From positions 64,001-128,000 of the IMG/VR virus record IMGVR_UViG_3300034782_000062: a stretch of 64,000 nucleotides of DNA, one strand, 5' to 3'. The position numbers were made by a program, and so were the translations under genes. Numbering within the stretch: position 1 is the first letter of the stretch; the number at the start of each line of letters is the position of its first letter. This document shows, in pieces, positions 1 to 64,000 of this stretch. The notes under the pieces were generated by a model, which worked only from the letters and a program-made list of their open reading frames with translations, was not told the DNA's origin and made no database searches. The stretch is from a virus.

Positions 1-347
1 CCGCCTGGCATGACTCTGTTTTCTCCTCTGAAACATTGTTTTGTGGTATACGACTTTCGGCTTTGTGTGATTACTTCGTCTTCAGGACGATTAGCCCGAA
101 AGTACGTCTTGGGGATGGATATGTCAAGCTGATCTCTAAAAACTTAATACTTCCCTATGGGTGTGGTCATGTACGTGACTACCACCATCCGTGTACCACC
201 CCTGCAGCGGGTCGGGACCGGTGATCATCTCGGGCGATCTCAGGCCATTTTTTGGCCAGTGAGACGACCGAAACGGCCAGTGAAAGTGCCCGCTCGGGCC
301 GCGCCGAGCCCCCCATGAGCCGTTTCGAGACCCGTTCACTGCGCGTT

Positions 348-427
348 GGTCAGTGATTTTGGTCAGTGATCACTGAGCAAATTGGTTACTGAACCGCGAC
401 TGAGCAAAGGTCAGTGAGGGTCAGTGA
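348..427. repeat. Cluster of 4x GGTCAGTGA (348, 361, 409, 419) plus 2x ACTGAGCAAA (372, 399)
   Basis: Read directly from the sequence, in a non-coding stretch. Confidence 0.8.
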
Positions 428-753
428 CCGCTTCGCCAGGTTCGAGCCCGGTCCTGGGGACGGGCGCCGTGGGCTCCCGTGCGCTGACCGTGCGTTCTCC
501 CCCGGCTTCCCCAGGGTTCCCCCAGGGCTCCCCTACGGGGAGCCCTGGTGTGCCGTGGGCCAACCCGCGTGATTTCGAGCACTTAGGCGTCTGCGCCCTG
601 GGAGCTGACCGGGATAGGATGGCACGGGGCTTGCATTGGGCGCGGGCATCGGTGGGCGATTCCCGGCGATCGTGGTACACTCCCCGTGGCCGGGTGTGAT
701 ATGCCCCGTAGGTGCCCGTAATCATTGGCGAAAAAAAATATCAAAAAAAGGGG

Positions 754-781
754 TTGCAAACCGTTCAAACGGGCGTAGAAT
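754..781 (+). promoter_or_regulatory. Putative sigma70-type early promoter TTGCAA-16-TAGAAT with upstream A-tracts
   Basis: Near-consensus hexamers with an A-rich UP-like element at 731-749, upstream of the long + strand gene run. Confidence 0.55.
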
Positions 782-1324
782 CATCATACCCCCTCTCGTA
801 TGCGGGGGGGCGGGGGCCACGCCCCCAGGGTCATTGACAACCAAGCGGGCCACGGCGGAGCAAGCTAGGGCTCCCCTCGCCCGTCCCTCGCCCCTGGCAC
901 CGAGAGGTGCTAGCCCCCGTCTGCGCGGGGGTTTCCCACGGCTCCCGTCGTGGCCTGGTGGTTCCGCCACCAGAGGGGCGCGGAGACGTCCCCCTCGCGG
1001 GCGCGACGTTGCACACTACCTCAACCATCCCAACTAGCGCGCAGTCTGTCACAGTGGCGCTAGCGCTCCCTCAGTCATCCCCAGGATGATTGAAAGCGCT
1101 GGTCCGTATGGTCGGCGTAGCTTGCGCGTTGCGTCGTGTACTCTGGATTAGGGTGCACCGTTGCGCGATCTGGCTTAGTCCCTGACAGAACAACGTTAGC
1201 ATTGTCCCCTTCCCCCTGGGCACGCTCGAAAGGGCGTGCTCAGGTTTGGAGCCTCGAAGCGAAACAGCGTTTCGAGGTTGCAAACCTGAGCACACCGCTC
1301 AGTGCAGGACAGGAGGGACAAAGC

Positions 1325-1543
1325 ATGGCACATACCGTCAAACTGACTGTGAAGCCAATGGGTAAGATCGAAAGCAAGGTCGAGGGCATCAAAGGCCCAT
1401 CTTGCGGCGAGAAAACCCGCTGGCTTGATTCTCTTGGGCGCATCGTGGTGCATGAGGACACCGACGAGTATCACGAGCATTGCGAGACCGAAACCGAGAC
1501 CGAAACCGTCGCGGCGGGGTGGGGTGATTCAAGTGACTGGTGA
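1325..1543 (+). CDS. DUF2997-family small protein
   Basis: VKLTVKPMGKIESKVEGIKGPSC...LG...TDEY matches the DUF2997 pattern; SD AGGAGGG; lies next to DUF1257 and Ycf46-like genes. Confidence 0.75.
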   Translation: MAHTVKLTVKPMGKIESKVEGIKGPSCGEKTRWLDSLGRIVVHEDTDEYHEHCETETETETVAAGWGDSSDW

Positions 1544-1622
1544 AAAAGATCGTCCCCAGGACGAAGGACAAGGTCTCGCCTTTGGCGCACCAGTCGAGTC
1601 GAACGGCACGACACAAGCCAGC

Positions 1623-1739
1623 ATGACCGCTCATATCGTGATCATGCCTGGTGGCGTCATGCTGATTGACGAAGCGCTCAACCTCGACATTGGAAAGCCC
1701 GTTAGCGGGCCGATCCACTGCAACAACGGAAGGGATTAG
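1623..1739 (+). CDS. Possible very small hypothetical protein (38 aa; may start at GTG 1533)
   Basis: Fills the gap between DUF2997 and DUF1257; weak RBS. Confidence 0.3.
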   Translation: MTAHIVIMPGGVMLIDEALNLDIGKPVSGPIHCNNGRD

Positions 1740-1742
1740 GTC

Positions 1743-2255
1743 ATGAGCAAGTTTCGCGTTCACAAGTCTGTCGTGCAGTCAACCGACGCTATCATCGAGG
1801 CGTTGATTGACCGCATTGTTCAATTCAACTGTCGCCACGTCCCCGCTGACAAGCTCGAAGAGGAGATCGCCAAGTGGACCGAAAAGGCAACCAAGCTCGT
1901 TGCCGAAAAGGTCCAGGTCTGCCTCGATGAGCCGGTCAACCTCTACGGATACCAGGGCGACCGTCGCGACGAGGTTGCTCACGTTCGCATCCCCGCAGAC
2001 GTGGTCAACAAACATCTCGGCGGGGGGCTGTCGAATGACGCCGGTTTTCGCAAGAGTGCCGACGGTTTCGAGGCGATCATCAGCGATTACGACAAGGGCA
2101 AGTGGTGGAACAACCAAGAGGGTCGTTTCTGGCAGGTCGCCGCTGCGAAAGAGGCCGAAGATCTCGCATGGCTCCAACCCAACGTGATCGGCGTCGAGCG
2201 CGTAGAGAATGAAGAGACGGGCTTTATTGAGATTCTCTGCACCGTTCAAGACTAG
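1743..2255 (+). CDS. DUF1257 (Ycf35-like) protein
   Basis: EPVNLYGYQGDRR...SNDAGFRKSADGFEAIISDYD is the characteristic DUF1257 core. Confidence 0.8.
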   Translation: MSKFRVHKSVVQSTDAIIEALIDRIVQFNCRHVPADKLEEEIAKWTEKATKLVAEKVQVCLDEPVNLYGYQGDRRDEVAHVRIPADVVNKHLGGGLSNDAGFRKSADGFEAIISDYDKGKWWNNQEGRFWQVAAAKEAEDLAWLQPNVIGVERVENEETGFIEILCTVQD

Positions 2256-2371
2256 CCTATTGCTTCACAATCAAATCGTCATGAGTCGCCGCAAGGCGGC
2301 TCAACAGTGCGTCAAAGTCTGCACGATTTTGGCGTACTGTTGAGTCACTTTCTGGCTCAAATGGAGGGACA

Positions 2372-4078
2372 ATGGCAGCTAACAAAAAGAATGGTAAGAA
2401 CATGCTTGCGCGTGTGCAGACCATCATCTCGGCGCGGGTTCCCGTGATCTGGTTTCTCACCGGTGAGGAGCAACGAGCCGAAAGTGGACTGGCAAATCTC
2501 GCGAAAAACATGGACTTCAAGGGGCACAAGGGAATCTGCGCTATCTGGTCTCTGACCAGTGGCCTGGACGGCAAGCCTGGTTGGACGCACGCTGATGGTT
2601 GGCTCGAAGAGCGAATCAACGGCAAGGCAGTCAACACGCCGATCCCCGACAATTTCGCTCCAAACGCTCAAATGGCTTCGAGCCCTCACGGGGCGATTCT
2701 CCAGGCTAAGAAATTTGCCCTGGAGAACAAAACGCAACCCATGATCCTCGTGGTCAGGGACGCTCACATGTTCATGGGTTCCGACCCGTGGCGGCGAGCG
2801 TTGAAGGACTGCGCCCGTGAGTTGCGCAACACGCTCACCACGGTTGTCCTGGTCTCGGTCTCCGACCAGATCAAGGATGACTTGCGGCGACACATTGCGC
2901 TGGTCAAGCCGGGATTGCCGAGTGTCGAGGTGTTGACTTCAAACGCCAAAAACGCTCTTGCAAAGCTCGGTGCAAAAGGCGTTCACCCCCGCGACTGTGC
3001 TCTCGCTTTACGAGGGTTAGGCGTGGGTCAAGCGACCGACTTGATCAAGCTCGACTTTGTCGAGCATGGCGACGTCGATCCAGAGCGTCTTAGTCGACTG
3101 AAGGCCGAAGAGCTTGCATCGGTCCACGGTGTGAGCTTCGAGGGTGAGGCCCATCAAATGGGCCAGGTCGGCGGGCTCGACCACTACAAGCGATGGCTCA
3201 ACAAGCGAACCCACGCCTTCACTCAAGCGGCGAGGGAGCGCGGTATCGATGAGCCCAAGGGTTGCGTTTTCGTCGGTGTGCCAGGGGGTGGAAAGACCCT
3301 CACGGCACGCGCCACGGCGGCAACGCTCAAACAGCCCTTGATCGTTCTCAACCTCAGCGAGTGTGAGGGCGGAATCGTTGGCGAGACTGCGACCAGAATG
3401 GCCGAAGCCTTGCGGACGGTCGATGCACTCGCCCCCTGCACCGTGCTGATCGATGAAATCGAGAAAGCGCTTGGCAGTGGCGGCGAGAATGACGGCGGGA
3501 GCAAGCGAACGCTGGTCCGCTTGCTCTTGATATGGCTCCAGGAGCGTCAATCTCAGGTGTTCACCTGCATCACCTCGAACGATATCAGCGGGCTCCCGCC
3601 CGAGCTGACTCGCAAGGGGCGCGTGGACGAAATCTGGTTTGTCGATCTGCCCAACCAGGCCGACCGCGAAACCATCCTCAACATTCACCTCAACAAGCGG
3701 AGTGAGCGCAAGCTCCCCGCGAAGTCGGTCAAGTCGATCGCTGGCAAGCTCGCCGGTTTCACGGGCAGTGAAATCGAGGAGTCGGTCAAAGAGGCAATCT
3801 TGACTGCGTGGGCTCGATACTGTGAGGGCGAGTCGAAAGACGACACTGTCACAACCGACGACGTCGTCGAGGCGGCGAAAGACATCGTTCCCATGAGCGT
3901 CACCTATGAGGCCAAGCTCGCCGCTCTTCGGGACTGGGCCAAGGGGCGCGCACGCCGCGCCAGCGACCCGGACCCCGATCAGGTCGAGAGCACGCCTGTT
4001 CGTCCCCAGGACGAAGGCGAAGCCCCCGCGCCCGGTACACCGATTTTCAATCGTGAAGCCCTGACCGACCCCTGGTGA
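2372..4078 (+). CDS. Ycf46-like AAA+ ATPase
   Basis: Walker A GVPGGGKT, Walker B VLIDEIEK, SND...LPPELTRKGRVDEIWFVDLP sensor and Arg-finger region, degenerate N-terminal AAA domain. Confidence 0.9.
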   Translation: MAANKKNGKNMLARVQTIISARVPVIWFLTGEEQRAESGLANLAKNMDFKGHKGICAIWSLTSGLDGKPGWTHADGWLEERINGKAVNTPIPDNFAPNAQMASSPHGAILQAKKFALENKTQPMILVVRDAHMFMGSDPWRRALKDCARELRNTLTTVVLVSVSDQIKDDLRRHIALVKPGLPSVEVLTSNAKNALAKLGAKGVHPRDCALALRGLGVGQATDLIKLDFVEHGDVDPERLSRLKAEELASVHGVSFEGEAHQMGQVGGLDHYKRWLNKRTHAFTQAARERGIDEPKGCVFVGVPGGGKTLTARATAATLKQPLIVLNLSECEGGIVGETATRMAEALRTVDALAPCTVLIDEIEKALGSGGENDGGSKRTLVRLLLIWLQERQSQVFTCITSNDISGLPPELTRKGRVDEIWFVDLPNQADRETILNIHLNKRSERKLPAKSVKSIAGKLAGFTGSEIEESVKEAILTAWARYCEGESKDDTVTTDDVVEAAKDIVPMSVTYEAKLAALRDWAKGRARRASDPDPDQVESTPVRPQDEGEAPAPGTPIFNREALTDPW

Positions 4079-4136
4079 GACCGCGCAAGCGTCTTCATTC
4101 TACAACGCATCGATCGTCCCCAGGACGGTCGATCCT

Positions 4137-4203
4137 CTCCGGCAAATGTGGTTCAATCGTCCCCAGGATGATTGAGCGGGTTCGACCCCCGCGTCGGAGA
4201 CCG
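4137..4203 (+). ncRNA. tRNA-like element 1 (D-stem-less, tmRNA-TLD-like fold), ends A-CCG
   Basis: Acceptor CTCCGGC/GTCGGAG; 9-nt linker containing GG; 10-bp helix TCAATCGTCC-CCA-GGATGATTGA; T-arm GCGGG-TTCGACC-CCCGC. Confidence 0.7.
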
Positions 4204-4247
4204 GGAAACAACAGCCGGCAATGTATCAAGCCGGCAGGAGGGACAAC

Positions 4248-5261
4248 ATGGCTAACGAGACAAACGGAACCGAGACCACCGAGGAGACCACCGAGGAGAC
4301 CACCGAGAGCACCCCCGAGATCGTTCATGTGATCGATCCCGAGTCTCTCGTCATCAAGTCGATTCTCCCCGGCATTCTCGTCAACCTGACCTGTCATATG
4401 CGGGGTGGGCGCGAGACGAAACGGGAGGACATCAAGGTCCGCAAGGGCAAGGGTGGTAAGAAAACCGAGACCTGGAAAGCAGTCCGCGTCATTTACGACG
4501 AGGACGAGCTAAAGCGGGCAGACAAAGAGCGGGCCAAGGTGCATCGTGACGTCAAAAAGCTCGGCTGCGAAACCGCCGTGGGGCTGATCGTCGCGGCACA
4601 CCGCAAGCAAGAGCTTGCGCAGACCCTCTCCGCTTGCCACAACCGGGTCAAGGCGTTCAACAAGACCGCTCAAACCATGGACCTCGTCTTTCGCTATGGT
4701 CTGTACAGTGTCGAGGGCAACAACAGCGGCACTATCGCGGCTGTCACCGAGCAGCTCGGCGACATCTTGGAGCGCGTCAATGGCGCAGTCCAGGCCGACG
4801 AGCAAGCGATCTTGGAGAACGCCCGCGCCAACCAGCTCGGCGACTTCAAGACCGCGAAAGAGGTCATGAAGGCCCCCCGCGAGCAGCGGATCGCCATCAT
4901 CGCCAAGATTCGGGCGGACCTCGCCCGCAAGGCGATCGCCGAAGCCAAGTCATTCTCCACTCTGCTCCCCGAAGAGGCCGGGCTCGCCGTGACCGACATG
5001 GTCGCTTCGATCCGCAAGTCGGCGACGGCTTGGGTCAAGGCGAGCAAGGAATCCGACGAAGAGTATGAGGCCGCGCTCAACACCGTGGACTCCGACATGA
5101 TCAGCGATATGCAGGCCGCGCTCGTCCAGGCGGCGGCACTCGCGGACCAGTCCGCCGAAGCCGAAACCGAAGCGATCGCCGACCAGGGCGACCTCTTCGG
5201 CGACGGCGAGGTGGAGGAGGAGATCGCGGGCGACGGCGACGACATGGTCGGCGCGATCTAG
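4248..5261 (+). CDS. Hypothetical helical protein, DUF3150-like
   Basis: SD AGGAGGG. The LVNLTCHMRGG...VIYDEDELKR...LGCETAVGLIV...ELAQ pattern resembles DUF3150 by eye only. Confidence 0.6.
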   Translation: MANETNGTETTEETTEETTESTPEIVHVIDPESLVIKSILPGILVNLTCHMRGGRETKREDIKVRKGKGGKKTETWKAVRVIYDEDELKRADKERAKVHRDVKKLGCETAVGLIVAAHRKQELAQTLSACHNRVKAFNKTAQTMDLVFRYGLYSVEGNNSGTIAAVTEQLGDILERVNGAVQADEQAILENARANQLGDFKTAKEVMKAPREQRIAIIAKIRADLARKAIAEAKSFSTLLPEEAGLAVTDMVASIRKSATAWVKASKESDEEYEAALNTVDSDMISDMQAALVQAAALADQSAEAETEAIADQGDLFGDGEVEEEIAGDGDDMVGAI

Positions 5262-5326
5262 CTCGGTTCCGAAACATCGTTACCAACCCGAAACCGGCTC
5301 AATCGTCCCCAGGACGGTCGAGCCGC

Positions 5327-5394
5327 GCACGGCAAAGCAAGGATCGAACGTCCCCAGGACGGTCGAGCGGGTTCGACTCCCGCGCCGTGCCCCA
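5327..5394 (+). ncRNA. tRNA-like element 2 (D-stem-less, tmRNA-TLD-like fold), ends C-CCA
   Basis: Perfect acceptor GCACGGC/GCCGTGC; linker AAAGCAAGGA; helix TCGAACGTCC-CCA-GGACGGTCGA; perfect T-arm GCGGG-TTCGACT-CCCGC; encoded CCA. Confidence 0.8.
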
Positions 5395-5425
5395 AATCAT
5401 CCCCAGGACGAAGCGAACGGGACGC

Positions 5426-5465
5426 AAAAAGCGCGAGGCTGGCTCGACCGGCCCGCGCTTTTTTT
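5426..5465 (+). terminator. Intrinsic terminator, possibly bidirectional
   Basis: AAAAA-GCGCG(A)GGCTGG-CTCGA-CCGGCC-CGCGC-TTTTTTT. Confidence 0.75.
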
Positions 5466-5638
5466 GCCGCTTCACTGAGCATTTCGAGGCGCGGTCTGCG
5501 CCTCACTAGCCTTTTTTTGCGATTCACTAACCATTTCGTTTCTCGGTGGCCCGATTGGGCTCCTCGGCTTGGGACCGTCCCTCCCTCACGGTTGGGGGGT
5601 CCAATCGAGTCACTGAGCAGCGAGAGAGGAGGGACAAC

Positions 5639-6322
5639 ATGATCGAGGTAAAGTGCCCGAAGTGCCGCGAGCGGCTAGCAGGTTATTTGGTGCCATTTGA
5701 AAAGGCATTAGCTTGCCGCTACTGGAACAAGGAAGAGAACGAGGGGGCTGTCATCCTCGCCAAAGGGACGACGATCAAGCTCGTCAAGCCCTGGCGACAG
5801 CAGAAGCGCGATGTGTTCGGCAAGAAGCAAAAGCGGGCTGCCCGCTGGCTCGCCAAGCACGACATCAGAATCGCCACTACGCACCACTACCGCAACGACT
5901 ACTGTGTCGCCGTCAACAACCACGACAACAACTCAGCCGATTCGGCGTGCCTCTGCGACATCCCCGAAGACGTTTACGAGCTTGGCGGACCCGGAGCCCA
6001 GGCTCACATCGACGAGGACCGCGTGCCGCTCCTCGAAATCCATCTGGAGGAGGAGAAAAAGGCCCGCGAGAAGGCTGAGGCTGAAGCCGAGGATCTGGCG
6101 ATCGCTCGTCGCATCGACAAGCAGCTCGCCCGCTTCGAGAAGCTCGGCATCAAGGCTCGCCGCTCGACTGGATTCCCCGGTATGCGTACCCGTTCGATCA
6201 GCATGGACCCCGACGAGATCGAGCGGGTCCTACTAACGCTGGAGCGCTACGTCGAGATGATGAACGAGAAGAAGGCGGCAGAGGCCGAGGGCGAGGCCGA
6301 AGCAGACACGACGACTCACTGA
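5639..6322 (+). CDS. Hypothetical protein with N-terminal CxxC
   Basis: SD AGGAGGGACAAC-ATG; 227-aa ORF. Confidence 0.8.
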   Translation: MIEVKCPKCRERLAGYLVPFEKALACRYWNKEENEGAVILAKGTTIKLVKPWRQQKRDVFGKKQKRAARWLAKHDIRIATTHHYRNDYCVAVNNHDNNSADSACLCDIPEDVYELGGPGAQAHIDEDRVPLLEIHLEEEKKAREKAEAEAEDLAIARRIDKQLARFEKLGIKARRSTGFPGMRTRSISMDPDEIERVLLTLERYVEMMNEKKAAEAEGEAEADTTTH

Positions 6323-6325
6323 GTA

Positions 6326-6391
6326 TTCCAGTTCGTTCCAGTGCCGTTCCAAAACTTTCCCGTCGGGGTGTGAAAGTCCCGACGGGAACCA
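6326..6391 (+). ncRNA. Four phased TTCC boxes followed by a minihelix-ACCA (6358-6391), copy A
   Basis: TTCC at 6326, 6336, 6347, 6357; 12-bp stem TCCCGTCGGGGT/GTCCCGACGGGA (2 G-U pairs); loop GTGAAA; then A-CCA. Confidence 0.7.
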
Positions 6392-6432
6392 ACAGAGCGT
6401 CCCCAGGATGGACGTAAAACAGGAGGGACAAC

Positions 6433-6798
6433 ATGTCTGAGCAAACCGAAGCACAGGGCAAGCCCATCGCCGCCACCTACGAGGGAATGCTCCAACTCGC
6501 CCTCGCTGGACGACGTGGGAGCTTAATGAAGGCTGCGCCGCTCCCCAAGCCCGAGGAGTGCACCGAAGAGGACATCCCTGTTCTTTGCAAGAACATCGAG
6601 TCACTGAACACTTTTATCGGCGAGCTGATCGACCTCGTCGGCGAGAAGGAGCGCAAGCTCAACCTCGCCTTGGAGGCCCACGCCATTCGCACCGAGGGGC
6701 TCGACGACATGCTCGAAACGCTCGACTCGATGCGCGCCCAGATCATCAGCGTGCGCGACGAGAGCGGCGAGCTACTCGAAGAGATGGACGCAGACTGA
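6433..6798 (+). CDS. Hypothetical coiled-coil protein
   Basis: SD AGGAGGG; heptad-like acidic C-terminal half. Confidence 0.8.
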   Translation: MSEQTEAQGKPIAATYEGMLQLALAGRRGSLMKAAPLPKPEECTEEDIPVLCKNIESLNTFIGELIDLVGEKERKLNLALEAHAIRTEGLDDMLETLDSMRAQIISVRDESGELLEEMDAD

Positions 6799-6816
6799 CC
6801 ATCCCCAGGACGAATA

Positions 6817-6883
6817 TTCCAATCTGTTCCGGCGACATTCCAAACCATTCCCGGCAGGGTGTGAGAAGCCCTGGCGGGGACCA
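6817..6883 (+). ncRNA. Four phased TTCC boxes followed by a minihelix-ACCA (6849-6883), copy B
   Basis: TTCC at 6817, 6827, 6838, 6848 (same 10/11/10 spacing as copy A); 12-position stem with one G-G mismatch; loop GTGAGAA; then A-CCA. Confidence 0.7.
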
Positions 6884-6925
6884 CTAAACAACATGCGTCC
6901 CCAGGACGCAGAGAGGAGGGACACC

Positions 6926-7171
6926 ATGAGATGTATGTGCGGAGGCTGCCACGACTGCCTGGCAGCACAAGGCGGATACGACATTCCCGAGGAGTGCCCA
7001 GTATGCGGAAAGCCCAACGCTGACGAGGATGGCGAGCCTGTGTATCCCCAGGACTCGGCATTCTGCTCGGAGCACTGCGCCAACGAGTACGCCGCTGACC
7101 AGCGCTTCCACGACCACAACCTCTACCTCGATTATGTCGAGACTGAGCGGCTCATCGAGGAGACGTCATGA
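6926..7171 (+). CDS. Small Cys-rich, probably Zn-binding hypothetical protein
   Basis: CxC-CxxC, CPVC and CSEHC motifs; SD AGGAGGG. Confidence 0.75.
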   Translation: MRCMCGGCHDCLAAQGGYDIPEECPVCGKPNADEDGEPVYPQDSAFCSEHCANEYAADQRFHDHNLYLDYVETERLIEETS

Positions 7172-7581
7172 CTATCAAAGGACTAATCGACGACATCAAA
7201 GAGGCGAAGGAGTGCGTGCATGATGTCGGAGCGACTCCAGTTGCCGACATCATCACGACTTGCGATCAGGCCGACATGTGTCTTCAGGACGCTCTGATCA
7301 GACTCGAATCCCTGGACGGTGTGCCAACACGGCGGTTTGATGACTGGCTTCTCATCATCAACGAATCATACTCAGACTACGACGTCGAGGATCACGCAGC
7401 GTTCACACTGGCACAGTTCCTCGACGTTCTCATTAACCACTTCTCCATCCCACCGCCCTCGGAACAACCCGACTCTCCTCCCTACTACGAATGCCCATCG
7501 TGCGAGTTTCGCGATCGCGCACAGCCCGCTCGGTGTCCGTGCTGCGGTACTCCAGGTGATTCATTCGAGTTCGAGGAGTGA
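7168..7581 (+). CDS. Hypothetical protein with C-terminal Zn ribbon
   Basis: CPSC...CPCCG; ATGA overlap with the upstream stop. Confidence 0.75.
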   Translation: MTIKGLIDDIKEAKECVHDVGATPVADIITTCDQADMCLQDALIRLESLDGVPTRRFDDWLLIINESYSDYDVEDHAAFTLAQFLDVLINHFSIPPPSEQPDSPPYYECPSCEFRDRAQPARCPCCGTPGDSFEFEE

Positions 7582-7589
7582 GTGACTTT

Positions 7590-7627
7590 CTCTCGCCGCT
7601 GGCCTTGGAGCTGGCAGCGAGGGACCA
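7590..7627 (+). ncRNA. Hairpin ending A-CCA (38 nt)
   Basis: CTCTCGC.GCTGGC paired with GCTGGC.GCGAGGG (13 of 14 positions), then ACCA; followed by the palindrome and an SD. Confidence 0.55.
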
Positions 7628-7658
7628 GCGGCGTCCCCAGGACGCGAGGAGGGATAAA

Positions 7659-8036
7659 ATGCTTTTTCCAAGAAGACGACGAGTCGTGACGGACATCAAG
7701 TCCGTCTCTCTGGAGGCTGGCGCCAAGCAACTCGCTCGCAAGCTCACCGAGATGACGTGGTGCGGCTGTAATGGGTTTCGTCTTGGGGATTATCTCTTCC
7801 TCAATGACTCGACGAGCCCGGACGGAGCCCAGGAGTACGCTGTCGTTCACGAGCCGAGCATGCTTCAGTGCGAGAGCATCACGTTTAGTTGGTGCAGCCG
7901 CGCCAAAGCACTCGAATACATCCTCAAGACGATTCGCGGCGAGTTCAAGCCGTGGCGCGAGCCCACCCTGCCCAAGCCTGGCCAGCTCATCATCCAGACC
8001 CAGGACGAACACGGGACCTGCGTTCACTGCGCATAG
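7659..8036 (+). CDS. Hypothetical phage protein
   Basis: SD AGGAGGG before ATG 7659, preferred over GTG 7578. Confidence 0.75.
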   Translation: MLFPRRRRVVTDIKSVSLEAGAKQLARKLTEMTWCGCNGFRLGDYLFLNDSTSPDGAQEYAVVHEPSMLQCESITFSWCSRAKALEYILKTIRGEFKPWREPTLPKPGQLIIQTQDEHGTCVHCA

Positions 8037-8045
8037 GAGGCTCAA

Positions 8046-8363
8046 GTGAGACAAGCAAAACGAAACCTCATGGGCAGGCAAGAATGCGCGACCTGTGAGC
8101 AGGTCATCGAACCCCGTCAAGGCGAGGAATACCACGGCGCCTGCAAATGCTCCACTTGGCACTACTACGAAGAGGGCGGCTGGTATCATCTGGAATTTAT
8201 GGCGCACGTTTCGCGCCTTCGCGAGCGAGCCGAAAGCCATATCAGCCGCAGGACCACCACCGTTTTCGATGTTTGCTCAGAGCACGGGCAGATGCTCGAC
8301 AACGTCCAACACATGGAATGGCTCGTCCTCGCCGTCATGGACGAGCTGGAAGAGTGGAGATAA
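8046..8363 (+). CDS. Hypothetical protein (Cys motifs)
   Basis: SD AGGAGG, GTG start. Confidence 0.7.
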   Translation: MRQAKRNLMGRQECATCEQVIEPRQGEEYHGACKCSTWHYYEEGGWYHLEFMAHVSRLRERAESHISRRTTTVFDVCSEHGQMLDNVQHMEWLVLAVMDELEEWR

Positions 8364-8392
8364 TCGTCCCCAGGACGAAGAAAGGAGATGAT

Positions 8393-8647
8393 ATGCCCCA
8401 AACCGAGCCGGTCGAAGCCGATTCTGTATGGACACAGTTCGGCGAAGCGATCGGAGCTTTCGTCAATCACCCGGACTACTACAAGGGTCGCTGGTTCGTT
8501 CAGTGGCGCGGCGGTCGTCGGGTCTGCTCGAATCACACCACCGCTTCCGCATGGTGCAAGTACCTGCGCCGCAACTTCAACGACGGCTGGACCGCAACCA
8601 TCGGTCGGGCCGACCCTCTGCCGGGATTCCCTCGGCGGCTCCATTAA
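8393..8647 (+). CDS. Hypothetical protein
   Basis: Palindrome plus SD AAGGAG immediately upstream of ATG 8393. Confidence 0.7.
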   Translation: MPQTEPVEADSVWTQFGEAIGAFVNHPDYYKGRWFVQWRGGRRVCSNHTTASAWCKYLRRNFNDGWTATIGRADPLPGFPRRLH

Positions 8648-8660
8648 CCTTTAACACCTT

Positions 8661-8696
8661 CTCTGTTGCAGCAGCTTTCGCGTGCAACAGGGACCA
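8661..8696 (+). ncRNA. Class II hairpin-ACCA (cap GCAGCTTTCGCG)
   Basis: 10-bp stem CTCTGTTGCA/TGCAACAGGG, then A-CCA. Confidence 0.65.
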
Positions 8697-8759
8697 GTTT
8701 TTTTGTCAGAAGTCAGCAACTATGTTCGTCCTGTACAATGGACGAAGAAAGGAGCAGCC

Positions 8760-9233
8760 ATGCTTGCAGCATTGGTCGCAGAAGAAATCAAGCGTATGGA
8801 GCACGAGGACCAGTGCCCATGCCTCCCTTGCTCGATCAACTCGCTCCTACGTGACGTCGGTCGCTGGAAGCACATGCACGGGGAGTGCGACTGCCCGGTC
8901 TGTGAGCGCGGAATCGAGGCGATCACCAAGCACGGTAACGAGCTTGAGCGCATGAAGGCCGAGTACGAAAAGCGTCTTGAAGACGCAGACACAGACGACA
9001 TCGTCATCATCACACCTGAGCGGCACGCGCAGGCCGAAGAAGCTCGAAAGCTCATCCCCGTCATGGAAGCACAGATGGCGATGCTCGTCGCCACAATCGC
9101 TGAGCTTCTCGAAGACTTCCACCTCACTCTGAGAGCAGCCCACGCGGCTTTCGACGCCATCGCTGGCGAGCGGCAAGAGCCCGAGGCTGTTGTCGTTCGA
9201 CTTCAGCCTCGCCACGACTTCAGCATCAACTAG
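8760..9233 (+). CDS. Hypothetical protein, Cys/His-rich N-terminus and coiled coil
   Basis: SD GAAAGGAGCAGCC-ATG. Confidence 0.75.
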   Translation: MLAALVAEEIKRMEHEDQCPCLPCSINSLLRDVGRWKHMHGECDCPVCERGIEAITKHGNELERMKAEYEKRLEDADTDDIVIITPERHAQAEEARKLIPVMEAQMAMLVATIAELLEDFHLTLRAAHAAFDAIAGERQEPEAVVVRLQPRHDFSIN

Positions 9234-9256
9234 CTACCAATAGACAAACAAAAAAT

Positions 9257-9293
9257 CCTCAAGACGGTTAGCTTTCGCGCCGCTTGAGGACCA
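9257..9293 (+). ncRNA. Class II hairpin-ACCA (cap TTAGCTTTCGCG)
   Basis: CCTCAAG(A)CGG/CCGCTTGAGG, then A-CCA. Confidence 0.6.
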
Positions 9294-9509
9294 TGGTTCT
9301 CGACGCTGGAGGCGTCGGTATGCCGAGTTATCACGAATGAAGGCCAGGGTGGTAACGCCCCCATGTCACAGACGGGAGAAAGGCATGAAAAGGCCGACCG
9401 AGAAGGGAAGGCGTGGATGAAAGCCATCGAACCGGTGTAGATGGTGAGTAAGGTACGGCTTCGAGAATCATGTTTTTAGCGTCTACAGGACGCAGAGAGG
9501 AGGGATACC

Positions 9510-9938
9510 ATGAAGAAACGACAGTATGAAATGTATGTTGGGTTTGGAGTGCCCGGCGGACACTGGAACACCAAGTTCATCGAAGCCTCAACGCCCGAGG
9601 AGGCAGAAGAGAAGCTGCTCGAAAGACTGGACCGCGAAGGTGTTGAGCACGTCTCGTTTGTCGGCGTCTACCATGAGGGCGACATCATCGAGGACGGCGA
9701 AGACGATGAAGACGAGGACTGGAGCGCCTACTGCGACTACGAACTGAGCGACAACCAAAAGCAGTTCGTTCGGGACGCCGAGGAGCAGGGGCTCGAAATC
9801 AATTGGGACTATTCCGGTCGAGGCATGTTCGGAAAGTGCTGCCCCGCCGTCATGGTCGATGGGCTCGGCGAGTTTCACACGACAGCAAACTACGAGTCCG
9901 ATAGCATGGGGCTCGGGTTCGTCATCTACGCCCGGTAA
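9510..9938 (+). CDS. Hypothetical acidic phage protein
   Basis: SD AGGAGGG. Confidence 0.8.
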   Translation: MKKRQYEMYVGFGVPGGHWNTKFIEASTPEEAEEKLLERLDREGVEHVSFVGVYHEGDIIEDGEDDEDEDWSAYCDYELSDNQKQFVRDAEEQGLEINWDYSGRGMFGKCCPAVMVDGLGEFHTTANYESDSMGLGFVIYAR

Positions 9939-9970
9939 TAATTCATCCCCAGGACTGAGTAATACGTTTT

Positions 9971-10005
9971 CTCTCGTTGGTCAGCTTTCGCGCAGCGAGG
10001 GACCA
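9971..10005 (+). ncRNA. Class II hairpin-ACCA (cap GTCAGCTTTCGCG)
   Basis: 9-bp stem CTCTCGTTG/CAGCGAGGG, then A-CCA. Confidence 0.65.
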
Positions 10006-10047
10006 TCGCGTCGCAGAATCTTTCGCGTCGCAGAGAGGAGGGATACC

Positions 10048-10743
10048 ATGTCTGATATGAAGTGCCCCAAGTGCGGGTACGACGGCGGTTGGTTCAGCAT
10101 TGAAGCGACATCCGTATTCCAAGTCGCCCCTGACGGCACTGACGATTATGGCGACGTCGAGTGGAACGATAACTCATCGTGCCAGTGCTCCGAGTGCTAT
10201 CACGAGGGAACGGTTATCGAGTTCACGCCAGTTCTTCCGCGAGTCAAAGAGAAGCTAATCGAACTGGCTGGCTACGTTGACTCGGCTGACATCCAGCTCA
10301 TCGACGCGATCCGGGGCATCGCCGACCACTGCGAATACAAAACCGAGAATCAGGTTTTCGATGAGCTGCTAAAACTCGGTCACGAGATCGTGGACGCCGA
10401 GTCGTTCGACGAACTGACGGTACTCGATCTGTTCATGTGCGCCCACTGGCTCACCCGATGCCAGTATCACGAGATCATTCTCTGCTACGACGATCGGAGC
10501 TGGGACAACGTCTATGTCCGCGCACCGTCCGCCGAGCAAGCGCGCCTCGTCGCCTACGACGAGAATTCTGCTCCCTACGCTTTCCATGTTCAAGAAATCC
10601 CCGAGACTGAGCTTTCCGACTACGCGATCGACATCGGAGAGCAGCCCTTCGACTGGAAAGAGGACCAAACTCAGCGTGCATTCGAGGAGGCCGGGAAGCT
10701 CGCTGACAGCGCCGTGGCAGATGCGCATCAGGAGGACGACTGA
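10048..10743 (+). CDS. Hypothetical protein with N-terminal Zn ribbon
   Basis: CPKC...CQCSEC; SD AGGAGGG. Confidence 0.75.
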   Translation: MSDMKCPKCGYDGGWFSIEATSVFQVAPDGTDDYGDVEWNDNSSCQCSECYHEGTVIEFTPVLPRVKEKLIELAGYVDSADIQLIDAIRGIADHCEYKTENQVFDELLKLGHEIVDAESFDELTVLDLFMCAHWLTRCQYHEIILCYDDRSWDNVYVRAPSAEQARLVAYDENSAPYAFHVQEIPETELSDYAIDIGEQPFDWKEDQTQRAFEEAGKLADSAVADAHQEDD

Positions 10744-10934
10744 TGGCAACACAGGACAGATGGAACAAGTGGGGCCAGCATTGGCTTGCCACGCTGGAGG
10801 AGATGGAAGAGAACGCCGAGTCACCCGACGAGGAGCTGACCACCTTCGAGCGCAACCTCAAAGAGCAGTTGCAAACTATGGTCGTCCGTCCCCAGGACGA
10901 GGAAGGAAAGGACCATGACACCGACCGAGATTGA
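10743..10934 (+). CDS. Small hypothetical protein
   Basis: TGATG coupling to the upstream gene; overlaps the next gene by 20 nt. Confidence 0.55.
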   Translation: MATQDRWNKWGQHWLATLEEMEENAESPDEELTTFERNLKEQLQTMVVRPQDEEGKDHDTDRD

Positions 10935-11229
10935 AATGCTCAAGCTCCACGACAAGTTCCTCGCATTTATTAAGCGAGGCAGAATCAAGTGGGAAATGCT
11001 GCCCATTAAGGACCACCCAGAGGCGATGGGCTACACCGGCACCTACGGACGATCTCCTCTCTGGCGTTTCGTTGTCGCTTCATTCGACATCGAGAACCAG
11101 GGCTTCCCCCCCGGATCCAAGGGCTATGATGGCACCGCGACCGATCTTAGCAGCGGGCGCGTCATCCATTTGCCCCGCGAGACCGCTACCGCTCTCGGCC
11201 AGGACGCTGAAAAGGCGTTTATTCAGTAA
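10915..11229 (+). CDS. Hypothetical protein
   Basis: Palindrome plus purine-rich RBS upstream. Confidence 0.7.
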   Translation: MTPTEIEMLKLHDKFLAFIKRGRIKWEMLPIKDHPEAMGYTGTYGRSPLWRFVVASFDIENQGFPPGSKGYDGTATDLSSGRVIHLPRETATALGQDAEKAFIQ

Positions 11230-11259
11230 AAATCCCCAGGACGAAGAAAGGAGCTGACA

Positions 11260-11598
11260 TTGCGCGTCTGGTATCCAATCCCCCCGCTCTGCCTCGACGG
11301 CCCGAGGCTCACGGGCGTTCACAACGAGATTCACGCCATTAACAACATCATCCTCGACCCCGAGAAGGGCTATCAACATCACCCCGAGGTCAACCGCTGG
11401 CGCGGCTTCCTACCCGCGCTCGCTGCCTATCACGACCTCGTCGTCCAAGAATCCTGGCGACGAGGCTGGAAGATGGGCACCAACCACAAGACACCACTCT
11501 TTCACGACGGCCCGGTCGTGTGGCCCGAATTCATCGAGCCGATCGAGGTCATGCGTGCCAAGCTCGCAGCAAAGTGGGCCGCAAAACTCGCCGCGTAA
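11260..11598 (+). CDS. Pyrimidine-dimer DNA glycosylase / endonuclease V (DenV-like) family protein
   Basis: MRVW..PP..L....L...HNEIH...KGY.HHPE..RWRG...L..YH...V.E...RG...H.TPL pattern; TTG start after AAGGAG. Confidence 0.7.
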   Translation: MRVWYPIPPLCLDGPRLTGVHNEIHAINNIILDPEKGYQHHPEVNRWRGFLPALAAYHDLVVQESWRRGWKMGTNHKTPLFHDGPVVWPEFIEPIEVMRAKLAAKWAAKLAA

Positions 11599-11618
11599 TC
11601 CCCAAGACGAACATACAT

Positions 11619-11655
11619 CCTCGGCGTGGTCAGCTTCCGCGCACGCCGAGGACCG
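11619..11655 (+). ncRNA. Class II hairpin-ACCG (cap GTCAGCTTCCGCG)
   Basis: Perfect 10-bp stem CCTCGGCGTG/CACGCCGAGG, then A-CCG. Confidence 0.6.
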
Positions 11656-11664
11656 AGGTACGAA

Positions 11665-11958
11665 ATGAAAGAACGTTTTTTAATCGTGACGGACGGTGGC
11701 GGCGAGGACTTTTACTATCACCTCGTCAAGCCGAGCATCTGGGAAGAGTACGGACGGGAGTGCAAAAGGACGAAGCACTACTCTCGTGGCTCGGTCATGT
11801 CTGCGGTTAATGACCGGCTCTTTCCTAACGGTGATGTCTACGAGGCGATCATAGAGAATGAAAGCCCCGACGAAGACTTCGCCTTTTTCACAAACGCCTT
11901 CGAGGTTTTTCGGTTCTGCGAGGAGCATGGGCTGAAGATTGTCGGTGGCATCGGATAA
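11665..11958 (+). CDS. Hypothetical protein
   Basis: SD GAGGT before ATG 11665. Confidence 0.7.
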   Translation: MKERFLIVTDGGGEDFYYHLVKPSIWEEYGRECKRTKHYSRGSVMSAVNDRLFPNGDVYEAIIENESPDEDFAFFTNAFEVFRFCEEHGLKIVGGIG

Positions 11959-11990
11959 AATCCGTCCCAAGGACGGGGAAAGGAGCAGCC

Positions 11991-12803
11991 ATGACTGTTT
12001 TTTACTGGACCGTCATCTACTCGCACCGGCACGGGACCGACGCCTGGCCGGTGTTCGCTCATCAGTGCAAAGACCCTGAACGCGGCCCGACCGAGGAAGA
12101 GGTCATCGCCATCATTGGCGAGGATCTTTACGAGCCAGACAGCGAGGACGAATGGATCGAAATCGGCGGTCGCCAGACGATCGAGCTTCCCGATCACAAC
12201 GAGCTTCACTTCTGGCGCAAGACAGCCGCCGAGCTTTACGGGCTCGCCAGCGAGAGCACCATCGAGGAGCACCTGAGCGAGTTGCAGCAGCGACGATGCA
12301 CTGCAGCCCTCAACGATGAAGTCGCCGAGGGTATTGAGGACGAACCGACACCCGTGCCGACTCACTCCTTGCCACCCACCGAGACTTGGTACACCTGGCG
12401 CATCCTGGCGACGGTTGAGGGAGAAACAACCCGAAGACTCCTTGTTCCATGGTCTGACCCTCACAAGCACGAGTTCGCCTTCGATTTTATCTACAAGACG
12501 CCCGAAGAAGCCCGCGAGGGCCTGAAGACAATGGGCGCAGAAGACGACGCCGAAGAAGAGGGCTGGATTCTCTGCAAGAAGACCCTGATCCCCATCGAGC
12601 GCCTTCAGGGTGAGCCAACCCCTCGACCTCTCCCACAGACGATGCCTTCGTCCGAAGACATTTACCGAGAGCGAGCCCGAGAGTTTTTCCGACACGAGCT
12701 GGATGAGAACGACTGGGACATCGACGACGAACCCCAGGTCTCAGAGAGCAACGACGGAGCTTACGTCTCCATCTGGCGTTGGTTCCCAGCCGAAGACGAG
12801 TAA
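11991..12803 (+). CDS. Hypothetical acidic protein, probably multi-module
   Basis: SD GAAAGGAGCAGCC-ATG. Confidence 0.75.
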   Translation: MTVFYWTVIYSHRHGTDAWPVFAHQCKDPERGPTEEEVIAIIGEDLYEPDSEDEWIEIGGRQTIELPDHNELHFWRKTAAELYGLASESTIEEHLSELQQRRCTAALNDEVAEGIEDEPTPVPTHSLPPTETWYTWRILATVEGETTRRLLVPWSDPHKHEFAFDFIYKTPEEAREGLKTMGAEDDAEEEGWILCKKTLIPIERLQGEPTPRPLPQTMPSSEDIYRERAREFFRHELDENDWDIDDEPQVSESNDGAYVSIWRWFPAEDE

Positions 12804-12822
12804 CCTGTCATCCCACCATCAT

Positions 12823-12857
12823 CTCTGTCCCCGGCTGATACCCGAGGACAGGGACCA
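12823..12857 (+). ncRNA. 35-nt minihelix-ACCA (class I)
   Basis: CTCTGTCCCCGG/CCGAGGACAGGG (11 of 12 paired); 7-nt loop CTGATAC; then A-CCA. Confidence 0.65.
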
Positions 12858-12890
12858 AAATTTCGTCCCCAGGACGAGTAAGGAGGGACC

Positions 12891-13091
12891 ATGAAAGCGC
12901 GTTGCCCGAACGACACGAACCACAGAAGGTTCATCACCGTGACGCATGTCACCGAGGACTGGGTTGTCGATGAGAACGGCGAGTACGTGGAATCTGCCGA
13001 CTCTGGTGTCGGCGAAGTTGTCCACGGCCCCGACCCCGACAACACCTGGACCTGTAACGAGTGCGGTGCCGAGGCAGTCGTCACTGACTAG
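12891..13091 (+). CDS. Small Zn-ribbon hypothetical protein
   Basis: CP...H and C..CG motifs; SD AGGAGGG. Confidence 0.75.
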   Translation: MKARCPNDTNHRRFITVTHVTEDWVVDENGEYVESADSGVGEVVHGPDPDNTWTCNECGAEAVVTD

Positions 13092-13103
13092 AAAGGAGCA
13101 GCT

Positions 13104-13580
13104 ATGCCCAAGTTCACTGTACGAGTCCATGAGACACACCTGGCCGACTACGTGGTCGAGGCCGAAAATCCACAGGACGCCATCGAATCCGTCAGGAACG
13201 GTAACGGCGAGCTTGCCGACGACTCGGTGGAGTTTCTGCATCTTGCTGACGAGGCGAACTGGGCAGTTTTCGAGGGAGACCAGTACGACCTCGAAGGCCC
13301 GGAACTATCGAACGATGCTGTCTGGTCAGCAGCGCACGCTTGCGAACAGCTTGAGGAAGAAATCCTGAAGATGCTCGGTGCAAAGCGCGGAACTTCCGAG
13401 GTGGAGCAAGAGCTGGTCGAGCACATGGACGAGCTTGTTCACGACGTCGCCTCCAAGGAGGGAAGCGACGTCAACAACGGTGGCCTCTCCGAGCAGCTCG
13501 AATGGCTCTGGAACGAGCTTGGTGCCGAGCACGCTCGAACGACCATCATTGAGCACGTCAAGCAGTTGAGGGCGCCATGA
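13104..13580 (+). CDS. Hypothetical acidic protein
   Basis: SD GAAAGGAG. Confidence 0.75.
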   Translation: MPKFTVRVHETHLADYVVEAENPQDAIESVRNGNGELADDSVEFLHLADEANWAVFEGDQYDLEGPELSNDAVWSAAHACEQLEEEILKMLGAKRGTSEVEQELVEHMDELVHDVASKEGSDVNNGGLSEQLEWLWNELGAEHARTTIIEHVKQLRAP

Positions 13581-14164
13581 GCTACTGCGAATGGTGCGGA
13601 AACAAACCCACCGCCGAGAAGGGCTCGTGCCCCGACTGCTTCCATCTACTCGATGGACCACTCCTCCCGGCCAAGGATGCCTTTGATCTCATCAACGACC
13701 GATGGGGAACCTGCTGCAAGGGAATCATCCTGACGATGATAACTCACATCCGGTCCCCGAACACGGCTGGCATCCCCGAGGGCGCGGACATCGACCTTTC
13801 CGACGCCGAGGTCGAAGAGCGAATCGACCGATCGCATCTGTTCATCCATCCCAAGCATGACGCTGGTGTTTCCAACAATGGCACCATGGGAGTCGAGTGC
13901 GGCATCAACCTCTACTGCGGCTTCGCTCGCTGCTACTGGATATTCGACGGCGGCGACAACACCGAGTCATTCGAGTACGGACCCGAAATCCCCTACTCGA
14001 TCGGCGAGAAACGTTTTTTCGAGGCCGTGGAAACCATCCTCGATGCAGCAGCGGACGAAGCCGAGGGCCTCGGCTACGCGCAGTGCTCCATGTGCGGCGA
14101 TCACTACCTCGCCGATGCTGGTCTCTACTGCGAGTGCCAGGTCCAACGCTCGATCGAGCCGTAA
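13577..14164 (+). CDS. Hypothetical protein with Cys clusters at both termini
   Basis: CxxC...CxxC at the N-terminus and CxxC...CxC at the C-terminus; ATGA overlap. Confidence 0.75.
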   Translation: MSYCEWCGNKPTAEKGSCPDCFHLLDGPLLPAKDAFDLINDRWGTCCKGIILTMITHIRSPNTAGIPEGADIDLSDAEVEERIDRSHLFIHPKHDAGVSNNGTMGVECGINLYCGFARCYWIFDGGDNTESFEYGPEIPYSIGEKRFFEAVETILDAAADEAEGLGYAQCSMCGDHYLADAGLYCECQVQRSIEP

Positions 14165-14177
14165 GGAGGAGGGAGCC

Positions 14178-14423
14178 ATGAAACTCAAACACTGCGTCCT
14201 GGCGATGGACACATCTGGCGACGAAATCGGCTGCATCCCGATGCCTCACGACACCGTTTTTCTCGCCGTCACCGCATGGACGACCAAGTACGAGCTGGCG
14301 CTTCTCACCAGCGGCTCTCACACCGCTCTTCTCCAGCGCTACCACGACAGCGGCGAGAAGTTCATCTGGGAGGGCCGCGAAGTCGGCGGCTTCGAGGTCG
14401 TCAGCGAGCCCATCATCGAATGA
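14178..14423 (+). CDS. Small hypothetical protein
   Basis: SD AGGAGGAGGG. Confidence 0.7.
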   Translation: MKLKHCVLAMDTSGDEIGCIPMPHDTVFLAVTAWTTKYELALLTSGSHTALLQRYHDSGEKFIWEGREVGGFEVVSEPIIE

Positions 14424-14432
14424 ATAAATCCT

Positions 14433-14467
14433 GCCCTGCGATGTGTGAAAAGCATCTCAGGGCACCA
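14433..14467 (+). ncRNA. 35-nt minihelix-ACCA (class I)
   Basis: GCCCTGCGATGT/GCATCTCAGGGC (11 of 12 paired); 7-nt loop GTGAAAA; then A-CCA; 7 nt before the SD. Confidence 0.65.
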
Positions 14468-14485
14468 TAAGGGAAAGGAGGTGAG

Positions 14486-14782
14486 ATGGCGGAACGCCGA
14501 TCAAGGCGAAGAAAAAAGAAGACTGCCGCAGACTTAAGAAGGCACGCGATTGTCTCGGCTTCAGTCCGCTACGGCATCGACCTCGACGACGAAGGGAGGG
14601 AAGAAATCCTGGAGATGATCAGGGCAGGAACAAGAAACAAAGACTGCGCCTGCATCGAACGCCAGAGCAGAAAGCGAACCCTCTGGCGTATTCGCTTTCG
14701 CAACCAAGTCTGCGGAGTGGTCTACGACTCGGACTTTCACGAGCTGGTCACGTTCATTCCGAAAGACGACCCACGGCTGTAA
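14486..14782 (+). CDS. Basic hypothetical phage protein
   Basis: SD AAGGAGGTG. Confidence 0.75.
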   Translation: MAERRSRRRKKKTAADLRRHAIVSASVRYGIDLDDEGREEILEMIRAGTRNKDCACIERQSRKRTLWRIRFRNQVCGVVYDSDFHELVTFIPKDDPRL

Positions 14783-14897
14783 CAACAGCCACAACATCAA
14801 CCGACTTCACAGAATCACGAAGTCAAAGTCGACGTTGGTTACACCTAACGTCTACGTGCTGCCGCGAAGCGCGAGCAGTACGAAAGGAGGCAGATCC

Positions 14898-15953
14898 ATG
14901 GGAGGTCAAGCGTTCAAGGGTCCAAGGCTCAACGGCTTCTTCCTCGACCCCGACGAGATCGTTCTGGTCGGAGGCAACGGCCCAAACGACGTCCCCAAGA
15001 CGGCTGAACTTGCACACCTGTACGACAAGCGCGTCCACGACAAGCCTGACGAGGGCATGGTCCGCAACATGATGGTCTACGGCGTCATCGAGGCCGTGAA
15101 GGTCCAGAAGATCGTCAGCGACGACGGAGAGAACCGCGCCTACGTCATCGACGGCCGTGGTCGAGTCATCGCAGCTCGCGAGGCGAACGTGCGTCTCCGC
15201 AGGGAGGGCAAGGAGCCGATCCTGGTTCCGATCGTCCTCAAGACCGGTGACCCGTCCAAGCTCTTCGGCATCCTCATCTCGGCGAACGAGAACCGTCGAG
15301 ACGACACCCCCATCGCCAAGGCTGAGAAGATCGCTCAGTTCATGGATATGGGGCGCGACGAGGAGGCGGCGGCGAACGCCTACGGTATCACCGTCGCCAA
15401 CGTGCGGCAGCTCCTCAAGCTGCTGGACCTCGCCCCGAAGGTGCAGACCATGATCAAGAAGGGCACCCTCTCGGCGTCGGCTGCCACTCAGCTCGTCAAG
15501 CTCCCACATGCGGAGCAGGTCACGAAGGCCGAGGAGGTCATCGCGAGCGGCGTCAAGCCGACGGCTCGGAATATCAGCCGCTCTACCGGAAACCGCCCGG
15601 TCACTCCATCGAAGCGCGTCGTGCAGAAGCTCGTCGCCCTCGACAAGAAGCCCGAAATCGCGGAGAAGTACGACTCCTTCTGGGGCGCCCTCCAGTTCAT
15701 GCTGGGCCAGGTAACCCTGGAGGACGTCGGCCTCGCCGAGGTCGTCGCGGAGCTGAAGGCCAAGAAGAAGAAGGCCAAGAAGGGCAACGCGAAGGGCTCG
15801 AAGAAGGGCAACTCCAAGCAGCAAACGTTGCCGCTCGACGAGAAGGGCAAGAAGTCCCCGGCCAAGACCACCTCCAAGACCAAGACCCCGCCGAAGAAGG
15901 GTCCGACCATCGCGAAGAAGAAGGGATCCGCGAAGAAGGACGCCGCCGCCTAG
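14898..15953 (+). CDS. ParB/Spo0J-like protein (ParB-N + HTH + Lys-rich tail)
   Basis: YVIDGRGRVIAA (GxxRxxA CTP-binding motif), ISANENRRD, AAANAYGITVANVRQLL helix-turn-helix; histone-H1-like K/A/P tail. Confidence 0.8.
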   Translation: MGGQAFKGPRLNGFFLDPDEIVLVGGNGPNDVPKTAELAHLYDKRVHDKPDEGMVRNMMVYGVIEAVKVQKIVSDDGENRAYVIDGRGRVIAAREANVRLRREGKEPILVPIVLKTGDPSKLFGILISANENRRDDTPIAKAEKIAQFMDMGRDEEAAANAYGITVANVRQLLKLLDLAPKVQTMIKKGTLSASAATQLVKLPHAEQVTKAEEVIASGVKPTARNISRSTGNRPVTPSKRVVQKLVALDKKPEIAEKYDSFWGALQFMLGQVTLEDVGLAEVVAELKAKKKKAKKGNAKGSKKGNSKQQTLPLDEKGKKSPAKTTSKTKTPPKKGPTIAKKKGSAKKDAAA

Positions 15954-15994
15954 TCCGTTCTGGACGACATCACCATCTTCAAGACGAAAGACAG

Positions 15995-16057
15995 ACCAGG
16001 GTTTTCCAGATCATCTGGAGGACGGTGACCGGGGTTCGACTCCCCGGCCTGGTCCCA
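15995..16057 (+). ncRNA. tRNA-like element 3, ends C-CCA overlapping the SD of the next gene
   Basis: T-arm CGGGG-TTCGACT-CCCCG; acceptor ACCAGG(G)/(G)CCTGGT with 6 of 7 pairs; internal hairpin TTTCCAGA-TCA-TCTGGAGG. Confidence 0.55.
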
Positions 16058-16068
16058 AGGAGGTCTCA

Positions 16069-16389
16069 ATGTCATCAGATGACAAAGTTCCAATACCGAA
16101 ACTTTCTGTACATCAGTGGGCAGCTCTCCTCCGCATGAAGGACTGGAACTGGGCATTCCCAAAGAATGGACACAGAGCCAACGGCCTACTACGGACGATT
16201 CGGAGTTTGCAACGCCTCGGTCTCGCAGCGTGGCTTGAACCGGGTGATACCAACCACTACGGATCGACGGTAGACGGCTATGGCTGGGACCTGACACCAG
16301 AAGGATACGCTCTTGCTCGTCAAGAGCACAGGCGCGAGCACGAGAACCCCAAGGTGCGCCGGGTGCTCTACCGGCTACGCCTCCCATAG
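16069..16389 (+). CDS. Hypothetical protein, possible winged helix
   Basis: LRTIRSLQRLGL...WDLTPEG pattern; SD AAGGAGG. Confidence 0.65.
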   Translation: MSSDDKVPIPKLSVHQWAALLRMKDWNWAFPKNGHRANGLLRTIRSLQRLGLAAWLEPGDTNHYGSTVDGYGWDLTPEGYALARQEHRREHENPKVRRVLYRLRLP

Positions 16390-16427
16390 GCATATAACTT
16401 CGTCCCCAGGACGAGAAAGGAGCAGCC

Positions 16428-16880
16428 ATGTTCGTCATGAAGTGTGACGTCTGCGGCAGAACAATCGAGATCGACCGGGACAACCCCGGCGACTCGATCA
16501 GAGAGCAAGTCAAGGGCGACTGGAGACAAGTCGAAGACTTCGACGGCAACACCTTCGACATCTGCCACGAGTGCAACAAGAAAGGCCACGTTCCCGCAAT
16601 CCTCAAGATGGAGGAGAACGGCTACTGGGAGCGGACCAGCACTCACTCACTCCTTTTCCACAGCCACGACAGTGTTCCCTCTCCCACTCTCTTCGGCGTC
16701 AACGTTCACGTCGTCGCGATCGAGGTGAAAAAGCGCGACCACCGCCGCGCCATAAACCAAGAGTCCCAGGACGAGTTGAACTGTGTCATTAGAGGCACCG
16801 GCTCCGAAGAGAGCGAGCTGCTGACAACAGAAATCGATGGGAAGCCGCACATCGTCTGGGTGGCGCCCCATGAAGTCTAA
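16428..16880 (+). CDS. Hypothetical protein with Zn ribbon
   Basis: CDVC...CHEC; palindrome plus SD upstream. Confidence 0.75.
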   Translation: MFVMKCDVCGRTIEIDRDNPGDSIREQVKGDWRQVEDFDGNTFDICHECNKKGHVPAILKMEENGYWERTSTHSLLFHSHDSVPSPTLFGVNVHVVAIEVKKRDHRRAINQESQDELNCVIRGTGSEESELLTTEIDGKPHIVWVAPHEV

Positions 16881-17484
16881 CATCCCAGCACCGCACGGAT
16901 ACGCCTTCGTGCTCAACAGCAACACCAGAAAGGGATCGCGCTTTCACCTGGCCGACGCGAGCGGTCGTCCCAAGTGCGGAACCAAGGTAGACGTCAGCGC
17001 CTTGGAGCGCGAATGGGAGATACCCGTCAGCTACGACCCCTGCAAAAGGTGTTTCCCGAAAGGAATCAATCCAATGAACGACGCCAATCATATGACTCCA
17101 GAAGAGTTCGACCGGGTCATGCTTCTCTCGTCCAACGGCGAGATTGAGTGTGATGGCATCGTCATCATCCCAACGGACAGGGTCGATCAGTCGGGCTACC
17201 GAATCATGGATTTTGTCGTCACCGTGACGCCGGATCGCAAGCCTGTGGGCCGCATCAGCGAACTCGGCATGAACGCGCACGACGTCTTCGAGCTGACCGA
17301 CATGCGCGGCACTCGGACTCGGTCCATCGGCGACGAGCCGGTACGGCTCCCCGAGTGGAAGTGCGACTGCCTTCAGCGCAGCGGCTTCCTCTATATCACT
17401 CCATCCTGGGGACGGATCAGGGTCAGCCACGACACGGCGACGGTCCACATCCGTCTCATCAGCAACGACGAGGCCCAGAAATGA
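16870..17484 (+). CDS. Hypothetical protein
   Basis: Overlap-coupled ORF containing H...CG...C.RC. Confidence 0.65.
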   Translation: MKSNIPAPHGYAFVLNSNTRKGSRFHLADASGRPKCGTKVDVSALEREWEIPVSYDPCKRCFPKGINPMNDANHMTPEEFDRVMLLSSNGEIECDGIVIIPTDRVDQSGYRIMDFVVTVTPDRKPVGRISELGMNAHDVFELTDMRGTRTRSIGDEPVRLPEWKCDCLQRSGFLYITPSWGRIRVSHDTATVHIRLISNDEAQK

Positions 17485-18311
17485 ACGAGCGCTGCCAGTT
17501 CTGCATCGACCCGAAGTGCGAGGGGCGAAGAGATTGCGATTGCGAGAGCTGCGACAAGCGCGACTGCTGCTACCGCACTCTTCGCCCCACCATTCGGTTA
17601 ACTCTCAAATGCACCCAGAAATGTGGCCACTGCTGCTGGTCCTCATCACCCCAGCAGGATAAGCACATGCCCCCAGAGGTCGCAGAGCTGGTTCACCAGT
17701 TCCTCGACGCAAACCCCATCCACTCGGCGAACATCATGGGCGGCGAGTTCTGGCTCAACCCGGACTGGGAAGAAGTCCTGGGGATGATCGTTGAGGGGCT
17801 CGACTACGCTCGCCTAGTCACAAACGGCGACTGGGCCGCGGACGAACAGTCCTCAAGACAAGTCCTCGAATTCATGGAGTCCCACGAGCACTGCTTCCTC
17901 GCCATCACCACCGACAAGTGGCACACAAACAAACATGTGGTCACGGCAGAAGAGTTCTGCAAGGAGCACAACCTGCTTCACAAGGTCGGAGGCGACGAGA
18001 GCGACATGGGGATCGTTCCGGTCGGGCGCTCTGCGTTCGACATGAGCCTCTTCGGGATGATGGCTTGCTACTGCCACAACCCTGTTAACAAGTATACGTT
18101 CTTAATAGACGAGGACGGCGTCATCTATAAGTGCGCCTTCGGCACCTGGGACTACGATCGCGTCCACAACTTTGTCTCAGGTGGCTTCCCCGAGCGCTTC
18201 AAAGAGTTCAACGAAAAGTTCTACGGGATGTTCGTCGGGAGCTGCTCCCAGTGTCGCCGAGCCTACGCCTTCGGCACCAAAAGGAGCCGCGTTCAAGAGA
18301 TGGTCGGGTAG
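17481..18311 (+). CDS. Radical SAM protein with SPASM/twitch-like C-terminus
   Basis: CTQKCGHC (CxxxCxxC), IMGGE, TNG, C-terminal CYC...IDEDG.IYKC...CSQC. Confidence 0.85.
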   Translation: MNERCQFCIDPKCEGRRDCDCESCDKRDCCYRTLRPTIRLTLKCTQKCGHCCWSSSPQQDKHMPPEVAELVHQFLDANPIHSANIMGGEFWLNPDWEEVLGMIVEGLDYARLVTNGDWAADEQSSRQVLEFMESHEHCFLAITTDKWHTNKHVVTAEEFCKEHNLLHKVGGDESDMGIVPVGRSAFDMSLFGMMACYCHNPVNKYTFLIDEDGVIYKCAFGTWDYDRVHNFVSGGFPERFKEFNEKFYGMFVGSCSQCRRAYAFGTKRSRVQEMVG

Positions 18312-18362
18312 CACAGGCGTTCATCCCCAGGACGCCCGTGGGATCGTGACCACCACTAATAA

Positions 18363-18397
18363 GTCCTGGTCACTCTGAGAAAGTGGCCAGGGCTCCA
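18363..18397 (+). ncRNA. 35-nt minihelix-TCCA (class I) directly upstream of the cas12m SD
   Basis: 12-bp stem GTCCTGGTCACT/AGTGGCCAGGGC (2 G-U pairs); 7-nt loop CTGAGAA; then T-CCA running into AGGAGG. Confidence 0.7.
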
Positions 18398-18409
18398 AGG
18401 AGGCAACAA

Positions 18410-20146
18410 ATGTCCAGAACCATCGTTTTCAATTTTGGAGGCCGTGCACCAACAAAAAACGCACAGCTCGTTCATGACAACATCTACCACGGGCACAACT
18501 ACTACAATAAGCTCATCGAGCTAGAACGTTGTTACCGCAAGGCAATTCGCGCAGCCCAAGCCGAGTTCCCGGAGATCGCAAAAGCTCAGGCACTCTTCGA
18601 TAACGCTGAAGAGGCTGTTGACGGATTGATCGCGCTAAAAAAACTAGCCAAGTCAAGCGACTCAAGTATTACTCCACCAACGCCCGATGAAATGAAAAAG
18701 GCTGTTGCCGAAAAGAAGGCGGCGGCTGCAGCTCTCAAAGACGCCAAGGCCCCTCATGCTGATTCATTGCAAACCAAATACAAGGCAGCCAAGGATGAGC
18801 TAACGGCATCTATAAAAAAGGCTCGATCCGAGACCGAAACTTTCTGGGGAACCTATCTGTGCATCGAGCGAGCGTTTCAGCAAGCCAAGAAAGCAAAGCC
18901 TATTTTTAAGCCTGGCAAAAAGCGCCCCCCATGGACCGAACGGCCAGCGTGGCGAAAATGGACAGGCCATGGTGTTGTTGGCATGCAAATTCAGAATGGG
19001 ATGCCAGCAGAGAACCTGTTCAAACCTAACACGAGATGTTACATAGATCCCCTTCCAGCCAATGCGTACAACACGAACATTCCCCGTGGCCAACGCCGCA
19101 AGATGCAATACACAACCATCCATTTGCGCGTAGGATCTGAAAACAGAAAACCCATATGGGCTGACATCCCCGTTTACCTGCACCGGGGCTTTCCTGCTGG
19201 CGCGATTGTCAAATGGGTATGTGTTATCCGAACCCCATGGCATCAACATCAAGCCTACAAATGGCAGGTACAAATCACTCTTGAGGTCCCCGACGCTTTT
19301 CCAAAAACCAACAAAAAAGCCGTTGCCATTAATTTAGGTTGGCGCAAACTAGCCGATGGATCCCTTCGAGCAGCCACCTGGGTGGATACTGACGGTCAAT
19401 CGGGCGAGATTATTCTAAGCGACAAGGAATTCAGAGATCGTATTGAAAAATACAACAACCTACGATCGATTCGAGACAAACTGATCGATGAAATCCGGCC
19501 TAAGCTCATCATGTCCGGCATCAACTGCGCCAAATGGAAAAGCCCCGACTCTTTTCAAAAACTTTCTCGTCGCGAAGACTTAACCGACGAACAGAGCGCA
19601 ATTTTGAAACCCTGGGCCTACAAAGATAGGCATCTCAATTGGTATGCCCGTGGTGTAAAAAATGGCGCCCTAAACCACCGGCGCGATGTCTATCGAAAGT
19701 TCGCTCTTTACATAGCGACAAACTACGACATCATCATCGCCGAAAAATACGACATGAAGAACATTGTCGAAGACGAAGATCGGAAAAGAGGTCCAGCGGG
19801 TCAGCGGGTTGAAGCTGCCCCATCCATTGCCAGGCAGATCATCGGCAGCACCGCGACACGGCTCGGGTGTCACATTATCGAGGGCCAAACCACATATGCA
19901 ACCCAAGAGTGCTTTTTTTGCGGTTGCACAGAGCCATGGGATGCCTCTGGTAACATCATGCACACCTGCCAGGAATGTGGTGAACATTGGGACCAGGACA
20001 TCAACAATGCCAAGAACATGCTCGCGAGAGCCGCTGATGCAATCAACTCCCTGGACCCGCTCGCACCTAAAAAGTCAAAGAATTACGGATGGAAATCGGT
20101 ACAAGAAAAGAAAAAACAAGGAGATAACGAAGACCACACTGATTAA
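18410..20146 (+). CDS. cas12m: Compact type V CRISPR effector, Cas12m-like (578 aa), predicted nuclease-deficient
   Basis: Long N-terminal coiled coil; WED motifs W.D.PV.LHR.FP; RuvC-I AVAINLGWR (D->N); KWKSP; RuvC-II IIAE; Zn finger CFFC...CQEC; RuvC-III DQDINNAKNML; adjacent CRISPR array. Resembles recalled MmCas12m motifs (VALHLGWR, WKSP, YDQD). Confidence 0.85.
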   Translation: MSRTIVFNFGGRAPTKNAQLVHDNIYHGHNYYNKLIELERCYRKAIRAAQAEFPEIAKAQALFDNAEEAVDGLIALKKLAKSSDSSITPPTPDEMKKAVAEKKAAAAALKDAKAPHADSLQTKYKAAKDELTASIKKARSETETFWGTYLCIERAFQQAKKAKPIFKPGKKRPPWTERPAWRKWTGHGVVGMQIQNGMPAENLFKPNTRCYIDPLPANAYNTNIPRGQRRKMQYTTIHLRVGSENRKPIWADIPVYLHRGFPAGAIVKWVCVIRTPWHQHQAYKWQVQITLEVPDAFPKTNKKAVAINLGWRKLADGSLRAATWVDTDGQSGEIILSDKEFRDRIEKYNNLRSIRDKLIDEIRPKLIMSGINCAKWKSPDSFQKLSRREDLTDEQSAILKPWAYKDRHLNWYARGVKNGALNHRRDVYRKFALYIATNYDIIIAEKYDMKNIVEDEDRKRGPAGQRVEAAPSIARQIIGSTATRLGCHIIEGQTTYATQECFFCGCTEPWDASGNIMHTCQECGEHWDQDINNAKNMLARAADAINSLDPLAPKKSKNYGWKSVQEKKKQGDNEDHTD

Positions 20147-20209
20147 TCTCGGACCCGCTCGAAAAACGGCATATACTTCAACGAAAAGACAAGGCATTCT
20201 GACAGTGCC

Positions 20210-20922
20210 GTCACAAAGGCTATCTCTACAGCCTATGAGTAGAGACATGTAGACGCTTCGCAAACATTCTGTCCTCAAAGGGGTCACAAAGGCTATCTCT
20301 ACAGCCTATGAGTAGAGACAAGTTAGAATTCTTGATCAAAATGCTTCCATTGTTAAGGTCACAAAGGCTATCTCTACAGCCTATGAGTAGAGACGGATAA
20401 ACAGCATCGTAAACTCCACCCTCTGACAGGTCACAAAGGCTATCTCTACAGCCTATGAGTAGAGACAGGACGAGAGGCCGCTGAGGAGCGAGATGTGCGG
20501 GCACGAGTCACAAAGGCTATCTCTACAGCCTATGAGTAGAGACCGGAGCAAGCCCAGGATGTACTCGTGCTCGAAGGACGAAGTCACAAAGGCCATCTCT
20601 ACGGCCTATGAGTAGAGACATCGGTTGTCTTCCTCTGTAAACGATATTTCCCGTCCTGTCATAAAGGCCATCTCTACGGCCTATGAGTAGAGACACTGTA
20701 GAGTAGGGCAGTCCGGTTCCGTTAGCTACGTCCGTCACAAAGGCTATCTCTACAGCCTATGAGTAGAGACTTGCTCCATTCTGAACCGAACCAAACTTGC
20801 GCCTTGGTTGTCATAAAGGCCATCTCTACGGCCTATGAGTAGAGACAGCCCAACTTCAGCACTGGTTCGAGCCGCCGATAGGTGTGTCATAAAGGCCATC
20901 TCTACGGCCTATAAGTAGAGAC
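20210..20922 (+). CRISPR. CRISPR array: 10 repeats of 37 bp (GTCACAAAGGCTATCTCTACAGCCTATGAGTAGAGAC), 9 spacers of 35-40 bp
   Basis: Repeats start at 20210, 20283, 20358, 20430, 20507, 20583, 20658, 20734, 20810, 20886. The terminal repeat carries an extra G28A change, consistent with a leader on the cas12m side. Confidence 0.98.
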
Positions 20923-20973
20923 CGATAGAGATACGTCGACGCTGGGGTCACATAACAACACAGGAGGTACAAC

Positions 20974-21639
20974 ATGACCAATGAATTCGAGCGAATACTC
21001 CCCCCCGAGGTTGCCGCCGCCGTCCAAACCGGCAGGGCGTCCCTCATGGGCGGACTCATCCAGAGAATCAAGGATGGCAAGGAACAACTTTCGGCAGAGG
21101 ACCAATCAGAGATACTCGCATTGGTCCAAGACCTCATCAACGAGGGCCAGTCCGACAAGTCCCTCATTGAGGAGTCCGAGGCGCAACTCAAGAACCTCAC
21201 CGAAAACGTCAAGGGCACCCTCAAACTGGTAACGGAGCTGACCGAGCACATGCACCAGCTCAGGCTCTCACCTGACAAGCGCCATCTTCAGGACGACTCG
21301 ATCGAGAAATCCTGCAGGCGCGACCTCGAAGAGCACCACGACAAGATTCTTCGAGCCAAGCTCGTCATGGGCTACCGTGGCAACGACTCCGTCGAGGTCA
21401 CCTGCGACCCCCCGGCGCTCGTCCGGGTGACGCAGAAAGACGACGGCCAGTTCATCAACTGGACGACTCACGATTTCGCGGATCCGAACTGGGACGTCGA
21501 GCTTGTAAAGCCACATCCTGCTCTTGAAGGCGTCCGCTCTCTGTGGGTCGATGGCATCAGCCGATCGAGGACGGGAGAGGTTGAGCACCCCGACTGGGAG
21601 ATCGTTTCCAAGGGCTCGCTCAACGCAGATGTTCCTTGA
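20974..21639 (+). CDS. Hypothetical protein (coiled coil plus C-terminal domain)
   Basis: SD AGGAGGT. Confidence 0.75.
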   Translation: MTNEFERILPPEVAAAVQTGRASLMGGLIQRIKDGKEQLSAEDQSEILALVQDLINEGQSDKSLIEESEAQLKNLTENVKGTLKLVTELTEHMHQLRLSPDKRHLQDDSIEKSCRRDLEEHHDKILRAKLVMGYRGNDSVEVTCDPPALVRVTQKDDGQFINWTTHDFADPNWDVELVKPHPALEGVRSLWVDGISRSRTGEVEHPDWEIVSKGSLNADVP

Positions 21640-21689
21640 CTTCTATCGTCCACTCCTCGGCATCAAGTAATTTTTTTCGGTTATCGGGG

Positions 21690-21717
21690 TTGACAGCCCC
21701 CTAGGGGGTGTTATTCT
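21690..21717 (+). promoter_or_regulatory. Putative sigma70 promoter TTGACA-16-TATTCT with extended -10
   Basis: Consensus -35; TG-n-TATTCT; spacer contains the palindrome CCCCCTAGGGGG; lies upstream of the DNA-metabolism genes. Confidence 0.6.
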
Positions 21718-22098
21718 TTCTGTGGGATTTGTAAAAGCCAGTGATGAGGCGATAGAGTCGGTCCCCCCCCATCGACTTTGTCGCCTCATCCATTTAAAAC
21801 GAAGGGAACAAGGTTCGAGGGCTGATACCGGCCCGCCACAACGAAGCGCTTCGTTCAAAAAAAGGACCCATAAGACTCGCGGGGGCGCGTATGCACGCAA
21901 CGCAAACCCTCCCCCCCGACGAAATGGCCAGCGCGCCGGTGTCAGCCTTCGGCCCTTGCCCCCGGAACCTGTCCCCCCAGTGCCCCTCGGTTTGCTGCAG
22001 CCGAGGGGCACACTTTTTAAGGGGTGACCACTTCTGTCATAGTGGAAAGTTAGTATATCCTTACAACATCCACAAAACCGACAGGAGGGAAATTCATC

Positions 22099-23385
22099 AT
22101 GAGGACGAGCGACAGCGCTCTTGAACAGTACGAAGAATGTCCAAGGCAATACGACCTGGAGCGCAACCAGAAAAAGCGTGGGAAGCCAACCGCTCCCATC
22201 CGGCTCGGCAGAGTCGTTCACCGAACAATTCAGAAGCTCCTCAAGAAGTACAAGGAAGCGGGAGAGGCCAAGCCCTTCGACGCTTCACTCGCCTCCGACA
22301 TCTACACCGAGGAATGGGGGAAGGAGCTGGGTCTGAGCGGCAAAGAGCTTTTTACCGACGGACTGCAGATCGTCGCCGACTGGGTTGAGAAGTGGAGCAT
22401 CCCTCTCGACCCCCACTCCATCCTCGGCATCGAGGAGCCCTTCAAGTTCACCATTGAGTATCGTCCCCAGGATGATGAGTATGATGACGAGGAGGAAGAG
22501 GAAGAGACGGCGATCGAGCCCAGCAACCTCATGCCCGTGGAGGTTGTCGGCTACCTAGACCTTGTCCTCGGACACGATCTAGTAGACGAGGAGACGGGCG
22601 AAGTCGAGACTCTCATCGAAGTCATCGATTGGAAGACGACCAAGGCGTTTCTCACGAGCCGGGACGCACAAGAGTCGCTCCAACTCTCCATCTACGATCT
22701 CGCCGCTCGCGAGAAGTGGCCTGACGCCAGGGCCTACCGCGCCGCACTCAATCTGCTGCGTGACGGCACTCACCTTCAGGTTCGCCACAGCACCGCCGAG
22801 CGCCGCGACACCGAACGATACATCCTGGCGACGGCGGCTCAGATACGCGACGAGCGAGAGTGGGCTCCACGGCTCAACTCCAACTGCACCTACTGTCACC
22901 ACCGCCACGACTGCCCCGCCTACCAAAAAGCCCTCAAGGGCGACAGCCACACCGTCGCCGAGGACATGAATGACTTTGACAAGCTCATCGAGGAGCGTGC
23001 TGCGCTTGCAATCCGAAAGAAGATCGTCGGCAAGCGGCTCGACGAAATCGACGACGTCATCAAGGCACACCTCAAATCATCCAAACACCCGCTGGAGATC
23101 GGCGGCTGGTTCTTCAAGCTCTCATCTGTCGAGCGAAAGAACTATCCAGCCGACGTCGTCATCCCACTGCTCGCTCACAAGTTCGACATAAGCCCCGCCG
23201 AGCTGCTCGCCGACCTGACGACTGTCTCCACAAAGAAGCTCAAGGAGCTGATGAAGACCAAAGCCGAAGAGCTTGGGCGCGAGAAGGTCAGCCTCGTACA
23301 AGCCACCCTTGAAAGCAAAGCCGAACGCAACTACTCCTCTCGGCTGTACAACCGAAAGGAGAAGAAGCCCAAACCCAAGAAATAG
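22099..23385 (+). CDS. PD-(D/E)XK exonuclease, RecB/AddB/Cas4-like, with predicted Fe-S cysteines
   Basis: EECPRQY, G..VH, E.PF, GYLDLV, VIDWKT, QL.IY, NCTYC.....CP. Confidence 0.85.
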   Translation: MRTSDSALEQYEECPRQYDLERNQKKRGKPTAPIRLGRVVHRTIQKLLKKYKEAGEAKPFDASLASDIYTEEWGKELGLSGKELFTDGLQIVADWVEKWSIPLDPHSILGIEEPFKFTIEYRPQDDEYDDEEEEEETAIEPSNLMPVEVVGYLDLVLGHDLVDEETGEVETLIEVIDWKTTKAFLTSRDAQESLQLSIYDLAAREKWPDARAYRAALNLLRDGTHLQVRHSTAERRDTERYILATAAQIRDEREWAPRLNSNCTYCHHRHDCPAYQKALKGDSHTVAEDMNDFDKLIEERAALAIRKKIVGKRLDEIDDVIKAHLKSSKHPLEIGGWFFKLSSVERKNYPADVVIPLLAHKFDISPAELLADLTTVSTKKLKELMKTKAEELGREKVSLVQATLESKAERNYSSRLYNRKEKKPKPKK

Positions 23386-23394
23386 GAGGAACCA

Positions 23395-23640
23395 TTGTCC
23401 GTCCTGCACCTGAGAAAAACCAACAGTCCTGGCTCGGACCCACCCTCCGTCGATTGGATTGCCACCTTCGACGATAAGACCGGAATTTGTACCTATTGCA
23501 CCACGGCAGAGGGCGAGCCATCCGTTGCCTTTATCGGCAAGCATCGGAGCTTCATCGACCAATGGCTCGACCTCGGAGTCGTCGATGGAATCGCCTATCA
23601 CGAAATCATCGAAGAACTGCCGGAAGTTCCCGGCCAGTAA
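23395..23640 (+). CDS. Small hypothetical protein
   Basis: SD AGGAGG, TTG start. Confidence 0.6.
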   Translation: MSVLHLRKTNSPGSDPPSVDWIATFDDKTGICTYCTTAEGEPSVAFIGKHRSFIDQWLDLGVVDGIAYHEIIEELPEVPGQ

Positions 23641-23709
23641 CACAATTTTCCGCAAAAACACTTAACCCCAAAAGGCGCAGATGCAATACTGCGGAGGAAG
23701 GAGCTTGCC

Positions 23710-25104
23710 ATGAGCGAGCAGTATTCTATCGAGCTGTATCACCACCCGATCGGTGAGGAGCTGGGCTACATCCACCTCGTCATCAACCACCCCGAGGACC
23801 CTGATCTCAAGAGGCTCATCCTCTCCTCGGAAAGAGGCCGAGACTTCGGAGTCATCTTCACAGTCGACATCTTTGTCGACCAATATCTTGAGATGTGCGA
23901 GGAGGAGCAAGTAACCACCCTCGAAGGTTGCGTCTTGGCGACGGCTGGAGACCAAATCGAGATCCGCGAAGTCCCCGAAGACGAGCCGGTTCAGATTCCC
24001 GAGCGCATCGAGTCTCAGGGCAATGTTCGATCGCTGATTACCGACCGCATGTGGACCCATGACTGGGGTCGCTGCTGCTGCGTCAAACGCGGCAACGAGA
24101 TCGAGCCCGTCACGCCTGAGCGCATCGCCGATGGCGAGGTTCCCTGGTGGAATCAGCGTTTCACTCCAATGCAGCTCGACCTCATCGCAGCGGCAACCGA
24201 CCCGGAGAACAAGGCCATGCACTTGATCGCCGGTGACGACACCATCTGCGGCGGCTGCGGTCACTACGTCTGGATTCAGCTTCCCGAGGACGTTCCGAAC
24301 GAGCTTCCCGAGCCTCCCGAAGAGGAGGAAGTCGATGAGCCGCTATGCCCGGAGCGTGACGCCTTGGATGCTGTGGGTTGGAAGAACAAGGCAGCCGCCT
24401 GGGAGGTCTTCTACGATGACCCTCATAACAAGAAGGTCATCGAGGAATCCGGTCTTCCAATCGCTCGTGCTAACGAGCGGCGCCGATTCAGCTCCGAGGA
24501 TGCCTTCGAGCCAGTCAATCTTCGCTCGGACGTGAAGAACAACCTGCACACCGTCAAACAGGTGTTCTACTTTGCGCTCGGCAACACTCGCAGTGGCACC
24601 TGGGCTGAGCTGGACCTCGACATCCTTCGCTCCATCAAGGGGTTGAAGGGCGTCGATATTCCAAATGAAGTCCTGGAGATGGTTGAATTGGACGACGAGG
24701 AGGCCAACGCTGCCATGCACGCACAGTCTGAGAACCGGGCGACCATGGCACACGTCGATGATGAAGCCGACATCCTGGAGTCGATGCTCGACGAGGACGC
24801 CGGTCTTGAAGTTCCTCCAGAGTTCATGGAGGAAGACGAATCGGAGCCGGAGCCCGAGCCCGAGCCCGAGCCCAATCCTGAACCCGAGGTCTTCGAGTCG
24901 AAAGCTCAGAAGCTTCAATCCTCGCCGAAGCCGACAAGCGAGCCAAAAGCTCCAAAGACTCGAAAGTTCACGCGCAAGCAGGCGAAGGCGAACCTTCTCG
25001 AAGCGACAAAGCAGCTTCAGAACGCCCTCGCCGTTTTCTACCAAGTTCTCCTGGATGACGAGGATGAGGATGAGGACGAAGAGTCACAAAAGGTCGGCGG
25101 CTGA
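23710..25104 (+). CDS. Acidic hypothetical protein with an EP-repeat linker
   Basis: 464-aa ORF with SD. Confidence 0.8.
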   Translation: MSEQYSIELYHHPIGEELGYIHLVINHPEDPDLKRLILSSERGRDFGVIFTVDIFVDQYLEMCEEEQVTTLEGCVLATAGDQIEIREVPEDEPVQIPERIESQGNVRSLITDRMWTHDWGRCCCVKRGNEIEPVTPERIADGEVPWWNQRFTPMQLDLIAAATDPENKAMHLIAGDDTICGGCGHYVWIQLPEDVPNELPEPPEEEEVDEPLCPERDALDAVGWKNKAAAWEVFYDDPHNKKVIEESGLPIARANERRRFSSEDAFEPVNLRSDVKNNLHTVKQVFYFALGNTRSGTWAELDLDILRSIKGLKGVDIPNEVLEMVELDDEEANAAMHAQSENRATMAHVDDEADILESMLDEDAGLEVPPEFMEEDESEPEPEPEPEPNPEPEVFESKAQKLQSSPKPTSEPKAPKTRKFTRKQAKANLLEATKQLQNALAVFYQVLLDDEDEDEDEESQKVGG

Positions 25105-25384
25105 CCTTGGCCCGTGAAAGCAATCTCTGTCCGCAGGGGGGCGGCAACAGTGCCGCCCCCCTGCGAGACGGAAACGCTGTTTCAGCCAAATTGGTCTGCC
25201 CAGCCCTCGACGCGCTCAACCGCGTTTTACTCAACCCAAAAACTTCAAATCCTGAGGATGTTTTATTTCTAATGCACGAAGAGTGCTGGGATGACATTCT
25301 CTTTGACATCGGCGTTATAAATGAGCATGAACTATTTGTTCGCCATGCTGCATTTGGACGCCTATTCTCACGGAGATAAACACC

Positions 25385-27292
25385 ATGCCCGTCATCAAAA
25401 TGCGCTACTATCAGGACGAGGCGCTCAAAGCCCTCGACCAAGGACGACGTGACGGAAAACGAAAGCAGCTCGTCGTCCTCCCAACGGGTTCGGGCAAAAC
25501 AATCGTTGCTGCAGAAGACATCAGGCGCGTTGTCACCAAGACTGGGAAAGGCGCCGTCTTCATGGCCCATCGAGACGAGCTAATTACCCAACCGGCCCAA
25601 AAAATACCACTCGTTTGGAACGACGCTGAGATCGGTAGAGTCAAAGCGAAAGACAACGAGCTTGGCCGCAAAGTCACCGTCGCATCAGTCCAAACGATTC
25701 AAAGAGAAAAACGCCTCGCTCAAGTCATTGGAGCACAGGAGTATTCTCTCCTCTACATCGACGAAGCTCACCACGCTACTGCAGACTCCTACCGCATGAT
25801 CATCGACGCCTTCGTAGAAGCCAACCCCAACATCATCATCGTGGGGCTCACGGCCACACCGGTTCGTGCCGACGGCACCCGGATGAGCGAAGTCTTCGCC
25901 GATGTCACCTACCAGAAATCAATGCTCGACCTCATCGAGGACGGCTTCCTCTCCGACCTGGAGCTGGAGCAAGTCCCCCTCGACGTATCGATCGATGGAA
26001 TCCCTCGCCGTGCAGGCGACCTCAAGCCCGCCGAGGTGCGCCGAGTCGTCACCAGGACAGACATTATGGTCGCCATGGTCGATGCCTGGAAAAACCGTGC
26101 GTCCTCACGACGAACCATCGCCTTCGCGGTAGACGTCGAGCACGCTCACCAGCTCGCTCAATGCTTCAAGTCTCGCGGAGTCAAGTCCGACGTCATTTTT
26201 GGCGACATGCCTCAGACTGACCGCAGGGCGAAGCTCGATGCCTTCCAACGTGGGAAGCTCGACGTCTTGGTCAACTGTATGATCTTGACCGAGGGCTTCG
26301 ATGACATCGCGCTGGATGAGGCACCTCCACTGTCCTGCATTATGCTCGCTCGACCCACCCTCTCTCAATCGCTCTATATTCAGCAAATCGGTCGAGGCAC
26401 CCGACCCGACCCCATGAAGGACAACTGCCTCATCCTCGATTTCTCGTATAACTCCAAGCGCCACCACATCATTCAGCTCCCCCACCTCTTCGGGCTCGAA
26501 AGGCTGAGAGGATTTGAGAAGAAAAAGAAGGAGGAGGAAGACGCCGAGGCACAGGAAAAGCACATCCCCTCGATTCTTGCGGCTGTCCGCGAAGCTCAGA
26601 AAGTCGATATCCGCAAGCCGCCACCCCGCGCCGGATTCAGGTGGGCTCGCAGCCAGTACGGCTTCGCCCTGTCCATCGGCAAGGAGCACGGTTTCATGGT
26701 CATCCGTCCTGTGGATGACGACAACCCAACGGAATTTGACGTCTATCACTTCGAGCCGCCTCGCGAAGACCTCGATGAGTCGCCATCGGGCAACCAGTTC
26801 GAGCTGGTCGCCCCCGGCGATACGCCGAAACCCAAGGCAAACAAAAAGCGGCGCATTCCTCGCAGCGAGGAGTATGCCGAACACAAGCTGACCTCGAAGC
26901 CGCTCAGCTTCGACTGGGCCTTCGGCCTAGCCGAGGACGCCTGTCGTGAGCTTCACGAGACCAGGTCAAAGGGTCGGAAGATGGCGAAGACAAAAATCAT
27001 CGATCGCGACGCCGACTGGCTCGCTCTCCCGCCGACCAACCAGCAGCTCAACGTCCTGGCCCGCACCGGGAAGAAGCCGAAGAGCCGTGGTGAAGCAACA
27101 AACATGATTACCACCATGATCATCGAACGCATCATTCGCGAGCGCGTCCCCGCGACGAAAAAGCAACTCGGCTTTCTTCGCTGGAAGAAGATCCCCTTCG
27201 ACAAAGGCATTACGAAGAGCATGGCTTCCAGGCTCATTGGCGAGTGGCACAAACAGCAAAAGGAGGGTCAACCACAGAAAGGCGGTACATGA
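25385..27292 (+). CDS. Superfamily 2 DEAH helicase (ResIII/Irc3-like)
   Basis: LPTGSGKT, IDEAHH, TATP, LTEGFD, QQIGRGTR. Confidence 0.92.
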   Translation: MPVIKMRYYQDEALKALDQGRRDGKRKQLVVLPTGSGKTIVAAEDIRRVVTKTGKGAVFMAHRDELITQPAQKIPLVWNDAEIGRVKAKDNELGRKVTVASVQTIQREKRLAQVIGAQEYSLLYIDEAHHATADSYRMIIDAFVEANPNIIIVGLTATPVRADGTRMSEVFADVTYQKSMLDLIEDGFLSDLELEQVPLDVSIDGIPRRAGDLKPAEVRRVVTRTDIMVAMVDAWKNRASSRRTIAFAVDVEHAHQLAQCFKSRGVKSDVIFGDMPQTDRRAKLDAFQRGKLDVLVNCMILTEGFDDIALDEAPPLSCIMLARPTLSQSLYIQQIGRGTRPDPMKDNCLILDFSYNSKRHHIIQLPHLFGLERLRGFEKKKKEEEDAEAQEKHIPSILAAVREAQKVDIRKPPPRAGFRWARSQYGFALSIGKEHGFMVIRPVDDDNPTEFDVYHFEPPREDLDESPSGNQFELVAPGDTPKPKANKKRRIPRSEEYAEHKLTSKPLSFDWAFGLAEDACRELHETRSKGRKMAKTKIIDRDADWLALPPTNQQLNVLARTGKKPKSRGEATNMITTMIIERIIRERVPATKKQLGFLRWKKIPFDKGITKSMASRLIGEWHKQQKEGQPQKGGT

Positions 27293-27699
27293 TGGAAGAA
27301 GGGCAGACTGTCCTGTTCCGGTTTCACGACAAGGAGCGTCCGTCTATCGTCCTCACAATCGACCGCCAGAACGGCTATGCCACAATCGTCATCGGATCTA
27401 CCGTTCTCAAACCCGACAAGCTCCCCGTTCAGGTTGAGTGCAATTCTCGCGCCGGTCGCCAGATGAGCCTGCATCACGATACGTACTTCTACGACGACAA
27501 AGTGATGATGGTCCCGCTCGATTCTCTTTTTCCACTCCCGAAGCCCACGAGCTGTCCTCACGAGGTCTTTCGGCATCTGAGGCACCTGCTCGCCACGCAA
27601 CGATTCGACCCTCACCTCAAGACCATGCATGAGAGAAAACCGCGCAAATCGAAGATCCTTTCGGTCTGCTTGGGAGATCTCATTAAGCATCGGTCCTAA
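27289..27699 (+). CDS. Hypothetical protein
   Basis: ATGA overlap with the helicase stop. Confidence 0.65.
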   Translation: MMEEGQTVLFRFHDKERPSIVLTIDRQNGYATIVIGSTVLKPDKLPVQVECNSRAGRQMSLHHDTYFYDDKVMMVPLDSLFPLPKPTSCPHEVFRHLRHLLATQRFDPHLKTMHERKPRKSKILSVCLGDLIKHRS

Positions 27700-27807
27700 A
27701 TTCCACCAAAACCCTACGCTATGGGAGGCTTAGCTGCCTCTCATGGCGTCCATCACACATGCCCCTGTTGCATGTGTTACATTGCTATGATAGAAGGGAT
27801 GAGACCC

Positions 27808-28161
27808 ATGAATAAGAAGGATTCATTGGCCAGGAGGGAAGGAGGTGGCGTCAGGAGGATGGAAGAGCCCATGGACATCGAGGTCGTGGGTCGCCGTCAG
27901 CCGACGAGCCTCCAAACAATCTTTCCCTGGTTCCGAATGAGCTACCACAGCGTGACGCGGGTTGGAGGTCAGACCCACGTCGTGCACAAGGAGATGACCT
28001 ACGAGGACGGCCACCTGGAGACTGCTGAGTTTGAGGGCGTCACCGACCCTGAAGCCTACAACGAATCCGTCGCCCAGATGCAAGAAACGTGGTTCGGCAT
28101 GATGCGCGCCTTCGGAGGCCCAGTCATGTCCCTATTCCTTCCACCACCCCGAAAAAAATAA
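27808..28161 (+). CDS. Hypothetical protein
   Basis: ORF within the co-oriented run; start codon uncertain. Confidence 0.6.
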   Translation: MNKKDSLARREGGGVRRMEEPMDIEVVGRRQPTSLQTIFPWFRMSYHSVTRVGGQTHVVHKEMTYEDGHLETAEFEGVTDPEAYNESVAQMQETWFGMMRAFGGPVMSLFLPPPRKK

Positions 28162-28514
28162 TGAAAGAGCCACAGTACATATGGTGCGCGTGGCGCACCA
28201 AAAGTGGGTGGTCTGCCCGGCACGCGGTCCCGACTCGTGAAGATGATAATCCTGAGGACGTCAAGGGATTTTTCACCATGTGCATGAAGCGAGTCCCAGA
28301 TGACGCCCGCGAATACGACAGTTGCCCACATGGTCCCATCGCTTCTCGCGCTGCAGAGCGTTTTCTTTGCACCGTCTTCGGCATCGATCGATCCAGCGGT
28401 GACGATATCTGTCGTCACTGCAAACGCATTCTCGAAAGGCTTTCAAAAGAAGATGACGCACCCCCTTCAGAAACACATCAAGAGCGGACGACTTCGGGCG
28501 AGGCGACTCGGTAG
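28161..28514 (+). CDS. Hypothetical protein with Cys motifs
   Basis: TAATG coupling. Confidence 0.6.
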   Translation: MKEPQYIWCAWRTKSGWSARHAVPTREDDNPEDVKGFFTMCMKRVPDDAREYDSCPHGPIASRAAERFLCTVFGIDRSSGDDICRHCKRILERLSKEDDAPPSETHQERTTSGEATR

Positions 28515-28827
28515 ACCCTATGCAGCCATCATGGTCGAGCGAAAAGGCAACACCCTCCGAATCATCCCAGATCAGCTCCACATTCTGAAGCACGACATCT
28601 ACGTCGTAGAGCTGCCAGAGGACATCACCGTGCTGCCGCCTCTTGGAAACGAGCCGGTTCAATCATCCTCAAGATTCTGGATAACCACAGAGACATTCGA
28701 CCCATACCACGCTGTCCTCGACTGGGATGGCGTTCACAAGGAAATTCCACATGAGCGCAAAATCAACAACGAAGGTCAAGGCGACCTTCAAGGGAGAGGT
28801 GTTCACCTTTCTGACGACCAGCTTTGA
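28453..28827 (+). CDS. Hypothetical protein
   Basis: Overlaps both neighbours; start codon uncertain. Confidence 0.45.
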   Translation: MTHPLQKHIKSGRLRARRLGRPYAAIMVERKGNTLRIIPDQLHILKHDIYVVELPEDITVLPPLGNEPVQSSSRFWITTETFDPYHAVLDWDGVHKEIPHERKINNEGQGDLQGRGVHLSDDQL

Positions 28828-29167
28828 CATCGACGCGGCGATCGAGCTTTGCAAGGACAAGGAGCCCGAGGAGGCCGGCATCGAGAGCGTCTTCTCGATG
28901 TTCGCCCTAATCGCCATCGACAAGAAGTACGCCGAGAGCGACGAGGTCGATCTTACAAAGCCCATCATCGTCGCGAAGATAACAACACTGAAAGACACCT
29001 CTGAAGAGAAGCCGATGATGATCCCTATTGACGGATGGCACCGGCTCTGGAAGGCACATAAGAAGGGTGTGACCACCCTGCCCGTTTTTGTCCTGGAGGG
29101 ATGGGAAACTGATCTCATCATGAAGTCGCCTAACCGTAAGCGACGGCGGAGGAAGAAGGCCGGATGA
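28751..29167 (+). CDS. Small ParB/Srx-like domain protein
   Basis: DLTKPIIV...IPIDGWHRL.KA...LPV pattern. Confidence 0.65.
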   Translation: MSAKSTTKVKATFKGEVFTFLTTSFDIDAAIELCKDKEPEEAGIESVFSMFALIAIDKKYAESDEVDLTKPIIVAKITTLKDTSEEKPMMIPIDGWHRLWKAHKKGVTTLPVFVLEGWETDLIMKSPNRKRRRRKKAG

Positions 29168-29778
29168 GCGATCAAGAAAAAGACCCACTCCATGATTTCA
29201 CCCACCGGAGCGGCCTGAGAGTTCGCGTTCCCAAGTGCTTCAGCCTCTTCAGGCATCCTCCGGACGAACAGGTCATTCAAATTGTAGATGGCGATCGGCG
29301 CGTCAGTTTCAACATCGCCCTGCTCGACGACATCGTCGCCTACATGAAGGCCCTGGCCTGGTATGAAGGCGACGCAATGACACCAGCAAGCCCCGACTGG
29401 CCAGCGTTCGAGTCACTACTCAGAAGCAAGAAAGGTATCGACCTCAAGCCCGAGTGGGAAAACAAGAAAGCAAGGGCACAAGGGGCTTATACATACAACT
29501 GCTCCTGCTCTGAGCGCCCCGAAGGTTGGACTTGGGACCGCAAAACGGATCGCTGGCCCAAGGCAATGAACATCCTGAGGACCCACTTTCCACGCTACGA
29601 CAGGCAAGACACCGCAGCTTACTGGGTCCAGGTCGGCGCCGACTGCGACTGCCTTGTTGCTTTCAACGTTGGCGGCGAGCTGGACAAGGGATATCGCAGA
29701 CTGATCTCGGACCAGATTCGATGGTCCGAACGAAGGGATGGAGGAAGGTCGGATGACAGACGAACAGAAGGCGGCTGA
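29164..29778 (+). CDS. Hypothetical protein with DUF2695-like C-terminus
   Basis: GADCDCLVAFNV resembles the DUF2695 G.CDCEV..NV motif. Confidence 0.55.
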   Translation: MSDQEKDPLHDFTHRSGLRVRVPKCFSLFRHPPDEQVIQIVDGDRRVSFNIALLDDIVAYMKALAWYEGDAMTPASPDWPAFESLLRSKKGIDLKPEWENKKARAQGAYTYNCSCSERPEGWTWDRKTDRWPKAMNILRTHFPRYDRQDTAAYWVQVGADCDCLVAFNVGGELDKGYRRLISDQIRWSERRDGGRSDDRRTEGG

Positions 29779-30241
29779 GGAGACCGTCGAGCAACAAGAG
29801 GCGCCCCCGGCTGTGGAGGTCGGAAACGGCGAAAAAATCACCTATGACCAGCTCGAAGAGTTCTTCATCGAAGAAGGTCAGTGGCTCGAAGGACAGATTG
29901 CCGAGGAGCAGCAGACACACCAATCCTGCCCTCTGTGCTCGGGTCTACCCAACGTCTTCAGGATGCTGATGCAGGCTGCACGCGCCGCACTGGAGAACGC
30001 CGACACCATGATGGAGAAGGGCTACAGCGAGCAGCGGGTCATCGGGCAGCTCCTCCGTGAGAAGGTCTGGTACGAGACGACCAAGGGAGTCATCAATGAG
30101 ATGTTCCAGATCGGTCACAAGCCCGGCGCCATAATGAGCGCCCACCCCGAGCTGGCTATCAGCAAGAGCAAGCGCCGTCAGATCAAGAGCGGCAAGCACA
30201 AGCGCAAGATGGCACGGGAGGCGCGAAGAAAGAACCGCTGA
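29753..30241 (+). CDS. Hypothetical protein, basic C-terminus
   Basis: SD GGAGG. Confidence 0.7.
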   Translation: MTDEQKAAEETVEQQEAPPAVEVGNGEKITYDQLEEFFIEEGQWLEGQIAEEQQTHQSCPLCSGLPNVFRMLMQAARAALENADTMMEKGYSEQRVIGQLLREKVWYETTKGVINEMFQIGHKPGAIMSAHPELAISKSKRRQIKSGKHKRKMAREARRKNR

Positions 30242-30636
30242 TGCAAGACGACGAAAAGGAAAAAACCGCTCTGGAGCTACTCGGAGAGTGGCACCAGCAC
30301 GTCGAAGCCATCGACAGTCTCGAAGACCGTCTACGGGAGATGCGAGAGATGGACGACCCGTGCCTCATCTGCATGGAGGCCATCGCCATGGTTATCTCTA
30401 CCAACCGCGTCCTGAAGGAGTCCATGGACTCCATCGCCAAGCAAATCTCCTCTGGGGGCGCAGACCTCGAAGGCATGACCTTCATGATGAACCTGTACAA
30501 CCAGTGGCACACCATTGCGAGCGCCTGCGTCATGAGGATGGCTCACGCGGGGCACAGAGAAATTGAAGCGGCCCAGGTCGTCCGTGCCGATGGCTGCATC
30601 AAAGAAACTTTCAACCGAACAATCACGGACTCATAA
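30241..30636 (+). CDS. Hypothetical helical protein
   Basis: TGATG coupling. Confidence 0.7.
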   Translation: MQDDEKEKTALELLGEWHQHVEAIDSLEDRLREMREMDDPCLICMEAIAMVISTNRVLKESMDSIAKQISSGGADLEGMTFMMNLYNQWHTIASACVMRMAHAGHREIEAAQVVRADGCIKETFNRTITDS

Positions 30637-30667
30637 ACACAATTCCGAGGAGAACAGGAGAACCACC

Positions 30668-32251
30668 ATGGGTATCAAAGGACTTCAGACCAGGATGGCA
30701 ATCCTGGGTCACATCAAAATCGGGGGTAAGAAGAAGGTCAACCGCCCAGCGGACAAGGGTGGTCCCTACCTGCGACCGGTGAAGTTCGACCACTTCGTCG
30801 TCACCACGACGGACCAGGACGAGCTGGGCTACATCAAGGACGATGTCCTGATGAACAAGCTTATGAGTGACCAGCTCAACATTCTCGTCGCCGAACATAC
30901 CGAGAAAATCTATAACGAGGGCGGCGAGCTGGTGAAGACAGTCCAGACCATCTCCACCGATGAGCTGCGCAAGCAGAACAGCGTGCTGCGCCGCATCCTC
31001 GTCGCGCTCCCCTTCGACGACCCCGACCAGAACCTCGTAACCTCGCTGGCCATCTACGATCGTGAGGGCTGCCGGTGCCGCGGTGATGCCGAGAGCGCCG
31101 ACTGGGTCGATCCTCGCACCGGCGAAGTCTCGAAGGTCAAATGCCCCTGCAACCTCTTCATGGCCAAGCTCCATCCTGATGACGAGCCTGACCAGCGCCC
31201 TGCTCACGAGAAGGGCCTCAAACCCAATCCGAAGAAGGGCGTCACCTGCAAGGCCAATGGCAACCTGCGCGTGATGATCGCCCGCGCCAAGACGCTCGGC
31301 GGAATCCACCAGTTCCGTACAACCTCGATGAACTCCATCACCCAGCTCATGGCTGCCATGAACCAGGTACGGGAAATCACTGGTGGGCTACTGGCCGGCG
31401 TTCCGATGGCGCTGGAGGTCTACCCCAAGAAGGTGAGCCCCGGCCCAAACCAGAAGCCGCAGACCGTCTACGTCGTTACACTGACTCACCGCGCCAGCAT
31501 CAACGACTTCCTCCGTGACGTCGCTGAGCAGACAGCTCTCAGAGAGAGCATGCGCAAGCAGATCGCCGCCAAAGAGATCCTGGAGCTTCCAGCGCCTGGC
31601 ATGGAAAGCCGCTTCGAGCAGGTCGCGATCGGTCAGGAATACTATGGTACCGAAGCCGCTGCCTTCGTCTCCGCGACGGGCGAAGAACTCGCAGCACTCC
31701 CAGAGGTCGTCGCAGATGTGTCCGGGGAGGAGCGGGAGAAGGCTGATGAGCCCAAGAAGAAGACCGGGTCCAAGAAGCAACAGGGCGACGAAAGCGCCGA
31801 GAAGGCCCCTGAGAAGACCGAAGAGCCTGAGCCGACCGAGGAGTCTGGACAGAGCGAAGCGCCTCAGGAGGAGGCTCAGCCGCCTCAGGAGAAGGCTCAG
31901 AGCCCTGATGAGGACCAAGGCAAAAATTCGTCGGGGGACGGCTCTGACAGCAAGGACGACGGAACTGCCGATAGTCCTCAGGATGATCCAGGAGACCAGG
32001 GAGAAAATCCTGAAGACGAAGAAAGAACTCAGCTCCCTGATGTCGACATCGAGCCACCTGAAGGGGCGGATATGTCGAACGCCAGCAAGGACTTGCGCAA
32101 GTCGTTCTTTAAGAAGGCACGCTCGGCTGGATTCACCGACAGTGCAATCCGTGACTGGATGAGTGAGCTGTGGAACATCCAGTCCTCGGCCAAACTCCTC
32201 ACCTGGCAGACGGAGGCGATGATCGCAGCCATCGACGGCCTGAAGAAATAG
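30668..32251 (+). CDS. Gp3-like (recombination directionality factor-like) protein with acidic linker
   Basis: IKGL..R...LG.IKIG...P.KFDHFVVT N-terminus; C.C.GD and CK..G.L motifs; G...FRTTS.NSI. Confidence 0.7.
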   Translation: MGIKGLQTRMAILGHIKIGGKKKVNRPADKGGPYLRPVKFDHFVVTTTDQDELGYIKDDVLMNKLMSDQLNILVAEHTEKIYNEGGELVKTVQTISTDELRKQNSVLRRILVALPFDDPDQNLVTSLAIYDREGCRCRGDAESADWVDPRTGEVSKVKCPCNLFMAKLHPDDEPDQRPAHEKGLKPNPKKGVTCKANGNLRVMIARAKTLGGIHQFRTTSMNSITQLMAAMNQVREITGGLLAGVPMALEVYPKKVSPGPNQKPQTVYVVTLTHRASINDFLRDVAEQTALRESMRKQIAAKEILELPAPGMESRFEQVAIGQEYYGTEAAAFVSATGEELAALPEVVADVSGEEREKADEPKKKTGSKKQQGDESAEKAPEKTEEPEPTEESGQSEAPQEEAQPPQEKAQSPDEDQGKNSSGDGSDSKDDGTADSPQDDPGDQGENPEDEERTQLPDVDIEPPEGADMSNASKDLRKSFFKKARSAGFTDSAIRDWMSELWNIQSSAKLLTWQTEAMIAAIDGLKK

Positions 32252-32264
32252 AACGGAGGCCCCA

Positions 32265-32921
32265 ATGGCAAAAAAGTCCGGTCGTCACAAATCTGTCTAC
32301 CTCCCCGAAGAGCTTGCCAAGAAGCTCGAAGGTCGATCGGATATCAACTTCAGCCGCGTCTGTCGCGCTGCCCTGGAGCAAGCGTGCAGCTCGGACGAAG
32401 AACGTGAGACATCCGAAGCGGCTGCTCTCGCCAGCCTCTCCAAGGCTGAAGATGAGCTTCGCACCATCCGATCTGCAATGGAAGGCATCGCTCGGCGAGC
32501 CGCCAGGCAGGCAGGAATGGTCGTCCTCACCGGAGACGAGGCAGAAACCTACAACAGCATCCTCGAAACGGGGATCAATGCCTTCGTCCTCAAGACGAAA
32601 AAAGAGGGAGTGGAGGAATACAAGGAGGAAATCCAGAAAAAGAAACGAGCAACCATCAAGAAAACCCAGAGCAAAGCTGCGCGCCTCGCCAGACATAAAG
32701 ACGTTGATGACACTTCGGACCCAGACGCAGTCCAAAGGACGCATGAGCTGACGGAAGAGGTCATGGCGGACCCGTCATCGAACTGTGTCGACTGTGGTGA
32801 CGCCGCAGACGTTCACTGTAAAAACTGCGGCAAGCCGCTATGTTGGAGCTGCTGGACTGGCGACTCCCCAGACGAGGGGCTTACTGCTGTGCAGCTCTGC
32901 TCCAACTGCCTGGGTGCGTAA
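32265..32921 (+). CDS. Ribbon-helix-helix (CcdA/Arc-like) DNA-binding protein with C-terminal Cys-rich Zn domain
   Basis: KSVYLPEELAKKL...INFSRVCRAALE; CVDC...HCKNC..PLC..C...C..C. Confidence 0.65.
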   Translation: MAKKSGRHKSVYLPEELAKKLEGRSDINFSRVCRAALEQACSSDEERETSEAAALASLSKAEDELRTIRSAMEGIARRAARQAGMVVLTGDEAETYNSILETGINAFVLKTKKEGVEEYKEEIQKKKRATIKKTQSKAARLARHKDVDDTSDPDAVQRTHELTEEVMADPSSNCVDCGDAADVHCKNCGKPLCWSCWTGDSPDEGLTAVQLCSNCLGA

Positions 32922-32928
32922 CAACCTT

Positions 32929-32964
32929 GGGCGCGGTAGGCATCTCGCAACGCCTACCGCGCCC
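32929..32964. terminator. Perfect 13-bp hairpin between convergent transcription units
   Basis: GGGCGCGGTAGGC-10 nt-GCCTACCGCGCCC, short T run downstream. Confidence 0.6.
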
Positions 32965-33011
32965 CCACCTTTTCCCATCCCGAATCATTTCACTCGGAGC
33001 GGCCGGTTGAT

Positions 33012-35726
33012 TCAGGAAGAATCCGGCGCCCCGGGATCTTCATCATCTGGAGGACTCGGCCCTCCATCACCTGAGGCAGCTTGGTGCGCCTCCTTGTAGT
33101 CTTTGTAGAACTTGTCGAAAAACTCTTTCTCAGGATATTGCGGCGTCGTACCGCCACCAGCGAACGGGTCTGGCATGTTATCGACCAGCGAGTCAGCATA
33201 CTCGTCTAGATCGAAGTCCATTTCATTCACTGGTTTTTCGTGCTCCTCCTGTGGAGGAGGTGTCTTCTCCTCATCGACATGGGCTGGCAGGAGAGACTCG
33301 ACTTCAGGCTGCGCCTGGGCCGTCTCCTCGGCATCGTCTTCGTAGTGCTCGTCATCGTCGATACCAGGCTCACGAGTAGCGGCCTTGAGCTGATCGAGAA
33401 CCTCGACTACTTTCTCAGAGTCTCCCCATATACGGATGTTTCGACGACCGTACTTGACCATCTGAGGGACGATTCCTCGCATCTCCTCCAGGTACTGCTG
33501 ACGGACTCCGGGATATACCCCCTGGGCACGAACCACGGCGACCATGTGAACCATGCTCTCGTAGCTGGTAAAGAACTCCTGGTCGGACTTGATACCTCCG
33601 ACCTCCCACCAATTCACGAACTGATGATGTCGGTTGATAAACGCCGAGAAGGCATCGGTCCACCCACCGACAGCCTTGAAGATCTTATGGATGGAGCTGT
33701 AGATGTCGTTCCGATTGACGTCAGGCTGATGCATCACCTTGTTGATGACGCCTGGCATCTCCAGGTAGATATTCAGTTTCATCGCCGAGAAGATGACAAT
33801 CCTTTGTGGCTTTTCTCTTGGCTTCGATGGTCTAATTCGGAACAGCGCCTGAAGTAGCTCCTTCTCCTGACGAGCCTCCTTGTGTACCCGAACCCTATCG
33901 TCGACCGGAGTAAATCCAGGCTTCTTCGTATCCCAATTGAGCGGCTCTTCACCAGCGAAGACAGCGTTACAGAAGTTGCGCTCGGCGATGACGTTTGAGA
34001 AAGGCGACCCCACGATGACGATTGCGTCATAGTCGCCGTAAGAGTCGTCACCACGGTCCATCCAAAACCACTTGATGACGTAGTTTGTCATCCCGTAGAC
34101 GTCTTTGTTCGCCTTGATCCTCTCTTCGAGCCATTCAGCATAGCGCTTCTGCGTGTAGAACAAGACCTTCATCCCCTTGAGCTGTCTCAGCTCGGGGTCG
34201 ACGTACTGATCGAAAATTTGATCCTTTTTCTTGTCCATCACAGCGCGCGACGTCTTGACATCAGGGTAGCGCTTGACCGTAACGTTCTTTCGCACCTTGC
34301 AATGAACTTCACGGACCTCGACCTCTCGGTTACACACACGGTCAGAAATTTCTTTCTCGCCGTAGGCATCGAGTAGGACAAGTGGGCCACCGTACTTGAT
34401 CCTCCGAACGCTGTCCCAGAAGTAGGTCCATCCCGTCGAGGCATCCCATCGGAGCGACACCTTATAGGCCGTCTCCTTGTCCTCGTTTGATTGGTTGACG
34501 ATGTTGAGAATCTCTGCGGCGACGTCGGGCTCCTTATGGTGCGGTAGGCGTTGAAAACGCCATTCCGGCATGTCGTTGAACTCGCCCTTTTTGACCCCTG
34601 TCTCACACGTCGCCGCCTCATTGAGTAACGGGATAAGATCTACCCCCAGCTCACCTGCGGCCTTCTTAAGGACAAGAGCAAGCGCCTTTCCCCACACGAT
34701 GCTGTTGTCGAATACCTTGCAATCAATCAGCGCCTTGAGCAGCTCAGCACCACCGGGCTCCTTCTTTTCCTTGTCTGCCATCCAGCTCATCGGAGCATTG
34801 GCTAGGTAGCGATACTTATCAGCAACGTTCTGCGCATGACGCAATAATGCCCTGAACTTCACCAGCGCATCGCCGTCAATATCTCGGTCAAGCTCCTCGG
34901 TGTTCCACCCGTATATCTCCCGGAACGCAGGAAGCGGATCCTCGTCGATAAGGACGAAGTCGATCGCCTCCTTCATGATCTCACCTTCACAGATCAGGTT
35001 GCCGAGCATGTGGTGCGTCGTCACGACGATGGGCTGCCATCCCCCATCACCCACCGGCACGAAGCCGGCAGCTCTGTAAATATTCTTGAAATATTCGCAG
35101 GCCCCACCGAATCCAGTCTTTTCTCCGTTATTGTCCTTGTAGTGCGGATAGAACGGGCACCGAGCGCAAACGAAGTGCTGTGCCGGGTAGCCCTTCTCTC
35201 TCGCTTTGCAGATTTTGTCGTAGTTGTGGCAGTTCGCGTGGACCTTGATCTCCTCGATATATCCTTCGTCGTCAAGACGACGACGAACATATCCATCGTG
35301 GCGACCTTCGAGCATGATGACAATGTGACCGTAGCCGTAGAATCCACCCTTCAGCCGCTCATATACCTGCCACGCCATGTTGCGAGTAGTTACGCCAATG
35401 AACGGACGGCGCTGCGTCTTGGCCAAATTTGATGCGAGATGAATACCTCCCTCGGTTTTACCAATCCCAGGGGTCGTAACGAAGAGAACGGGTTTGTCGA
35501 GCTGCTCGTCGGCGAGGCCGACAATCTGGTCATGCAGGTTACTGGAAGCACCTTCAAAGGTTTCATGAAGATTGACGTGCTTGAGCTTGGACGAGCCCTT
35601 TGGCTTCCACTTGTTGGAAGTCTTAGGTTTAACGCCGGATTTTTCGAGCTGTTTTTTAAACTCGCTCGCTATTGCCGCGTAGTTACCACCACCTTGCGGC
35701 ACCGACGATGCGGCGTCCTTGCTCAC
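33012..35726 (-). CDS. Putative replication helicase / origin-binding-like protein (divergent SF2)
   Basis: TTPGIGKT, LIDEDP, LLDAYG, ELLQALFRIRP; directly downstream of the primase. Confidence 0.6.
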   Translation of the reverse strand: MSKDAASSVPQGGGNYAAIASEFKKQLEKSGVKPKTSNKWKPKGSSKLKHVNLHETFEGASSNLHDQIVGLADEQLDKPVLFVTTPGIGKTEGGIHLASNLAKTQRRPFIGVTTRNMAWQVYERLKGGFYGYGHIVIMLEGRHDGYVRRRLDDEGYIEEIKVHANCHNYDKICKAREKGYPAQHFVCARCPFYPHYKDNNGEKTGFGGACEYFKNIYRAAGFVPVGDGGWQPIVVTTHHMLGNLICEGEIMKEAIDFVLIDEDPLPAFREIYGWNTEELDRDIDGDALVKFRALLRHAQNVADKYRYLANAPMSWMADKEKKEPGGAELLKALIDCKVFDNSIVWGKALALVLKKAAGELGVDLIPLLNEAATCETGVKKGEFNDMPEWRFQRLPHHKEPDVAAEILNIVNQSNEDKETAYKVSLRWDASTGWTYFWDSVRRIKYGGPLVLLDAYGEKEISDRVCNREVEVREVHCKVRKNVTVKRYPDVKTSRAVMDKKKDQIFDQYVDPELRQLKGMKVLFYTQKRYAEWLEERIKANKDVYGMTNYVIKWFWMDRGDDSYGDYDAIVIVGSPFSNVIAERNFCNAVFAGEEPLNWDTKKPGFTPVDDRVRVHKEARQEKELLQALFRIRPSKPREKPQRIVIFSAMKLNIYLEMPGVINKVMHQPDVNRNDIYSSIHKIFKAVGGWTDAFSAFINRHHQFVNWWEVGGIKSDQEFFTSYESMVHMVAVVRAQGVYPGVRQQYLEEMRGIVPQMVKYGRRNIRIWGDSEKVVEVLDQLKAATREPGIDDDEHYEDDAEETAQAQPEVESLLPAHVDEEKTPPPQEEHEKPVNEMDFDLDEYADSLVDNMPDPFAGGGTTPQYPEKEFFDKFYKDYKEAHQAASGDGGPSPPDDEDPGAPDSS

Positions 35727-35749
35727 CGAAACCTACCATCCCCAAACAG

Positions 35750-36898
35750 CTACGCCGCGTGGTCAGCTACATCGTTCCCTACAAACCTCGGTATTGAGGC
35801 CGGGGCGCGCGGGCCTCGGCCAAAGTCGTTGCGGAATTTGTTGCAGACACCATCTTCCCCAAGCATAGGGCATCGCCATCCTTCTGAAGCGATGCGCTCA
35901 CACGTAATGGGTCCGCCCATAGTGCGAAGGATGTTTTCGTACTTTTTTTCTGTGGTTTCGTGATTGTAGCGGCCCTTGTCACAAGCAGATATCTTGTGAA
36001 AGAGCGCTCGGCCACCATGAGGGTCGTAGCACGCGAGATTCGCTGCCAACGCGATCCATTCGAAGTACGTGAGCCCACTCTCGCAGGCGTACTGAATGAA
36101 CTCGCAACCGCCAATGATCATGTCGAGGTCACTGGCGTTGCTGTCCTGAAAACTCTCTCTCCCATCGAAGGACCCACCTCGGCTTCTCTTCGCCGGGCTG
36201 TCCTCCAGCACATCCAACCTTCCGATTTCTCCAAGAGCATCAACCACGTCCAGCCGATTTACTGGATCGTAAAGCTCGATCATATCCCACGTCGGCTCGC
36301 CGAGAGGGACGGTATTGAACTGCTGATCGAGCAGCATAGAACCGTTTCGTGTATTCGCCGCTTCCATGTTGAGCGGCATGGCTATCTGGTTACCGATCGA
36401 TCGGCCACCAGGCAGCGTGTCTTGTGTTGGGAAAATTCTATCGAGTGCGCCACCCTCACCAAGGGTCGGCAACTCGCACATCTCTATAAACGCCTCCATG
36501 AAGCGCCTGGCCACCCAGACCTCCATGGGCTTCAAGTCGCCACGAGGGTCGTCAAAGATGATGCGAACGTGAACGCCACGCCCTGACTGGCTGGTGTTGC
36601 ACAGGGGGTCGATCCCGTACTCTCTAAAAGTGTCAGCGAGGGCCTTTGCGTGTTCGAAGGCGTTACCGTGATGACCATCGAAGTCAGCGGCAACCCACTC
36701 GCAGGTTCCGTCAGCCAAGAAGGGATAGGCACCAATCATGATATCGCCCTTCATATGTCGGACGATTACGTCGTTAGTTAGCTTGTACTCGGGAAGGCGC
36801 CGTGGTCTGTAGCTTCCATCAGCGATACGAAAAGCGTATACATCCGGTCGACCACAGAAAAATCTTTTAAAATAGAAGAGCTTCTCTTTCGGAACCAT
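35750..36898 (-). CDS. Archaeo-eukaryotic primase (TOTE-type AEP domain) with PriCT/PriL-like C-terminus
   Basis: F.GR.DVYA, IG.YP, VAADFD, SQSG.G.H, D.IFP.QD, GN.IA.PL; C-terminal C...W...L...F..IS...KY...P.TC..I....CP. Confidence 0.8.
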   Translation of the reverse strand: MVPKEKLFYFKRFFCGRPDVYAFRIADGSYRPRRLPEYKLTNDVIVRHMKGDIMIGAYPFLADGTCEWVAADFDGHHGNAFEHAKALADTFREYGIDPLCNTSQSGRGVHVRIIFDDPRGDLKPMEVWVARRFMEAFIEMCELPTLGEGGALDRIFPTQDTLPGGRSIGNQIAMPLNMEAANTRNGSMLLDQQFNTVPLGEPTWDMIELYDPVNRLDVVDALGEIGRLDVLEDSPAKRSRGGSFDGRESFQDSNASDLDMIIGGCEFIQYACESGLTYFEWIALAANLACYDPHGGRALFHKISACDKGRYNHETTEKKYENILRTMGGPITCERIASEGWRCPMLGEDGVCNKFRNDFGRGPRAPASIPRFVGNDVADHAA

Positions 36899-36910
36899 CC
36901 CCTCCCCCGT

Positions 36911-38425
36911 TCACCGTTTTGACAGCCTCGCCTTTATGATTTCGACATTCTTCGGTTCCCTCTCGACAAGGATGAAGTTTCTCTTCAGCCGTTTACAGGC
37001 CAAGCCAGTAGTGCCAGTGCCGGCGAAGTTGTCGAGGACGAGGTCGCCAGGATTTGTAAGCCTCTCAACGAGCCACTTGAGCACAAACTCGGGACGCTCC
37101 CCTAGGTGCCGAAGAGCCTTGCGCCCCTTGACGGTCGCACCTTCAATGAAGTTGTGCATCTGCTTGGGACCCTTCCAATGGAAGGCGTTGCGCTTATCAG
37201 CGCCCATGCAGGCCGTCACGATAAACTGACACGTATCCAAAAACGTTGTTTTCTTCGAGCCAGTGTCGGGATTTGTTAGGTGCCAGGTTACAACCTGTAC
37301 CATGTCGAAGCCGTTGCTTATCAGAGCCTCACGAATAAAGCTCACGTAGCGCTCGTCACAAAAAACAGCGATATTCCCGCCCGTCTTGATGACGCGCGCC
37401 CACTCGTGCGCCCAGACTGAAACCTCATCCAGCTTCAGTTCGCTGTTCCAGTCCTCAAAGACGTCGAGCGCCTCGGTCTCTTCGAGCCGGTCACCGTAGC
37501 CAGTGTCCTCTTTGTAGTCGGGATCGACAATGATGTGATCTACCGATTCTCTTTCAATATCGTTGATATGATCTTGACATCGAATATCAGCATCGATGCT
37601 CTTGATACTTTTAGCTTCTTCGATCAGCTTGTCTTCGCGCTTCTGCTTATGCATCGCAAGAGCGGCGCTATTGATCGATGACTCACCCTTGAAAACTGCC
37701 TGCACCGCGGGATGTTCCATCCAGTTTTCGCCAAGTTCTTCCTTGGCCTGATTTATAATTGCAGCAGCACGCGCAACTTTCATCGGCGGCTGACCGATGG
37801 CCTTGCCGACTTCGTTGCGAGTCAAACGACGTTTCGGCTTGGGCTTCTTGGCGATCCTCAGTCCGCCCTCTTCCCGATCCTCGTCGTCCTCAGGATGTTC
37901 GATCTCAATCTCTGTGTCATCCGACTTTCGGTAGACGCTTGCTGGTCCGCGGCGCCCCTTGCGACCACCTTCTGCTTGCCGCTCCTTGTTCTTCTCGAAC
38001 TCTTTGTCCCAGATCGCCTCGACCTCCATCATGATCTGACGCTCCGACTTACGCCGGTAAGCGTTGTGCATGACGATGGCCTCAACGGTCTCGTCGTCGG
38101 TCTCGTAGTCACGCCAGACGACCGGAACTGTCGGCATCTTCAGGGTGATGGCGGCTTTATGGCGACGGCGACCGGAAATGATGAAGCACGTTGCACGATC
38201 GACAACGATGGGCTCGATCATGCCGCGCTTACTGATATCCGAGATCAGGTCTTTATCCGGCTCGTCACCGTAAATTTGCTGGTTGCGCGGGTGAGCCTTG
38301 ATCTCGTTCGGTGAGACCAGCTCGATTGTTTCTTTGCGGGGTGCTGGGGGTAGGTTCTTTTCGTGCGCGGATTTAATAATCCTACGACGGCCTGGATCGG
38401 CCTTGTTTTCCGCTCGCGCTGTCAT
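36911..38425 (-). CDS. ParB-N domain fused to a beta-class amino (N6A/N4C) DNA methyltransferase domain
   Basis: IEPIVV...IISGRRR.KA; motif IV reads IIVDPDY; VLDNFAGTGTT SAM-binding motif. Start 38425 has SD AGGGG. Confidence 0.8.
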   Translation of the reverse strand: MTARAENKADPGRRRIIKSAHEKNLPPAPRKETIELVSPNEIKAHPRNQQIYGDEPDKDLISDISKRGMIEPIVVDRATCFIISGRRRHKAAITLKMPTVPVVWRDYETDDETVEAIVMHNAYRRKSERQIMMEVEAIWDKEFEKNKERQAEGGRKGRRGPASVYRKSDDTEIEIEHPEDDEDREEGGLRIAKKPKPKRRLTRNEVGKAIGQPPMKVARAAAIINQAKEELGENWMEHPAVQAVFKGESSINSAALAMHKQKREDKLIEEAKSIKSIDADIRCQDHINDIERESVDHIIVDPDYKEDTGYGDRLEETEALDVFEDWNSELKLDEVSVWAHEWARVIKTGGNIAVFCDERYVSFIREALISNGFDMVQVVTWHLTNPDTGSKKTTFLDTCQFIVTACMGADKRNAFHWKGPKQMHNFIEGATVKGRKALRHLGERPEFVLKWLVERLTNPGDLVLDNFAGTGTTGLACKRLKRNFILVEREPKNVEIIKARLSKR

Positions 38426-38842
38426 AGAACCACAGTCCCCTATTAAAAAGGCAGCAAGGTCCCGCGTGCCCGCCGCCAAGATGGCGGGGGTTTATATGAA
38501 ATCTCATCTTTTCCAACCGAAAGGCAAAAGGAAAAGATGGGGTTCCACCTTAGCGGACGGCACCCGAGGCCTTGCTGCGTTCGATTATCTTACGTTTGCT
38601 TTTCACCTTTCGGTTGTTGAGATTTCATATAACCCGTCCGAACAGACTGCCTGAGATCGCACCGCCGCGTCAACTTAATTAATCCTGAGGACGGCATTAT
38701 TTCTCTAACAGCCCATTAATTTTGTTGGAAAAATTGCAGATCCCTCCTGGTGCGCTGGAAATGAATCCTGAGGACGAATATGGTAGGATGGCAGGGCTCC
38801 CTGTTGTGGGAAAACAAGGGTCAATTTTAAAGGAGGGATAGC

Positions 38843-39583
38843 ATGCCACCCCCAATCGCACAGGTTCTCGGCGTCGTTGGCGTCACAGGTTCTGCAGCCG
38901 CGATGCTGATGGTCCGCCTCATGGAAGGGCAGTACGCTGGCATCACCGATGGCTCGTTCGTCATGCAGTACACCGAAGGACACGGCCTTCGTGATCGCTG
39001 GGGGCCGCACATTGTAGACAACGGTCGCTTCTCACGCGGTTGGGGAATGCGAACCACCAGTGAAGGTGTGCAACGCCCTCATGGCGGCATCGACCTATGT
39101 GGGCCTCAAGGGACAGTCGTTCGGGCGATGCGCACAGGGCTCGTCGAGCACAGCGACCAAGGCAATGGCTATGGGGAATGCATCCTTCTTCGGCACGTCG
39201 ATGGAACGACGAGCTTCTACGCACATCTCAATGAACGAGCTGTGACCCAAGGGATGCTGGTCATGGGCGGCTCACCCATCGGAACGATGGGGCGCACCTC
39301 TGGAACTGGAAGCATCCCCAGCGAGCGCTTCCAGATGGGTGGCCCTATGGACCGTCGCTGCCGTCACTTCGCCAACATGGGTATCCACCTTCACTTCAGT
39401 ACCCATGGTTACGGTCAGGAGCGCCTGCCTCACCAGCGGCGAATGCGCCAAACCGTCAGTACCGACAAAGAGTGGCAGTACGGATCCGACCCCGTGCAGA
39501 TTCTCGGCGCCCACGGCACCAGACAAGTGGCCCAGCAAGCTATTGCCTGTTCACCGTGGAGCCGCGACTGGGCTACCGCTTGA
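38843..39583 (+). CDS. M23 metallopeptidase (cell-wall hydrolase / endolysin candidate)
   Basis: HGGID, YG..I.L.H, YAHL, IG.MG.T, HLHF. Confidence 0.88.
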   Translation: MPPPIAQVLGVVGVTGSAAAMLMVRLMEGQYAGITDGSFVMQYTEGHGLRDRWGPHIVDNGRFSRGWGMRTTSEGVQRPHGGIDLCGPQGTVVRAMRTGLVEHSDQGNGYGECILLRHVDGTTSFYAHLNERAVTQGMLVMGGSPIGTMGRTSGTGSIPSERFQMGGPMDRRCRHFANMGIHLHFSTHGYGQERLPHQRRMRQTVSTDKEWQYGSDPVQILGAHGTRQVAQQAIACSPWSRDWATA

Positions 39584-40160
39584 GCTTCCGCAGGCACCCA
39601 ACAATCGCCTGAAACACGTCACGACAGAATTTTAAAACCCCCCGGTCAAAAAGAATGCAGATCCCCCCTCGTTTGGTGTTGGGTCGTCGGCTGCTCTGAG
39701 TGTGTCGTTAAGATTTAAGTAAGTCGTACATGCCTAGTAGTATGATGCCCCTAACTAAGAGCAAAAGCCTAGGTACTGTTACTTAAAGATCTTAGGGGCA
39801 TGAAATACTTGAACAGTGTTCTTGGTATTTTAATCAGCAAGTAGTAGGCCAGACCTTGCTAAGAAAAGGACATGCTGGAGCTGTCAGCAGGGCTGAGGTC
39901 CCCACTGAGGTTTGAGCTAAGCAGAAGCCCCTTGTGCTGAACTTGGGGTCGACCACTAACCTTTCGGGGAGCTGAAGACCGAGAGGGTTGCTGTCCCAGA
40001 CCCCCAGATTGCTAAAGGGAGAGGCAGAAACATTTCGGAGAGCTAGAGACCCGAGGGTTGTCAGTCATCCTGACGATGCAAAAACCTTGACGTTGCAGAT
40101 GCCATATTGCAGAATGGCGCCATCCCAAAACCGCAACGTCAAAACGCGAGGTAGGTCAAA

Positions 40161-40715
40161 ATGGCAGAGGAAGAGACCAAGGCGACGGAAAAAAAGGAAG
40201 AAGCTCAGACCCCACCGAAGGCGCAGGTGACGCCGCCGCCGACAGGCCCAGGTGGAGCACTCGAAGAAATCCAGAAGCGAGCGGTAGGCGGGAAGGTCGC
40301 TGTCTTGGAGAAGGGCGACAAAGAGCCGAAGATCGTTGGCGGCAACGGCGAAGGCGAAACGCCGCCCGAGGCTGAAGCCGATGGCAAGACCGATGGTGAG
40401 GCCAAAGAGCCCGAGCCCCCCGCTGCTTCTCCAGGCATTCCAATCTCTCCCGACGCTGCAGAAGACCTGAAGATGGTCATGGATGAGATCGGCCAACTCG
40501 AACGGCAGGCCGGTCAAAACGCGATTCAGTTTCATAGTGCGATGAAGCAGATCGAAGAGAAGGCTTCCGAGCTGCGGACGGATTTCAATTCCATCGTGCG
40601 GCGACTCGGGAAGCGTTTCAACGTCCCTCAAGGCTGGGTGCTCAACCTCGACACCATGAGTTTCGTCCCTCAACAGCAGGGAGCGGGACAGACGGGGATG
40701 CCTCCGCTACAATAA
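40161..40715 (+). CDS. Hypothetical protein (low-complexity N-terminus, coiled-coil C-terminus)
   Basis: SD GAGGT. Confidence 0.7.
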   Translation: MAEEETKATEKKEEAQTPPKAQVTPPPTGPGGALEEIQKRAVGGKVAVLEKGDKEPKIVGGNGEGETPPEAEADGKTDGEAKEPEPPAASPGIPISPDAAEDLKMVMDEIGQLERQAGQNAIQFHSAMKQIEEKASELRTDFNSIVRRLGKRFNVPQGWVLNLDTMSFVPQQQGAGQTGMPPLQ

Positions 40716-40730
40716 AGCTGGAGGTGGCCC

Positions 40731-41402
40731 ATGGCCGCATTTACCAGCGACGTTCTCCAGGAATACGTCAGGCTCTGCGAAACGGAGTTCAAGGTTAAGC
40801 TTGTCGAAAAAAAGACGAGCATTTTTATGAAGATGATCGCGGTGATCCTCTTCTTTAACAAGAACTTCATGACGAGCTATGTCACGACAATCGGGCGCAC
40901 TGTCTACTGGCCCGACCTGGAGGAGAGGTTCAGCAAATACCCGGAAAACTCTTTCAGAACGATGTTTCATGAGACGCAGCACGCTCATGATGGCAGCGTC
41001 TTCAAGATTGTTTACGAGTTGAGCTACCTCTCGCCTCAAATCGGGGGCCTGCTCTCGCTGCTCGCATTCATGGCGATTACGTTTAGCAATGCTTGGCTCC
41101 TCGCACTCCTCGCACTGGTCCTCATCGCGCCCTTCCCTGCATACTTTCGAGCGCATTGGGAGTTCCGCGGCTCGTCTTGCAACATGGCTTACAGAATTTG
41201 GACGGACGACAGGGTCAGCGACAGGTACAAGGACTTTCTTGTCCAGCGGTTCAAGGGTCCGGACTACTACTTCATGTGGCCCTTTCCAAAGAGCGTTCGC
41301 AAAAAGCTGGCGAAGATCGAACAGCGCATTCGCGCTGGCAAGCTGACAGAGGTGCAGAGAAAGACTCATGTCTTTCTTCAAAACCATGGTATCATCAGCT
41401 AG
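40731..41402 (+). CDS. Membrane protein with an HExxH motif (putative Zn metalloprotease)
   Basis: FHETQHAH; hydrophobic hairpin at about residues 105-135. Confidence 0.6.
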   Translation: MAAFTSDVLQEYVRLCETEFKVKLVEKKTSIFMKMIAVILFFNKNFMTSYVTTIGRTVYWPDLEERFSKYPENSFRTMFHETQHAHDGSVFKIVYELSYLSPQIGGLLSLLAFMAITFSNAWLLALLALVLIAPFPAYFRAHWEFRGSSCNMAYRIWTDDRVSDRYKDFLVQRFKGPDYYFMWPFPKSVRKKLAKIEQRIRAGKLTEVQRKTHVFLQNHGIIS

Positions 41403-41404
41403 TT

Positions 41405-41941
41405 ATGACCAACGGTGCTGGTCGATACGGTTCTGGCTCATCTTCAAAGCCTCAATCTTCTTCGACTGATGCAGTACTCGCAGCTATCGAAAATGAGCTA
41501 AAGAACCAAGGGCGCCAGCTCAAGACGATGAACCTAAAAGTTGACAGCGTGAGCGAGACCGTCACCAGGATGAATACTCAGATGGAGCACCTGGTGACAA
41601 AGGAAGCCTGCGCAGAGGGTCGCCAGCAGCTCGGCGATGATTTAAAAAGACGAATGGACGGGGACCGTGAAATCACGGGCACCAACATAAAGATACCGGC
41701 TCTGTGGCAGCAATTCCAAGAAGCGACCAAGCAAAAAAAAACGACTGTTCCCCCGCCTCCTGCTCCACAACAGAAACCTCAACGTGGGTTTTTATTTTGG
41801 CTCGGTGTCATCGCAGCCTGTGTCACCATCAGTGGTGGAATTGTCGGGGTGACCTTCGCGGCATACAAGGTGCTCGACGTTATTCAGGCCACCGAACAGA
41901 TGATGCAGGACATGCAGAGGCACCAGTCGTCCAATCAATGA
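41405..41941 (+). CDS. Coiled-coil membrane protein with one C-terminal TM helix (holin/lysis-accessory-like)
   Basis: FLFWLGVIAACVTISGGIVGVTFAAY; lies near the M23 gene. Confidence 0.55.
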   Translation: MTNGAGRYGSGSSSKPQSSSTDAVLAAIENELKNQGRQLKTMNLKVDSVSETVTRMNTQMEHLVTKEACAEGRQQLGDDLKRRMDGDREITGTNIKIPALWQQFQEATKQKKTTVPPPPAPQQKPQRGFLFWLGVIAACVTISGGIVGVTFAAYKVLDVIQATEQMMQDMQRHQSSNQ

Positions 41942-41945
41942 CTCA

Positions 41946-41993
41946 TTGACTTGGCAGGTTGCACGTGTTACATATTTTCCATCCTGAGGACTG
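41946..41993 (+). promoter_or_regulatory. Putative promoter TTGACT-17-TACATA (extended -10) with the palindrome at the predicted +1
   Basis: -35 at 41946, TG-n-TACATA at 41969, palindrome at 41981. Confidence 0.45.
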
Positions 41994-42020
41994 AGCAATC
42001 ACAGACGCAAAGGACCAAAA

Positions 42021-42431
42021 ATGAGCGGAAAAATCTTTGGTGACGCGGACCTATCCATCAGCGTCATGCGCAACCCGAGGCGTGAGCGAGAAGACGGCAG
42101 CATCTTTGAGTTTGATGGGGTCGTTTACCAATTGGCTTGCCAAACCTGTGAGACTCCGATTCAGGTGGGGCTCTCCTGGAAGGAGGTGCGAGTCCTACTT
42201 GATGGAGGGGCTCTTCCCGGTGTCCAGCGTATCAGCGATGGTTGGCAGATCTCGGCGCAGTGCTCGAACAACAACGAGGGCTGCACTATGGTCAACAGTT
42301 TCAAGGTGTTGGATGAGGAGCTGGAAAAGGAAGCTGACCTGGAGGTTAAGCGGCGCCAGCGAGTGATGCGAGCGCAGCAGGCTCAGCGCAGTGGGAACGT
42401 TCTTCAGCGTGTTCCTCAGCGAAGACGCTAG
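42021..42431 (+). CDS. Hypothetical protein with CxxC...C...C
   Basis: SD AAGGA. Confidence 0.7.
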   Translation: MSGKIFGDADLSISVMRNPRREREDGSIFEFDGVVYQLACQTCETPIQVGLSWKEVRVLLDGGALPGVQRISDGWQISAQCSNNNEGCTMVNSFKVLDEELEKEADLEVKRRQRVMRAQQAQRSGNVLQRVPQRRR

Positions 42432-42437
42432 AGATTC

Positions 42438-42479
42438 TGGACAAGCAGGACACCTCAGAATAGAATCGTCCCCAGGATG
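42438..42479 (+). promoter_or_regulatory. Putative promoter TGGACA-17-TAGAAT followed by the palindrome; leaderless start possible
   Basis: -35 at 42438, -10 at 42461, palindrome at 42468; ATG 42477 lies inside the palindrome; no SD. Confidence 0.6.
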
Positions 42480-42668
42480 GCTATCTTCGGACGACGACGC
42501 CGGCAGCCCAGCCTCCGGCAGATGATTGCTCAGGAAAGACTTAGCATCTGCGTGCGGTGCCCATACATCCGGCGCGTTCGTGGATACCTCAACTGCAGCC
42601 AGTGCGGCTGCTTCATGGATTTAAAGACAAAAATAATGTCCATGAACTGTCCAATGGGCTACTGGTAG
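42477..42668 (+). CDS. Small Cys-rich protein (DUF6171-like)
   Basis: RL.IC..CP......C..CGCF...K......CP.G.W. Confidence 0.7.
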   Translation: MAIFGRRRRQPSLRQMIAQERLSICVRCPYIRRVRGYLNCSQCGCFMDLKTKIMSMNCPMGYW

Positions 42669-42672
42669 AACA

Positions 42673-43425
42673 GTGGGACCTTGGGACACAAATCCTCGAC
42701 AGAAACACTGGTGGAACAAGGATAAAGCTACGGATGATTTTGTCCGTGGTTTTGTGTTAGACGTTTCGGATCAAAAATATTCAGAAAGACGTTATCGAAA
42801 CCTGTTCAGAACGAAGTTCGGAAAATGGCTTCGTGAACAAGTTCGTCCCATTGTTGATGACGTTCAAGGGCGCCCTGAGATTCTCAAGGAAGTGCTGTTG
42901 TACGACGTGAACCCATACATGGCTGGGATGGCGTTATCATTGGCTTTTCTGAAGGAAGACTTTGCTTTTGTGCAAGACTTTGGACCAGACAAGGTTGAGG
43001 TCTGGCCCGCTGAAATGCAGGTTATTGGCAAAGGCGATTACGAGGGGTGTCTTCAGTTTTATCTGGATCGATTCAATAATGAGCCGACTCGTCAGTTTCT
43101 GTCTCATATGGATAAGGATGAGAAGAGTGATGTTTATTCCGACATCTGGTCGCTGTGCACGTCTAATTTGGGAAATTTTTCGGAGGGAGATGTCATTGTT
43201 GATCCTCAGTATGACATGAAGTTTAAACAGGCGCGAGACGGCACCGTTGAGTCAGTCGTTCGCAGGCAAAAAATATTTCGTAAACGCGTTGCGGCAAGCA
43301 AGGCAAAGGGGCGTAAGGTTTACAGTCGACGGGCAGTCTTGCGATGGCGAGAGGTGATCAGGCAGGCCCACTGGAAAGACCTCGGACTTCTTTTCCACGC
43401 TGACGACCTTCCTCCTCCTCCTTGA
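42673..43425 (+). CDS. Hypothetical protein
   Basis: 250-aa ORF, GTG start. Confidence 0.7.
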   Translation: MGPWDTNPRQKHWWNKDKATDDFVRGFVLDVSDQKYSERRYRNLFRTKFGKWLREQVRPIVDDVQGRPEILKEVLLYDVNPYMAGMALSLAFLKEDFAFVQDFGPDKVEVWPAEMQVIGKGDYEGCLQFYLDRFNNEPTRQFLSHMDKDEKSDVYSDIWSLCTSNLGNFSEGDVIVDPQYDMKFKQARDGTVESVVRRQKIFRKRVAASKAKGRKVYSRRAVLRWREVIRQAHWKDLGLLFHADDLPPPP

Positions 43426-43539
43426 AATTACAAATCATCCTCAGGACTGGTAACTTAATCGTCTTTGACCTATAATGACCTTCGCGGCCCCGTAGACCCA
43501 AGTCTATCCTCCCTAAGCATCCCGGTGCTCTAGGCACCA

Positions 43540-43938
43540 ATGAGAGTCAGGGGACTGCGAATGCCATCTTGTGTTCATCCTCCCGTCATCGAGACGACAG
43601 ACCCAGGTCTGATGACGTTGGATCAAATCGATAGCAGGAATGCGGAGCTGTTTGAGTGGGTGACGACGTGTGCCCGTCATGCAGACCCTTCCGTTGTCGA
43701 TGCTGTAAATCAACGGCGATATGCGCTGCTTGGTGCTCGCCGGGAGAAGATGGCAGACCAACGTAAAATGAAGTGGTTCGCCGCTGCTACTGTTCCCGGG
43801 GCTCTGATCGGGGCCTATGCCGGTCACAAGGCTCAGCGTGGAGCGCTCCCTGGTGCAGCCGTCGGAGCTTGGGCCAACTTCGTGATATTCGCAGCAGGGA
43901 CCAGTCTCCTTATGCGTATCCTGCCGGCGAGGTATTAG
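43540..43938 (+). CDS. Membrane protein with Gly/Ala-rich TM pair
   Basis: Two hydrophobic C-terminal segments; paralogous to the next gene; may start at 43561. Confidence 0.65.
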   Translation: MRVRGLRMPSCVHPPVIETTDPGLMTLDQIDSRNAELFEWVTTCARHADPSVVDAVNQRRYALLGARREKMADQRKMKWFAAATVPGALIGAYAGHKAQRGALPGAAVGAWANFVIFAAGTSLLMRILPARY

Positions 43939-43940
43939 CG

Positions 43941-44402
43941 ATGACGAGCCCTTCGGTGACAATGGTAGCGGTAGAAATTGACCCGGAAGAGGCACGAGAG
44001 CGCTGGCTTCGAGACAACCCTCCTCTCGATCCGATGACCATCCCCGACATGAGGACGACGTCGCCCTCGATGATGACCCATGAGCAGATCGACGCGGAGA
44101 GGCAGATTTTGCATCAGCTTAATATGCACTTCCGCGAGAGGGTCGACCGAAACCACCCTCGTTTTCAAGCGATCGGTAATAGGGACGACGCGCTTCGAGA
44201 CGAGATGGTTCGCCGTCGAGATGTGAAAGGTTATGGAGAGCTTGCGGCGCTAGCAGCAGCTCCCGGAATAGCGCTCGGATCTGCATGGGCCTTTTTTAAA
44301 GGCCGCTCAGTGTATCGATATGGTCTTACAGGAGGAGTGCTGACTGTAGTCCTACCCGTAGCGCTTCTCTGGTTCTTCAGGGCGAGACAACAAAGAGGAT
44401 AG
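43941..44402 (+). CDS. Membrane protein, paralog of the upstream gene
   Basis: Shared TT.P..MT..QID and A..PG...G motifs. Confidence 0.7.
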   Translation: MTSPSVTMVAVEIDPEEARERWLRDNPPLDPMTIPDMRTTSPSMMTHEQIDAERQILHQLNMHFRERVDRNHPRFQAIGNRDDALRDEMVRRRDVKGYGELAALAAAPGIALGSAWAFFKGRSVYRYGLTGGVLTVVLPVALLWFFRARQQRG

Positions 44403-44406
44403 AGGA

Positions 44407-45222
44407 ATGCCTGATATTACACTGACACGTCGAACGTCACTTCGAGGCCGCGAGCTTCAAAACGCTGTTACGGCAGCGATTCAGGAAGTCTCTGGGCAAT
44501 CTCCCTATAGCACTGTCGGCCTGACGTCTCGCTGGGAAAGCGGAAGTCGGATGGTGTTGAGTGCTCCGGGGCACATGTCAGGATCCGTCGATATTCAAGA
44601 CGGAAATCCATCGACAGTCACAGTTCAGGTGGACCTTCTTTCTGGGATGGCGAGGATGGTGCGGAACAGCGCTATCCGAGATATCACGGCCGCTGCCAAC
44701 AGACACATCCCAGAGACGGGGGCTGCCCCGGCTCAACCGTCTGCTCCAGCGCAGCCGTCAGCGCCGGCTCAGCCGACTACGACAACGGCCGCGCCAGCTA
44801 CTACGAGGCCTCGTCGCCAATTCGATTGGGGTCTTTTCACGGACATCTTCTCCGGAATCGCAGGCGGAGCTGCTTCAAGCCTCACGGCCTATAACGAGGC
44901 CGTCGGATACACGGCTGGCGAGCAGGCAGTTATCATTGCTGCCGATGAGGCTACAGCCGCTGGCAAAGGCCCTGCGCAGCAGGCAGGTGTGCAGGTCGGG
45001 CCTGGTTTCGAGCTTGGCCCGGGCAAGGCTGTCGGACCCGACGAGCCGCCTCCAGGAGCAACAGTGGCAGCCCCTGGTGCACCTTCTCCGACGCTCGTTC
45101 GACCAAGCACTGGATTCCCGACCTGGGGCTGGTGGGCGATCGGTATCGCTGGCGTCGGTCTTCTTGGAGTCATCGTTCTTGCGACGCGAAAGCCCGAGTA
45201 CGAAGACGAAGAGGAGTACTGA
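44407..45222 (+). CDS. Ala/Pro-rich protein with a C-terminal TM anchor
   Basis: 3x APAQP(S/T); WGWWAIGIAGVGLLGVIVLA. Confidence 0.75.
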   Translation: MPDITLTRRTSLRGRELQNAVTAAIQEVSGQSPYSTVGLTSRWESGSRMVLSAPGHMSGSVDIQDGNPSTVTVQVDLLSGMARMVRNSAIRDITAAANRHIPETGAAPAQPSAPAQPSAPAQPTTTTAAPATTRPRRQFDWGLFTDIFSGIAGGAASSLTAYNEAVGYTAGEQAVIIAADEATAAGKGPAQQAGVQVGPGFELGPGKAVGPDEPPPGATVAAPGAPSPTLVRPSTGFPTWGWWAIGIAGVGLLGVIVLATRKPEYEDEEEY

Positions 45223-45596
45223 TGTACTACTACGAATACGCGCCACAAAGTCGGTGGCCAGCCGCGATGGGAGCTGCGGTCGCGCCTGATGATGTTCGTC
45301 CTGAGGATGAAGATGACGCTATTGTTCCCGTCGAGAACGGGGCCGAAGAGATCGACTTTGAGGAAGAACCCGAACAGGAAGAAATTACGGCTGAGCGCTG
45401 GATGTTTTCCTCGACGGTTGCTCAGCAGATTTTCTCTATCGTTCCGGGCGTCGCGGGTGGCCTGGCCGGATTCTTTCTCGCGCTGAAGCTCGCAAACACC
45501 AAGCGCGTGAACGCCTCCGAGGTTCTGTTGGCTTCTGGGATAGTCGCGGCTGTAACGTTCTCCGTCATCTTCCTTGTGCGCACAGTCGAGGAATAA
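45222..45596 (+). CDS. Membrane protein with two TM helices
   Basis: TGATG coupling; acidic N-terminus. Confidence 0.7.
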   Translation: MYYYEYAPQSRWPAAMGAAVAPDDVRPEDEDDAIVPVENGAEEIDFEEEPEQEEITAERWMFSSTVAQQIFSIVPGVAGGLAGFFLALKLANTKRVNASEVLLASGIVAAVTFSVIFLVRTVEE

Positions 45597-45599
45597 GCG

Positions 45600-46262
45600 A
45601 TGGCAAAGAAGAAGTCGCGAGGTCTCAAAGCTCTGGAAAAGACGCCAAGCGGGCGCAGTGCAGGTCCACGGGGCAAGCGTAGCGACTATCCTGGTGTCAG
45701 CTTCACTCCACCAAAAAGCGTTCAGGCTGCAGCTCGAAAGGGGATGAGGCTGCGTGAGAAGATGGCGAAGCGCCGATCTCGCCCTGGAGGCACTGAGATT
45801 GGTGTCGCTCGGGCAAGGCAGCTCGCAAGCGGAAAAGCCGTTTGGCCTCGAAGCGTCAGGCGGATGAAGGGATATTTTGCCCGGCATCGCGGCGATAAAA
45901 AAGCCAAGGGCTGGGGTGATAATAATAATCCGTCCCCAGGATACATTGCGTGGCTCCTTTGGGGGGGTGACGCTGGTGATCGCTGGGCCAAGAAGACCTG
46001 GGCGAAGATGCAGCGGGTCAAGAAAAACCCGGAGGGTGATATGGCAGTAGAAGCTCTGACAATCGTAGAAGGTCCGATGGCGAACTTCGAGGAGAACCCA
46101 GGACCATTGGACTGGATGCGAAACCGGGGCATCAACCCGGCATACGTCGGTGTCGGCGCTCTCGTCGGTGCCCTGTTCGATCGGAGTCTGGTTTGGGGTG
46201 GGCTCAAAGGAGCGCTTGTCGTTGCCGGCCTCAGCTACATCTGCGCTCAGTCTCGCCGTTAA
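45600..46262 (+). CDS. Conserved phage hypothetical domain plus C-terminal TM pair
   Basis: PP.SV..AAR.G..LR...GGT.IGVARAR.L...RM..YFARH...G.IAWLLWGGDAG..WA. Confidence 0.7.
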   Translation: MAKKKSRGLKALEKTPSGRSAGPRGKRSDYPGVSFTPPKSVQAAARKGMRLREKMAKRRSRPGGTEIGVARARQLASGKAVWPRSVRRMKGYFARHRGDKKAKGWGDNNNPSPGYIAWLLWGGDAGDRWAKKTWAKMQRVKKNPEGDMAVEALTIVEGPMANFEENPGPLDWMRNRGINPAYVGVGALVGALFDRSLVWGGLKGALVVAGLSYICAQSRR

Positions 46263-46266
46263 AGAC

Positions 46267-46291
46267 GAAAGCGGCCTTTCCGGCCGCTTTC
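46267..46291. terminator. Bidirectional terminator-like hairpin between convergent units
   Basis: GAAAGCGGCC-TTTCC-GGCCGCTTTC. Confidence 0.6.
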
Positions 46292-46486
46292 TCCAGATCG
46301 TGATCCCTGATCAGCAGGGGATGCAAAATTTGGGGCGCTTGGGAGCCCTCCGGTACCCCTCAGCCGTGGCTTACGAGGAACCGCCCGGACGTACTCGCCC
46401 GTGGGCCTGGTCACTACCTAGGCGTCCTCGCGCCCCAACGAAAGAATGGCACGCGCTCATCTATAATGTCAAGAGGTCAGAATTGG

Positions 46487-47233
46487 TTAGACTTGGCCAT
46501 AGCCGCTTGGCGCGGCCTCGATGTAGAGGTATCCGTTGTTTGTGTCTCGCTCCCAACGATTCGCGGTGACGATGCCGTAGGGGGCGACAGGACCGAAGAT
46601 TCCCGGAGCAGGAGCAGGTGTTCCTGGGGGGCATGGCCATACGTACCGGGCTCTGAAAACGTTTCGCTTTCGGGTGTTGAGTATCCACGGATCCAATGAG
46701 ACGATCTGTCCATCGACGGGAAGGCGAAGGAAGCGTCGGTAGCGGTTACCAATGTGCGGAGGGTAGGGGAGGTCAGGTCTTCTTCGGTAAGTGGAGTACT
46801 TTCCAAGCTCGATCTGTGCGCCGGCCGGGATTGGAGCTTTGAACTGGACGACCTTTCCTCTGGAGTCCAGCCAGTCGATTTCAGGCCACTGGTGGTAAAA
46901 CTCATCCCCAGGACGAGCATCCTCGATGTTGATATCGCCGATACTGCTGATGCTGGGGTCGCCGAGAAGCTCGGCATTGAGCGCCGACCGAAGCTCCAAC
47001 ACCGATGGTATAATAGATCCATTGTAGAAGAATGTGCTCACGACGAAGGCAAGCTCGGGCGTTGTCGAGTTCTGAACGTCGACCACCAGCACCCGAGCAT
47101 CATCGAATTCGAGCCATAGGATGTTGTCGAGAAGTGCTGTGAGAGCAGCGGTCGCTGCTTCTGCCTCGGTTTCCGTCGTGGGGATGGAGAATTCGTTTTG
47201 CCCAACAACGTTTCGTATCGTAATCGAAGACAT
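46487..47233 (-). CDS. Paralog 1 of a tandem triplet; carries the shared MSN N-terminal module
   Basis: SD GGAGG; aligns by eye with 47971 and 48732 over the full length. Confidence 0.8.
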   Translation of the reverse strand: MSSITIRNVVGQNEFSIPTTETEAEAATAALTALLDNILWLEFDDARVLVVDVQNSTTPELAFVVSTFFYNGSIIPSVLELRSALNAELLGDPSISSIGDINIEDARPGDEFYHQWPEIDWLDSRGKVVQFKAPIPAGAQIELGKYSTYRRRPDLPYPPHIGNRYRRFLRLPVDGQIVSLDPWILNTRKRNVFRARYVWPCPPGTPAPAPGIFGPVAPYGIVTANRWERDTNNGYLYIEAAPSGYGQV

Positions 47234-47242
47234 TCGATCCTC

Positions 47243-47971
47243 CTAGTGCTTCCCGAAGCCACAGGGTGATGGAACGACGATGAGTAGATTGCCTTGTAGT
47301 TGTTCCCTCGCCGAGGCAGTGGAAACGGTCACAGGGCTCAGTGGTCCCCGAACCCCGGCGCCTCCTGTGTTGTTTGCCAATGGCCATCTGAAAGCAAAAC
47401 GATAGTGAGCACGCCGCTTGGTCAGTATCTCCGTGCTGAGATCGCAGGTGGTTATGCCACGGGCCAACAGACGATCCGGCCTGTATCGCTTTCCTCGATG
47501 TGATGTGTAACCGGAGTGATCGCCCGTTGCATGACGAGTGTATTTGTGGACCTCGATCTGAGCCCCTGGCGGGATGTTGTCCTGAAGCTTGATGACACCA
47601 TTGACGGTATCGACGTATTCAAGGATCGGATAGCGGTTGTAGAAGCCACCCTCCGGTACCTTTTTGATGTCTATGCTTCCGATGCCTGTGACATCTGGGT
47701 AGCTGAGGAAAGCGTTTCGGATAGCCGACCGCAGGGACGCCGAGTTTGGGCAGATTGATCCCAGGTAGGTGATGCTTTCGACCACCGCAGCGATTTCTGA
47801 GGCAGCTCCTTCTGTGTTCACGACCTGGCAGGAGCAGCCGAGGTTGGTGAGATTGGCGATCCCGTTGATGATTCCGCTCACTGTGGTGTTGAGCGCGTCT
47901 ATTTCTTCATCGGTCGTAGGCATCTGGAAGACGCCTGTTCCGGTTATTTCTCGTATGAACAGGTTTGACAT
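47243..47971 (-). CDS. Paralog 2 of the tandem triplet
   Basis: Start MSNLFIRE after SD GGAGGAG. Confidence 0.8.
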   Translation of the reverse strand: MSNLFIREITGTGVFQMPTTDEEIDALNTTVSGIINGIANLTNLGCSCQVVNTEGAASEIAAVVESITYLGSICPNSASLRSAIRNAFLSYPDVTGIGSIDIKKVPEGGFYNRYPILEYVDTVNGVIKLQDNIPPGAQIEVHKYTRHATGDHSGYTSHRGKRYRPDRLLARGITTCDLSTEILTKRRAHYRFAFRWPLANNTGGAGVRGPLSPVTVSTASAREQLQGNLLIVVPSPCGFGKH

Positions 47972-47985
47972 TGGTCTCCTCCAGC

Positions 47986-48732
47986 CTATGACGTCTCGTT
48001 GTTGTAGCTCGATGGCGAAGCGACAATAACGAGCAAGCATCCTTGCGATCGCTCGCGATTGTTCGCCGTCGAGATGGTGAAGGCCGAAAGCGGTCCCCGT
48101 TGCCCTGGCCCATTTGACGGTGGCGGGTCGGGCCATCTGTAGGCGAATCTGAAGTGTGTTCGTCCTCCAGACGATGGACTTCTTAGGTCGTCGCTTGCGT
48201 CGTACTGAAGTCCGCCGACGGGGAGAAGTTGGTCGGGTCTCCAGCGCTTTCCTACCCGTGTGTACGGTCCATGTGAGCTGTTGTGAAGCTTCCGAGCGTA
48301 TCGATACACCTCAATCTGGGCACCGGGCGGAATCTCGTCTTTGAAGTAGATGATTCCGTTTCGGTTATCGACTCGGTCCACCTGTGGAACGTAGGTGTAG
48401 AGACGTTTGGGCTCAACGAGGTTCATGTTGAAGTCGCCGAGCCCGTCGATATTGGGGTGTGCGATGAGGGCTGTCATGATGGCGGTCCTAAACGCCGACA
48501 GGTTGGCTGGTATCCATGAGCCGTTGTAGGTAAAGGCGTCAGCGACGAATGTCATTTCTTCTGGATTGGGCTCGATGTCAACGATTTGGACGAGCGCTGT
48601 TTCGTAGCGGAGGCCAGCGACGCCGTTGAGAATTGCCTGAAGAGCTGCTGCTGCGTCGTACAGCTCAGTGTCGCTGGTCGGTATGGCAAATACCCCCGTG
48701 CCCACGACGTTGCGGACGATAAAGTTCGACAT
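47986..48732 (-). CDS. Paralog 3 of the tandem triplet
   Basis: Start MSNFIVRN after SD AGGAG. Confidence 0.8.
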   Translation of the reverse strand: MSNFIVRNVVGTGVFAIPTSDTELYDAAAALQAILNGVAGLRYETALVQIVDIEPNPEEMTFVADAFTYNGSWIPANLSAFRTAIMTALIAHPNIDGLGDFNMNLVEPKRLYTYVPQVDRVDNRNGIIYFKDEIPPGAQIEVYRYARKLHNSSHGPYTRVGKRWRPDQLLPVGGLQYDASDDLRSPSSGGRTHFRFAYRWPDPPPSNGPGQRGPLSAFTISTANNRERSQGCLLVIVASPSSYNNETS

Positions 48733-48741
48733 TTTCGTCTC

Positions 48742-49218
48742 CTAGTGGCGACGTCGCTCTTCGAGATACTTCAGTGCTTCTCGAAACGACCGGTTCCCAA
48801 GTGTGCAGCGATGCCGCTGCTTGATCTTTCTCAGGGCCTTCTTGTACGTCCACCCGAGCTGCATCAGGACCATGGCGACCATCAGGCCGCTCCGGTTCAT
48901 GCCCATGTTGCAGAAAACGACGACGCGGTGTCCTTGTTTTACGAGCGCCGCTATGGTGCTCGACGTTTCGATGAGCACTTCCATCGTTTCGGGATCGTTT
49001 CGGAAGTCCCAGTCCACGTCATCCATTTTGACCCACATGGACTCGAAGACTCCGAGGACGCTTTTCGGTGGTGGAATCTCTCGCGCCATGCTCACATAGA
49101 TGGTGAACAGTGGTTGGCTTGGGTCGATCGCCCGCTTGGACCCCATGTAGAGCCCATCGGTGATCTTAGAAAAGGCGGGGGCCGTGGCCATGTCCTCGAT
49201 GTAGCAGCTTTGTCCCAT
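48742..49218 (-). CDS. Dual-specificity / PTP-fold phosphatase
   Basis: Cx5R loop VFCNMGMNRSG, MDD acid loop, ITDGLYMGS N-terminal strand. Start at 49218 preferred (GAAGGA upstream). Confidence 0.82.
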   Translation of the reverse strand: MGQSCYIEDMATAPAFSKITDGLYMGSKRAIDPSQPLFTIYVSMAREIPPPKSVLGVFESMWVKMDDVDWDFRNDPETMEVLIETSSTIAALVKQGHRVVVFCNMGMNRSGLMVAMVLMQLGWTYKKALRKIKQRHRCTLGNRSFREALKYLEERRRH

Positions 49219-49305
49219 TTTCTGGTCCTTCCGCTCCTCGATCCAGGGGCCACGGACTGAGGATATGGTGCTGAGTTTACAATTATTTTGCCCGAACCTC
49301 AATTG

Positions 49306-49797
49306 TTACAGGATTGCGGCGTCCATCTTGGGGACATCTTCGAGTGGAATGTAGGCGAGACAAGTTTGTCTTCCCGCTGCGATGAAAGAGTGTATTCGGT
49401 GGCGTCCGTCAAGGAGAACGATGCCCTGCTCACCGGTCTTTTCGTCCTGGTCGGTGGCTCCAGCGATGATGATAGGTGTTGGGTCAAAGCCTCTTTGGAG
49501 AAGCGCGACGTACTTCGCGGTCAACGCCTTGTCCTTGTTGGACATCATCGGCTTCGCCTTCCCCTCGTGGTTGATGTAGACGTTGATGTACTGCTGCAAC
49601 TCCTTGGGGCGGACCTCGATGGTGACCCATTGTCCTGGTACGGGGGCGAAGTCATACATTACGTCGATGACTCCAGCCAGCTCGTCGGTGTCGATGTCCT
49701 GGGGCTTGCGAGTCTGTATCCATATGTCCAGGAATTCTGTTACAAGATCCATGGTTTGGTAGGCTTTGTCATCGATTCTACGGTACCAGAGTCCCAT
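49306..49797 (-). CDS. ParB/Srx-like domain protein
   Basis: FDPTPIII...LLDGRHRI. Confidence 0.6.
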   Translation of the reverse strand: MGLWYRRIDDKAYQTMDLVTEFLDIWIQTRKPQDIDTDELAGVIDVMYDFAPVPGQWVTIEVRPKELQQYINVYINHEGKAKPMMSNKDKALTAKYVALLQRGFDPTPIIIAGATDQDEKTGEQGIVLLDGRHRIHSFIAAGRQTCLAYIPLEDVPKMDAAIL

Positions 49798-49819
49798 GTG
49801 TTTGCTCCGTGATGTTCAG

Positions 49820-49848
49820 ATCGTAGGGTGTTGCATGTGCAATGTCAA
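49820..49848 (-). promoter_or_regulatory. Putative sigma70 promoter TTGACA-17-TACGAT (minus strand)
   Basis: Consensus -35 at 49848-49843, -10 at 49825-49820; a palindrome variant lies just upstream at 49857-49869. Confidence 0.65.
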
Positions 49849-50058
49849 CAGGTGTCCGTCTTCAGGATGGCTTGCTTTAAGTATGTTAATGTGAAAGGAT
49901 ACCGATGGAACGGCCTGGCTGCAGCCCCATGGCCAGCTCGTTAGTGAATCCCTCCTAAGTGTTTGAAAACAAAAATTTTGCTGCGTCAAACAGTGTTTGT
50001 TGTAGCAGATGATATACCGGGGAAAGCCTTGGATTCACAATTCGCGCACGCTCACTGC

Positions 50059-50097
50059 TTGGACGGCTCCGTGCCATGGTTTATCATCCTGAGGATT
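50059..50097 (+). promoter_or_regulatory. Putative promoter TTGGAC-17-TATCAT overlapped by the palindrome
   Basis: -10 at 50082-50087; palindrome at 50086-50096; drives the fibre-like operon. Confidence 0.6.
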
Positions 50098-50128
50098 ACT
50101 TATTGAGCTGAGCCAGGGGTGATCGTTC

Positions 50129-51733
50129 ATGTCGAACATCTTCATCACGGATATCGTTGGCTCGATCGGTATCCCGTCCAATGACACACAGCTCGCAAGC
50201 GCGACCTCGACCTTTGATGGCATTCTGAGCGGAGTCGCGAATCTCACCTACGATCGGGTCCTTGGCTGGGTTGAAGACCAGGCTGGTCCTGATGGGGCAG
50301 AGGGCGTCCGAACTCTCAACTGCATGGTCGAGAAGTTCACTTACCTCACCCAGGAGTGCCCCAGCGAAACCCAGGTCGATACGCTTGGTGCTGCTATTGA
50401 AGCCGCGCTCGAAGCAGACGCGAGCATCACGACCATCGGAGAGCAGCAGTACCACTTGTTTCAGACCGGCGCTTACTTTCTCTGGCAAAGAGACGCGGCG
50501 GGCGGGTTCCTCTATCCGGCGACGACGACTGATGATGTTGCGGTAGGTGGTCACGTCTCGCCGGCCGGTAAGTGGTTCGACGACGGAGACCTCGTCCTGG
50601 GGACGGACGCCATGGTCGGCGCCGAGCGGTTAAGAGTCGTGGGCGGTGGACGAATCGAGAAGTCCAGCTCGGATGCGATACCCGCTCTTTTTGTCCAAGC
50701 ATTCGGGAGTCACCCTGCGGCTCAGCAGGCTGCTTTGCTCGATGTTGATGTGAACTCGATTGCTTTGGACATTGATACCGAGGCGACGAGTAAGCCACTG
50801 ATCAATCTCCAGCCGCTTAATGCCAACACTCGCGGAGATATCGCCTTTGGTGTCACTAGGACGGCGGATCCGGCGAGCCCGATCGAAGGCGACCTCTGGT
50901 ACAACTCTACTGACAACTATTATCGATATTACGACGGTGCAGCAAATCGAACCATCGCCACGACGAGCGAGATCTACTGGAACCGTGATGGTGCGGGATT
51001 TATCTATGCAAAGACAGCAACTGACGACCTTTACATAGGTGGCTCCACCCCAAACGGTGTTTGGTTTGACGACGGAGATTTGGTAGTCGGTGGTTCGTCG
51101 ATGACGGGAACCGAGCGGCTCAAGGTCGTCGGCTCCGTTCTCGTCGACCAGGACAGCGACGCTTACGGCATCGATATCGACAGCGAGGCGACTGATAACC
51201 CGCTCATCAACCTTCAGCCCATCGTCACGAATGACCGCGGTGACATTGCCTTTGGCACGGCTCGAACATCCGACCCAGCGAACCCGGATGAAGGAGACGT
51301 CTGGTACAACTCGACGAACAAGTGTCTTTCCTACTGGGACGGCACTTACCGGCGTTGCCTTAACTCGCCTGGCCTGCTTGCTGGCGCCAACCAGGGCTAC
51401 TACGACGGCAACAACGACTACGCTCGTATCAGCGGGACGGGGTGGAAAGTCTACGGAAGCTGCTACTTCCCGGGGACGAATATTTCAACTCCTCAGCTAT
51501 TCCGCATCATCATGAGCCGAGCAGGCACAACGGGGAGCATCGACGTCAGGCTTTATGATTTTACGAACGCCCTGGAGATCGCGAGGGTGACCGTTAGCGC
51601 TAGCGGCAAGGCAACGTATACCGATACCACTCTCGCGAATCTTCCTGCAGCAGGAGCCATCTTTGAGGTGCAAGCTCAGAAGAGCGCAGGCGGCGCATCA
51701 AACGGTTACCTGCATTACTGGGAGTTCTACTGA
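50129..51733 (+). CDS. Fibre/spike-like virion protein with MSN module and internal repeats
   Basis: W.R...G.LYP.T.TDD and TRGDIAFG...EGD.WYN repeats; G/T/D-rich. Confidence 0.7.
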   Translation: MSNIFITDIVGSIGIPSNDTQLASATSTFDGILSGVANLTYDRVLGWVEDQAGPDGAEGVRTLNCMVEKFTYLTQECPSETQVDTLGAAIEAALEADASITTIGEQQYHLFQTGAYFLWQRDAAGGFLYPATTTDDVAVGGHVSPAGKWFDDGDLVLGTDAMVGAERLRVVGGGRIEKSSSDAIPALFVQAFGSHPAAQQAALLDVDVNSIALDIDTEATSKPLINLQPLNANTRGDIAFGVTRTADPASPIEGDLWYNSTDNYYRYYDGAANRTIATTSEIYWNRDGAGFIYAKTATDDLYIGGSTPNGVWFDDGDLVVGGSSMTGTERLKVVGSVLVDQDSDAYGIDIDSEATDNPLINLQPIVTNDRGDIAFGTARTSDPANPDEGDVWYNSTNKCLSYWDGTYRRCLNSPGLLAGANQGYYDGNNDYARISGTGWKVYGSCYFPGTNISTPQLFRIIMSRAGTTGSIDVRLYDFTNALEIARVTVSASGKATYTDTTLANLPAAGAIFEVQAQKSAGGASNGYLHYWEFY

Positions 51734-53163
51734 TGGCCGATTTTAAGCATTATCGCATCTACTGCGAAACCGAGGCTCAGTGGGTCCCTGAATGGGCTGA
51801 TACGCCGCCGACTGTGTGTCCGAACAATCCGGCTCATACGGTGAGGGCAGAGAGCGCTGCCGAGTTTGAGACAAAGCTGATTGTTCTTGTGGCTGAGCCA
51901 GATGGTCAGGGAGTCTTGGGTGGCCTGACAGGCTCTGGTGATGAAATGGAGCGCGTCATAGGTGCGGCGCGCGTCGAAAAGAGTACAGCCGAGACAGTTC
52001 CAGCTTTGACTCTCCAGTGTTCGACGGGCCATCCGACTGGCTATGGCTGCATGAAGCTGGACATGGATGTCGATGGTCCAACGCTTGAGCTGGACAGCGC
52101 TGCAACGGGTTATCCCGTTTTGGGGATCACATCACTGAACGGGAACACCCGCGGAGATATTGCTTTTGGAACGGGTCGTTCATCAGACCCATCTTCTCCA
52201 ACCGAGGGTGATCTCTGGTACAACGCGACGGACGATTACTACCGTTACCATGACGGCACCGAGGTCCAGACTCTCGGCCGGTTGAATGATATTCATTGGT
52301 CGCGTAACGCCGCTGGTTACGTCTATCCCAAGGTTGCGACGGACGACCTCTACATCGGTGGTTCCACACCAAACGGTGTTTGGTTTGATGACGGCGATCT
52401 GGTTCTTGGTGGCTCAGCAATGACCGGCACCGAGCGCCTGAAAGTTGTCGGTAGCCAGCTTATCGACCAGGATTCAAACGCTGTTTCTCTCGATATTGAT
52501 AGCGAGGCAACTGGAAGCCCGCTGATTAATCTTCAGCCCATCAACGCAAATACGCGTGGTGACATAGCCTTCGGTGTTACCAGGACGGCAGATCCAACGA
52601 CGCCGTCCGAAGGAGACTTCTGGTACGAGTCGACCTCGAAGGAGCTGAAGTTCAGAAAAGATTCTTCGACCGTCGAGGTTCGTGACGCGATCAAGCTGCA
52701 GGGCTACGCCGTCGCCACGACGGCGCCAACTGACGAGTATGTCCTTGCTTGGAATGCGACAGCTTCAGAATGGCAGCCGACCGCGATGGACGCTCTTCCT
52801 GGGCCTGACTATACCCAGGTTACATCAACGACAAACACCACGACGACATCTACAACGGATGTGCTGATGGCTGGCATGACGATGACGCCGGTAGCCGGTC
52901 AGTACACAGTGTTTTTCTCGACGACTTTGCAGCACTCAAATAACAACCAAACGGTTTATTTGTCGATCTATGCTGGAGGCGTTCAGGAAGCCTACTCAGA
53001 AAAAATGGTCCAAAGCCCTCGGTGGGTTAACGCGGGGTATGCTGGTTTTACTCAAGCCATCGTTACAGTGAACGGTTCGCAATCAATTGAGCTTCGATGG
53101 AGAACCACCAGCGGAACGGCGACGGCTCTTAGGCGATCGATGATGATCGTGAGGGTGTCCTAA
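51733..53163 (+). CDS. Fibre-like protein sharing repeat modules with the upstream gene
   Basis: 2x NTRGDIAFG..R..DP..P.EGD.WY; different N-terminus (YRIYC...W...P..CPNN..H). Confidence 0.7.
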   Translation: MADFKHYRIYCETEAQWVPEWADTPPTVCPNNPAHTVRAESAAEFETKLIVLVAEPDGQGVLGGLTGSGDEMERVIGAARVEKSTAETVPALTLQCSTGHPTGYGCMKLDMDVDGPTLELDSAATGYPVLGITSLNGNTRGDIAFGTGRSSDPSSPTEGDLWYNATDDYYRYHDGTEVQTLGRLNDIHWSRNAAGYVYPKVATDDLYIGGSTPNGVWFDDGDLVLGGSAMTGTERLKVVGSQLIDQDSNAVSLDIDSEATGSPLINLQPINANTRGDIAFGVTRTADPTTPSEGDFWYESTSKELKFRKDSSTVEVRDAIKLQGYAVATTAPTDEYVLAWNATASEWQPTAMDALPGPDYTQVTSTTNTTTTSTTDVLMAGMTMTPVAGQYTVFFSTTLQHSNNNQTVYLSIYAGGVQEAYSEKMVQSPRWVNAGYAGFTQAIVTVNGSQSIELRWRTTSGTATALRRSMMIVRVS

Positions 53164-53164
53164 A

Positions 53165-54604
53165 ATGGCTGATACCAAGTACACCTACAGCATCTCATCG
53201 GACTTTCCGAACAGGCAGGTGGACTCTGATAGCCTGACTGCGCAGATTGAAGAAAGCTCGATAAGCTCTGCCGCTCTCCTCTATATCGAAACAAACGGGG
53301 ATGACTGCGATATCTGGTTTGACGACCCTCTTTCTGGTGCAGACCAAACAACGCTCGCTGGAATTGTTTCGACTCATACCGGTTACCCTGGGGCATCACC
53401 AGAAAAAGGTGGCATTGTTTTCGTTCCGTTGGATAGCCCATCAGCTCCAACTGTGACACCTCAGGGCACACCGGGAACGACAACGTGGGGTTATAAAATC
53501 ACGGCGTTTAGTTCGTCTGGGGAGACGCTTGCTTCAACGGAGGGACAAACGACAACTGGGAACGCTACGCTCGACGCGACAAACTTTAACAGGGTGACAT
53601 GGGACGAGATCTCTGGTGCTGTAAAGTATGGAGTATACAGGGTTACAGCCGGTGGAACACCGTCGAGCACTGGAAAATTGGCCGAGACTACCGCGGCTGA
53701 TGGAGAGACTTTTGATGACACAGGTCAATCAGCTTATGATGCCGAACCGAGTGAAGATCGTTCGAGCGCAGTAACAATCGGTTCTGGTGATGCAACCCCC
53801 GGCAAGCTTCTGACGTTGCGCGAAGAGACGACCGACGATTCGACAGTGACAAGCCTGATTACTCTCGCACGTAGGTCACTCAACACTGTTCTCGCCGGTT
53901 TTGGAACAGGACTCTACACGAAGCTCGAAGACGAGGATGGGGATGATCGAGCTGCAGGCTCGCTGCACTTTCTCTGGGAGGACCCAGCGTCGACTGCGCT
54001 CGAAGCGGCATTTCGCGTCATGTTGCGTGATGGAGGATCTCAGACCGTCGAGCGCTTTCGCGTAACGCCTCAGGGTGGCATTCAGCTTTCCGGCACAGAT
54101 GTCATTGACGCCGGAACGTGCCGTCAGGTGCTTCCTGTCGATGGTGGTATTCGAGGCGGTACGACGTCGGGTTCGACAAACAACGACATCGCGGCGATTC
54201 GGTTCGATAACGGGGGCGATGGTTGGAACCGCGTCAATATCGAGCCGCCGACTCGGTATATCAGTGGAGACTTGACCTTCAGACTTTTTTGTTCGGTGCC
54301 ATCGTCGGTGCCGGCTAGTCGTGGGACGAGGTGGAGGCTCAACTGGAGTCTCAAGGATATTGGAGACGCGCTCGGCTCGTGGAGCTATACAAACGAGTTT
54401 ACCTACGACATCTCGGGTCAGACTCTCGATCAGATATTTGCGATCGATTTTACGATCCAGGCGTCTCAGTTCGACAAAACAAAAGACCTGCTGTGCATGA
54501 AGATGACACGGCTTGGAACGGACGCAGCCGATGACTGTGGAGTGCACATCTACGTGCACGGATTGGAGCTGCGTTTTAGTGGGTTTCGGTTTGCCGGCCA
54601 GTAG
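53165..54604 (+). CDS. Putative virion structural protein
   Basis: T/G/S-rich, FN3-like central strand pattern; lies in the structural operon. Confidence 0.6.
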   Translation: MADTKYTYSISSDFPNRQVDSDSLTAQIEESSISSAALLYIETNGDDCDIWFDDPLSGADQTTLAGIVSTHTGYPGASPEKGGIVFVPLDSPSAPTVTPQGTPGTTTWGYKITAFSSSGETLASTEGQTTTGNATLDATNFNRVTWDEISGAVKYGVYRVTAGGTPSSTGKLAETTAADGETFDDTGQSAYDAEPSEDRSSAVTIGSGDATPGKLLTLREETTDDSTVTSLITLARRSLNTVLAGFGTGLYTKLEDEDGDDRAAGSLHFLWEDPASTALEAAFRVMLRDGGSQTVERFRVTPQGGIQLSGTDVIDAGTCRQVLPVDGGIRGGTTSGSTNNDIAAIRFDNGGDGWNRVNIEPPTRYISGDLTFRLFCSVPSSVPASRGTRWRLNWSLKDIGDALGSWSYTNEFTYDISGQTLDQIFAIDFTIQASQFDKTKDLLCMKMTRLGTDAADDCGVHIYVHGLELRFSGFRFAGQ

Positions 54605-54620
54605 GCCGGAAGGTGGAGAG

Positions 54621-55514
54621 ATGGCGGTCAGAATTGATGTTTTAAAAGCGCTTAGCTCGCAGACCTATCTTCTCGGATACGAGGAGAGGATCAGTATGGA
54701 TCCTGAGCTTGCTCAGAACAACGGCGTCGTCGTTGGTCAGCAAGTCCGGATCAAGAGCAAGAAGAAGCCTGAAAGATATGCAGCGTACACGGTGCACCAG
54801 TTCATGCAAGACGGCACCGATGATAACGACGTTCGGATGGCCCTCGCTGGTCGTCAGCGTATGGACTACTCTGACAGCTTCAGCGGCTACCTGGAGGGCT
54901 GTGACGAGGTTGCCCTTCAGGGTAAGACCGAGCAGTGGCTCGACGACAACAACGAGTTCGGAGAGTTTCTCGACGAGACGTCGACAAATCATACAAAGAT
55001 CGTCGTGTGCGCGCCTCATGGCGGCATCATTGAAAACTACACCGACGAAGAGGCCGAGCGCGTCTACTCGGAGCTTGATGGTCAGGGTAAGGATGTTTCG
55101 TCCTGGCGATGCAAAGGATGGCAGGACGCCATTGGCGCCTACGATGCCTGGCACATCACCTCGACAGAAATCAGCCCTGAGAGCTTCCCGCTTCTTGGGT
55201 CGATCCAGAATCGCGGCTTCGATTACGCCGTGTCTTTTCATGGTTACGGCGAGGCGGACATTGCGGTCGGAGGAGGCGCCCCTGTGGCGCTTAAGCAGGA
55301 AATCGCCGACGCCATCGCGGCAATTTCGGGGCTCCCCTACGACGTGTCGGTGCTCACCGGTGGCGAGTATAGCGGAACGAGTCCTGACAACTTCGTCAAC
55401 TGGCTGACATCCGCTGGAAACGGAATTCAGATCGAGCAGCCCTATGGCGCCCGACGGGACTACTGGCAGCAGATAGCTGACGCTGTCGCTAGCGTCTTCG
55501 CGTCGAAGATCTGA
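54621..55514 (+). CDS. Poly-gamma-glutamate hydrolase (PghP/DUF867 family) with an extra N-terminal domain
   Basis: APHGG.IE..T, HITST, SFHG, I.VGG, G..P.NFVN, GIQIE. Confidence 0.8.
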   Translation: MAVRIDVLKALSSQTYLLGYEERISMDPELAQNNGVVVGQQVRIKSKKKPERYAAYTVHQFMQDGTDDNDVRMALAGRQRMDYSDSFSGYLEGCDEVALQGKTEQWLDDNNEFGEFLDETSTNHTKIVVCAPHGGIIENYTDEEAERVYSELDGQGKDVSSWRCKGWQDAIGAYDAWHITSTEISPESFPLLGSIQNRGFDYAVSFHGYGEADIAVGGGAPVALKQEIADAIAAISGLPYDVSVLTGGEYSGTSPDNFVNWLTSAGNGIQIEQPYGARRDYWQQIADAVASVFASKI

Positions 55515-55526
55515 TTCGGAGGGTCC

Positions 55527-55811
55527 ATGGCCGAGGAACGACATGCTCATCAGGAGAATTACCCCTACCACGAGGAGCATTACGACGGTGGGAAGCTGGC
55601 GCACGAGATTTTTGCCGCTGGCTATGAGTCAAGCGCTATCGTTCATCCGTCGTCGCGCGTGGACTACAACTACCAAGGGAATGTCCTGATCGGTGAGACT
55701 GTGACTACGAGGGATGAGGATGGAAACGTCGTTTCGACGGTCGAGTACGAGTGGTACACCGAAAAGGTCGGCAATAAAGAGACACGACGCAAAGTGAGGG
55801 TGCAGCCATGA
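55527..55811 (+). CDS. Small hypothetical structural-operon protein
   Basis: SD GGAGGG. Confidence 0.7.
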   Translation: MAEERHAHQENYPYHEEHYDGGKLAHEIFAAGYESSAIVHPSSRVDYNYQGNVLIGETVTTRDEDGNVVSTVEYEWYTEKVGNKETRRKVRVQP

Positions 55812-56575
55812 CGGCAGGAATACCAGGAACGAGAGGCATCGTCCTCCCGACGATGACTGATGACGGTCGTCTGACTGTCGCGGCTCGACCTCACTACAAT
55901 AACATGGACTGGCCCGATTTCTGGGCAGACCGTGGAGACGATCTCGATGCTGTTGCTCCGGCTCGAAGTGTTTCGATGGGCCAGGATATGTTCGTCAGCG
56001 GGAGTTCCGAAGGTGATCACGATATTGCTTTCAGGTTCAACGAGGCGGTCCAGGTCCGTGGAGGAGAGGCTTGGCTATTAACTCCGTTTAACAGGCTCGA
56101 CTTTGCAAGCGTTGAGCTTTTTGCATCGGCGACACCTGTGGTTGAAAACGCTGGATCAGGTAACTGCAACCTAATTCCGACTGGAGCTGGGTTCAACGTT
56201 ATCGTACCGGATGCTGAGGGCGATGGGTCGCACGACGTTGACTTGGAAGCCAAGATTGGGACCTCCGCGGTGCATCAAGCGTCTATCGTTCCAGCATCTG
56301 CTGGCAACGGATTTTTTGACTACGACCTGGACACGAACGTGATCACCCCGAATGAATCGCAGGAAGGTGGCTACAATCTCTACGATGCTGAGATCCGTCT
56401 CCAGCGTTTTTTGAACCACGTTCGGATTCGAGAGGAGCTTACGAGCTTTATGGGGCAAGAAGCGAAGTTGGTGCTGCCCCATTGGAGCTGGCGCGTCATT
56501 CTTCATCATGGTGCAGGAAGTCACAACGTTGAGCTGTGCTTCCGCCTCATGATGTACAGGCAGACTTCGTACTAG
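55808..56575 (+). CDS. Hypothetical structural-operon protein
   Basis: ATGA overlap; beta-rich. Confidence 0.7.
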   Translation: MTAGIPGTRGIVLPTMTDDGRLTVAARPHYNNMDWPDFWADRGDDLDAVAPARSVSMGQDMFVSGSSEGDHDIAFRFNEAVQVRGGEAWLLTPFNRLDFASVELFASATPVVENAGSGNCNLIPTGAGFNVIVPDAEGDGSHDVDLEAKIGTSAVHQASIVPASAGNGFFDYDLDTNVITPNESQEGGYNLYDAEIRLQRFLNHVRIREELTSFMGQEAKLVLPHWSWRVILHHGAGSHNVELCFRLMMYRQTSY

Positions 56576-56588
56576 ACAGGTAATATCG

Positions 56589-58556
56589 ATGAGCAACATC
56601 TTCATAACAGGAATAAGTGGCAGTGGCATCTACGCGGTTCCGGAAGACGCTGCGGCGCTTCAGTCCGCTGAGGCCGGGCTCCAGACCCTTCTCTCGGGTG
56701 TAATGGGGCTCTCCTTCGATAAGGCGTATTCCTGGGTGAAGACGTCGGATGGGGCTGGTGCATCGAGGACGCTCAACTGTCTCCTCGTCAACGCTCAATA
56801 CATGGGCGTTATGTGCCCAAGCTCTGCTCAGATAGCGGCCATGACCGCAGCCATTCAGACGCAGCTCCTTGGTGACCCAAACATCGTTTCTGTATCCGTG
56901 CAGGACGTCAACCTTGTCATCGATTCAGGGGGCGCCGGTATCTGGCTTCGTAACTCGGCCACCGGCAGGGTCGAGCTGGTAGACCCTGGTGACTTTGTGT
57001 CGCTTGGCGGAATCGGTGATCCATCAAGTCTCTTTGTCGGAGAGGGTTCAAGTGAGGAGCCGTCCGCTCCGACGTCGTATCTGTACGAGTATGATAGCTC
57101 TGCTCCTTCTGGTTCGAGGTTTACACAGATCGATCCTTCAAGCGGATTCCCATGGACACAGCTCGGCGGAATCAATGACGCTCTCTACATTGGCGTAGAT
57201 AGCAAGCACTACGCGTGGATATTCGAGGTGGCGACGGCAAAGGATTCTACGCCTGTAGTAGTGGAGATTTGGAATGGGGCGAGCTGGGATCCGTTTGACA
57301 AAGCAACCTATCCCCAAGGCGTTGATACAAACAGGGGTCCAAATTTCTGGGAGAACATTGAGATCCAAGTCGTGCAGGTTGACAAATATGTCGAGCAGTC
57401 CACCTGGGCGCAGGCAGATAATGTTTTGGATGAGGTTCCCAATACGGGCACCTCACTGTATTGGGTGAGGTTCCGCAATACAGCAGTTGTCGGTACCTCG
57501 GCCGTAATCGCAAGCATCAATCTCCGGGGGAGCGGATTTGAGTACAACGGTGTCGCCGAGGCAATGAGGCTTTGGGGCACCGCCCGGAAGCGAGTCCGAG
57601 AAAGATTCTTTCTTGCAAACATGGTTCTCGGCGAGCCCCCATGGGTGAATTTTTCTGATATCACCGCGGTGACGTCGTCGATGCCAAACCCGGGAAGCAC
57701 ATCGCGACGAATCCATGTCTTCGGAACCTCGCAGCCGAGCAATCTCAACGCTCAGTGGAAGGGGTATGCGGTTCACCAATCAGGAAGCTGGACATGGATA
57801 GATGGAAATGCTGGACACCGTCGGTGGATGGTACTCTGTTTTATTGCGGGGTCGGGGCCTGGGGCGTGGCATATCAATGCTGGTGACAACATAACACTCA
57901 CGGTTGATGGTAATCCGTTTACCGTTTACCTGCCTGAGCTAGAGATCGTAGAGGGGCAAGAGGTATATCTCTATGTGGACCAGAACGGTAGCACATACAA
58001 TGCCGCTGGAATCTACGCTCCCGACTTCTTCTCGCTCGCCTATCAGGCGCCGACTGGCTATTCGCCAGCAAGGAGGGGGCTCGGTCCAGCCGCTGGTGCC
58101 CCTGACGGAGAACTCCAGTCCGGAGGAATGAGCTACGAGAACGATCACAGGATGGGTGTTTCGTTCACCTATGTGCTTCCACCGGCACTTGATAACGGCT
58201 CGAAGCTGAGAATCTTTCTTGGCCTGGCCCCGGGCGGAACGGGCAACTACGACTGGCACGTCGATGCCAAGGCACTGAGTTTGGGAGATCAGGTCGGGGC
58301 TATTTTTCCGCCTGATATATCGTTTGACACGATTATCACCTACACGCCTGCCGAGTCTGGACGAGTCCAATCGACGCTTCTGTCGACCGACTACTCAAGA
58401 ATGATTTCGGTTGAAGGAATCGATGATCGAGGCGGTGTAGTAATCAGGCTTGCCAGGGACGCAACGATTGCGAACCCCAATGATACTGGTGGAGATATCG
58501 TGATCGTCGAGTTTGGGGTCGAGTACGTTGTACAAGACCTTGGCCGTGCATCATAA
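56589..58556 (+). CDS. Virion-like protein with MSN module and beta-sandwich-rich body
   Basis: N-terminus aligns with those at 50129, 58578 and 63490. Confidence 0.7.
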   Translation: MSNIFITGISGSGIYAVPEDAAALQSAEAGLQTLLSGVMGLSFDKAYSWVKTSDGAGASRTLNCLLVNAQYMGVMCPSSAQIAAMTAAIQTQLLGDPNIVSVSVQDVNLVIDSGGAGIWLRNSATGRVELVDPGDFVSLGGIGDPSSLFVGEGSSEEPSAPTSYLYEYDSSAPSGSRFTQIDPSSGFPWTQLGGINDALYIGVDSKHYAWIFEVATAKDSTPVVVEIWNGASWDPFDKATYPQGVDTNRGPNFWENIEIQVVQVDKYVEQSTWAQADNVLDEVPNTGTSLYWVRFRNTAVVGTSAVIASINLRGSGFEYNGVAEAMRLWGTARKRVRERFFLANMVLGEPPWVNFSDITAVTSSMPNPGSTSRRIHVFGTSQPSNLNAQWKGYAVHQSGSWTWIDGNAGHRRWMVLCFIAGSGPGAWHINAGDNITLTVDGNPFTVYLPELEIVEGQEVYLYVDQNGSTYNAAGIYAPDFFSLAYQAPTGYSPARRGLGPAAGAPDGELQSGGMSYENDHRMGVSFTYVLPPALDNGSKLRIFLGLAPGGTGNYDWHVDAKALSLGDQVGAIFPPDISFDTIITYTPAESGRVQSTLLSTDYSRMISVEGIDDRGGVVIRLARDATIANPNDTGGDIVIVEFGVEYVVQDLGRAS

Positions 58557-58577
58557 CGAGGCGTTTGGAGAGATACG

Positions 58578-61500
58578 ATGAGTAACATTTTCGTCACAGA
58601 CATCATCGGTACCGGAACCTATGCCGTTCCTACGGACGATACGGAGCTTGCCTCTGCGTCCTCAGGACTTAACACGTTGCTTGGTGGCGTCGCGAACTTG
58701 ACCTACGATCGCGTTTTGGCGTGGGTCGAGGACTCCGGTGGTCCAGGTGGCGCTGAAGGCAATCGAACCCTGAACTGCCTCATCGAAAAATTCACCTATC
58801 TAACAGACGAATGTCCGTCTGAGGCCAACGTCGACACGATGATCGCCGCGATTGAGTCGACGCTTGAAGCCGATGCCAACATCACGTCCGTCGACAGGCA
58901 GGATGTACACATCTTCCAGGCGGGCGCCTACTTCTTGTGGAATCGAGACTCCGCCGGTGGGTTCCTCTATCCGAACACGGCGACCGACGATGTCGCGGTT
59001 GGGCCGTTCGCAAGTCCAAACGGTAAGTGGTTCGACGATGGTGACCTCGTCCTGGGGACGGACGCCATGGTCGGCGCCGAGCAGCTCTATATCCTCGATG
59101 ACGATGAGACGGCGAACAACGTTGGTGCGAGGGCTCGTACCGAGAAGGATTCGACCGGAACAAAAGCCGGATGGACAGGCTTCGTTTCAGAGGTGCAGCA
59201 CACAGGAGCAGGCCCCGGAACCCTCTATCTTGGCTTCGCTTCCTCGAACACCTACAACAACGCTGCTGCTGATATCGATGATGACATCGGATTTGTCTGT
59301 AACCCAACCGTCACGGCTGTCAATTCCTTCGATAGGCTGACTGGGTTCTTCTCACAGCCTACGATTGCGGCCGGGCAGACGGTCACTCGATATAAGGGTG
59401 TGTCGATCGATGGCATCAATGGCGCAGGCACGGTAACGACGTCGACAGGGATCGAGGTCAACGACGTCGGTCTCAACTCGACGACGACCTACGGAATCGA
59501 GATTGACGCTCAGACCGGAACGACAGCACGCGGCATCTACTGCGATGACTCCATCGAGCTGACGGGCACCATCGTTATCGGAGAGAACGCCGACCATACG
59601 GTGGCTCCAGCGGCCGGAACAGGGCTGCTGTGGGTGCGGAGCGATACACCGAACCGGGTTATTTTCACAGATGACGCCGGCACTGATCAGGTGCTCCAGT
59701 TTGGCTGGACCGAGTCCGAGGTCATCTACGTCGCAAAGTTCGGAAGTGACGCGAACGATGGCCAGTCGCTCACCGAGCCAAAGTTGACGGTTGGTGCGGC
59801 TATTACAGCCGCTGCGGCTCTGACTCCAAGCGCAACGAACCCGATCGTTATCTACGTATACCCAGGTGTCTACTCCGAGCAGATTGTTCTGTCGAGCGAT
59901 TATGTATCGCTGTTCGGTGTTGGTGGTCCTGACAGCGTGATCATTGAAGACGATACGGATGCGAGCCAAGTCCTCAGGATGGGGGCTTGTGACAATATCG
60001 AGGTGCGAAACATTCACTTCCGTGGCATCACGAACAACGTTGACGCTATTACCTGTGCTCAATTCACACTGAACAACATTTTCAGGAATTGCAAGTTTAC
60101 GTCAAAGGGGACCGGGCGATCGGAGCTTGATGGTGGGTTCGCAAGCAACCGCCTGGTCATGGATTTTTATAACTGTGTATTCACACACGCGGACAATGAT
60201 GGTGTGAACGATCCTGTCGCCATCTTTATGGATGACGCGACCCTCAACTTCAACGACTGCACCTTCGAGGGTCGAGGCACCGTGAATAACGGTGTCATCA
60301 GCGTTTACAAGAGCTGCAAGTTCAGAGCCGCGACAAGTGCAGCGGCGACGCCTATATGGACGTTTACTAGCGCGGTTACGATGCTGGGGTGTGACGCCGA
60401 AAACACCAACGTTGGTAACGTCTTCGAGCTTGATGTAGCTGGATGCCAATTCCTTGGTGGACGACTATGGGCGGGCAGTGATGCCTCGGCGCGCGAGCTT
60501 TCTTCGACATTCACAACAAAATGGAGGGTCGCCTGCTCCGGTGTCGTGATGAACAACGGCATGGCAGGCACCATCTACCGGGACGAGCTGATTCACTACG
60601 TCGGTGACTCCGGGGACTGCGACTTCCACGTCTCGCTCGAAGCTGCTTGCGACGGCCTGCTCAACACAGGTGGGACCGTCTACCTCATGCGCGATGTGAC
60701 GGTTGGCTCGAACATCGACAACCAGCATCAGTCTCTGACCATCGACGGGATGAACAACTACAGCATTGACCGTGGAAGCGATGCGCTGTTGTTCGAGCAG
60801 AACGGCTTCGACCCCCAGGTCTTCACGCTGAAGAACGTCGAGATTATCCAGGGCCGGATCGAGTGGGACAGGGTACAGGCCGGAGTGCTTAACCTAGTAC
60901 AGGTTACTGGTGGAACGCGCATCATTATCGACAACTACGTCGCCGGCAAAGAGGTCAATATCCAGAACTGCGATATCACCGTCGCGGCGACGGACCAGCC
61001 ATTTATCGACTTCATCGGGGGCGCTGCCTGCCCGCTGATTATCCGGCAGTCGAGACTGGAGGGTAATGGTACGCAGCCGGCGATCGATCTTGATGTCTCC
61101 GCGACAGCTCTGGATGTGTCCTACTCGGTGCTGACCGAGGGCTCAACGGCGGGGACACCGATCTCGAATCCTCCTGGCGCTGTATCGATGATCAGTCATC
61201 ACAATCTTTACAGCACAAGCCCGTTCGGAGGTAACCTCTCAAACAGTGTTACGAACCCCTACGATTCTCCGATCGGATCGGCTGGAGCAAGCCCGTGGAC
61301 GAGTGCCGCTGGCGTCATCTATCCGGCGACGGGTACCGATGATGTCGCAATTGGCTCGACGACGATGGCGGGAGCTGAGCGTCTCTACATCCTTGATGAG
61401 GATGAGACAGGGAATATCGTCGGGGCCAGGGCGCGAGTAGAGAAGGACTCGACGGGAACGAAGGCCCAGTGGACTGGGTATGTAGCCGAAGTGCAGCACA

Positions 61501-63431
61501 CAGGCACAGGCGCTGGGACTCTGTACATTGGTTTCGCCTCGTCGAACACTTTCAATAATGCCTCGGCCGACATCGACGACGACATCGGGTTCGTTTACAA
61601 CCCGACGATTACGGCGGTCAACTCCTTCGACCGTGCGGCTGGTCTGCTTGTTCAGCCGACGGTCGCGGCTGGTCAGACCCTCACGACATACAAGGCTGTT
61701 TCTATTGACGGAGTCAATGGTACAGGAACGATCACGACATCGACGGGTGTCGATATCAACGACATCGGGCTCAATTCGACGACGACCTACGGGATTTATA
61801 TTGCCGCTCAGACTGGAACGACGACTTGGGGCATTTACCAAGCCGGCACGGGAGAGCAAAACTACTTCGCGGGTCAGGCGACCTTTGGAACGACGTCTCC
61901 TCTGACTACCCGCAGGGTCTATGTCGAGGTGGATGACGGTGAGTCGTACACTCGGGGTGTCGAGGCGAGGTTTGTCAAGAATGGGGCCTCGGGCGCGCAA
62001 TCCTTTACCGGCTTTGAAGCATCGGTAAGGCACACAGGTAATCAGGCTGGCTTGTCCTATTTCGGGTATTCGATGGACATCAACTTCTCGCCGAGCGCTA
62101 CTCAGAACTTGACGAGGCTTGTTGGTTACGAGTCTGCTCCTGGCTCAGGAAGTAACGCGACGATCTCAGAAATCGTCGGATTCCGGGCCACCACTGACGA
62201 GCTTGATGGCGCCATTACCAACTGGTATGGGCTCGAAGTCGAGCAGCCGAATACCGTCGGAACTGGCATCACGAACGCCTACGGTGTCTACATCGAGGAT
62301 CAGAGTGGAAACACTCTTTCCTACGGGATCTATCAGGAGGCTGCGACGGACAGTAACTACTTTGCTGGACACATCGGCGTGGCGGTTACGCCGAGTGCCA
62401 GCTACTACGTCGCAGTTCAGGACAACGAGGACACCGCTATCAGAGCCGGTTTCCGTTCTGAGCTTGTCAAGGACGGAGCTGGTAACAACAAAGACTTCAC
62501 CGGCTATCAGGCTTTTTTGACCCATAGCGGAACAGGGAGCATGTCGAATGCGAGAGGTTATGTGTTTAGCCTCTCGCAGTCGAACACCGGTGATATTTCA
62601 AGCTGCATCGCTTTTCAGGCTACGGCGACATCTTCTGCTTCTGGTGGAACCATTACGACCTATCAGGCATTTCGGGCTGATGGCTCTGTTACGTCTGGAC
62701 AGATCGCGACGGCTTATGGTTTTCGTGCCGCAAGCATGGAGGGGAATGCTGGTCAGTCTTGGGGCTTCTATCAAGAAGGAGCGAGCGACAGAAACTACTT
62801 CGCTGGTGATACTGGACTCGGAGAGTCAAATCCGCAGTACATTCTGGACGTTGATGGAGACGTGAGATTCCAGGACCATATGAGCATTGGTCCTGTTGTC
62901 ACGCCGGATAGCGAGAGAGGGATTGATCTTCGAATAGAGGCGGGCTCGGCTCCGGCTTCTACTTACGGCGTAGATGTTCTTTGCTATAAGAATACCACCG
63001 GCACCGCTACCTCGATGTACGGCTTCCGTGCAGATGGTCTTGTGAACGCTGGTACGGCTAATGACTTCCGTCATTTCGCTGCGGCGGGTGTGGGTGGTTC
63101 TGGAACGTACACGGCGGTATATGGCCTCTTCATAGATAGCCAATACTCGACATCGAACCCAACTGCGACAAACACTTACGGTATCTACCAGATCGGTTCG
63201 AATGATAAGAACTTCTTCCAGGGAAGTACTGGCTTCGGAGTTGGTGTGACTTCTCCAAGTTACACAATAGACGTGAACGGAGACATCAACGTTCAGAGCG
63301 GAAATGTTTATCGTTTCAACGGTTCTGCCGGACTGACTGGAACCTATACGTTTGGCGGTGGGTCGTCAGGTGACATCGCCTCCATGACATTTGCTGGAGG
63401 TATTCTCATAGGTGTAACGACGGTTCCGTAG
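58578..63431 (+). CDS. Large (1617 aa) tail spike/fibre-like protein with beta-helix regions and an internal duplication of about 165 aa
   Basis: MSN module; IYVAK.G.D.N.G and I.V.PG.Y.E pectate-lyase-like entry motif; repeated GIY...G beta-helical rungs. Confidence 0.75.
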   Translation: MSNIFVTDIIGTGTYAVPTDDTELASASSGLNTLLGGVANLTYDRVLAWVEDSGGPGGAEGNRTLNCLIEKFTYLTDECPSEANVDTMIAAIESTLEADANITSVDRQDVHIFQAGAYFLWNRDSAGGFLYPNTATDDVAVGPFASPNGKWFDDGDLVLGTDAMVGAEQLYILDDDETANNVGARARTEKDSTGTKAGWTGFVSEVQHTGAGPGTLYLGFASSNTYNNAAADIDDDIGFVCNPTVTAVNSFDRLTGFFSQPTIAAGQTVTRYKGVSIDGINGAGTVTTSTGIEVNDVGLNSTTTYGIEIDAQTGTTARGIYCDDSIELTGTIVIGENADHTVAPAAGTGLLWVRSDTPNRVIFTDDAGTDQVLQFGWTESEVIYVAKFGSDANDGQSLTEPKLTVGAAITAAAALTPSATNPIVIYVYPGVYSEQIVLSSDYVSLFGVGGPDSVIIEDDTDASQVLRMGACDNIEVRNIHFRGITNNVDAITCAQFTLNNIFRNCKFTSKGTGRSELDGGFASNRLVMDFYNCVFTHADNDGVNDPVAIFMDDATLNFNDCTFEGRGTVNNGVISVYKSCKFRAATSAAATPIWTFTSAVTMLGCDAENTNVGNVFELDVAGCQFLGGRLWAGSDASARELSSTFTTKWRVACSGVVMNNGMAGTIYRDELIHYVGDSGDCDFHVSLEAACDGLLNTGGTVYLMRDVTVGSNIDNQHQSLTIDGMNNYSIDRGSDALLFEQNGFDPQVFTLKNVEIIQGRIEWDRVQAGVLNLVQVTGGTRIIIDNYVAGKEVNIQNCDITVAATDQPFIDFIGGAACPLIIRQSRLEGNGTQPAIDLDVSATALDVSYSVLTEGSTAGTPISNPPGAVSMISHHNLYSTSPFGGNLSNSVTNPYDSPIGSAGASPWTSAAGVIYPATGTDDVAIGSTTMAGAERLYILDEDETGNIVGARARVEKDSTGTKAQWTGYVAEVQHTGTGAGTLYIGFASSNTFNNASADIDDDIGFVYNPTITAVNSFDRAAGLLVQPTVAAGQTLTTYKAVSIDGVNGTGTITTSTGVDINDIGLNSTTTYGIYIAAQTGTTTWGIYQAGTGEQNYFAGQATFGTTSPLTTRRVYVEVDDGESYTRGVEARFVKNGASGAQSFTGFEASVRHTGNQAGLSYFGYSMDINFSPSATQNLTRLVGYESAPGSGSNATISEIVGFRATTDELDGAITNWYGLEVEQPNTVGTGITNAYGVYIEDQSGNTLSYGIYQEAATDSNYFAGHIGVAVTPSASYYVAVQDNEDTAIRAGFRSELVKDGAGNNKDFTGYQAFLTHSGTGSMSNARGYVFSLSQSNTGDISSCIAFQATATSSASGGTITTYQAFRADGSVTSGQIATAYGFRAASMEGNAGQSWGFYQEGASDRNYFAGDTGLGESNPQYILDVDGDVRFQDHMSIGPVVTPDSERGIDLRIEAGSAPASTYGVDVLCYKNTTGTATSMYGFRADGLVNAGTANDFRHFAAAGVGGSGTYTAVYGLFIDSQYSTSNPTATNTYGIYQIGSNDKNFFQGSTGFGVGVTSPSYTIDVNGDINVQSGNVYRFNGSAGLTGTYTFGGGSSGDIASMTFAGGILIGVTTVP

Positions 63432-63489
63432 AGAACAGCATAAACCAATCGTCTTTAGGACGGTATGTTAGGGCGCGAAGGGGAATAAA

Positions 63490-64000
63490 ATGAGCAACGA
63501 CTATGTTACCGAAATCGTCGGCACCGGTACTTACGCCATTCCGTCGGATGACACGGAGCTGGCAGCCGCAACCTCGGGGCTCGATACCCTGATCAGTGGC
63601 GTCGCGAACTTGACCTACGATCGCGTGCTCGCGTGGGTCGAGGACTCAGGTGGTCCTGGTGGCGCCGAAGGGGTCCGCACTCTCAACTGCGTCATAGAAA
63701 AGATTACCTACCTGGCGAACGAGTGCCCATCGGAGACCGAAATTGATACGATGACAGCGGCCATCGAGTCAGCACTTGAGGCTGACGCGAACATTACTTC
63801 GGTCGGCCGACAGAACTTCTCGTGCTTCGCTGCAACCGGTTCGAGCCAGCTCTGGCTCCAGGATCCTGGTGGGTTCCTCTATCCATCGACAACGACTGAT
63901 GACGTAGCTGTAGGCGGCGCGATACCGAATGGCAAGTGGTTCGACGATGGCGACCTGGTCCTCGGCGGAAACGTCATGTCCGGGACCGAGCGACTTAGGG
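63490..64000 (+). CDS. Fibre-like paralog with MSN module, truncated by the window end
   Basis: My translation MSNDYVTEIVGTGTYAIPSDDTELAAATSGL...LTYDRVLAWVEDSGGPGGAEG.RTLNC closely matches the N-terminus at 58578. Confidence 0.8.
   Translation, partial: MSNDYVTEIVGTGTYAIPSDDTELAAATSGLDTLISGVANLTYDRVLAWVEDSGGPGGAEGVRTLNCVIEKITYLANECPSETEIDTMTAAIESALEADANITSVGRQNFSCFAATGSSQLWLQDPGGFLYPSTTTDDVAVGGAIPNGKWFDDGDLVLGGNVMSGTERLR

Follow-up and report, generated by a model that had tools for sequence, protein, structure and literature searches.

The start-associated sequences of the Cluster K mycobacteriophages are short, asymmetric sense-strand words that directly precede the start codons of many genes and overlap their ribosome-binding sites. 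The Noc-binding sites of Bacillus subtilis, which are read by a ParB-family protein, and the cyanobacterial HIP1 element are short palindromes with many copies per replicon, both within and between genes; they are chromosomal and not placed relative to gene starts. The OB sites of plasmid RK2, about 12 in number, are found at promoters, near promoters and far from promoters. The OB word itself is a 13-bp palindrome with a 6+1+6 build around a central G/C pair, read by KorB, a ParB-family CTP clamp (PMC11790492). The stoperator of Cluster A mycobacteriophages is a 13-bp asymmetric site bound by a monomeric repressor of the L5 gp71 type with two DNA-binding domains, and more than 20 such sites occur in a genome of about 50 kb (PMC9283540); the bound repressor halts both initiation and elongation.

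The word described here is most likely a variant of this operator/stoperator kind, in a symmetric form that is new. RTCC-YCA-GGAY occurs in 42 exact copies on both strands of the 64-kb window (the whole stretch of 64,000 nucleotides analysed), against 0.34 expected and a maximum of 3 for RTCCYCAGGAY among 100 dinucleotide shuffles; the original prediction had recognised this enrichment from a count of 39 copies, which is corrected here. A motif search of the full genome and of relatives, proposed there as a check, bore the enrichment out: the whole 182,770-bp genome holds 71 strict copies against 1.1 in shuffles, and about 125 copies of the looser family RTCYY-S-RRGAY against 9.5 (about 10) expected, making this the top over-represented 9-mer and 11-mer family of the genome. 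The palindrome is 11-15 bases long, with a build of 5+1+5, up to 7+1+7, the core GTCCT-C/G-AGGAC and about 100 sites across the 183-kb phage; flanking bases extend it to TCGTCC-YCA-GGACGA, and the extended form CGTCCT-S-AGGACG (13 bp) has a build of 6+1+6. Roughly 30 of the 71 strict copies (~42%) are intergenic, about a 3-fold excess over the 14% of non-coding DNA given by our own crude gene calls, and the other ~58% are intragenic, in either orientation.

Two coupled words make up the motif. One is the perfect 5+1+5 palindrome GTCCT-S-AGGAC, which is dispersed, mostly intragenic and found in both orientations; the other, GTCC-CCA-GGAC, is concentrated between 1 and 22.5 kb of the window, sense-oriented and, as a rule, 15-23 nt ahead of start codons. 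Within this early block, the interval 1.0-22.5 kb contains 23 strict copies, of which 21 read CCA on the + (sense) strand (binomial p = 7e-5). The claimed sense bias is thus real, and the claim that all 21 copies there read CCA is not, since two further copies (17403 and 17775, both intragenic) are antisense and read TGG. Local GC skew was rejected by reasoning as the source of the centre-base bias, as a skew of ~0.05 cannot give 21 of 23.

As had been claimed, copies stand shortly before Shine-Dalgarno (SD) sequences: eight intergenic copies, each ending 15-23 nt short of a start codon, abut the 5' side of the SD. On the + strand, GTCCCCAGGAT (6399..6409) ends 23 nt before the start at 6433 and abuts the SD on its 5' side, and GTCCCCAGGAC (6897..6907), which follows a hairpin ending in ACCA and is accompanied by a second copy directly after the upstream stop codon (6801-6811), ends 18 nt before 6926. 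The copy at 7633..7643, downstream of a hairpin ending in GGGACCA, ends 15 nt before 7659; that at 8366..8376 ends 16 nt before 8393, and GTCCTCAGGAC ends 15 nt before the start of the orthologue of this gene in the relative L002. Further along the same strand, 10888..10898, within the end of the preceding overlapping gene, ends 16 nt before 10915, ATCCCCAGGAC (11232..11242) ends 17 nt before a TTG start at 11260, 12865..12875 ends 15 nt before 12891, and 16402..16412, directly after a gene for a winged-helix-like protein, ends 15 nt before 16428. Other early-block copies accompany structured elements. Of two (4116 and 4159; 4116..4169, +), the second forms the tip of a long hairpin within a tRNA-like element with a GGTTCGA T-arm, where ARAGORN called no tRNA; three (5305, 5350 and 5399; 5305..5409, +) lie within and beside a second such element, which has CCA at its end; and those at 9945, 11598 (the variant ATCCCCAAGAC), 15975 (the variant ATCTTCAAGAC) and 18323 (9945..18333, +) follow stop codons and precede hairpins or tRNA-like elements. 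Four copies or variants (78, 106, 451 and 1077; 78..1087) occupy the 1.3-kb divergent non-coding region that separates the leftward late genes from the rightward early block. The intragenic copies of the block (1552..22473) are sense at 1552, 4002, 7044 and 22463 and, as stated, antisense at 17403 and 17775.

In the rest of the window, 12 of 18 copies read TGR relative to local transcription, so that the majority reported by the original prediction is found but is not significant (p = 0.24). Perfect-palindrome copies on the - strand precede several middle and late genes: 25249..25259 (ATCCTGAGGAT on the + strand) lies 125 nt upstream of a helicase gene, two copies within 38682..38775 lie 150 and 67 nt upstream of an M23 peptidase gene (38843-39583), 41981..41991 precedes the start at 42021 by 29 nt, and 50086..50096, which shares its divergent region with a variant copy at 49858, lies 32 nt upstream of the gene at 50129 that opens a rightward operon of virion-protein-like genes. 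The remaining strict copies, at 28249, 29572, 31974, 37886, 42468, 43437, 45298, 45932, 46904, 50594, 58658, 59049 and 59970 (to 59980), are mostly intragenic and in either orientation. At genome position 21091, the site centre lies ~32 bp upstream of a transcription start predicted from a TATACT -10-like hexamer, a distance at which the site would overlap the -35 position.

Several features indicate that the word is recognised as duplex DNA and not as an RNA hairpin, namely the independence of its half-sites, its fixed arm spacing and its selection at the nucleotide level within genes; the original prediction, which had preferred double-stranded DNA to RNA wobble, is upheld in this. At positions +-5, 67 pairs are of Watson-Crick type where independence would give 61.8 (20 and 21.6 when only intergenic sites are counted), and A.C (29) and G.T (37) are of similar frequency; the bases at +-6 likewise vary independently between half-sites. 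A spacing of 3 separates GTCC and GGAC arms in 32 cases, as opposed to ~3 at spacings 0-2, 4-6 and 8-15, and a small peak at spacing 7 is caused by an extra adjacent half-site. The idea of an RNA hairpin was set aside on account of the absence of covariation and the background frequency of other loop sizes, and a search of Rfam found no matching family. Intragenic copies number 41, against 5.0 when synonymous codons are shuffled (~8-fold) and 0.8 when codon order is shuffled, with ~19 in sense and 22 in antisense orientation; 23 of the 41 are read as xP(Q/E)Dx, in agreement with the peptides first noticed. The half-site variant GGAC to AGAC (TCTT for TCCT) was rightly said to occur on both sides of the centre (13 versus 13), and among the examples offered for it, 63450 has a T at the centre and 9479 reads GTCTA-C-AGGAC.

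A palindrome with independent half-sites implies a dimer, and to this extent the symmetric dimeric reader first suggested fits the data. Such a dimer does not account for the one-way facing of 21 of the 23 early-block copies, nor for the inner T-to-C variant, which is tied to a C at the centre of the same strand (35 occurrences versus 3 otherwise), nor for the sense-strand centre base that is fixed in the copies of relatives.

Among these relatives, L002 is syntenic with 8-25 kb of the window, its proteins being 30-69% identical and its GC content 48.5% against 56.7% here. It carries the same word, with 14 strict copies over 20.8 kb where 0.06 would be expected, likewise before ribosome-binding sites, and all nine SD-proximal copies are sense-oriented. 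Site positions are poorly conserved between the two phages, with an upstream site present in both for only 2 of 17 orthologue pairs. In comparable positions L003 carries a different word, TTCTG-A-CAGAA, of which 7.2 kb contain 9 copies (0.01 expected); the odd palindrome at equivalent places in L009 has the core ATCG-A-CGAT, and both words have a fixed centre base on the sense strand. The early-block word of G001/L009, which is 20 nt long, asymmetric and confined to one strand and to the early block, looks more like a promoter or RNA signal, and a genome-wide palindrome was not found in G001/L009. Relatives retrieved with the ParB protein each have their own dispersed palindrome. A word that differs by lineage is what would be expected of a co-evolving pair of protein and site. 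In three lineages the early inter-gene build is the same: a stop codon, a hairpin with (A)CCA at its end or, in its place, a tRNA-like minihelix, 6-10 nt, the palindrome and the SD. Neither megablast nor blastn found a nucleotide relative among GenBank phages; single-protein searches of IMG/VR yielded no relative for the ParB protein and one distant relative for the helicase, and genome contigs searched with a narrower ParB alignment gave no match. An exact 15-mer scan of IMG/VR returned single matches and no further relative. As for a host repeat or uptake sequence, the same scan of 185,579 species genomes gave, among the matches listed, singletons, one locus (L079) where two adjacent copies are separated by 184 nt, and no relative, and a scan of these genomes for two sites 15-45 nt apart gave singletons or tandem peptide repeats among the matches listed.

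We propose that one sequence-specific phage protein docks on the motif in duplex DNA as a symmetric dimer, within an operator/stoperator-like network, an explanation that we hold to be somewhat better than an even bet; protein binding, the identity of the reader and repression by binding are what we infer. Each subunit would read one half-site, tc-R-TCC-T, the two being opposed across one central G/C pair, and the ~100 sites would form a genome-wide network. In the early block, where a site lies 5' of many ribosome-binding sites or just past stop codons, the bound protein would most plausibly halt or hinder RNA polymerase along a multi-gene transcript, leading to joint shut-down of the early genes in stoperator fashion. 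The sites before middle and late operons (25249, 38682/38765, 41981 and 50086) could occlude or assist a promoter, and the intragenic sites may serve as extra roadblocks or loading points.

The resemblance in distribution to stoperators, as first pointed out, is fair. As in the Cluster A network (PMC9283540, PMC6550527), dozens of copies of a word of ~13 bp are dispersed over the genome, here in part at possible promoters and in short spacers, their orientation follows transcription (here only in the early block), and the word differs among related lineages. In contrast to the asymmetric Cluster A site, the word is palindromic with independent half-sites, implying a dimer; unlike in Cluster A, well over half of the strict copies are intragenic, the genome is 183 kb long, and no integrase or immunity repressor was found in Pfam screens of 112 proteins of 55-300 aa, drawn from outside the leftward late block, and of ~20 larger ones. 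The RK2 network (PMC11790492) shares with this phage the palindromic 6+1+6 design around a central G/C pair and a ParB-family protein encoded in the same genome, and differs from it in that the ParB recognition helix here appears not to co-vary with the word and no KorA-like partner was found; the ~100 sites here also exceed the number of RK2 OB sites. The word differs from the Cluster K start-associated sequences in being palindromic, in its position 5' of the SD and in occurring also within genes and in antisense, and from Noc sites and HIP1 in its 3-fold intergenic excess and tight position before ribosome-binding sites. With its ~100 sites the word gives access to an uncultured 183-kb phage in which hardly any protein is annotated: it can be used as bait for its reader, it sorts genes into control classes, and the lineage-specific palindromes of the relatives provide a natural series for the co-change of protein and site. 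Should the sites be roadblocks, the stoperator strategy of small temperate actinophages would be present, in a symmetric, dimer-read form, in a much larger and very different virus as well.

A different role is conceivable for the network as a whole, in which the word is not a classical operator and instead serves as the loading or anchoring site of a ParB/Noc/KorB-type clamp or of another genome-organising protein that compacts, partitions, marks or silences the 183-kb genome; as a highly iterated palindrome, it might also be a methylation or recombination word. We regard this as unlikely. In its favour, a genuine ParB-family protein is encoded in the early block, CGTCCT-S-AGGACG shares its 6+1+6 build and central G/C with the KorB operator TTTAGC-G-GCTAAA (PMC11790492), the majority of copies are intragenic, in both orientations and distant from promoters, and the ParB-fished relatives have dispersed palindromes of their own. 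The ParB helix is, however, closer to that of L003, which has another word, than to that of L002, which has the same one, the GGYCAGTGA repeats at window 254-429 make a better candidate ParB or initiator site, and the intergenic excess together with the tight placement before ribosome-binding sites points to gene control. Genes for a ParB-methyltransferase and other DNA methyltransferases are present in the genome and also speak for such a role; restriction and methylation words, for their part, are usually avoided rather than enriched.

The one-way facing of the early copies raises the question of a signal that acts on one strand. It is doubtful, and less probable than a clamp site, that the word is doubly used, as a duplex operator genome-wide and as the strand-specific third part of an early inter-gene unit in which a hairpin or tRNA-like minihelix with a terminal NCCA is followed by an odd palindrome, its centre base fixed, and then by an SD. 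At least three further sampled lineages (L002, L003 and L009/G001) keep the build of this unit while using another palindrome; the unit would couple transcript cutting or 3'-end protection with protein docking, perhaps with the involvement of a neighbouring RelE-fold RNase-like protein, and would, if real, be a new punctuation or shut-off device of phage early genes with an unrecognised reader family. Slightly less probable again is that the early-block word acts purely as a one-strand RNA signal (hairpin ending in NCCA, palindrome, SD), with a triloop hairpin UCGUCC-CCA-GGACGA that marks processing, protects a 5' end or binds a translational repressor or nuclease. The sense orientation of 21 of the 23 early-block copies and of all nine SD-proximal copies of L002, the fixed centre in L003 and L009, the constant inter-gene build in three lineages, two copies at long-arm tips of tRNA-like elements and the RNase-toxin-like fold of a conserved protein beside the ParB gene all suit such a signal, but the arms show no covariation, the commonest state of intergenic sites at +-5 is the A.C mismatch (14, against 9 G.U), other loop sizes do not rise above background, no Rfam family matches, the stem of the L003 word would be 4 bp, AU-rich and of ~0 kcal/mol by our own nearest-neighbour estimate, and the 41 selected intragenic copies in both orientations are left unaccounted for, as are those upstream of late operons. 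Promoters, or core promoter parts, of phage-directed transcription that would make each small early gene its own unit with a short leader, in the manner of the promoter/stem-loop cassettes of T4-type phages or the hairpin promoters of N4, are the least probable of these explanations. The 6-bp stem and 3-nt loop of the word match the shape of N4 early promoters, its single orientation and fixed distance to the start codon are promoter-like, sigma-70-like promoters are not above chance at 1-20 kb of the window (4 against 4.5 expected), and the single-strand word of G001/L009 is restricted to the early block. Against this, no RNA polymerase or sigma factor was found: a search for sigma-70 region 2 was negative with a working control, a search for T7-type polymerases (PF00940) gave no match but is uninformative, since its control gave none either, and Pfam identified nothing RNA polymerase- or sigma-like among the large proteins. 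Moreover, a palindrome with independent half-sites is not promoter-like, the 41 selected intragenic copies in both orientations would yield antisense transcripts, and an extruded hairpin would be destabilised by the A.C mismatch that one site in three carries.

For the docking site of a dimeric protein that we prefer, a search among candidate proteins of this genome identified no binder. The ParB-HTH candidate (14898..15953, +; 351 aa) named in the original prediction is a genuine ParB-family protein with a ParB HTH domain (Pfam PF17762, E 2.4e-11), matching Spo0J (1vz0), a ParB family protein (7bnk) and Noc (7ng0) in the PDB, and its gene carries two variant copies (14991 and 15234). Its recognition helix, ITVANVRQLLKL, is least like that of the motif-sharing L002 (KSAQQINNYLKL) and nearer to that of L003; judged by this crude test on four sequences, the helix appears not to track the motif, and the GGYCAGTGA repeats, of which there are eight, are the candidate ParB or initiator site noted above. 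The conserved 98-aa protein encoded upstream of the ParB gene is predicted to fold (pLDDT 95; Z 5-6.5) like the toxins RelE, MqsR, BrnT, colicin D and CdiA, and this RNase-toxin fold, which is not an HTH, excludes it as a KorA-like partner. The winged-helix-like 106-aa protein at 16069..16389 (+), also proposed earlier, does resemble MarR/PadR winged-helix regulators in its model, which makes it a lead only, and neither L002 nor L003 has an orthologue in the syntenic position. The ribbon-helix-helix assignment at 32265 was not sustained, Pfam giving no convincing signal for it and weak, sub-threshold zinc-finger hints instead. An HTH protein at genome positions 180341-181060 has weak Pfam matches and no orthologue in G001-G003. 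The closest homologues of the ParB-family protein are P0002, P0006, P0011, P0026 and P0032.

The original prediction had counted 39 exact copies of the palindromic word RTCCYCAGGAY; the enrichment stands, and the number is corrected to 42 in the window against 0.34 expected, with 71 against 1.1 in the whole genome. This record, of which the window covers bases 64,001-128,000, is a single sequence of 182,770 bp (completeness ~95% by CheckV; GC 56.7%) carrying 31 tRNA genes and a tmRNA near its right end; searches of GenBank phages gave no nucleotide relatives, and most of its proteins have no Pfam or PHROG match. The RTCCYCAGGAY family tops an unbiased ranking of over-represented 9- and 11-mers, its consensus with flanks is TCGTCC-YCA-GGACGA, and when it is loosened to accept Y at the two inner positions of the arms and S as centre base, there are ~125 copies versus 9.5 expected. 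The family divides into two words. GTCCT-S-AGGAC is a perfect 5+1+5 palindrome whose 36 copies are dispersed genome-wide, with 12 sense and 14 antisense copies within genes. GTCC-C-C-AGGAC (35 copies) has the inner T of one arm replaced by C, and the inner-C arm nearly always adjoins the centre C on the same strand (35 vs 3); the TCTT variant has no coupling to the centre (13 vs 13). Twenty-four of these 35 copies fall within window 1-22.5 kb, a block of 30-odd small rightward genes termed early here; gene boundaries are our own crude calls, and the labels early, middle and late rest on gene order only. The 21 strict copies proposed at 1.0-22.5 kb, all in sense orientation, proved to be 23, with CCA on the sense strand in 21. 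In the early block, eight copies end 15-23 nt upstream of a start codon, immediately 5' of the Shine-Dalgarno sequence (SD), and further copies lie directly 3' of stop codons.

Some copies depart from this plan. An extra half-site adjoins the palindrome at window 10883, 50593 and 59048 and genome 142959 (CGTCC-GTCCCCAGGACG or GTCCTGGGGAC-GGACG), and the copies at 50593 and 59048 are located in two genes, inside a common repeat of about 50 nt. At window 8727-8754, CGTCC-TGTACAAT-GGACG occupies the usual pre-SD place with the arms of the word 8 nt apart rather than 3; no second case of this sort occurs, and the site is probably defunct or altered.

Recognition as double-stranded DNA rather than through RNA wobble pairing, as originally proposed, is favoured by the absence of covariation at the outer arm positions (±5) and by a single arm spacing. 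The ±5 combinations G/C, G/T, A/C and A/T number 41, 37, 29 and 18, which fits independence (67 Watson-Crick pairs vs 61.8 expected), and between genes the A.C mismatch is the most frequent state. GTCC/GGAC arms occur 32 times at spacing 3; other spacings are at background (about 3), apart from a minor peak at 7 caused by the abutting half-sites, so there is no hairpin family with other loops. Within genes, 41 strict copies are found against a mean of 5.0 (maximum 11) after synonymous-codon shuffling and 0.8 after codon-order shuffling, so selection acts on the peptide xP(Q/E)Dx as well as on the choice of codons producing the word. Given that the word is palindromic, its orientation-independence in genes cannot alone exclude RNA, and the argument against an RNA hairpin is carried by the covariation and spacing tests. 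Taken together, outer-arm covariation, arm spacing and the codon shuffles favour a rigid duplex site that would be read by a symmetric dimer.

ParB-family homologues were used as a lead to related metagenome and IMG/VR loci. The relative L002 (GC 48.5%) is syntenic with window 8-25 kb, sharing 17 orthologues (30-69% protein identity), and holds 14 strict copies in 20.8 kb versus 0.06 expected; nine of them lie 13-20 nt upstream of start codons, where all nine have the centre C on the sense strand and belong to the perfect palindrome rather than to the CCA word. An upstream site is present in both genomes for only 2 of the 17 orthologue pairs, a pattern in which the system appears to be retained while single sites turn over. 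In L003, a relative with five early genes in common with this phage, the 5+1+5 palindrome is another one, TTCTG-A-CAGAA, present 9 times in 7.2 kb (0.01 expected) with a sense-strand centre A, before SDs or beside hairpins. The spacers of this phage, L002 and L003 are built alike: a stop codon, then a hairpin or tRNA-like minihelix with (A)CCA or a comparable C-rich tail at its end, a few bases, the palindrome and the SD. The word of L009/G001, AACTGAGATCGACGATAC, is a 20-nt asymmetric sequence with an inner 4+1+4 palindrome, present as 11 copies on a single strand of the early block only (98-109 kb); G001 has no genome-wide palindrome. In a further related locus, L004, AGCGCTCG is dense (28 copies in 12 kb). 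L002 keeps the word with a GC eight points lower, which argues for a property of the phage lineage. In scans of one genome per species for the 15-mer and for two sites 15-45 nt apart, the matches listed were singletons or tandem Asp/Pro/Glu-rich peptide repeats from many phyla, one locus among them (L079) having two adjacent copies.

On balance, we lean towards a dimeric phage regulator that recognises the word as duplex DNA. Its likeliest action would be to stop or impede transcription across the early block and to occlude or help certain promoters of the middle and late regions; the site at genome 21091 is centred about 32 bp upstream of a start predicted from a TATACT -10-like hexamer. Two patterns are left unaccounted for by the dimeric duplex reading: a centre base that is fixed within the early block in each of four lineages, and the coupling of inner C and centre C. 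Both may stem in part from shared ancestry and gene conversion among repeated cassettes of site plus SD, such as the near-identical ones at L002 8144 and 8420. The coupling is present too in in-gene copies elsewhere in the genome, so strand-specific reading, whether as RNA, promoter or single-stranded DNA, may still apply to the early subset. The closest system in its working is the operator/stoperator network of Cluster A mycobacteriophages, whose defining feature is an asymmetric site read by a monomer (PMC9283540); the present word lacks that feature and is not filed as a member for this reason. In build, the site resembles the KorB operator (PMC11790492), and this phage also encodes a ParB-family protein.

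That protein (window 14898-15953), an originally suggested reader, is a true family member. However, its presumed recognition helix does not track the word, being ITVANVRQLLKL in this phage, KSAQQINNYLKL in L002 with the same word and ITKQNVGQLRKI in L003 with a different one, so that co-variation of the sequences lends its candidacy no support. Eight GGYCAGTGA repeats, including a perfect 14-bp palindrome (TCAGTGATCACTGA), lie at window 254-429 in a 1.3-kb divergent non-coding region and are a candidate for a more ordinary site of ParB or an initiator, or for an origin iteron. The second suggested reader, a 106-aa protein at 16069, yields a model similar to those of MarR/PadR winged-helix proteins (TM 0.52-0.59), a likeness compatible with a dimeric reader, but it has no orthologue at the syntenic place in L002 or L003. 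The third, a supposed RHH protein at 32265, gave just weak sub-threshold zinc-finger hints. When 112 proteins of 55-300 aa encoded elsewhere than in the leftward late block were screened with Pfam, just one more HTH protein emerged (genome 180341-181060), with no orthologue in G001-G003.

Directly upstream of the ParB gene, as korA precedes korB, is a conserved 98-aa gene (window 14486-14782; orthologues at L002 9239-9919 and L003 1888-2199). Its predicted fold (pLDDT 95), two helices and a four-stranded sheet, best matches the RNase toxins CdiA-CT, MqsR, BrnT, colicin D and RelE (Z 5-6.5), and it was therefore dropped as a DNA binder. The family, which has no Pfam model, counts over 1,000 members about 90-100 aa long, with His20 and Arg28 invariant; in L002 the protein is a tandem duplicate in one chain. 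The gene of each orthologue contains the palindrome of the lineage concerned, as a copy or near-copy.

Several other elements were observed. tRNA-like minihelices at window 4130-4215, 5320-5395 and 16000-16060 and at L002 about 11040-11110 possess acceptor stems, long arms, canonical GGTTCGA T-arms and CCA or CCG ends, and neither ARAGORN nor Rfam calls them; L002 has retained the minihelix that follows the ParB gene, and many other early spacers have a hairpin with an (A)CCA end. A 578-aa protein (window 18410-20974) has a Cas12f1-like TNB domain (Pfam PF07282, E 8e-7) and matches PHROG transposases; after it comes a CRISPR-like array of about ten copies of the 37-nt repeat GTCACAAAGGCTATCTCTACAGCCTATGAGTAGAGAC, with spacers of about 30-36 nt. 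The gene at window 36911-38425 on the minus strand encodes a ParB-like N-terminal domain fused to a DNA methyltransferase (PHROG 67/498, ParB-like families), and at least one further N6/N4 DNA methyltransferase occurs among the small proteins.

Follow-up and report, generated by a model that had tools for sequence, protein, structure and literature searches.

Intercistronic hairpin-CCA elements form a covarying RNA family in the early region of a large phage and its relatives

The early region of phage genome IMGVR_UViG_3300034782_000062 (182,770 bp) contains five short hairpins that are non-random, confined to one strand and intergenic, each followed by a conserved single-stranded CCA. They do not constitute the separate 'Class I' proposed by the sequence-only reading, and represent instead a loop variant of a lineage-wide family of covarying RNAs, built to a strict grammar in which a stop codon is followed by hairpin, RCCAA, linker, palindrome and Shine-Dalgarno sequence. 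The family is absent from Rfam. We tentatively favour, at somewhat less than an even chance, a role for these hairpins as cis-acting intercistronic processing or end-protection elements of a long polycistronic early transcript, which would act through host tRNA-end enzymes. Coordinates refer to the window, the whole stretch of DNA analysed (64,000 nt; positions 64,001–128,000 of the record).

All five hairpins were found on the plus strand as described (34–35 nt, 12 stem positions, an NTGANA loop and NCCA), and all lie in gaps between plus-strand genes, upstream of GGAGG and ATG. Hairpin 1 (6357–6391), between genes 5639–6322 and 6433–6798, has 13 bp, the loop GUGAAA and then CCA; its core (6358–6387; TCCCGTCGGGGT / GTGAAA / GTCCCGACGGGA, then ACCA; 34 nt) is paired at 12 of 12 positions and folds at -22 kcal/mol (z -4.2). 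Hairpin 2 (6848–6883; loop GUGAGAA, then CCA) has 13 stem positions with one G-G mismatch, and 11 of 12 pairs in its core (6849–6879; GTGAGAA, then ACCA). It is a paralogue of hairpin 1 with similar stem and flanks, and the claim that stems share little sequence across the set was to that extent overstated. Hairpin 3 (12822–12857; loop CUGAUAC, then CCA) also has 11 of 12 core pairs (12823–12853; CTGATAC, then ACCA), as does hairpin 4 (14432–14467; loop GUGAAAA, then CCA; core 14433–14463, GTGAAAA, then ACCA; z -5.8), whose first nucleotide is 8 nt past the stop codon of gene 14178–14423. Hairpin 5 (18362–18397; loop CUGAGAA, then CCA) is fully paired (12 of 12; core 18363–18393, CTGAGAA, then TCCA), and its CCA directly abuts the AAGGAGG Shine-Dalgarno sequence of a Cas12m-like gene (18410–20146). 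Four of the five are 35 nt with a 7 nt loop and hairpin 1 is 34 nt with a 6 nt loop, on 12 (13) stem positions; the loop is closed by a U-G pair in three, with one G-C and one U-A in the others, and CCA is present in every case.

Chance does not account for this set. A pattern of at least 11 of 12 pairs, an NTGANA loop and NCCA matches five times on the plus strand of the whole genome and not once on the minus strand, and 100 dinucleotide-preserving shuffles gave a mean of 0.00 matches (maximum 0); without the CCA requirement there are five matches with 0.51 expected. None was antisense or within a coding sequence, where equal frequency would have counted against the original proposal. A covariance model built from the five and three orthologues recovers only these five at E≤1 on both strands of the genome, and no Rfam family covers them at E≤5 (positions 1–34000 searched). 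Folding energies are -18 to -22 kcal/mol (z-scores -3.0 to -5.8), and in four of the five the plus strand folds better than the minus strand.

We rejected intrinsic (Rho-independent) termination, as the hairpins are followed by CCAACAGA, CCACTAAA, CCAAAATT, CCATAAGG and CCAAGGAG with no direct U-tract, and a terminator scan detected none of the five. The sole U-tract terminator between 5000 and 19000 is a canonical hairpin followed by T7 at 5426–5463, which indicates that the host does use U-tracts. No sigma-70-like promoter was found on the plus strand of this interval, and hence none in the hairpin-bearing modules; with a single terminator and no promoter, the hairpins appear to lie inside one transcript.

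The class I helix is 13 bp with CCA directly after it, because the supposed discriminator, read previously as a free N of NCCA, is in every case paired with the nucleotide just 5′ of the stem. This pair covaries in all eight aligned sequences (the five and three orthologues), being U-A in six, A-U in one and U-G in one; G hardly ever occurs at -2, and the CCA itself therefore stays unpaired. Across the alignment 97% of cells pair and 11 of the 13 pairs change on both sides, compared with 37–52% pairing when the alignment is slid, and none of 500 shuffles reaches the observed values. One example is the orthologue of hairpin 1 (L009:2254–2286), in which three pair replacements keep all 13 pairs and the loop is GUCGAAA. 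In the orthologue of hairpin 3 (L014:249–281) a C-A mismatch becomes U-A and one C-G becomes U-G, and in that of hairpin 4 (L014:1832–1864) one U-A becomes C-G and a mismatch is repaired. Hairpin 2 is identical in four near-identical strains (L010–L013). In an 84%-identical relative the orthologues swap pairs but keep the helix and CCA, and the linkers differ. Among 42 strictly defined members of the wider family there are 74 G-U pairs and 10 A-C pairs, and the fold therefore acts in the plus-strand RNA; this bias, together with the compensatory changes, indicates selection on the RNA fold.

In its general form the family is a ~33 nt hairpin with a pyrimidine-rich 5′ base and 3′ GGG-R, then directly CCA(A) or CCG; it has 11 members in the window, and four distant relatives contain more than 40. 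All 42 strictly defined members are intergenic, 36 measure 32–34 nt, and 39 have a purine ahead of CC; the CC[AG] tail in 42 of 42 follows from the selection rule. Stable hairpins with CC[AG] next number 51 of 138 on the plus strand and 8 of 146 on the minus strand (Fisher p = 2e-11). Most members have a UUUC tetraloop on a 14–15 bp stem, giving the same total length as class I, and most share the apex GCUGC-UUUC-GCGGC; its conservation may point to a sequence-specific partner that has nothing to do with tRNA enzymes, an observation against the involvement of the latter. Other plus-strand members in the window are at 7589–7627 (TCTCTCGCCGCTGGC / CTTGGA / GCTGGCAGCGAGGGA, then CCA; not class I), 8660–8696 (apex GCAGCUUUCGCG, then CCA, then G and T7), 9256–9293 (TCCTCAAG...CTTGAGGA, then CCA; apex AGCUUUCGCG), 9970–10005 (TCTCTCGTTG...CAGCGAGGGA, then CCA; apex GUCAGCUUUCGCG) and 11618–11655 (TCCTCGGCGTG...CACGCCGAGGA, then CCG).

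Divergent phages share some conserved apical sequences: GCUUUCGCG is common to the window, L006, L007 and L008, and GUGU(N)GAAAGC to the window, L005, L008 and L009. Such conservation, the fixed element length and a Shine-Dalgarno sequence that is always near would suit a site for a sequence- and shape-specific RNA-binding protein of phage or host origin. By analogy with boxB/N, the MS2 coat operator or T4 RegA, such a protein would govern each early cistron through its translation, antitermination or timing. We regard this as improbable: a single genome has at least three apex types, the spacing to the Shine-Dalgarno sequence varies from 0 to ~50 nt, the sites are too numerous for a nut- or put-type antiterminator, and no candidate protein was found.

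The hairpins are part of a larger module with the order stop codon, hairpin, R-CCA(A), an A-rich and G-poor linker of 4–12 nt, a hairpin formed by a 13 bp palindrome, Shine-Dalgarno sequence and start codon. Most family hairpins begin 2–10 nt past a stop codon, with median distances of 9.5 nt past the stop and 37 nt ahead of the next start; the hairpin-to-ATG spacing of 38–45 nt is taken up by linker, palindrome and Shine-Dalgarno sequence. The early genes on either side of these modules are small and poorly conserved; the modules persist while gene content varies among relatives, and near-identical hairpin copies recur within genomes (L005 at 18739, 19275 and 19677; L006 at 15109 and 17978; hairpins 1 and 2 in the window). 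In these respects they resemble the PeSL cassettes of T4-type phages, repeated intergenic stem-loop modules that end in a Shine-Dalgarno sequence and start codon and are placed between small variable early genes (PMC2839356, PMC4122927). The entire module could thus be a cassette linker that mainly provides dispersed homology for recombination and so for early-gene shuffling, with the hairpin as an attenuator. However, PeSLs combine a strong sigma-70 early promoter with a terminating stem-loop of GGGG...CCCC polarity (PMC2839356, PMC4122927), whereas the module here has no promoter consensus, reversed polarity (YCCC...GGGR), a conserved CCA tail and no U-tract after its hairpins, even though the true terminator nearby has T7. 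Moreover, the G-U bias and compensatory changes are unexpected from DNA homology alone and gene order is fully conserved in the 84%-identical relative, leaving this explanation with only a slim chance.

The proposal that the hairpins correspond to the top half of a tRNA is partly supported. Their dimensions are indeed those of an acceptor-T minihelix, and the same operon provides its own standard of comparison in two D-armless tRNA-like elements on the plus strand. The first (4136–4203) has acceptor strands TCTCCGGC/GTCGGAGA, a T-arm GCGGG-UUCGACC-CCCGC and then CCG; one arm bears the 13 bp palindrome, and its base signature and tail are as in the hairpins (16.4 bits with the tRNA-Sec model, below threshold). 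The second (5327–5394; 19.4 bits) has acceptor GCACGGC/GCCGTGC, T-arm GCGGG-UUCGACU-CCCGC and then C-CCA, and is conserved in L009. Such elements come after the AAA-ATPase gene both in the window and in all relatives examined (L005–L009), with a canonical T-arm, the hairpins' YCCC/GGGR base and an RCC(A/G) tail. Acceptor (8), T-arm (17) and acceptor (8) sum to 33 nt, the length of 13 bp plus the 7 nt loop in class I. We note that these elements, with a true T-arm, hold places in the operon equivalent to those of the hairpins, which counts for transcript punctuation.

Other tRNA features are missing. The UGANA loops had been taken to fit the T-loop motif, but none is UUCRA, the GUCGAAA loop of the hairpin 1 orthologue indicates that UGANA is not conserved, and all 31 phage tRNAs have TTCRA loops. 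We rejected a T-loop of the UUCRANY type closed by G53-C61 (the loops being GUGAAA, GUGAGAA, CUGAUAC, GUGAAAA and CUGAGAA), and also a purine-rich 5′ acceptor strand of the G1-C72 type, since the polarity 5′-YCCC...GGGR-3′ is the reverse of the usual acceptor. The first base past the 5′ U (n=42) is C in 26, T in 8, G in 6 and A in 2, followed by CC; the +1/+72 pair is mostly C-G or U-A and not G-C. Both the non-T loops and the paired, covarying 'discriminator', unlike a tRNA 3′ end, stand against the involvement of tRNA enzymes. In the phage's own tRNA genes the encoded end is NCCA or NCC[GT], with T at -1 in most, which speaks for punctuation. No family hairpins were found within the phage's tRNA array and no CCA-adding enzyme gene was found, two observations against punctuation.

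The family nevertheless has the sequence features that RNase P requires, namely a helix of no fewer than 7 bp and a 3′ RCC, with U at -1 in 29 of 42 members. Bacterial RNase P cleaves hairpin models of the acceptor and T-arm, pairing with the 3′ RCCA and contacting U-1 (PMC11143913), and RNase E cuts 1–3 nt past an encoded CCA (PMC2190699). The phage hairpins share with the acceptor-stem/T-arm model substrates of McClain and Altman a continuous helix of ~12–13 bp, a 7 nt loop, a single-stranded 3′ R-CC-A and mostly a U 5′ of the helix (PMC11143913). They differ in being natural and mRNA-internal, in a loop that is not UUCRA, in a purine before CC that pairs with the 5′ U or C, in a +1 of C or U rather than G, and in the many members with 14–15 bp and a tetraloop.

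In the punctuation model that we favour, the family imitates the acceptor/T-arm half of a tRNA by its length, its 3′ RCCA tail and the usual U 5′ of the helix, and host tRNA-end enzymes would cut beside the hairpins. RNase P may cut at the foot of the helix on its 5′ side, and/or an endonuclease may act just 3′ of the CCA, with exonuclease trimming then halting there. The upstream cistron would be left with a protective 3′ hairpin-CCA, and the downstream cistron would begin near its own small 5′ hairpin. Proximity to the stop codon, however, makes such a hairpin a better candidate for a 3′-end protector than for an RNase P site, as cutting on its 5′ side would leave the upstream message unprotected. 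Cleavage, the enzymes responsible and any effect on stability are all inferred here. It is possible, though we think it unlikely, that the lineage runs a full tRNA-punctuation system, in which anticodon-less, T-arm-bearing tRNA mimics and their 33 nt hairpin-CCA derivatives would be interchangeable in recruiting RNase P and CCA-limited 3′ trimming to split the early transcript into protected messages.

A plainer explanation, which we consider doubtful, dispenses with tRNA enzymes: the cut, by RNase E, G, Y or III or a phage nuclease, would fall in the A-rich linker, and the hairpin would block 3′ exonucleases, with CCA merely part of a nuclease or exonuclease stop signal. The position just past stop codons, the A-rich, G-poor inter-hairpin linker, the loops unlike those of tRNA, and an outermost pair that covaries as in any helix all agree with this. 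It leaves unexplained the near-invariant R-CC-A/G, the fixed ~33 nt length, and the equivalent placement of T-arm-bearing elements with the same base and tail. The hairpins would then resemble the early RNase III sites of T7 or the intercistronic hairpins of T4, which likewise lie between early cistrons, divide a polycistronic RNA into segments and leave a hairpin that protects the 3′ end. RNase III sites have longer helices (~20 bp or more) that are irregular and interrupted by an internal loop, and none of these elements is known to have a conserved CCA tail or a fixed 33 nt size. Acceptor-stem/CCA mimics on early RNA might otherwise be decoys that soak up toxins attacking tRNA 3′ ends or acceptor stems, but we view this as very improbable; only the shape (a helix with single-stranded RCCA), high copy number and early expression fit, whereas the CCA is internal to the transcript unless processed, no link to a defence or counter-defence gene was found, and the strict post-stop placement is unaccounted for.

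The punctuation model has an organellar parallel in plant mitochondrial t-elements and mitochondrial tRNA punctuation, where tRNA-like folds or stem-loops lie between coding regions of polycistronic RNA and mRNA ends are proposed or shown to be set by tRNA-processing enzymes (PMC1920247). Those t-elements are mapped to real transcript ends (PMC1920247), whereas the phage hairpins are defined by sequence, and their commonest form is reduced to a bare hairpin and CCA. If correct, the model would provide a bacterial-virus counterpart of these systems and natural minimal substrates for RNase P or CCA-end enzymes; if tRNA-end enzymes cut or cap the hairpins, a signal of only ~36 nt would let large phages control the stoichiometry and lifetimes of dozens of early messages. 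Should the full tRNA-punctuation system hold, the stages of evolution from a tRNA-like element down to a bare minihelix would still be visible in this lineage. Under the plainer readings, too, this is a well-defined, covarying RNA family, and its strict grammar opens the question to direct testing with synthetic RNAs. The family could also help to annotate the limits of genes and the transcript units of uncultured large phages. A probable outlying member, also intergenic and on the plus strand, is at 27716–27752 (14 bp, 34 nt, then CCA).

The sequence-only reading had described five short hairpins with NTGANA loops followed by CCA (class I), and exactly those five, all on the + strand, were recovered both by a hairpin scan of the window and by a targeted scan that required 12 stem positions around an NTGANA loop. 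In the targeted scan, hairpins #1 (6358–6387) and #5 (18363–18393) have 12 of 12 pairs, and hairpins #2 (6849–6879), #3 (12823–12853) and #4 (14433–14463) have 11 of 12; NCCA follows each of them, as ACCA in four and TCCA in one. Frequency on the antisense strand had been proposed as a test, and across both strands of the 182,770-bp genome, of which the window is bases 64001–128000, the pattern occurs five times on the + strand and not once on the − strand. When the genome was shuffled 100 times with dinucleotides preserved, the mean number of matches was 0.00 with CCA required (0.51 without it), and a genome search at E≤1 with a covariance model of the five hairpins plus three orthologues retrieves nothing but the five. 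Folding energies range from −18 to −22 kcal/mol (z-scores −3.0 to −5.8), and for four of the five the + strand folds more strongly than the − strand. ARAGORN reported no tRNA genes in the window, an Rfam search over the hairpins gave no match, the family being absent from Rfam, and megablast of window positions 5000–20000 against deposited phages gave none either.

Class I had been taken as a class of its own, and is instead a variant, with 13 bp and a 6–7-nt purine-rich loop, within a larger family. Folding all intergenic gaps of the window identified further + strand members at 7589–7624, 8660–8693, 9256–9290, 9970–10002 and 11618–11652, and a probable one at 27716–27749, all with the same ends as class I: a 5′ T leading into a pyrimidine-rich stretch, and GGG-A on the 3′ side with CCA or CCG immediately after it. 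Relatives were found via homologues of the AAA ATPase and via two small proteins; searches from single proteins at 11991–12803 and 14898–15953 found none. The distant relatives L005–L008 (57–69% identity to the AAA ATPase of the window) share in most gaps of their early operons a module that runs from the stop codon through the hairpin, R-CCA(A), an A-rich linker of 4–12 nt, a 13-bp palindrome (CGTCC-NNN-GGACG) and the Shine-Dalgarno sequence GGAGGGAC to the start codon. Under a strict rule (11 or more pairs, no more than one mismatch, −14 kcal/mol or lower, 28–40 nt, and CC[AG] next) there are 42 members, every one of them intergenic, at a median of 9.5 nt from the stop codon and 37 nt from the next start. 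Thirty-six are 32–34 nt long, 39 have a purine before CC, 29 have U as their outermost 5′ base and 10 have C, and CC is followed by A in 31 and G in 7, with A at the next position in 32. CC[AG] follows 51 of the 138 stable + strand hairpins of these loci versus 8 of the 146 stable − strand ones (Fisher p = 2e-11), and iteration of the covariance model (R1 to R2) left the catch at 19 matches, all on the + strand. In most relatives the cap is GCUGC-UUUC-GCGGC on a 14–15-bp stem, and a sub-variant apex, GUGU(N)GAAAGC, is present at non-orthologous sites of L005, L008 and L009, the last from a relative 84% identical to this phage. The palindrome is seen as CGTCC-CCA-GGACG at 6398–6414, 6896–6910, 7631–7645, 12864–12876 and many more places, and as CGTCC-TGA-GGACG or CCGTCT-NNN-AGACGG in relatives; in most modules it lies 4–12 nt 3′ of the hairpin-CCA and 2–6 nt 5′ of the Shine-Dalgarno, and could form a small 5′ hairpin in the RNA.

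Judged by sequence comparison, the hairpin fold is under selection in the + strand RNA. The 84%-identical relative (Logan SRR8389946; loci L009 and L014) has orthologues of #1, #3 and #4. In that of #1, three pairs are swapped (U-A to C-G, G-C to C-G and G-U to C-G) and two more have become U-G, with 13 of 13 pairs kept; in that of #4, one U-A is replaced by C-G and the sole mismatch by A-U; and in that of #3, a C-A mismatch has become U-A and one C-G has become U-G. CCA is constant in all three and the linkers have diverged. An eight-sequence alignment has 97.1% of its cells paired, with both sides varying in 11 of 13 pairs; none of 500 shuffles reached this pairing, and sliding the partner by 1–3 columns reduced it to 37–52%. 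All 49 family members were also aligned with MAFFT; this alignment did not agree with the structure and did not enter the pair counts. The 42 family stems contain 74 G-U versus 10 A-C oppositions, a count that is somewhat biased because the search accepted G-U as a pair, and the family was not retrieved when the − strand was searched in the same way. A dedicated RNA-binding regulator acting at the hairpins seems to us improbable.

Over its first 33 kb the window carries a single block of + strand genes, among them those for an AAA ATPase, a helicase and a ParB-HTH protein along with many small ORFs, and each class-I hairpin lies between two of the + strand genes, 5′ of a GGAGG-type Shine-Dalgarno and ATG. 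Since no sigma-70-like promoter was found on the + strand in 5000–19000, and the sole + strand hairpin with a U-tract in that interval is at 5426–5463, the class-I hairpins are most simply internal to a single long early transcript. A promoter within the module is unlikely, as the 38–45 nt before the ATG are occupied by linker, palindrome and Shine-Dalgarno and a promoter consensus was not found. N4-type DNA-hairpin promoters, which have 5–7-bp stems, 3-nt loops and a few copies at one genome end, were rejected as differing in geometry and distribution. The hairpins are not intrinsic terminators, because they have no U-tract and genuine T7 terminators are close by; the member at 8660–8706 may double as one, since CCAG and then T7 follow it. 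The sites are too numerous for a nut/boxB or put antiterminator to be likely. A role of the loop UGA as in-frame stop of the upstream gene was also rejected, the triplet being in frame in #1 and #2 and out of frame in #3 and #4. Sequestration of the Shine-Dalgarno GGAGGGA, which a 3′ arm with GAGGGA resembles, is not a general rule, since about 40% of the family have 3′ arms unlike it (e.g. ...CCAGCGA, ...GTGTGGCA), and release from a roadblock at the downstream palindrome fails on geometry because the 3′ arm would still lie under the stalled polymerase.

The interval 5426–5536 contains a canonical terminator (GC hairpin and T7) and, 3′ of it, TTCACTNANCATTT in two exact copies (5471 and 5523), and the motif is also 3′ of T-run terminators in L005 and L006; the copies are plausibly, and likely, phage promoters feeding the hairpin-bearing operon. 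Directly 5′ of the first gene downstream of these putative promoters is a very long near-perfect hairpin of ~65–85 nt with GTCCCTCCC in its loop (5556–5626; L005:13549–13632; L009:1455–1540), which relatives keep and which is below −60 kcal/mol in L005.

The likeness to a tRNA acceptor-T minihelix put forward from the sequence stands in part. Length, tail and operon partners favor it: the class-I helix of 13 bp plus 7 nt gives 33 nt, the family tail R-CC-A/G is single-stranded with U mostly just 5′ of the helix, and true tRNA-like elements are present in the hairpin operon. Two D-armless elements lie on the + strand at 4136–4203 and 5327–5394, each with a 7–8-bp acceptor, a palindrome-bearing arm and a canonical T-arm (GCGGG-UUCGACY-CCCGC), then CCG or C-CCA; their tRNA-model scores are weak (16–19 bits, below threshold). 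Comparable elements (7–8-bp acceptor, an arm with the 13-bp palindrome or another hairpin, T-arm, RCC(A/G)) have a canonical T-arm at L006:11772–11845, L007:11849–11910, L008:6240–6302 and L009:55–125, and a degenerate T-loop (CGCGAUA/C) at L005:11714–11783 and L008:5056–5115. In every relative examined the element is 3′ of the AAA-ATPase gene, and the base of its acceptor is that phage's own hairpin signature (TCTC...GAGA in the window, CCCC...GGGG in L007, TTCCCGGC/GTCGGGAA-CCA in L006); the 5′ octamer of the L006 acceptor is identical to that of hairpin #2. Acceptor (8), T-arm (17) and acceptor (8) sum to 33 nt, the family length. Loop, discriminator and polarity do not agree with a tRNA top half: UUCRA is in none of the class-I loops and UGANA is lost in the #1 orthologue; the N of NCCA is paired in all eight sequences and covaries (U-A, A-U, U-G); and the 5′ strand is pyrimidine-rich, the opposite of a normal acceptor. 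Also counting against it are the conserved non-tRNA apex of most family members and two null results, no family hairpin among the phage tRNA genes and no phage gene for a CCA-adding enzyme (PF01743). That the hairpins are acceptor-stem decoys is barely credible. Beyond the window, an array of 31 tRNA genes and a tmRNA occupies 166145–182765 of the phage genome; these genes encode NCCA or NCC[GT] (about one-third CCA, about one-third NCC then G or T), mostly with T at −1.

Acceptor/T-arm hairpins are cleaved by bacterial RNase P, which makes use of R73-C74-C75 and U-1 (PMC11143913), and RNase E cuts 1–3 nt past an encoded CCA (PMC2190699). Our tentative preference, drawn from sequence, is that the module may be a cut-and-protect punctuation mark processed by candidate tRNA-end enzymes, such that the upstream cistron would retain the hairpin-CCA at its 3′ end and the downstream one would begin near a 5′ hairpin. 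The post-stop placement, fixed length, single-stranded RCCA(A), A-rich linker and small hairpin near the Shine-Dalgarno are consistent with a cut-and-protect mark. Ordinary RNases as the candidate enzymes of such punctuation are a rather unlikely alternative, and a PeSL-like recombination linker (PMC2839356) is very unlikely. The closest known concepts are RNase P hairpin model substrates, plant mitochondrial t-elements with mitochondrial tRNA punctuation (PMC1920247), PeSL cassettes, and the T7 and T4 intercistronic processing hairpins; a literature search for hairpin-CCA punctuation in phage messages found no report.

Three of the class-I hairpins have further neighbors. Three spaced TTCCA/GTTCC repeats (ATTCCA-N5-GTTCC-N6-8-TTCCAAA) are present only 5′ of #1 and #2, at 6326–6356 and 6815–6847, and are missing from the orthologous gap in L009. 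Hairpin #5 is directly 5′ of a transposase/TnpB-like (Cas12-like) gene of 578–587 aa (region 18410–20922), and that gene is followed by an array whose repeats form hairpins (GTCTCTAC-TCATAGGCY-GTAGAGA on the − strand).

What the first reader, a model, noticed from the sequence alone, without database searches (positions are those of the whole stretch)
8661..11655. Class II: four hairpins with a conserved YAGCTTYCGCG cap and ACCA/ACCG tail
Elements at 8661, 9257, 9971 and 11619 have different 9-10 bp stems but an almost invariant 11-nt cap, which can form GC-UUYC-GC on an asymmetric internal loop, and the same tail. A constant loop on variable stems is typical of a protein-binding RNA motif.
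Basis: seen in the sequence. Interest (0 to 1): 0.7.

Follow-up and report, generated by a model that had tools for sequence, protein, structure and literature searches.

The report
CCA-tailed capped hairpins punctuating phage operon
Four RNA hairpins with one shared cap and a tRNA-like CCA tail sit between early genes of a 183-kb uncultured phage, and the same capped hairpin follows dozens of genes in related phages. They most likely mark where host tRNA-processing enzymes cut or finish the long early message, but no cutting has been shown.

Summary
The 11-nt cap occurs exactly four times in the 182,770-bp virus record (0.17 expected in the window). All four copies are on the + strand, each at the apex of a 10-12 bp hairpin that ends in ACCA or ACCG.

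The four are not isolated. An 8-nt core of the cap, two G-C pairs closing a UUYC tetraloop, caps at least 30 further intergenic hairpins in five related metagenomic phages. In those, the stems covary (11 of 14 pairs compensatory). The CC tail lies a fixed 13-15 nt from the loop. The stem starts a median 7 nt after a stop codon.

G.U pairs outnumber A.C mismatches 47 to 8, so the fold belongs to the sense RNA. Real tRNAs and D-armless tRNA mimics occupy equivalent slots in the same operons. The phage's own tRNA genes end in the same NCCA/NCCG alternation. There is no adjoining U-tract, and no Rfam family matches.

Best reading (about 0.5): minimal tRNA-acceptor-end mimics that direct host RNase P and/or 3'-trimming enzymes to punctuate the early polycistronic mRNA. 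The conserved cap would be a still unassigned recognition element.

This scan noted similar CCA-ended minihelices in other phage genomes. None has been tested experimentally.

The parts
8660..8696 (+). Class II hairpin II-1. 11-bp stem with one U.G pair, 12-nt cap region 8671-8682, tail CCA 8694-8696. A run of seven T follows at 8698-8704. Lies 12 nt after the stop codon 8645-8647.
9256..9293 (+). Class II hairpin II-2. 8 bp, a bulged A, then 4 bp, with the cap G-C pairs and UUUC loop at 9271-9278. Tail CCA 9291-9293. Lies 22 nt after the stop codon 9231-9233 and is followed by a 216-nt gap without a credible ORF.
9970..10005 (+). Class II hairpin II-3. 10-bp stem with two U.G pairs, so it folds only on the + strand. 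Cap 9980-9992, tail CCA 10003-10005. Preceded by a copy of the 13-bp palindrome at about 9946-9954.
11618..11655 (+). Class II hairpin II-4. Perfect 11-bp stem, cap with a UUCC loop at 11629-11641, tail CCG 11653-11655 that overlaps the ribosome-binding site of the gene starting at 11665.
6357..6391 (+). Same scaffold (hairpin plus CCA tail) with a different, purine-rich cap. Followed by the palindrome and a ribosome-binding site. Shown as context.
6848..6883 (+). Same scaffold with a purine-rich cap and ACCA tail. Shown as context.
7589..7627 (+). Same stem base and ACCA tail as class II, with a different cap. Shown as context.
12822..12857 (+). Same stem base and ACCA tail as class II, with a different cap. 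Shown as context.
14432..14467 (+). Hairpin plus ACCA placed directly before a ribosome-binding site. Shown as context.
18362..18397 (+). Hairpin plus UCCA fused to the ribosome-binding site of the Cas12-like gene. Shown as context.
5320..5394 (+). tRNA-like element in an equivalent intergenic slot. It has a 7-bp acceptor stem, a true T arm and a C-CCA end, and no D arm or anticodon loop.
   Evidence: read directly; ARAGORN calls at the equivalent slot in L123, L128 and L132
15993..16054 (+). tRNA-like element with an acceptor stem, a T arm and a CCA end, abutting a ribosome-binding site.

Best explanation
The four hairpins are this phage's version of a clade-wide intercistronic RNA element. 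Each is a 13-15-layer helix in the sense transcript, capped by two G-C pairs and a UUYC tetraloop, and followed directly by CC(A/G). I propose that they mimic the acceptor end of a tRNA (a minihelix). On this reading they recruit the host's tRNA-maturation enzymes to cut the long early polycistronic mRNA into defined pieces.

The proposed enzymes are RNase P at the 5' foot of the stem and/or an endonuclease just 3' of CCR. The 3' cut would be followed by exonuclease trimming that stops at the CC next to the duplex. The hairpin would stay on one product as a stabilising end.

Shown here: the fold, its strand, its covariation, the fixed loop-to-CC distance, the purine-CC-purine tail, the placement after stop codons, and the sharing of slots with tRNAs and tRNA-like elements.

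Inferred, not shown: transcription, any cleavage, and which enzyme acts. The invariant cap is a specific recognition determinant. It might substitute for the T loop or be the site of an unknown factor, and its partner is unknown.
For: 1. The cap core recurs on the + strand in intergenic gaps of five related loci: L123 x6, L124 x11, L125 x4, L130 x5, L131 x5. All copies fold as hairpins.
2. Covariation on 18 in-register elements: 87% of cells pair, against 71% in shuffles and 40-46% when the partner is slid. 11 of 14 pairs show compensatory change, and the cap pairs are invariant.
3. Native arm pairs fold at -24.3 kcal/mol against -15.6 for chimeric pairs.
4. There are 47 G.U pairs against 8 A.C mismatches on the + strand.
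5. The CC tail lies 13-15 nt from the loop in 30 of 34 elements as scored, CCA in 24 and CCG in 6; one of the four unscored elements, L131 8002, reads CCG at 15 nt by eye. A tRNA has 13 nt from the T loop to C74 (textbook).
6. The base before CC is always a purine, 31 of 31. This matches the RCCA motif used by bacterial RNase P (PMC12710915 abstract).
7. Hairpin-loop substrates made of acceptor stem, T stem and loop are cleaved by E. coli RNase P RNA, and tetraloop variants are still cut, though less well (PMC11143913).
8. The phage's 31 tRNA genes end in NCCA (about 10) or NCCG (about 9), the same alternation as the hairpin tails.
9. tRNA-like elements or tRNAs fill equivalent slots: window 5320-5394 and 15993-16054, L123 9880-9955, and L130 14350-14422, which ends in ACCG.
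10. The stem starts a median 7 nt after the stop codon. The two bases after CCR are A/U-rich.
11. E. coli RNase E cuts 1-3 nt after the encoded CCA of tRNA precursors (PMC2190699 abstract).
Against: - No T loop is present; the cap is unlike GTTCRANYC.
- The base before CC always pairs with the base 5' of the stem (31 of 31), so there is no free discriminator base.
- The helix is 1-2 layers longer than acceptor stem plus T stem.
- Replacing the T loop by a tetraloop lowers RNase P efficiency and shifts the cut site in model substrates.
- The strict conservation of a thermodynamically unremarkable tetraloop is not explained by tRNA mimicry.
- The host is unknown, so it is unknown whether its RNase P uses the CCA contact.
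- There are no RNA-end data of any kind.
- The G-rich 3' arm alone could bias the base before CC toward purine.
Confidence: 0.5

Rival explanations
1. The hairpins are binding sites for a dedicated RNA-binding factor, encoded by the phage or the host, that reads the invariant cap. The factor would control stability, translation or antitermination of each early cistron independently of tRNA enzymes.
For: The cap is invariant across six phages while the stems covary. The UUYC loop is not, to my knowledge, one of the specially stable tetraloops, so stability alone does not explain its conservation. This window's four copies share an extra conserved YA...G flank.
Against: No candidate protein emerged: early genes scanned with Pfam and PHROGs show no RNA-binding or nuclease domain. 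Hairpins with other caps, or with a GNRA loop, occupy the same slots on the same scaffold and tail, so the cap is not essential to the slot's function. The idea does not explain the fixed CC(A/G) tail.
Confidence: 0.2
2. The hairpins are passive structural punctuation. On this view they are very stable hairpins that block 3' exonucleases or insulate neighbouring cistrons, with no specific enzyme recognition. The closest parallels are REP elements or the T4 intercistronic UUCG hairpins.
For: The stems are GC-rich, -14 to -37 kcal/mol, and begin 2-12 nt after the stop codon in 22 of 31 cases.
Against: A passive barrier does not need an invariant loop, a fixed loop-to-tail distance or an invariant CC.
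Confidence: 0.12
3. The hairpins are transcription terminators or attenuators without a U-tract. They could act with the 13-bp palindrome 5-7 nt downstream as a regulated stop before each gene.
For: They are strong hairpins at gene ends. In relatives the palindrome follows at a fixed 5-7 nt in 18 of 20 cases. II-1 is followed by seven T.
Against: The terminator scan does not call them. The only + strand terminator it calls in the region, at 5437-5453, has an adjoining T run, and by eye a second T-run hairpin follows by about 5520. No phage RNA polymerase or sigma factor was detected that might use other signals. In this window the class II hairpins are uncoupled from the palindrome yet keep the tail. 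The T run of II-1 starts 4 nt after the stem.
Confidence: 0.1
4. The element acts at the DNA level on the opposite strand. There the cap reads as the very stable GCGAAAGC-type mini-hairpin, which could serve as a replication, priming or hairpin-promoter signal.
For: The complement of both cap variants is a GNRA tetraloop closed by C-G. From memory, d(GCGAAAGC) is the exceptionally stable DNA mini-hairpin described by Hirao. Mean folding energy is similar on the two strands, -24.3 against -23.4 kcal/mol.
Against: There are 47 G.U pairs on the + strand against 8 positions that would be G.U on the - strand. II-3 does not fold on the - strand (z = -0.6). The orientation is always that of the genes. 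The tail is strand-specific.
Confidence: 0.05

Closest known systems
Acceptor-stem/T-arm hairpin ('minihelix') model substrates of bacterial RNase P, and natural hairpin substrates such as pre-4.5S RNA (review PMC11143913; RCCA motif, PMC12710915)
   Same: A single helix of about 12-14 layers followed by purine-CC-A. Such hairpins are cut at the 5' foot of the stem by RNase P RNA. Tetraloop-capped versions are still substrates.
   Different: These hairpins are natural, repeated after many genes inside an mRNA, and have no T loop. Their base before CC is always paired, and they carry an invariant cap unrelated to tRNA. Cleavage has not been shown.
tRNA punctuation of animal mitochondrial transcripts, and the t-elements and acceptor-stem-like stem-loops of plant mitochondrial mRNAs (PMC4394434; Forner et al. 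2007, PMC1920247)
   Same: tRNAs, partial tRNA mimics and simple stem-loops between coding regions act as signals for RNase P and RNase Z and so define mRNA ends. The same graded series of tRNA, tRNA-like element and hairpin is seen in these phage operons.
   Different: This is a bacteriophage setting with an encoded CCA, which in my understanding argues against RNase Z. The elements are hairpins rather than cloverleaf remnants, and they have a conserved non-tRNA cap.
RNase III processing hairpins between the early genes of phage T7 (R0.3-R1.3), cited from memory
   Same: One conserved structured element per intercistronic gap of an early polycistronic transcript, cut by a host enzyme, leaving a stabilising hairpin on the product.
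   Different: T7 sites are about 20 bp of interrupted duplex with no CCA tail. These helices are 13-15 layers, too short for a canonical RNase III site.
C(UUCG)G intercistronic hairpins of phage T4 (Tuerk et al. 1988, cited from memory)
   Same: A recurring tetraloop-capped hairpin in phage intercistronic regions.
   Different: UUCG is an intrinsically hyperstable loop, whereas UUYC is not. T4 hairpins have no fixed length and no CCA tail.
Lambda-type boxB (nut) hairpins bound by the N protein
   Same: A constant loop on a stem, read by a protein.
   Different: boxB has a 5-bp stem and a GNRA-like pentaloop, and occurs once or twice per genome next to boxA. These have 13-15 bp, occur once per gene and carry a CCA tail.

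Membership tests
tRNA / tRNA-like element (t-element) | T arm: a 5-bp stem closed by the GTTCRANYC loop | tested here: not met
   The cap is two G-C pairs plus UUYC. ARAGORN finds no tRNA in the window and Rfam gives no hit at the four sites.
tRNA / tRNA-like element (t-element) | 3' end of the form N73-CCA directly after the acceptor helix | tested here: met
   ACCA x3 and ACCG x1 in this window. CCA 24 and CCG 6 of the 34 family members as scored; a seventh CCG (L131 8002) was read by eye. The same A/G alternation occurs in the phage's own tRNA genes.
tRNA / tRNA-like element (t-element) | Unpaired discriminator base and a 7+5 bp coaxial helix, giving 13 nt from loop to C74 | tested here: not met
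   The base before CC pairs with the base 5' of the stem in 31 of 31 elements. The loop-to-CC distance is 13-15 nt, mostly 14-15.
RNase P hairpin substrate (functional class) | A helix of at least 7 bp followed by a purine-CCA motif | tested here: met
   the base before CC is a purine in 31 of 31.
RNase P hairpin substrate (functional class) | Actual cleavage at the 5' foot of the stem | not testable with these tools
   Needs an in vitro assay or RNA-end mapping.
Intrinsic (Rho-independent) terminator | A U-tract starting 0-2 nt after a GC-rich stem | tested here: not met
   None of the four is called by the scan, which does call the site at 5437-5453. II-1 has seven T, but they start 4 nt after the stem.
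RNase III processing site (T7 early type) | About two helical turns (about 20 bp) of duplex | tested here: not met
   Stems are 10-15 bp.
Any curated Rfam family | A match at the gathering score, or any match with E below 5 | tested here: not met

The most novel reading that the evidence does not exclude
A clade of very large uncultured phages writes its early operons as mRNA punctuated after almost every gene by a minimal tRNA-acceptor mimic. The invariant tetraloop cap would be a new, non-T-loop handle. It would recruit either host RNase P and 3'-trimming enzymes or a phage factor. That would make this a bacterial-virus counterpart of mitochondrial tRNA punctuation and a new RNA family.
Probability: 0.4. 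Interest if true: 0.75.

Novelty: new variant of a known kind. Interest (0 to 1): 0.6.

Why it matters
If the reading is right, phages can split a long message into separate mRNAs without encoding a nuclease. They would do so by inserting 35-nt look-alikes of a tRNA end.

That would extend tRNA punctuation, known from organelles, to bacterial viruses. It would add natural mRNA-embedded hairpins to the short list of non-tRNA RNase P substrates. It would also supply compact, portable processing and insulator parts.

The invariant cap on covarying stems is a clean entry point for finding its reader. The family is absent from Rfam, so these elements currently go unannotated in phage genomes.

Tried and rejected
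- A loose cap-plus-tail pattern scan of IMG/VR returned only single chance hits.
- A stricter consensus pattern gave one locus, which scored poorly with the model.
- The window-specific extended cap, scanned in JGI metagenome contigs, gave 47 single hits. Only one reached 24 bits with the model, and it is not a real hairpin. The window-type variant was therefore not found elsewhere.
- Single-protein searches for relatives in IMG/VR failed, as did searches of GenBank phages. Relatives were reached only through homologues of the protein encoded at 4248-5261.
- My first hairpin-plus-CCR scanner was too permissive, returning 385 hits on the + strand. I replaced it with a strict one.
- I considered complementarity between this cap and the purine-rich caps of the other class as a possible loop-loop kissing contact. 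I dropped it because only one of three such caps in the window would pair.
- I considered hairpin promoters of the N4 virion-polymerase type for the 13-bp palindrome. No phage RNA polymerase was detected, and the palindrome centre is inverted in relatives, which fits a symmetric DNA site.
- No phage-encoded CCA-adding enzyme, RNase P RNA or RNase III was found.
- Literature searches for the cap sequence and for tRNA punctuation in phages found no description.
Full report
**Observation**

The window is bases 64001-128000 of a 182,770-bp IMG/VR virus record estimated to be 95% complete. The exact 11-nt cap occurs four times in the window against 0.17 expected, and 0 of 100 shuffles reach four. 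It occurs four times in the whole record, always on the + strand and always at a hairpin apex.

Each element folds into one hairpin of -14.7 to -22.6 kcal/mol, with z-scores of -2.4 to -4.8. The stems differ in sequence but share a pyrimidine-rich start and a purine-rich end, followed by CCA in three cases and CCG in one. II-1 and II-3 contain U.G pairs that become A.C mismatches on the other strand. As a result II-3 does not fold on the - strand.

**Context in the window**

- The four hairpins lie in a run of small + strand genes with strong ribosome-binding sites, at about 4-18.4 kb. Each follows a stop codon.
- The region has no sigma-70-like promoter on the + strand. The scan calls only one + strand terminator with an adjoining T run, at 5437-5453; by eye a second T-run hairpin follows it, by about 5520.
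- A 13-bp palindrome is highly over-represented in the genome and sits just before most early ribosome-binding sites.
- At least six more intergenic hairpins in the region have the same CCA tail but other caps.
- Three elements have a real T arm, a 7-bp acceptor stem and a CCA end, but no D arm or anticodon loop.

**Relatives**

No cultured phage is similar. Homologues of the protein encoded at 4248-5261 led to ten metagenomic loci with the same early-operon layout.

In five of them the 8-nt cap core recurs on the + strand in intergenic gaps: L123 x6, L124 x11, L125 x4, L130 x5 and L131 x5. About 0.6 per locus and strand is expected by chance. All copies fold as hairpins of -11 to -37 kcal/mol, with the core forming two G-C pairs around a UUUC or UUCC tetraloop.

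A covariance model built from 34 elements found further members with small cap variants. In these the closing C-G pair and an NUYC loop persist, while the second pair changes to C-G, U.G or G.U. In the phage of this window the model finds only the four class II sites plus one weak hit.

The window's copies are a lineage-specific variant. They carry two or three extra 5' bases before the core, and that variant was not found elsewhere.

**Is the fold selected, and on which strand?**

- On 18 elements that are in register without gaps, 87.3% of cells pair. This compares with 70.7% after shuffling (0 of 500 shuffles reach it) and 40-46% when the partner is slid. 11 of 14 pairs show changes on both sides, and the two cap pairs never vary.
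- Each 5' arm folds far better with its own 3' arm than with foreign arms, -24.3 against -15.6 kcal/mol. For the four window elements the native partner beats 32 or 33 of the 33 foreign partners.
- On the + strand there are 47 G.U pairs against 8 A.C-type mismatches. Every copy is co-oriented with the genes.
- The functional form is therefore the sense RNA.

**Geometry and tail**

- The CC lies 13 nt (1 element), 14 nt (11) or 15 nt (18) after the loop. The triplet is CCA in 24 elements and CCG in 6 as scored. One of the four elements my tail-finder did not resolve, L131 8002, reads CCG at 15 nt by eye. The other three lack the tail at this distance.
- The base before CC is always A or G, and it always pairs with the base 5' of the stem, in 31 of 31 elements. 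The next two bases after the tail are mostly A or U.
- The stem starts a median 7 nt after the upstream stop codon, and within 2-12 nt in 22 of 31 cases. In relatives the palindrome follows the tail by 5-7 nt in 18 of 20 cases.
- In this window the class II hairpins are separated from the palindrome, or lie downstream of it, yet they keep the tail. The tail therefore belongs to the hairpin.

**Link to tRNA**

The phage carries 31 tRNA genes and a tmRNA. Their 3' ends read NCCA in about 10 genes, NCCG in about 9 and NCCT in 3. This is the same A/G alternation seen in the hairpin tails.

ARAGORN calls tRNA-like genes at the slot equivalent to window 4137-4205 in L123, L128 and L132. It also calls a tRNA-Glu ending in ACCG inside the early operon of L130. 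Full tRNAs, reduced tRNA mimics and plain CCA-tailed hairpins are thus interchangeable occupants of the gaps between early genes.

Published work provides the parallels:
- Hairpins made of acceptor stem, T stem and loop are cut by bacterial RNase P RNA. A tetraloop in place of the T loop still allows cutting, with lower efficiency and a shifted site (PMC11143913).
- A 3' RCCA motif drives recognition by RNase P (PMC12710915).
- E. coli RNase E cuts 1-3 nt after the encoded CCA of tRNA precursors (PMC2190699).
- In organelles, tRNAs, t-elements and acceptor-like stem-loops define mRNA ends (PMC4394434; PMC1920247).
- From memory, not checked here: RNase T trimming stops at a 3' CC next to a duplex. 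That would explain why CC is invariant while the third base is free to be A or G.

**Mechanism proposed**

I propose that the early region is transcribed by host RNA polymerase as long polycistronic RNA. No phage polymerase or sigma factor was detected. Each hairpin with its purine-CC-purine tail would be read as a tRNA acceptor end. RNase P could cut at the stem foot. Alternatively or additionally, an endonuclease could cut in the A/U-rich bases after the tail, and exonucleases could then trim back to CC.

The result would be discrete mRNAs bearing a stable terminal hairpin. The phage encodes no CCA-adding enzyme, RNase P RNA or RNase III, so host enzymes would have to do this.

Not shown: transcription, any cut, and the enzyme. 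The invariant cap is not a T loop and not a specially stable loop. It must be read by something, and I cannot say what.

**Rivals**

- A dedicated cap-binding factor is the most serious rival, and it is compatible with the main reading.
- A passive barrier does not explain the invariant loop, the fixed distance or the CC.
- Ordinary termination is unlikely without an adjoining U-tract, because the phage has U-tract terminators elsewhere.
- A DNA-level role on the other strand, where the cap is a GNRA-type mini-hairpin, is contradicted by the wobble asymmetry.

**Novelty**

No Rfam family matches, and the searchable literature holds no description. Earlier notes of this scan describe CCA-ended minihelices in other phage genomes, and tRNA mimics, a second hairpin class and the palindrome in this genome. 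I used these as leads and re-derived what I cite here.

The kind of element, tRNA-like processing signals and RNase P hairpin substrates, is known. New here are its use as dense punctuation of a phage early operon and the conserved non-tRNA cap.

Noticed in passing
window 1078-18324 (+), and genome-wide: A 13-bp palindrome with a TCC-NNN-GGA core is the most over-represented word in the genome. It sits 5-20 nt before most early ribosome-binding sites. Its centre reads CCA on the + strand here but TGG or TGA in the relatives, which fits a symmetric DNA-binding site better than an RNA loop.
   Followed up: partly
window 9294-9509: A 216-nt gap after hairpin II-2 has no credible ORF, only peptides of 11-27 aa. 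It could encode a small RNA.
   Followed up: no
window 10007-10040: An 11-nt direct repeat occurs twice between hairpin II-3 and the ribosome-binding site. It resembles a degenerate right half of the palindrome.
   Followed up: no
window 5430-5520: Two canonical hairpin-plus-T-run terminators in tandem, the first looking bidirectional, lie right after a tRNA-like element. In the scan of 4-19 kb the site at 5437-5453 is the only + strand hairpin with an adjoining T run.
   Followed up: partly
window 15993-16054: A third tRNA-like element with a 7-bp acceptor stem, a 6-bp T stem with a typical T loop, and a CCA end that runs directly into a ribosome-binding site. It gives a weak Rfam tRNA-Sec hit of 22.7 bits.
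   Followed up: partly
window 18410-20146 and about 20200-20900: A Cas12f/TnpB-like ORF (Pfam TNB domain) is preceded by a CCA-tailed hairpin fused to its ribosome-binding site.
   Followed up: no
G000 166145-182765 (outside the window): A block of 31 tRNA genes plus a tmRNA. About two thirds encode NCC at the 3' end, with A or G as the next base in roughly equal numbers.
   Followed up: partly
L124 17150-17200 and L131 8625-8670: Two orthologous capped hairpins are followed by a conserved stretch of about 45 nt with no ORF. This may be another conserved intergenic RNA.
   Followed up: no
L126 16921, 17457, 17859: Three paralogous CCA/CCG-tailed hairpins share nearly the same stem but have three different caps, with UUUC, GAAA and a 6-nt loop. 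This is the reverse of the pattern in the window and shows that caps can be exchanged on one scaffold.
   Followed up: partly
window 11260-11598: The gene just upstream of hairpin II-4 encodes a pyrimidine-dimer DNA glycosylase (Pfam Pyr_excise, E = 3e-19). Homologues occur in the early operons of several relatives.
   Followed up: no

Follow-up and report, generated by a model that had tools for sequence, protein, structure and literature searches.

Why a large virus should carry a CRISPR array beside an effector in which the first acidic residue of the RuvC site is replaced by asparagine, and whether such an effector cuts or simply occupies the DNA to which it is guided, are the questions raised by the locus described here. 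The window, that is, the whole stretch of 64,000 nucleotides that was analysed, corresponds to bases 64001–128000 of the IMG/VR virus record IMGVR_UViG_3300034782_000062, which is 182,770 bp long in total. The effector gene (18410..20146, + strand) encodes a protein of 578 aa, its reading frame is intact, and a ribosome-binding site, GGAGG, lies 6 bases before the ATG; an alternative longer start, the GTG at 18383, is also possible. A leader of 63 nt, delimited by the coordinates of the stop codon and of the first repeat (20147..20209, + strand), separates the gene from a CRISPR array (20210..20922, + strand) identified by array detection and handle covariation and composed of 10 repeats of 37 nt and nine spacers of 35–40 nt, the sole array of its kind in the 182,770-bp record. 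The initial annotation had described a 578-aa open reading frame, a gap of 63 bp and nine spacers, and both coordinates and counts are exact.

The 578-aa protein is a true Cas12m, namely a type V-M effector of the N-E-D branch, an assignment to which phmmer, AlphaFold (AF2)/Foldseek and Pfam all contributed. Among PDB chains, the best phmmer match was the Cas12m 23vw (E 4e-54, residues 5–540), and further matches were found with Cas12m2 (8hhl, 8hio; E 4e-25) and GoCas12m (8pm4; E 9e-21), whereas the non-Cas12m chains (TnpB-like, Cas12f) gave E values of 6e-4 or worse; the full-length similarity to characterised Cas12m is, hence, stronger than that to other Cas12 or TnpB proteins. Pfam recognised in the protein only a TNB domain (PF07282, Cas12f1-like) at residues 475–537, and the corresponding zinc finger, C501-x2-C504 ... 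C520-x2-C523 (19910..19978, + strand), could be read directly from the sequence. The AF2 model, built from 88 homologues with a pLDDT of 93.3 and a pTM of 0.86, contains long helices in REC (residues 18–51, 54–81 and 92–141), as is characteristic of Cas12m proteins, and the predicted fold is that of type V-M effectors, bilobed, with a REC coiled coil, a RuvC domain with a helical insertion and a TNB domain. When the model was compared to the PDB by Foldseek, the best four matches were all Cas12m (TM 0.63–0.69, E 4e-31 to 2e-23), while Cas12f and TnpB matched with TM of ~0.4 and E of 1e-13 to 1e-9.

TnpB (IS200/IS605, IS607) and Cas12f have the RuvC plus TNB core in common with our protein, and an ordinary TnpB was considered and rejected: the scores against the NCBIfam models NF040570 (52.6 bits, cut-off 100) and NF038281 (36.8 bits, cut-off 425) are below threshold, the triad is N-E-D rather than D-E-D, and what accompanies the gene is a CRISPR array rather than an omega RNA. 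The clustering with ordinary TnpB that would have contradicted the first assignment did not occur, Cas12m ranking first by both sequence and fold, and the identification as a Cas12m-type effector is borne out by the full-length match, the fold and the repeat handle described below. The described proteins MmCas12m2 (8hhl, 8hio), GoCas12m (8pm4), PmCas12m, MsCas12m and the 577-aa 23vw are of similar size (~580–600 aa), and WED, REC coiled-coil, RuvC and TNB zinc finger, as well as a non-canonical RuvC triad, are shared with type V-M effectors. The identity to the Mm and Go proteins is, however, only ~22% by structural alignment.

The catalytic positions were located by HMMER alignment to the solved Cas12m structures. 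In RuvC-I, where nucleases have Asp, the protein has Asn308 (codon AAT, 19331..19333, + strand), which aligns with the D of the motif 'AIDLGW' in 23vw and with His317 of Cas12m2; the RuvC-II residue is Glu445 (19742..19744, + strand), aligned with the E of 23vw and Asp485 of Cas12m2; and that of RuvC-III is Asp530, in the motif WDQDINN (19997..19999, + strand), aligned with the D of 23vw and Asp579 of Cas12m2. The alignment with these two proteins confirmed the N-E-D triad that had been read at first, which differs from the H-D-D or N-D-D of the described structures and from 23vw, which aligns as D-E-D. Asn308-Glu445-Asp530 is one of the triads found in the family (HEK, HQK, HDD, DED, NED, DND, NDD), and N-E-D is listed among those of Cas12m clades 3 and 4 (PMC10442227); the likeness to these clades (Wu et al. 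2022, via PMC10442227) lies in the triad.

In a tree of 87 homologues, the protein falls within a clade of 14 members with SH-aLRT support of 100. All 14 carry N-E-D, and the other members are 35–49% identical to our protein; 59 columns are invariant across the clade; the triad is among them, and so are three of the four cysteines that act as zinc ligands. Over the family tree, the RuvC-I residue has changed at least 18 times, so that replacements at this position are commonplace. The initial annotation had suggested that the retention of Glu and Asp next to an Asn could mark an intermediate in the loss of catalysis. This does not hold, since N-E-D is a published triad of clades 3 and 4, and all three residues are fixed throughout the 14 members; a decaying intermediate was rejected and, because the triad is kept in proteins that have diverged to 35–49% identity, N-E-D represents a long-kept state rather than a transition.

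Taken as a whole, the phage Cas12m locus would be, with a probability of about 75%, a silencer of rival DNA that acts by binding only, without cutting; silencing by DNA binding had been put forward from the beginning and appears to be the best reading, judging from the Cas12m relatives that have been tested. One competing explanation is that nuclease activity persists in the N-E-D enzyme, which might be a nickase, a single-strand DNase or a RuvC-dependent RNase; the targets would then be destroyed instead of silenced, and we regard this as unlikely. Glu445 and Asp530 do not vary, the rest of the site is canonical and Asn, as a matter of general chemistry, can still coordinate a metal ion, features that would suit an active enzyme; nevertheless, RuvC and RNase H-fold nucleases are, in general, inactivated by the loss of the RuvC-I carboxylate.

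The literature offers the nuclease one speculation, as DNA hydrolysis by clades 3 and 4 is allowed as a possibility (PMC10442227). On the other hand, every tested Cas12m, including four D-E-D proteins, fails to cut dsDNA (PMC11013384), Cas12m2 remained unable to cut after its H-D-D had been converted to D-E-D (PMC10442227), and the N-D-D PmCas12m is nuclease-dead (bioRxiv 10.64898/2026.03.26.714355). Cas12m proteins with D-E-D, H-D-D and N-D-D triads bind DNA with no cutting and nonetheless confer protection from phages and plasmids (PMC11013384; bioRxiv 10.64898/2026.03.26.714355). The presence of Glu and Asp, which had been taken as a sign of residual nuclease potential, is a weak premise, since D-E-D Cas12m proteins also fail to cut. 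It has been reported that the H-D-D site of Cas12m2 holds the displaced strand via one Mg ion (PMC10442227), and the two kept residues would be better explained by a similar role; Asn-Glu-Asp has most likely been kept invariant as a metal-dependent clamp on the displaced strand, like the His-Asp-Asp site of Cas12m2, and not for nuclease activity. A bolder proposal, that N-E-D marks a virus-restricted Cas12m branch which moves between large phages as a cassette and whose site still performs metal-dependent nicking or RNA/single-strand cleavage, is improbable in our opinion; if true, the N-E-D branch would act unlike every tested Cas12m.

Each repeat can form a handle made of a 5-bp stem (positions 8–12 with 21–25) and a 7-bp pseudoknot (14–20 with 30–36), with AC at the 3' end; numbered from the guide, −30..−26 pair with −17..−13 and −24..−18 with −8..−2. 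To evaluate these pairings by covariation, ten repeats drawn from five phage arrays, all from the clade of our protein, were aligned. Standard pairs occupied 96.7% of the cells of this alignment and compensatory double changes were observed in 9 of the 12 pairs; no shuffle reached the observed covariation, and pairing fell to 39% or less when the partner columns were slid by 1–3 positions. Within the array itself, a T>C change compensated by an A>G change preserves the stem in four of the ten repeats. The register is the same as in the PmCas12m crRNA, for which pairing of −28..−26 with −17..−15 and of −23..−20 with −6..−3 has been described (bioRxiv 10.64898/2026.03.26.714355), and the handle fits the triplex-pseudoknot handle of GoCas12m (PMC11013384). 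The adjacent array, the stem plus pseudoknot, the handle ending in AC and the lack of tracrRNA and adaptation genes are those of type V-M, which uses a single crRNA. We also observed that repeat variants are interleaved in this array and that spacers are duplicated in related arrays, a pattern that fits arrays growing through recombination and not through active adaptation.

Adaptation genes and a tracrRNA had not been seen at first sight, and this stands over the whole record. No match to Cas1 (PF01867) or Cas2 (PF09827) was found in the entire 182,770 bp, the control genomes being positive. Over the rest of the genome, neither strand matches the repeat for more than 10–11 nt, which is at chance level, and Rfam gave no match in the locus region, so that there is no sign of a tracrRNA; a tracrRNA-dependent system was ruled out by the lack of an anti-repeat. 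The absence of an adaptation module is typical of type V-M, although not strictly defining, and V-U/V-M loci, like the CRISPR loci of phages, as a rule lack adaptation genes (PMC11013384, PMC7162821), so it is not a special trait of this phage. It had also been supposed that new spacers are obtained through the Cas1-Cas2 of the host. A repeat pattern that preserves the structure had 0 matches in 185,579 species genomes, in IMG/VR and in JGI metagenomes, so that nothing supports a borrowed host adaptation module.

From these elements, and from what is known of the family, the following mechanism can be proposed. The cas12m gene and the array are probably co-transcribed with an early block of co-directional genes, because they lie in a long run of ORFs on the same strand and there is no promoter-like site at the leader; indeed, a consensus scan of the 63 nt revealed no sigma-70-like promoter. 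The Cas12m would then trim the array transcript to crRNAs composed of a repeat handle of ~30 nt and a guide, as family knowledge suggests. By analogy with the tested relatives, the complex may find a PAM-flanked match in dsDNA and remain bound to it and, once on the target, it would block transcription or replication with no cut being made. The likely targets would be rival phages or plasmids that share the host.

That the effector is carried by a virus, as first stated, was borne out: the sequence belongs to an IMG/VR virus record that is 95% complete by CheckV. Among the neighbouring genes, PHROG matches included a helicase, an exonuclease, a primase, ParB and an ATPase, the latter present in 121 phage records. 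No capsid, portal or terminase was found in the record when 14 large ORFs outside the window were searched against PHROGs and Pfam, and a candidate capsid gene, folded from its single sequence, gave a pLDDT of 38. The same 14 ORFs revealed glycosyltransferases, methyltransferases and one HTH protein. We call the locus phage-encoded because of the IMG/VR and CheckV classification, of the PHROG matches of the neighbours and of the related viral records.

These related records are several. All the clade members whose contigs were examined (8/8) are on phage-like contigs of up to 178 kb with dense, co-oriented small ORFs, and for one of them (P0014) the two contigs that carry it are IMG/VR records in their own right; phage-like contigs also carry the nearest outgroups (P0015, P0033). 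Two contigs (L002, L009) have 4 or 5 further genes in common with the window and, for this reason, represent related phages. A query of IMG/VR with the single protein revealed no close viral relative; six loci were found with the clade alignment as the query, and in the profile scan the N-E-D relatives from IMG/VR had arrays of 5 to ~29 repeats on viral contigs of 111–194 kb. The arrays of the relatives on phage-like contigs show the same repeat design. In several relatives, repeat-like units are also present upstream of cas12m. Plasmid-borne relatives, including the characterised one from Meiothermus, are 24–28% identical to our protein, and the characterised type V-M effectors are on plasmids or chromosomes, at variance with our virus-borne gene.

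The composition of the locus provides a hint of its history. A low-GC island (18400..20950, no strand assigned), recognised by comparing GC and GC3 with the neighbours, coincides with the gene-plus-array cassette: cas12m has a GC of 0.495 and a GC3 of 0.525, compared to 0.57–0.63 and 0.70–0.86, respectively, in six neighbour genes. In five related phage contigs, by contrast, the composition of cas12m is not set apart from that of the neighbours, and the position of the gene relative to the shared genes varies among related phages. For these reasons, judged from sequence composition and position, the cassette looks like a fairly recent import or replacement, from a lower-GC relative.

The spacers could, in principle, reveal what is silenced. 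The whole array had no target among GenBank phages and PLSDB plasmids; exact prefixes of 22–24 nt of spacers 1, 4, 5, 7 and 9 had no match in IMG/VR, and exact-prefix scans of metagenomes with spacer 1 and of species genomes with spacer 4 gave no match either, while spacers 2, 3, 6 and 8 were compared only to the genome of the virus itself, to GenBank phages, to PLSDB plasmids and to the related loci at hand. Translated and compared at the peptide level, the spacers gave one low-complexity match, no better than the shuffled controls. The absence of targets for the nine spacers is weak as negative evidence. A related array was more informative: in L024, an IMG/VR virus of 111 kb, spacer 3 agrees with the virus's own cas12m gene at 36 of 38 positions, adjoining a 5'-TTC, and, at 27 of 28 positions, with the cas12m gene of another, related virus. 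The 5'-TTC fits the TTN PAM of the Cas12m family, and these matches indicate that viral arrays of this kind hold phage-derived guides; the spacer fits either the targeting of kin phages or autoregulation.

This last observation bears on a further reading, in which the locus would not be a weapon but a programmable regulator, resembling TldR or natural CRISPRi, that acts on genes of the phage itself or of the host. Binding-only effectors are suited to regulation, and both the L024 spacer, with its two mismatches to its own cas12m, and the repeat-like units upstream of the gene in several relatives would agree with such a role. In the virus under study, however, none of the nine spacers finds a match in the viral genome even when up to 9 mismatches are allowed, seed matches are not above those expected from shuffled controls, and no solitary repeat unit exists outside the array in the 182,770-bp record; with possible host targets covered by the scan of species genomes with spacer 4, we give a regulatory role little credit. 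An inert passenger or a decaying remnant is hardly credible, for although the cassette is foreign in composition, its spacers have found no targets, and the interleaved repeats and the duplicated spacers in related arrays would fit recombination and not active adaptation, the frame is intact, the 59 columns with the triad and the three of four zinc-ligand cysteines are invariant, the changes in the repeat stem are compensated and the same design is kept on many viral contigs.

The binding-only silencer of rival DNA that we favour does not overturn the current understanding. The literature already covers the Cas12m family, the variability of its triads, the absence of adaptation genes and the occurrence on mobile elements and in phages: huge phages with type V-U variants, nearly always without Cas1, Cas2 and Cas4, were reported in 2020 (PMC7162821), and type V-M is enriched on plasmids and present in prophages too (2024 review, PMC11656645). 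What is modestly new is the depth and the phage-like setting of the N-E-D clade, together with the cassette-like composition in this virus. The locus is a clean and compact addition, with its 578 aa, to the Cas12m family, and the N-E-D variant appears as a stable lineage on phage-like contigs and not as a nuclease halfway through decay. With regard to phage biology, the locus lends support to the view that large viruses carry, and exchange as cassettes, CRISPR effectors that only bind, probably for competition between elements; for the development of tools, a naturally nuclease-free Cas12 of about this size is of practical interest.

Two other phage loci can be compared with the one studied here. 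MvCas12m of the myxophage MV-1, a D-E-D protein of 610 aa with 8 spacers (bioRxiv 10.64898/2026.09.14.751636), is by its description likewise phage-encoded, with a small array, without cas1, cas2, cas4 or tracrRNA and with no protospacers found, and differs from our locus (578 aa, N-E-D, nine spacers) in length, triad and number of spacers. In the 197-kb tailed-phage record Virus Rctr197k (KX853510.1), the gene Rctr197k_108 encodes a Cas12m homologue with 29.5% identity over 96% of the query and, as in our virus, is directly followed by an array, annotated as CRISPR, in which a 36-nt repeat with GAGAC at its end occurs ~21 times; its triad is instead D-E-D, and the protein is annotated only as 'similar to transposase'.

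The cas12m gene and its array together form a low-GC island at positions 18400-20950 of the window, and the GC3 of cas12m is 0.525, versus 0.70-0.86 for the neighbouring genes; in the related phages, no comparable GC dip was observed. In the closest related phage contig (L002, encoding the homologue P0003), no array adjoins cas12m; a long and highly degenerate array, with repeat units of 27-57 nt, lies about 6 kb downstream of the gene, and solitary repeat units are present as well (L002:17862-20516 and L002:12944-13075). The gene of a further homologue, P0012, is located between tail-like genes, and a single repeat-like unit directly follows it (L010:7797-7832).

In several viral relatives, cas12m is also preceded by repeat-like units (L003:9720-9862, L011:4111-4277 and L023:2818-2971); the window has none. 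Regulatory guides have been described in other CRISPR types and, by analogy, these upstream units may have such a function.

A spacer matching cas12m itself was found in a distant viral relative with the N-E-D triad (L024, IMGVR_UViG_3300048892_000198). The spacer matches the virus's own cas12m at 36 of 38 positions (L024:4632-4669 and L024:2948-2985), with mismatches at positions 6 and 28 and 5'-TTC at the PAM side. Aligned to the cas12m gene of L023, a related virus, the identical spacer agrees at 27 of 28 positions. It could be used either for autoregulation or for targeting kin phages.

Some viral Cas12m arrays contain duplicated or near-duplicated spacers (L005:12091-12200, L020:5790-5901 and L023:5603-6150), which suggests that such arrays lengthen through internal duplication or through recombination. 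The array design around P0014, a Cas12m relative, is unusually compressed. In the IMG/VR viruses that carry it, which are 113 and 178 kb long, short repeats of 28 nt, retaining only one hairpin with GAC at the end, flank the gene on both sides with a spacing of 51-58 nt (L006:9746-10012 and L006:11896-12537; likewise in L019 and L022). Finally, the GenBank phage Rctr197k (KX853510.1, 110803-114219) encodes a Cas12m homologue with a D-E-D triad, which is labelled there only as 'similar to transposase'; a CRISPR with about 21 repeats is annotated beside it.
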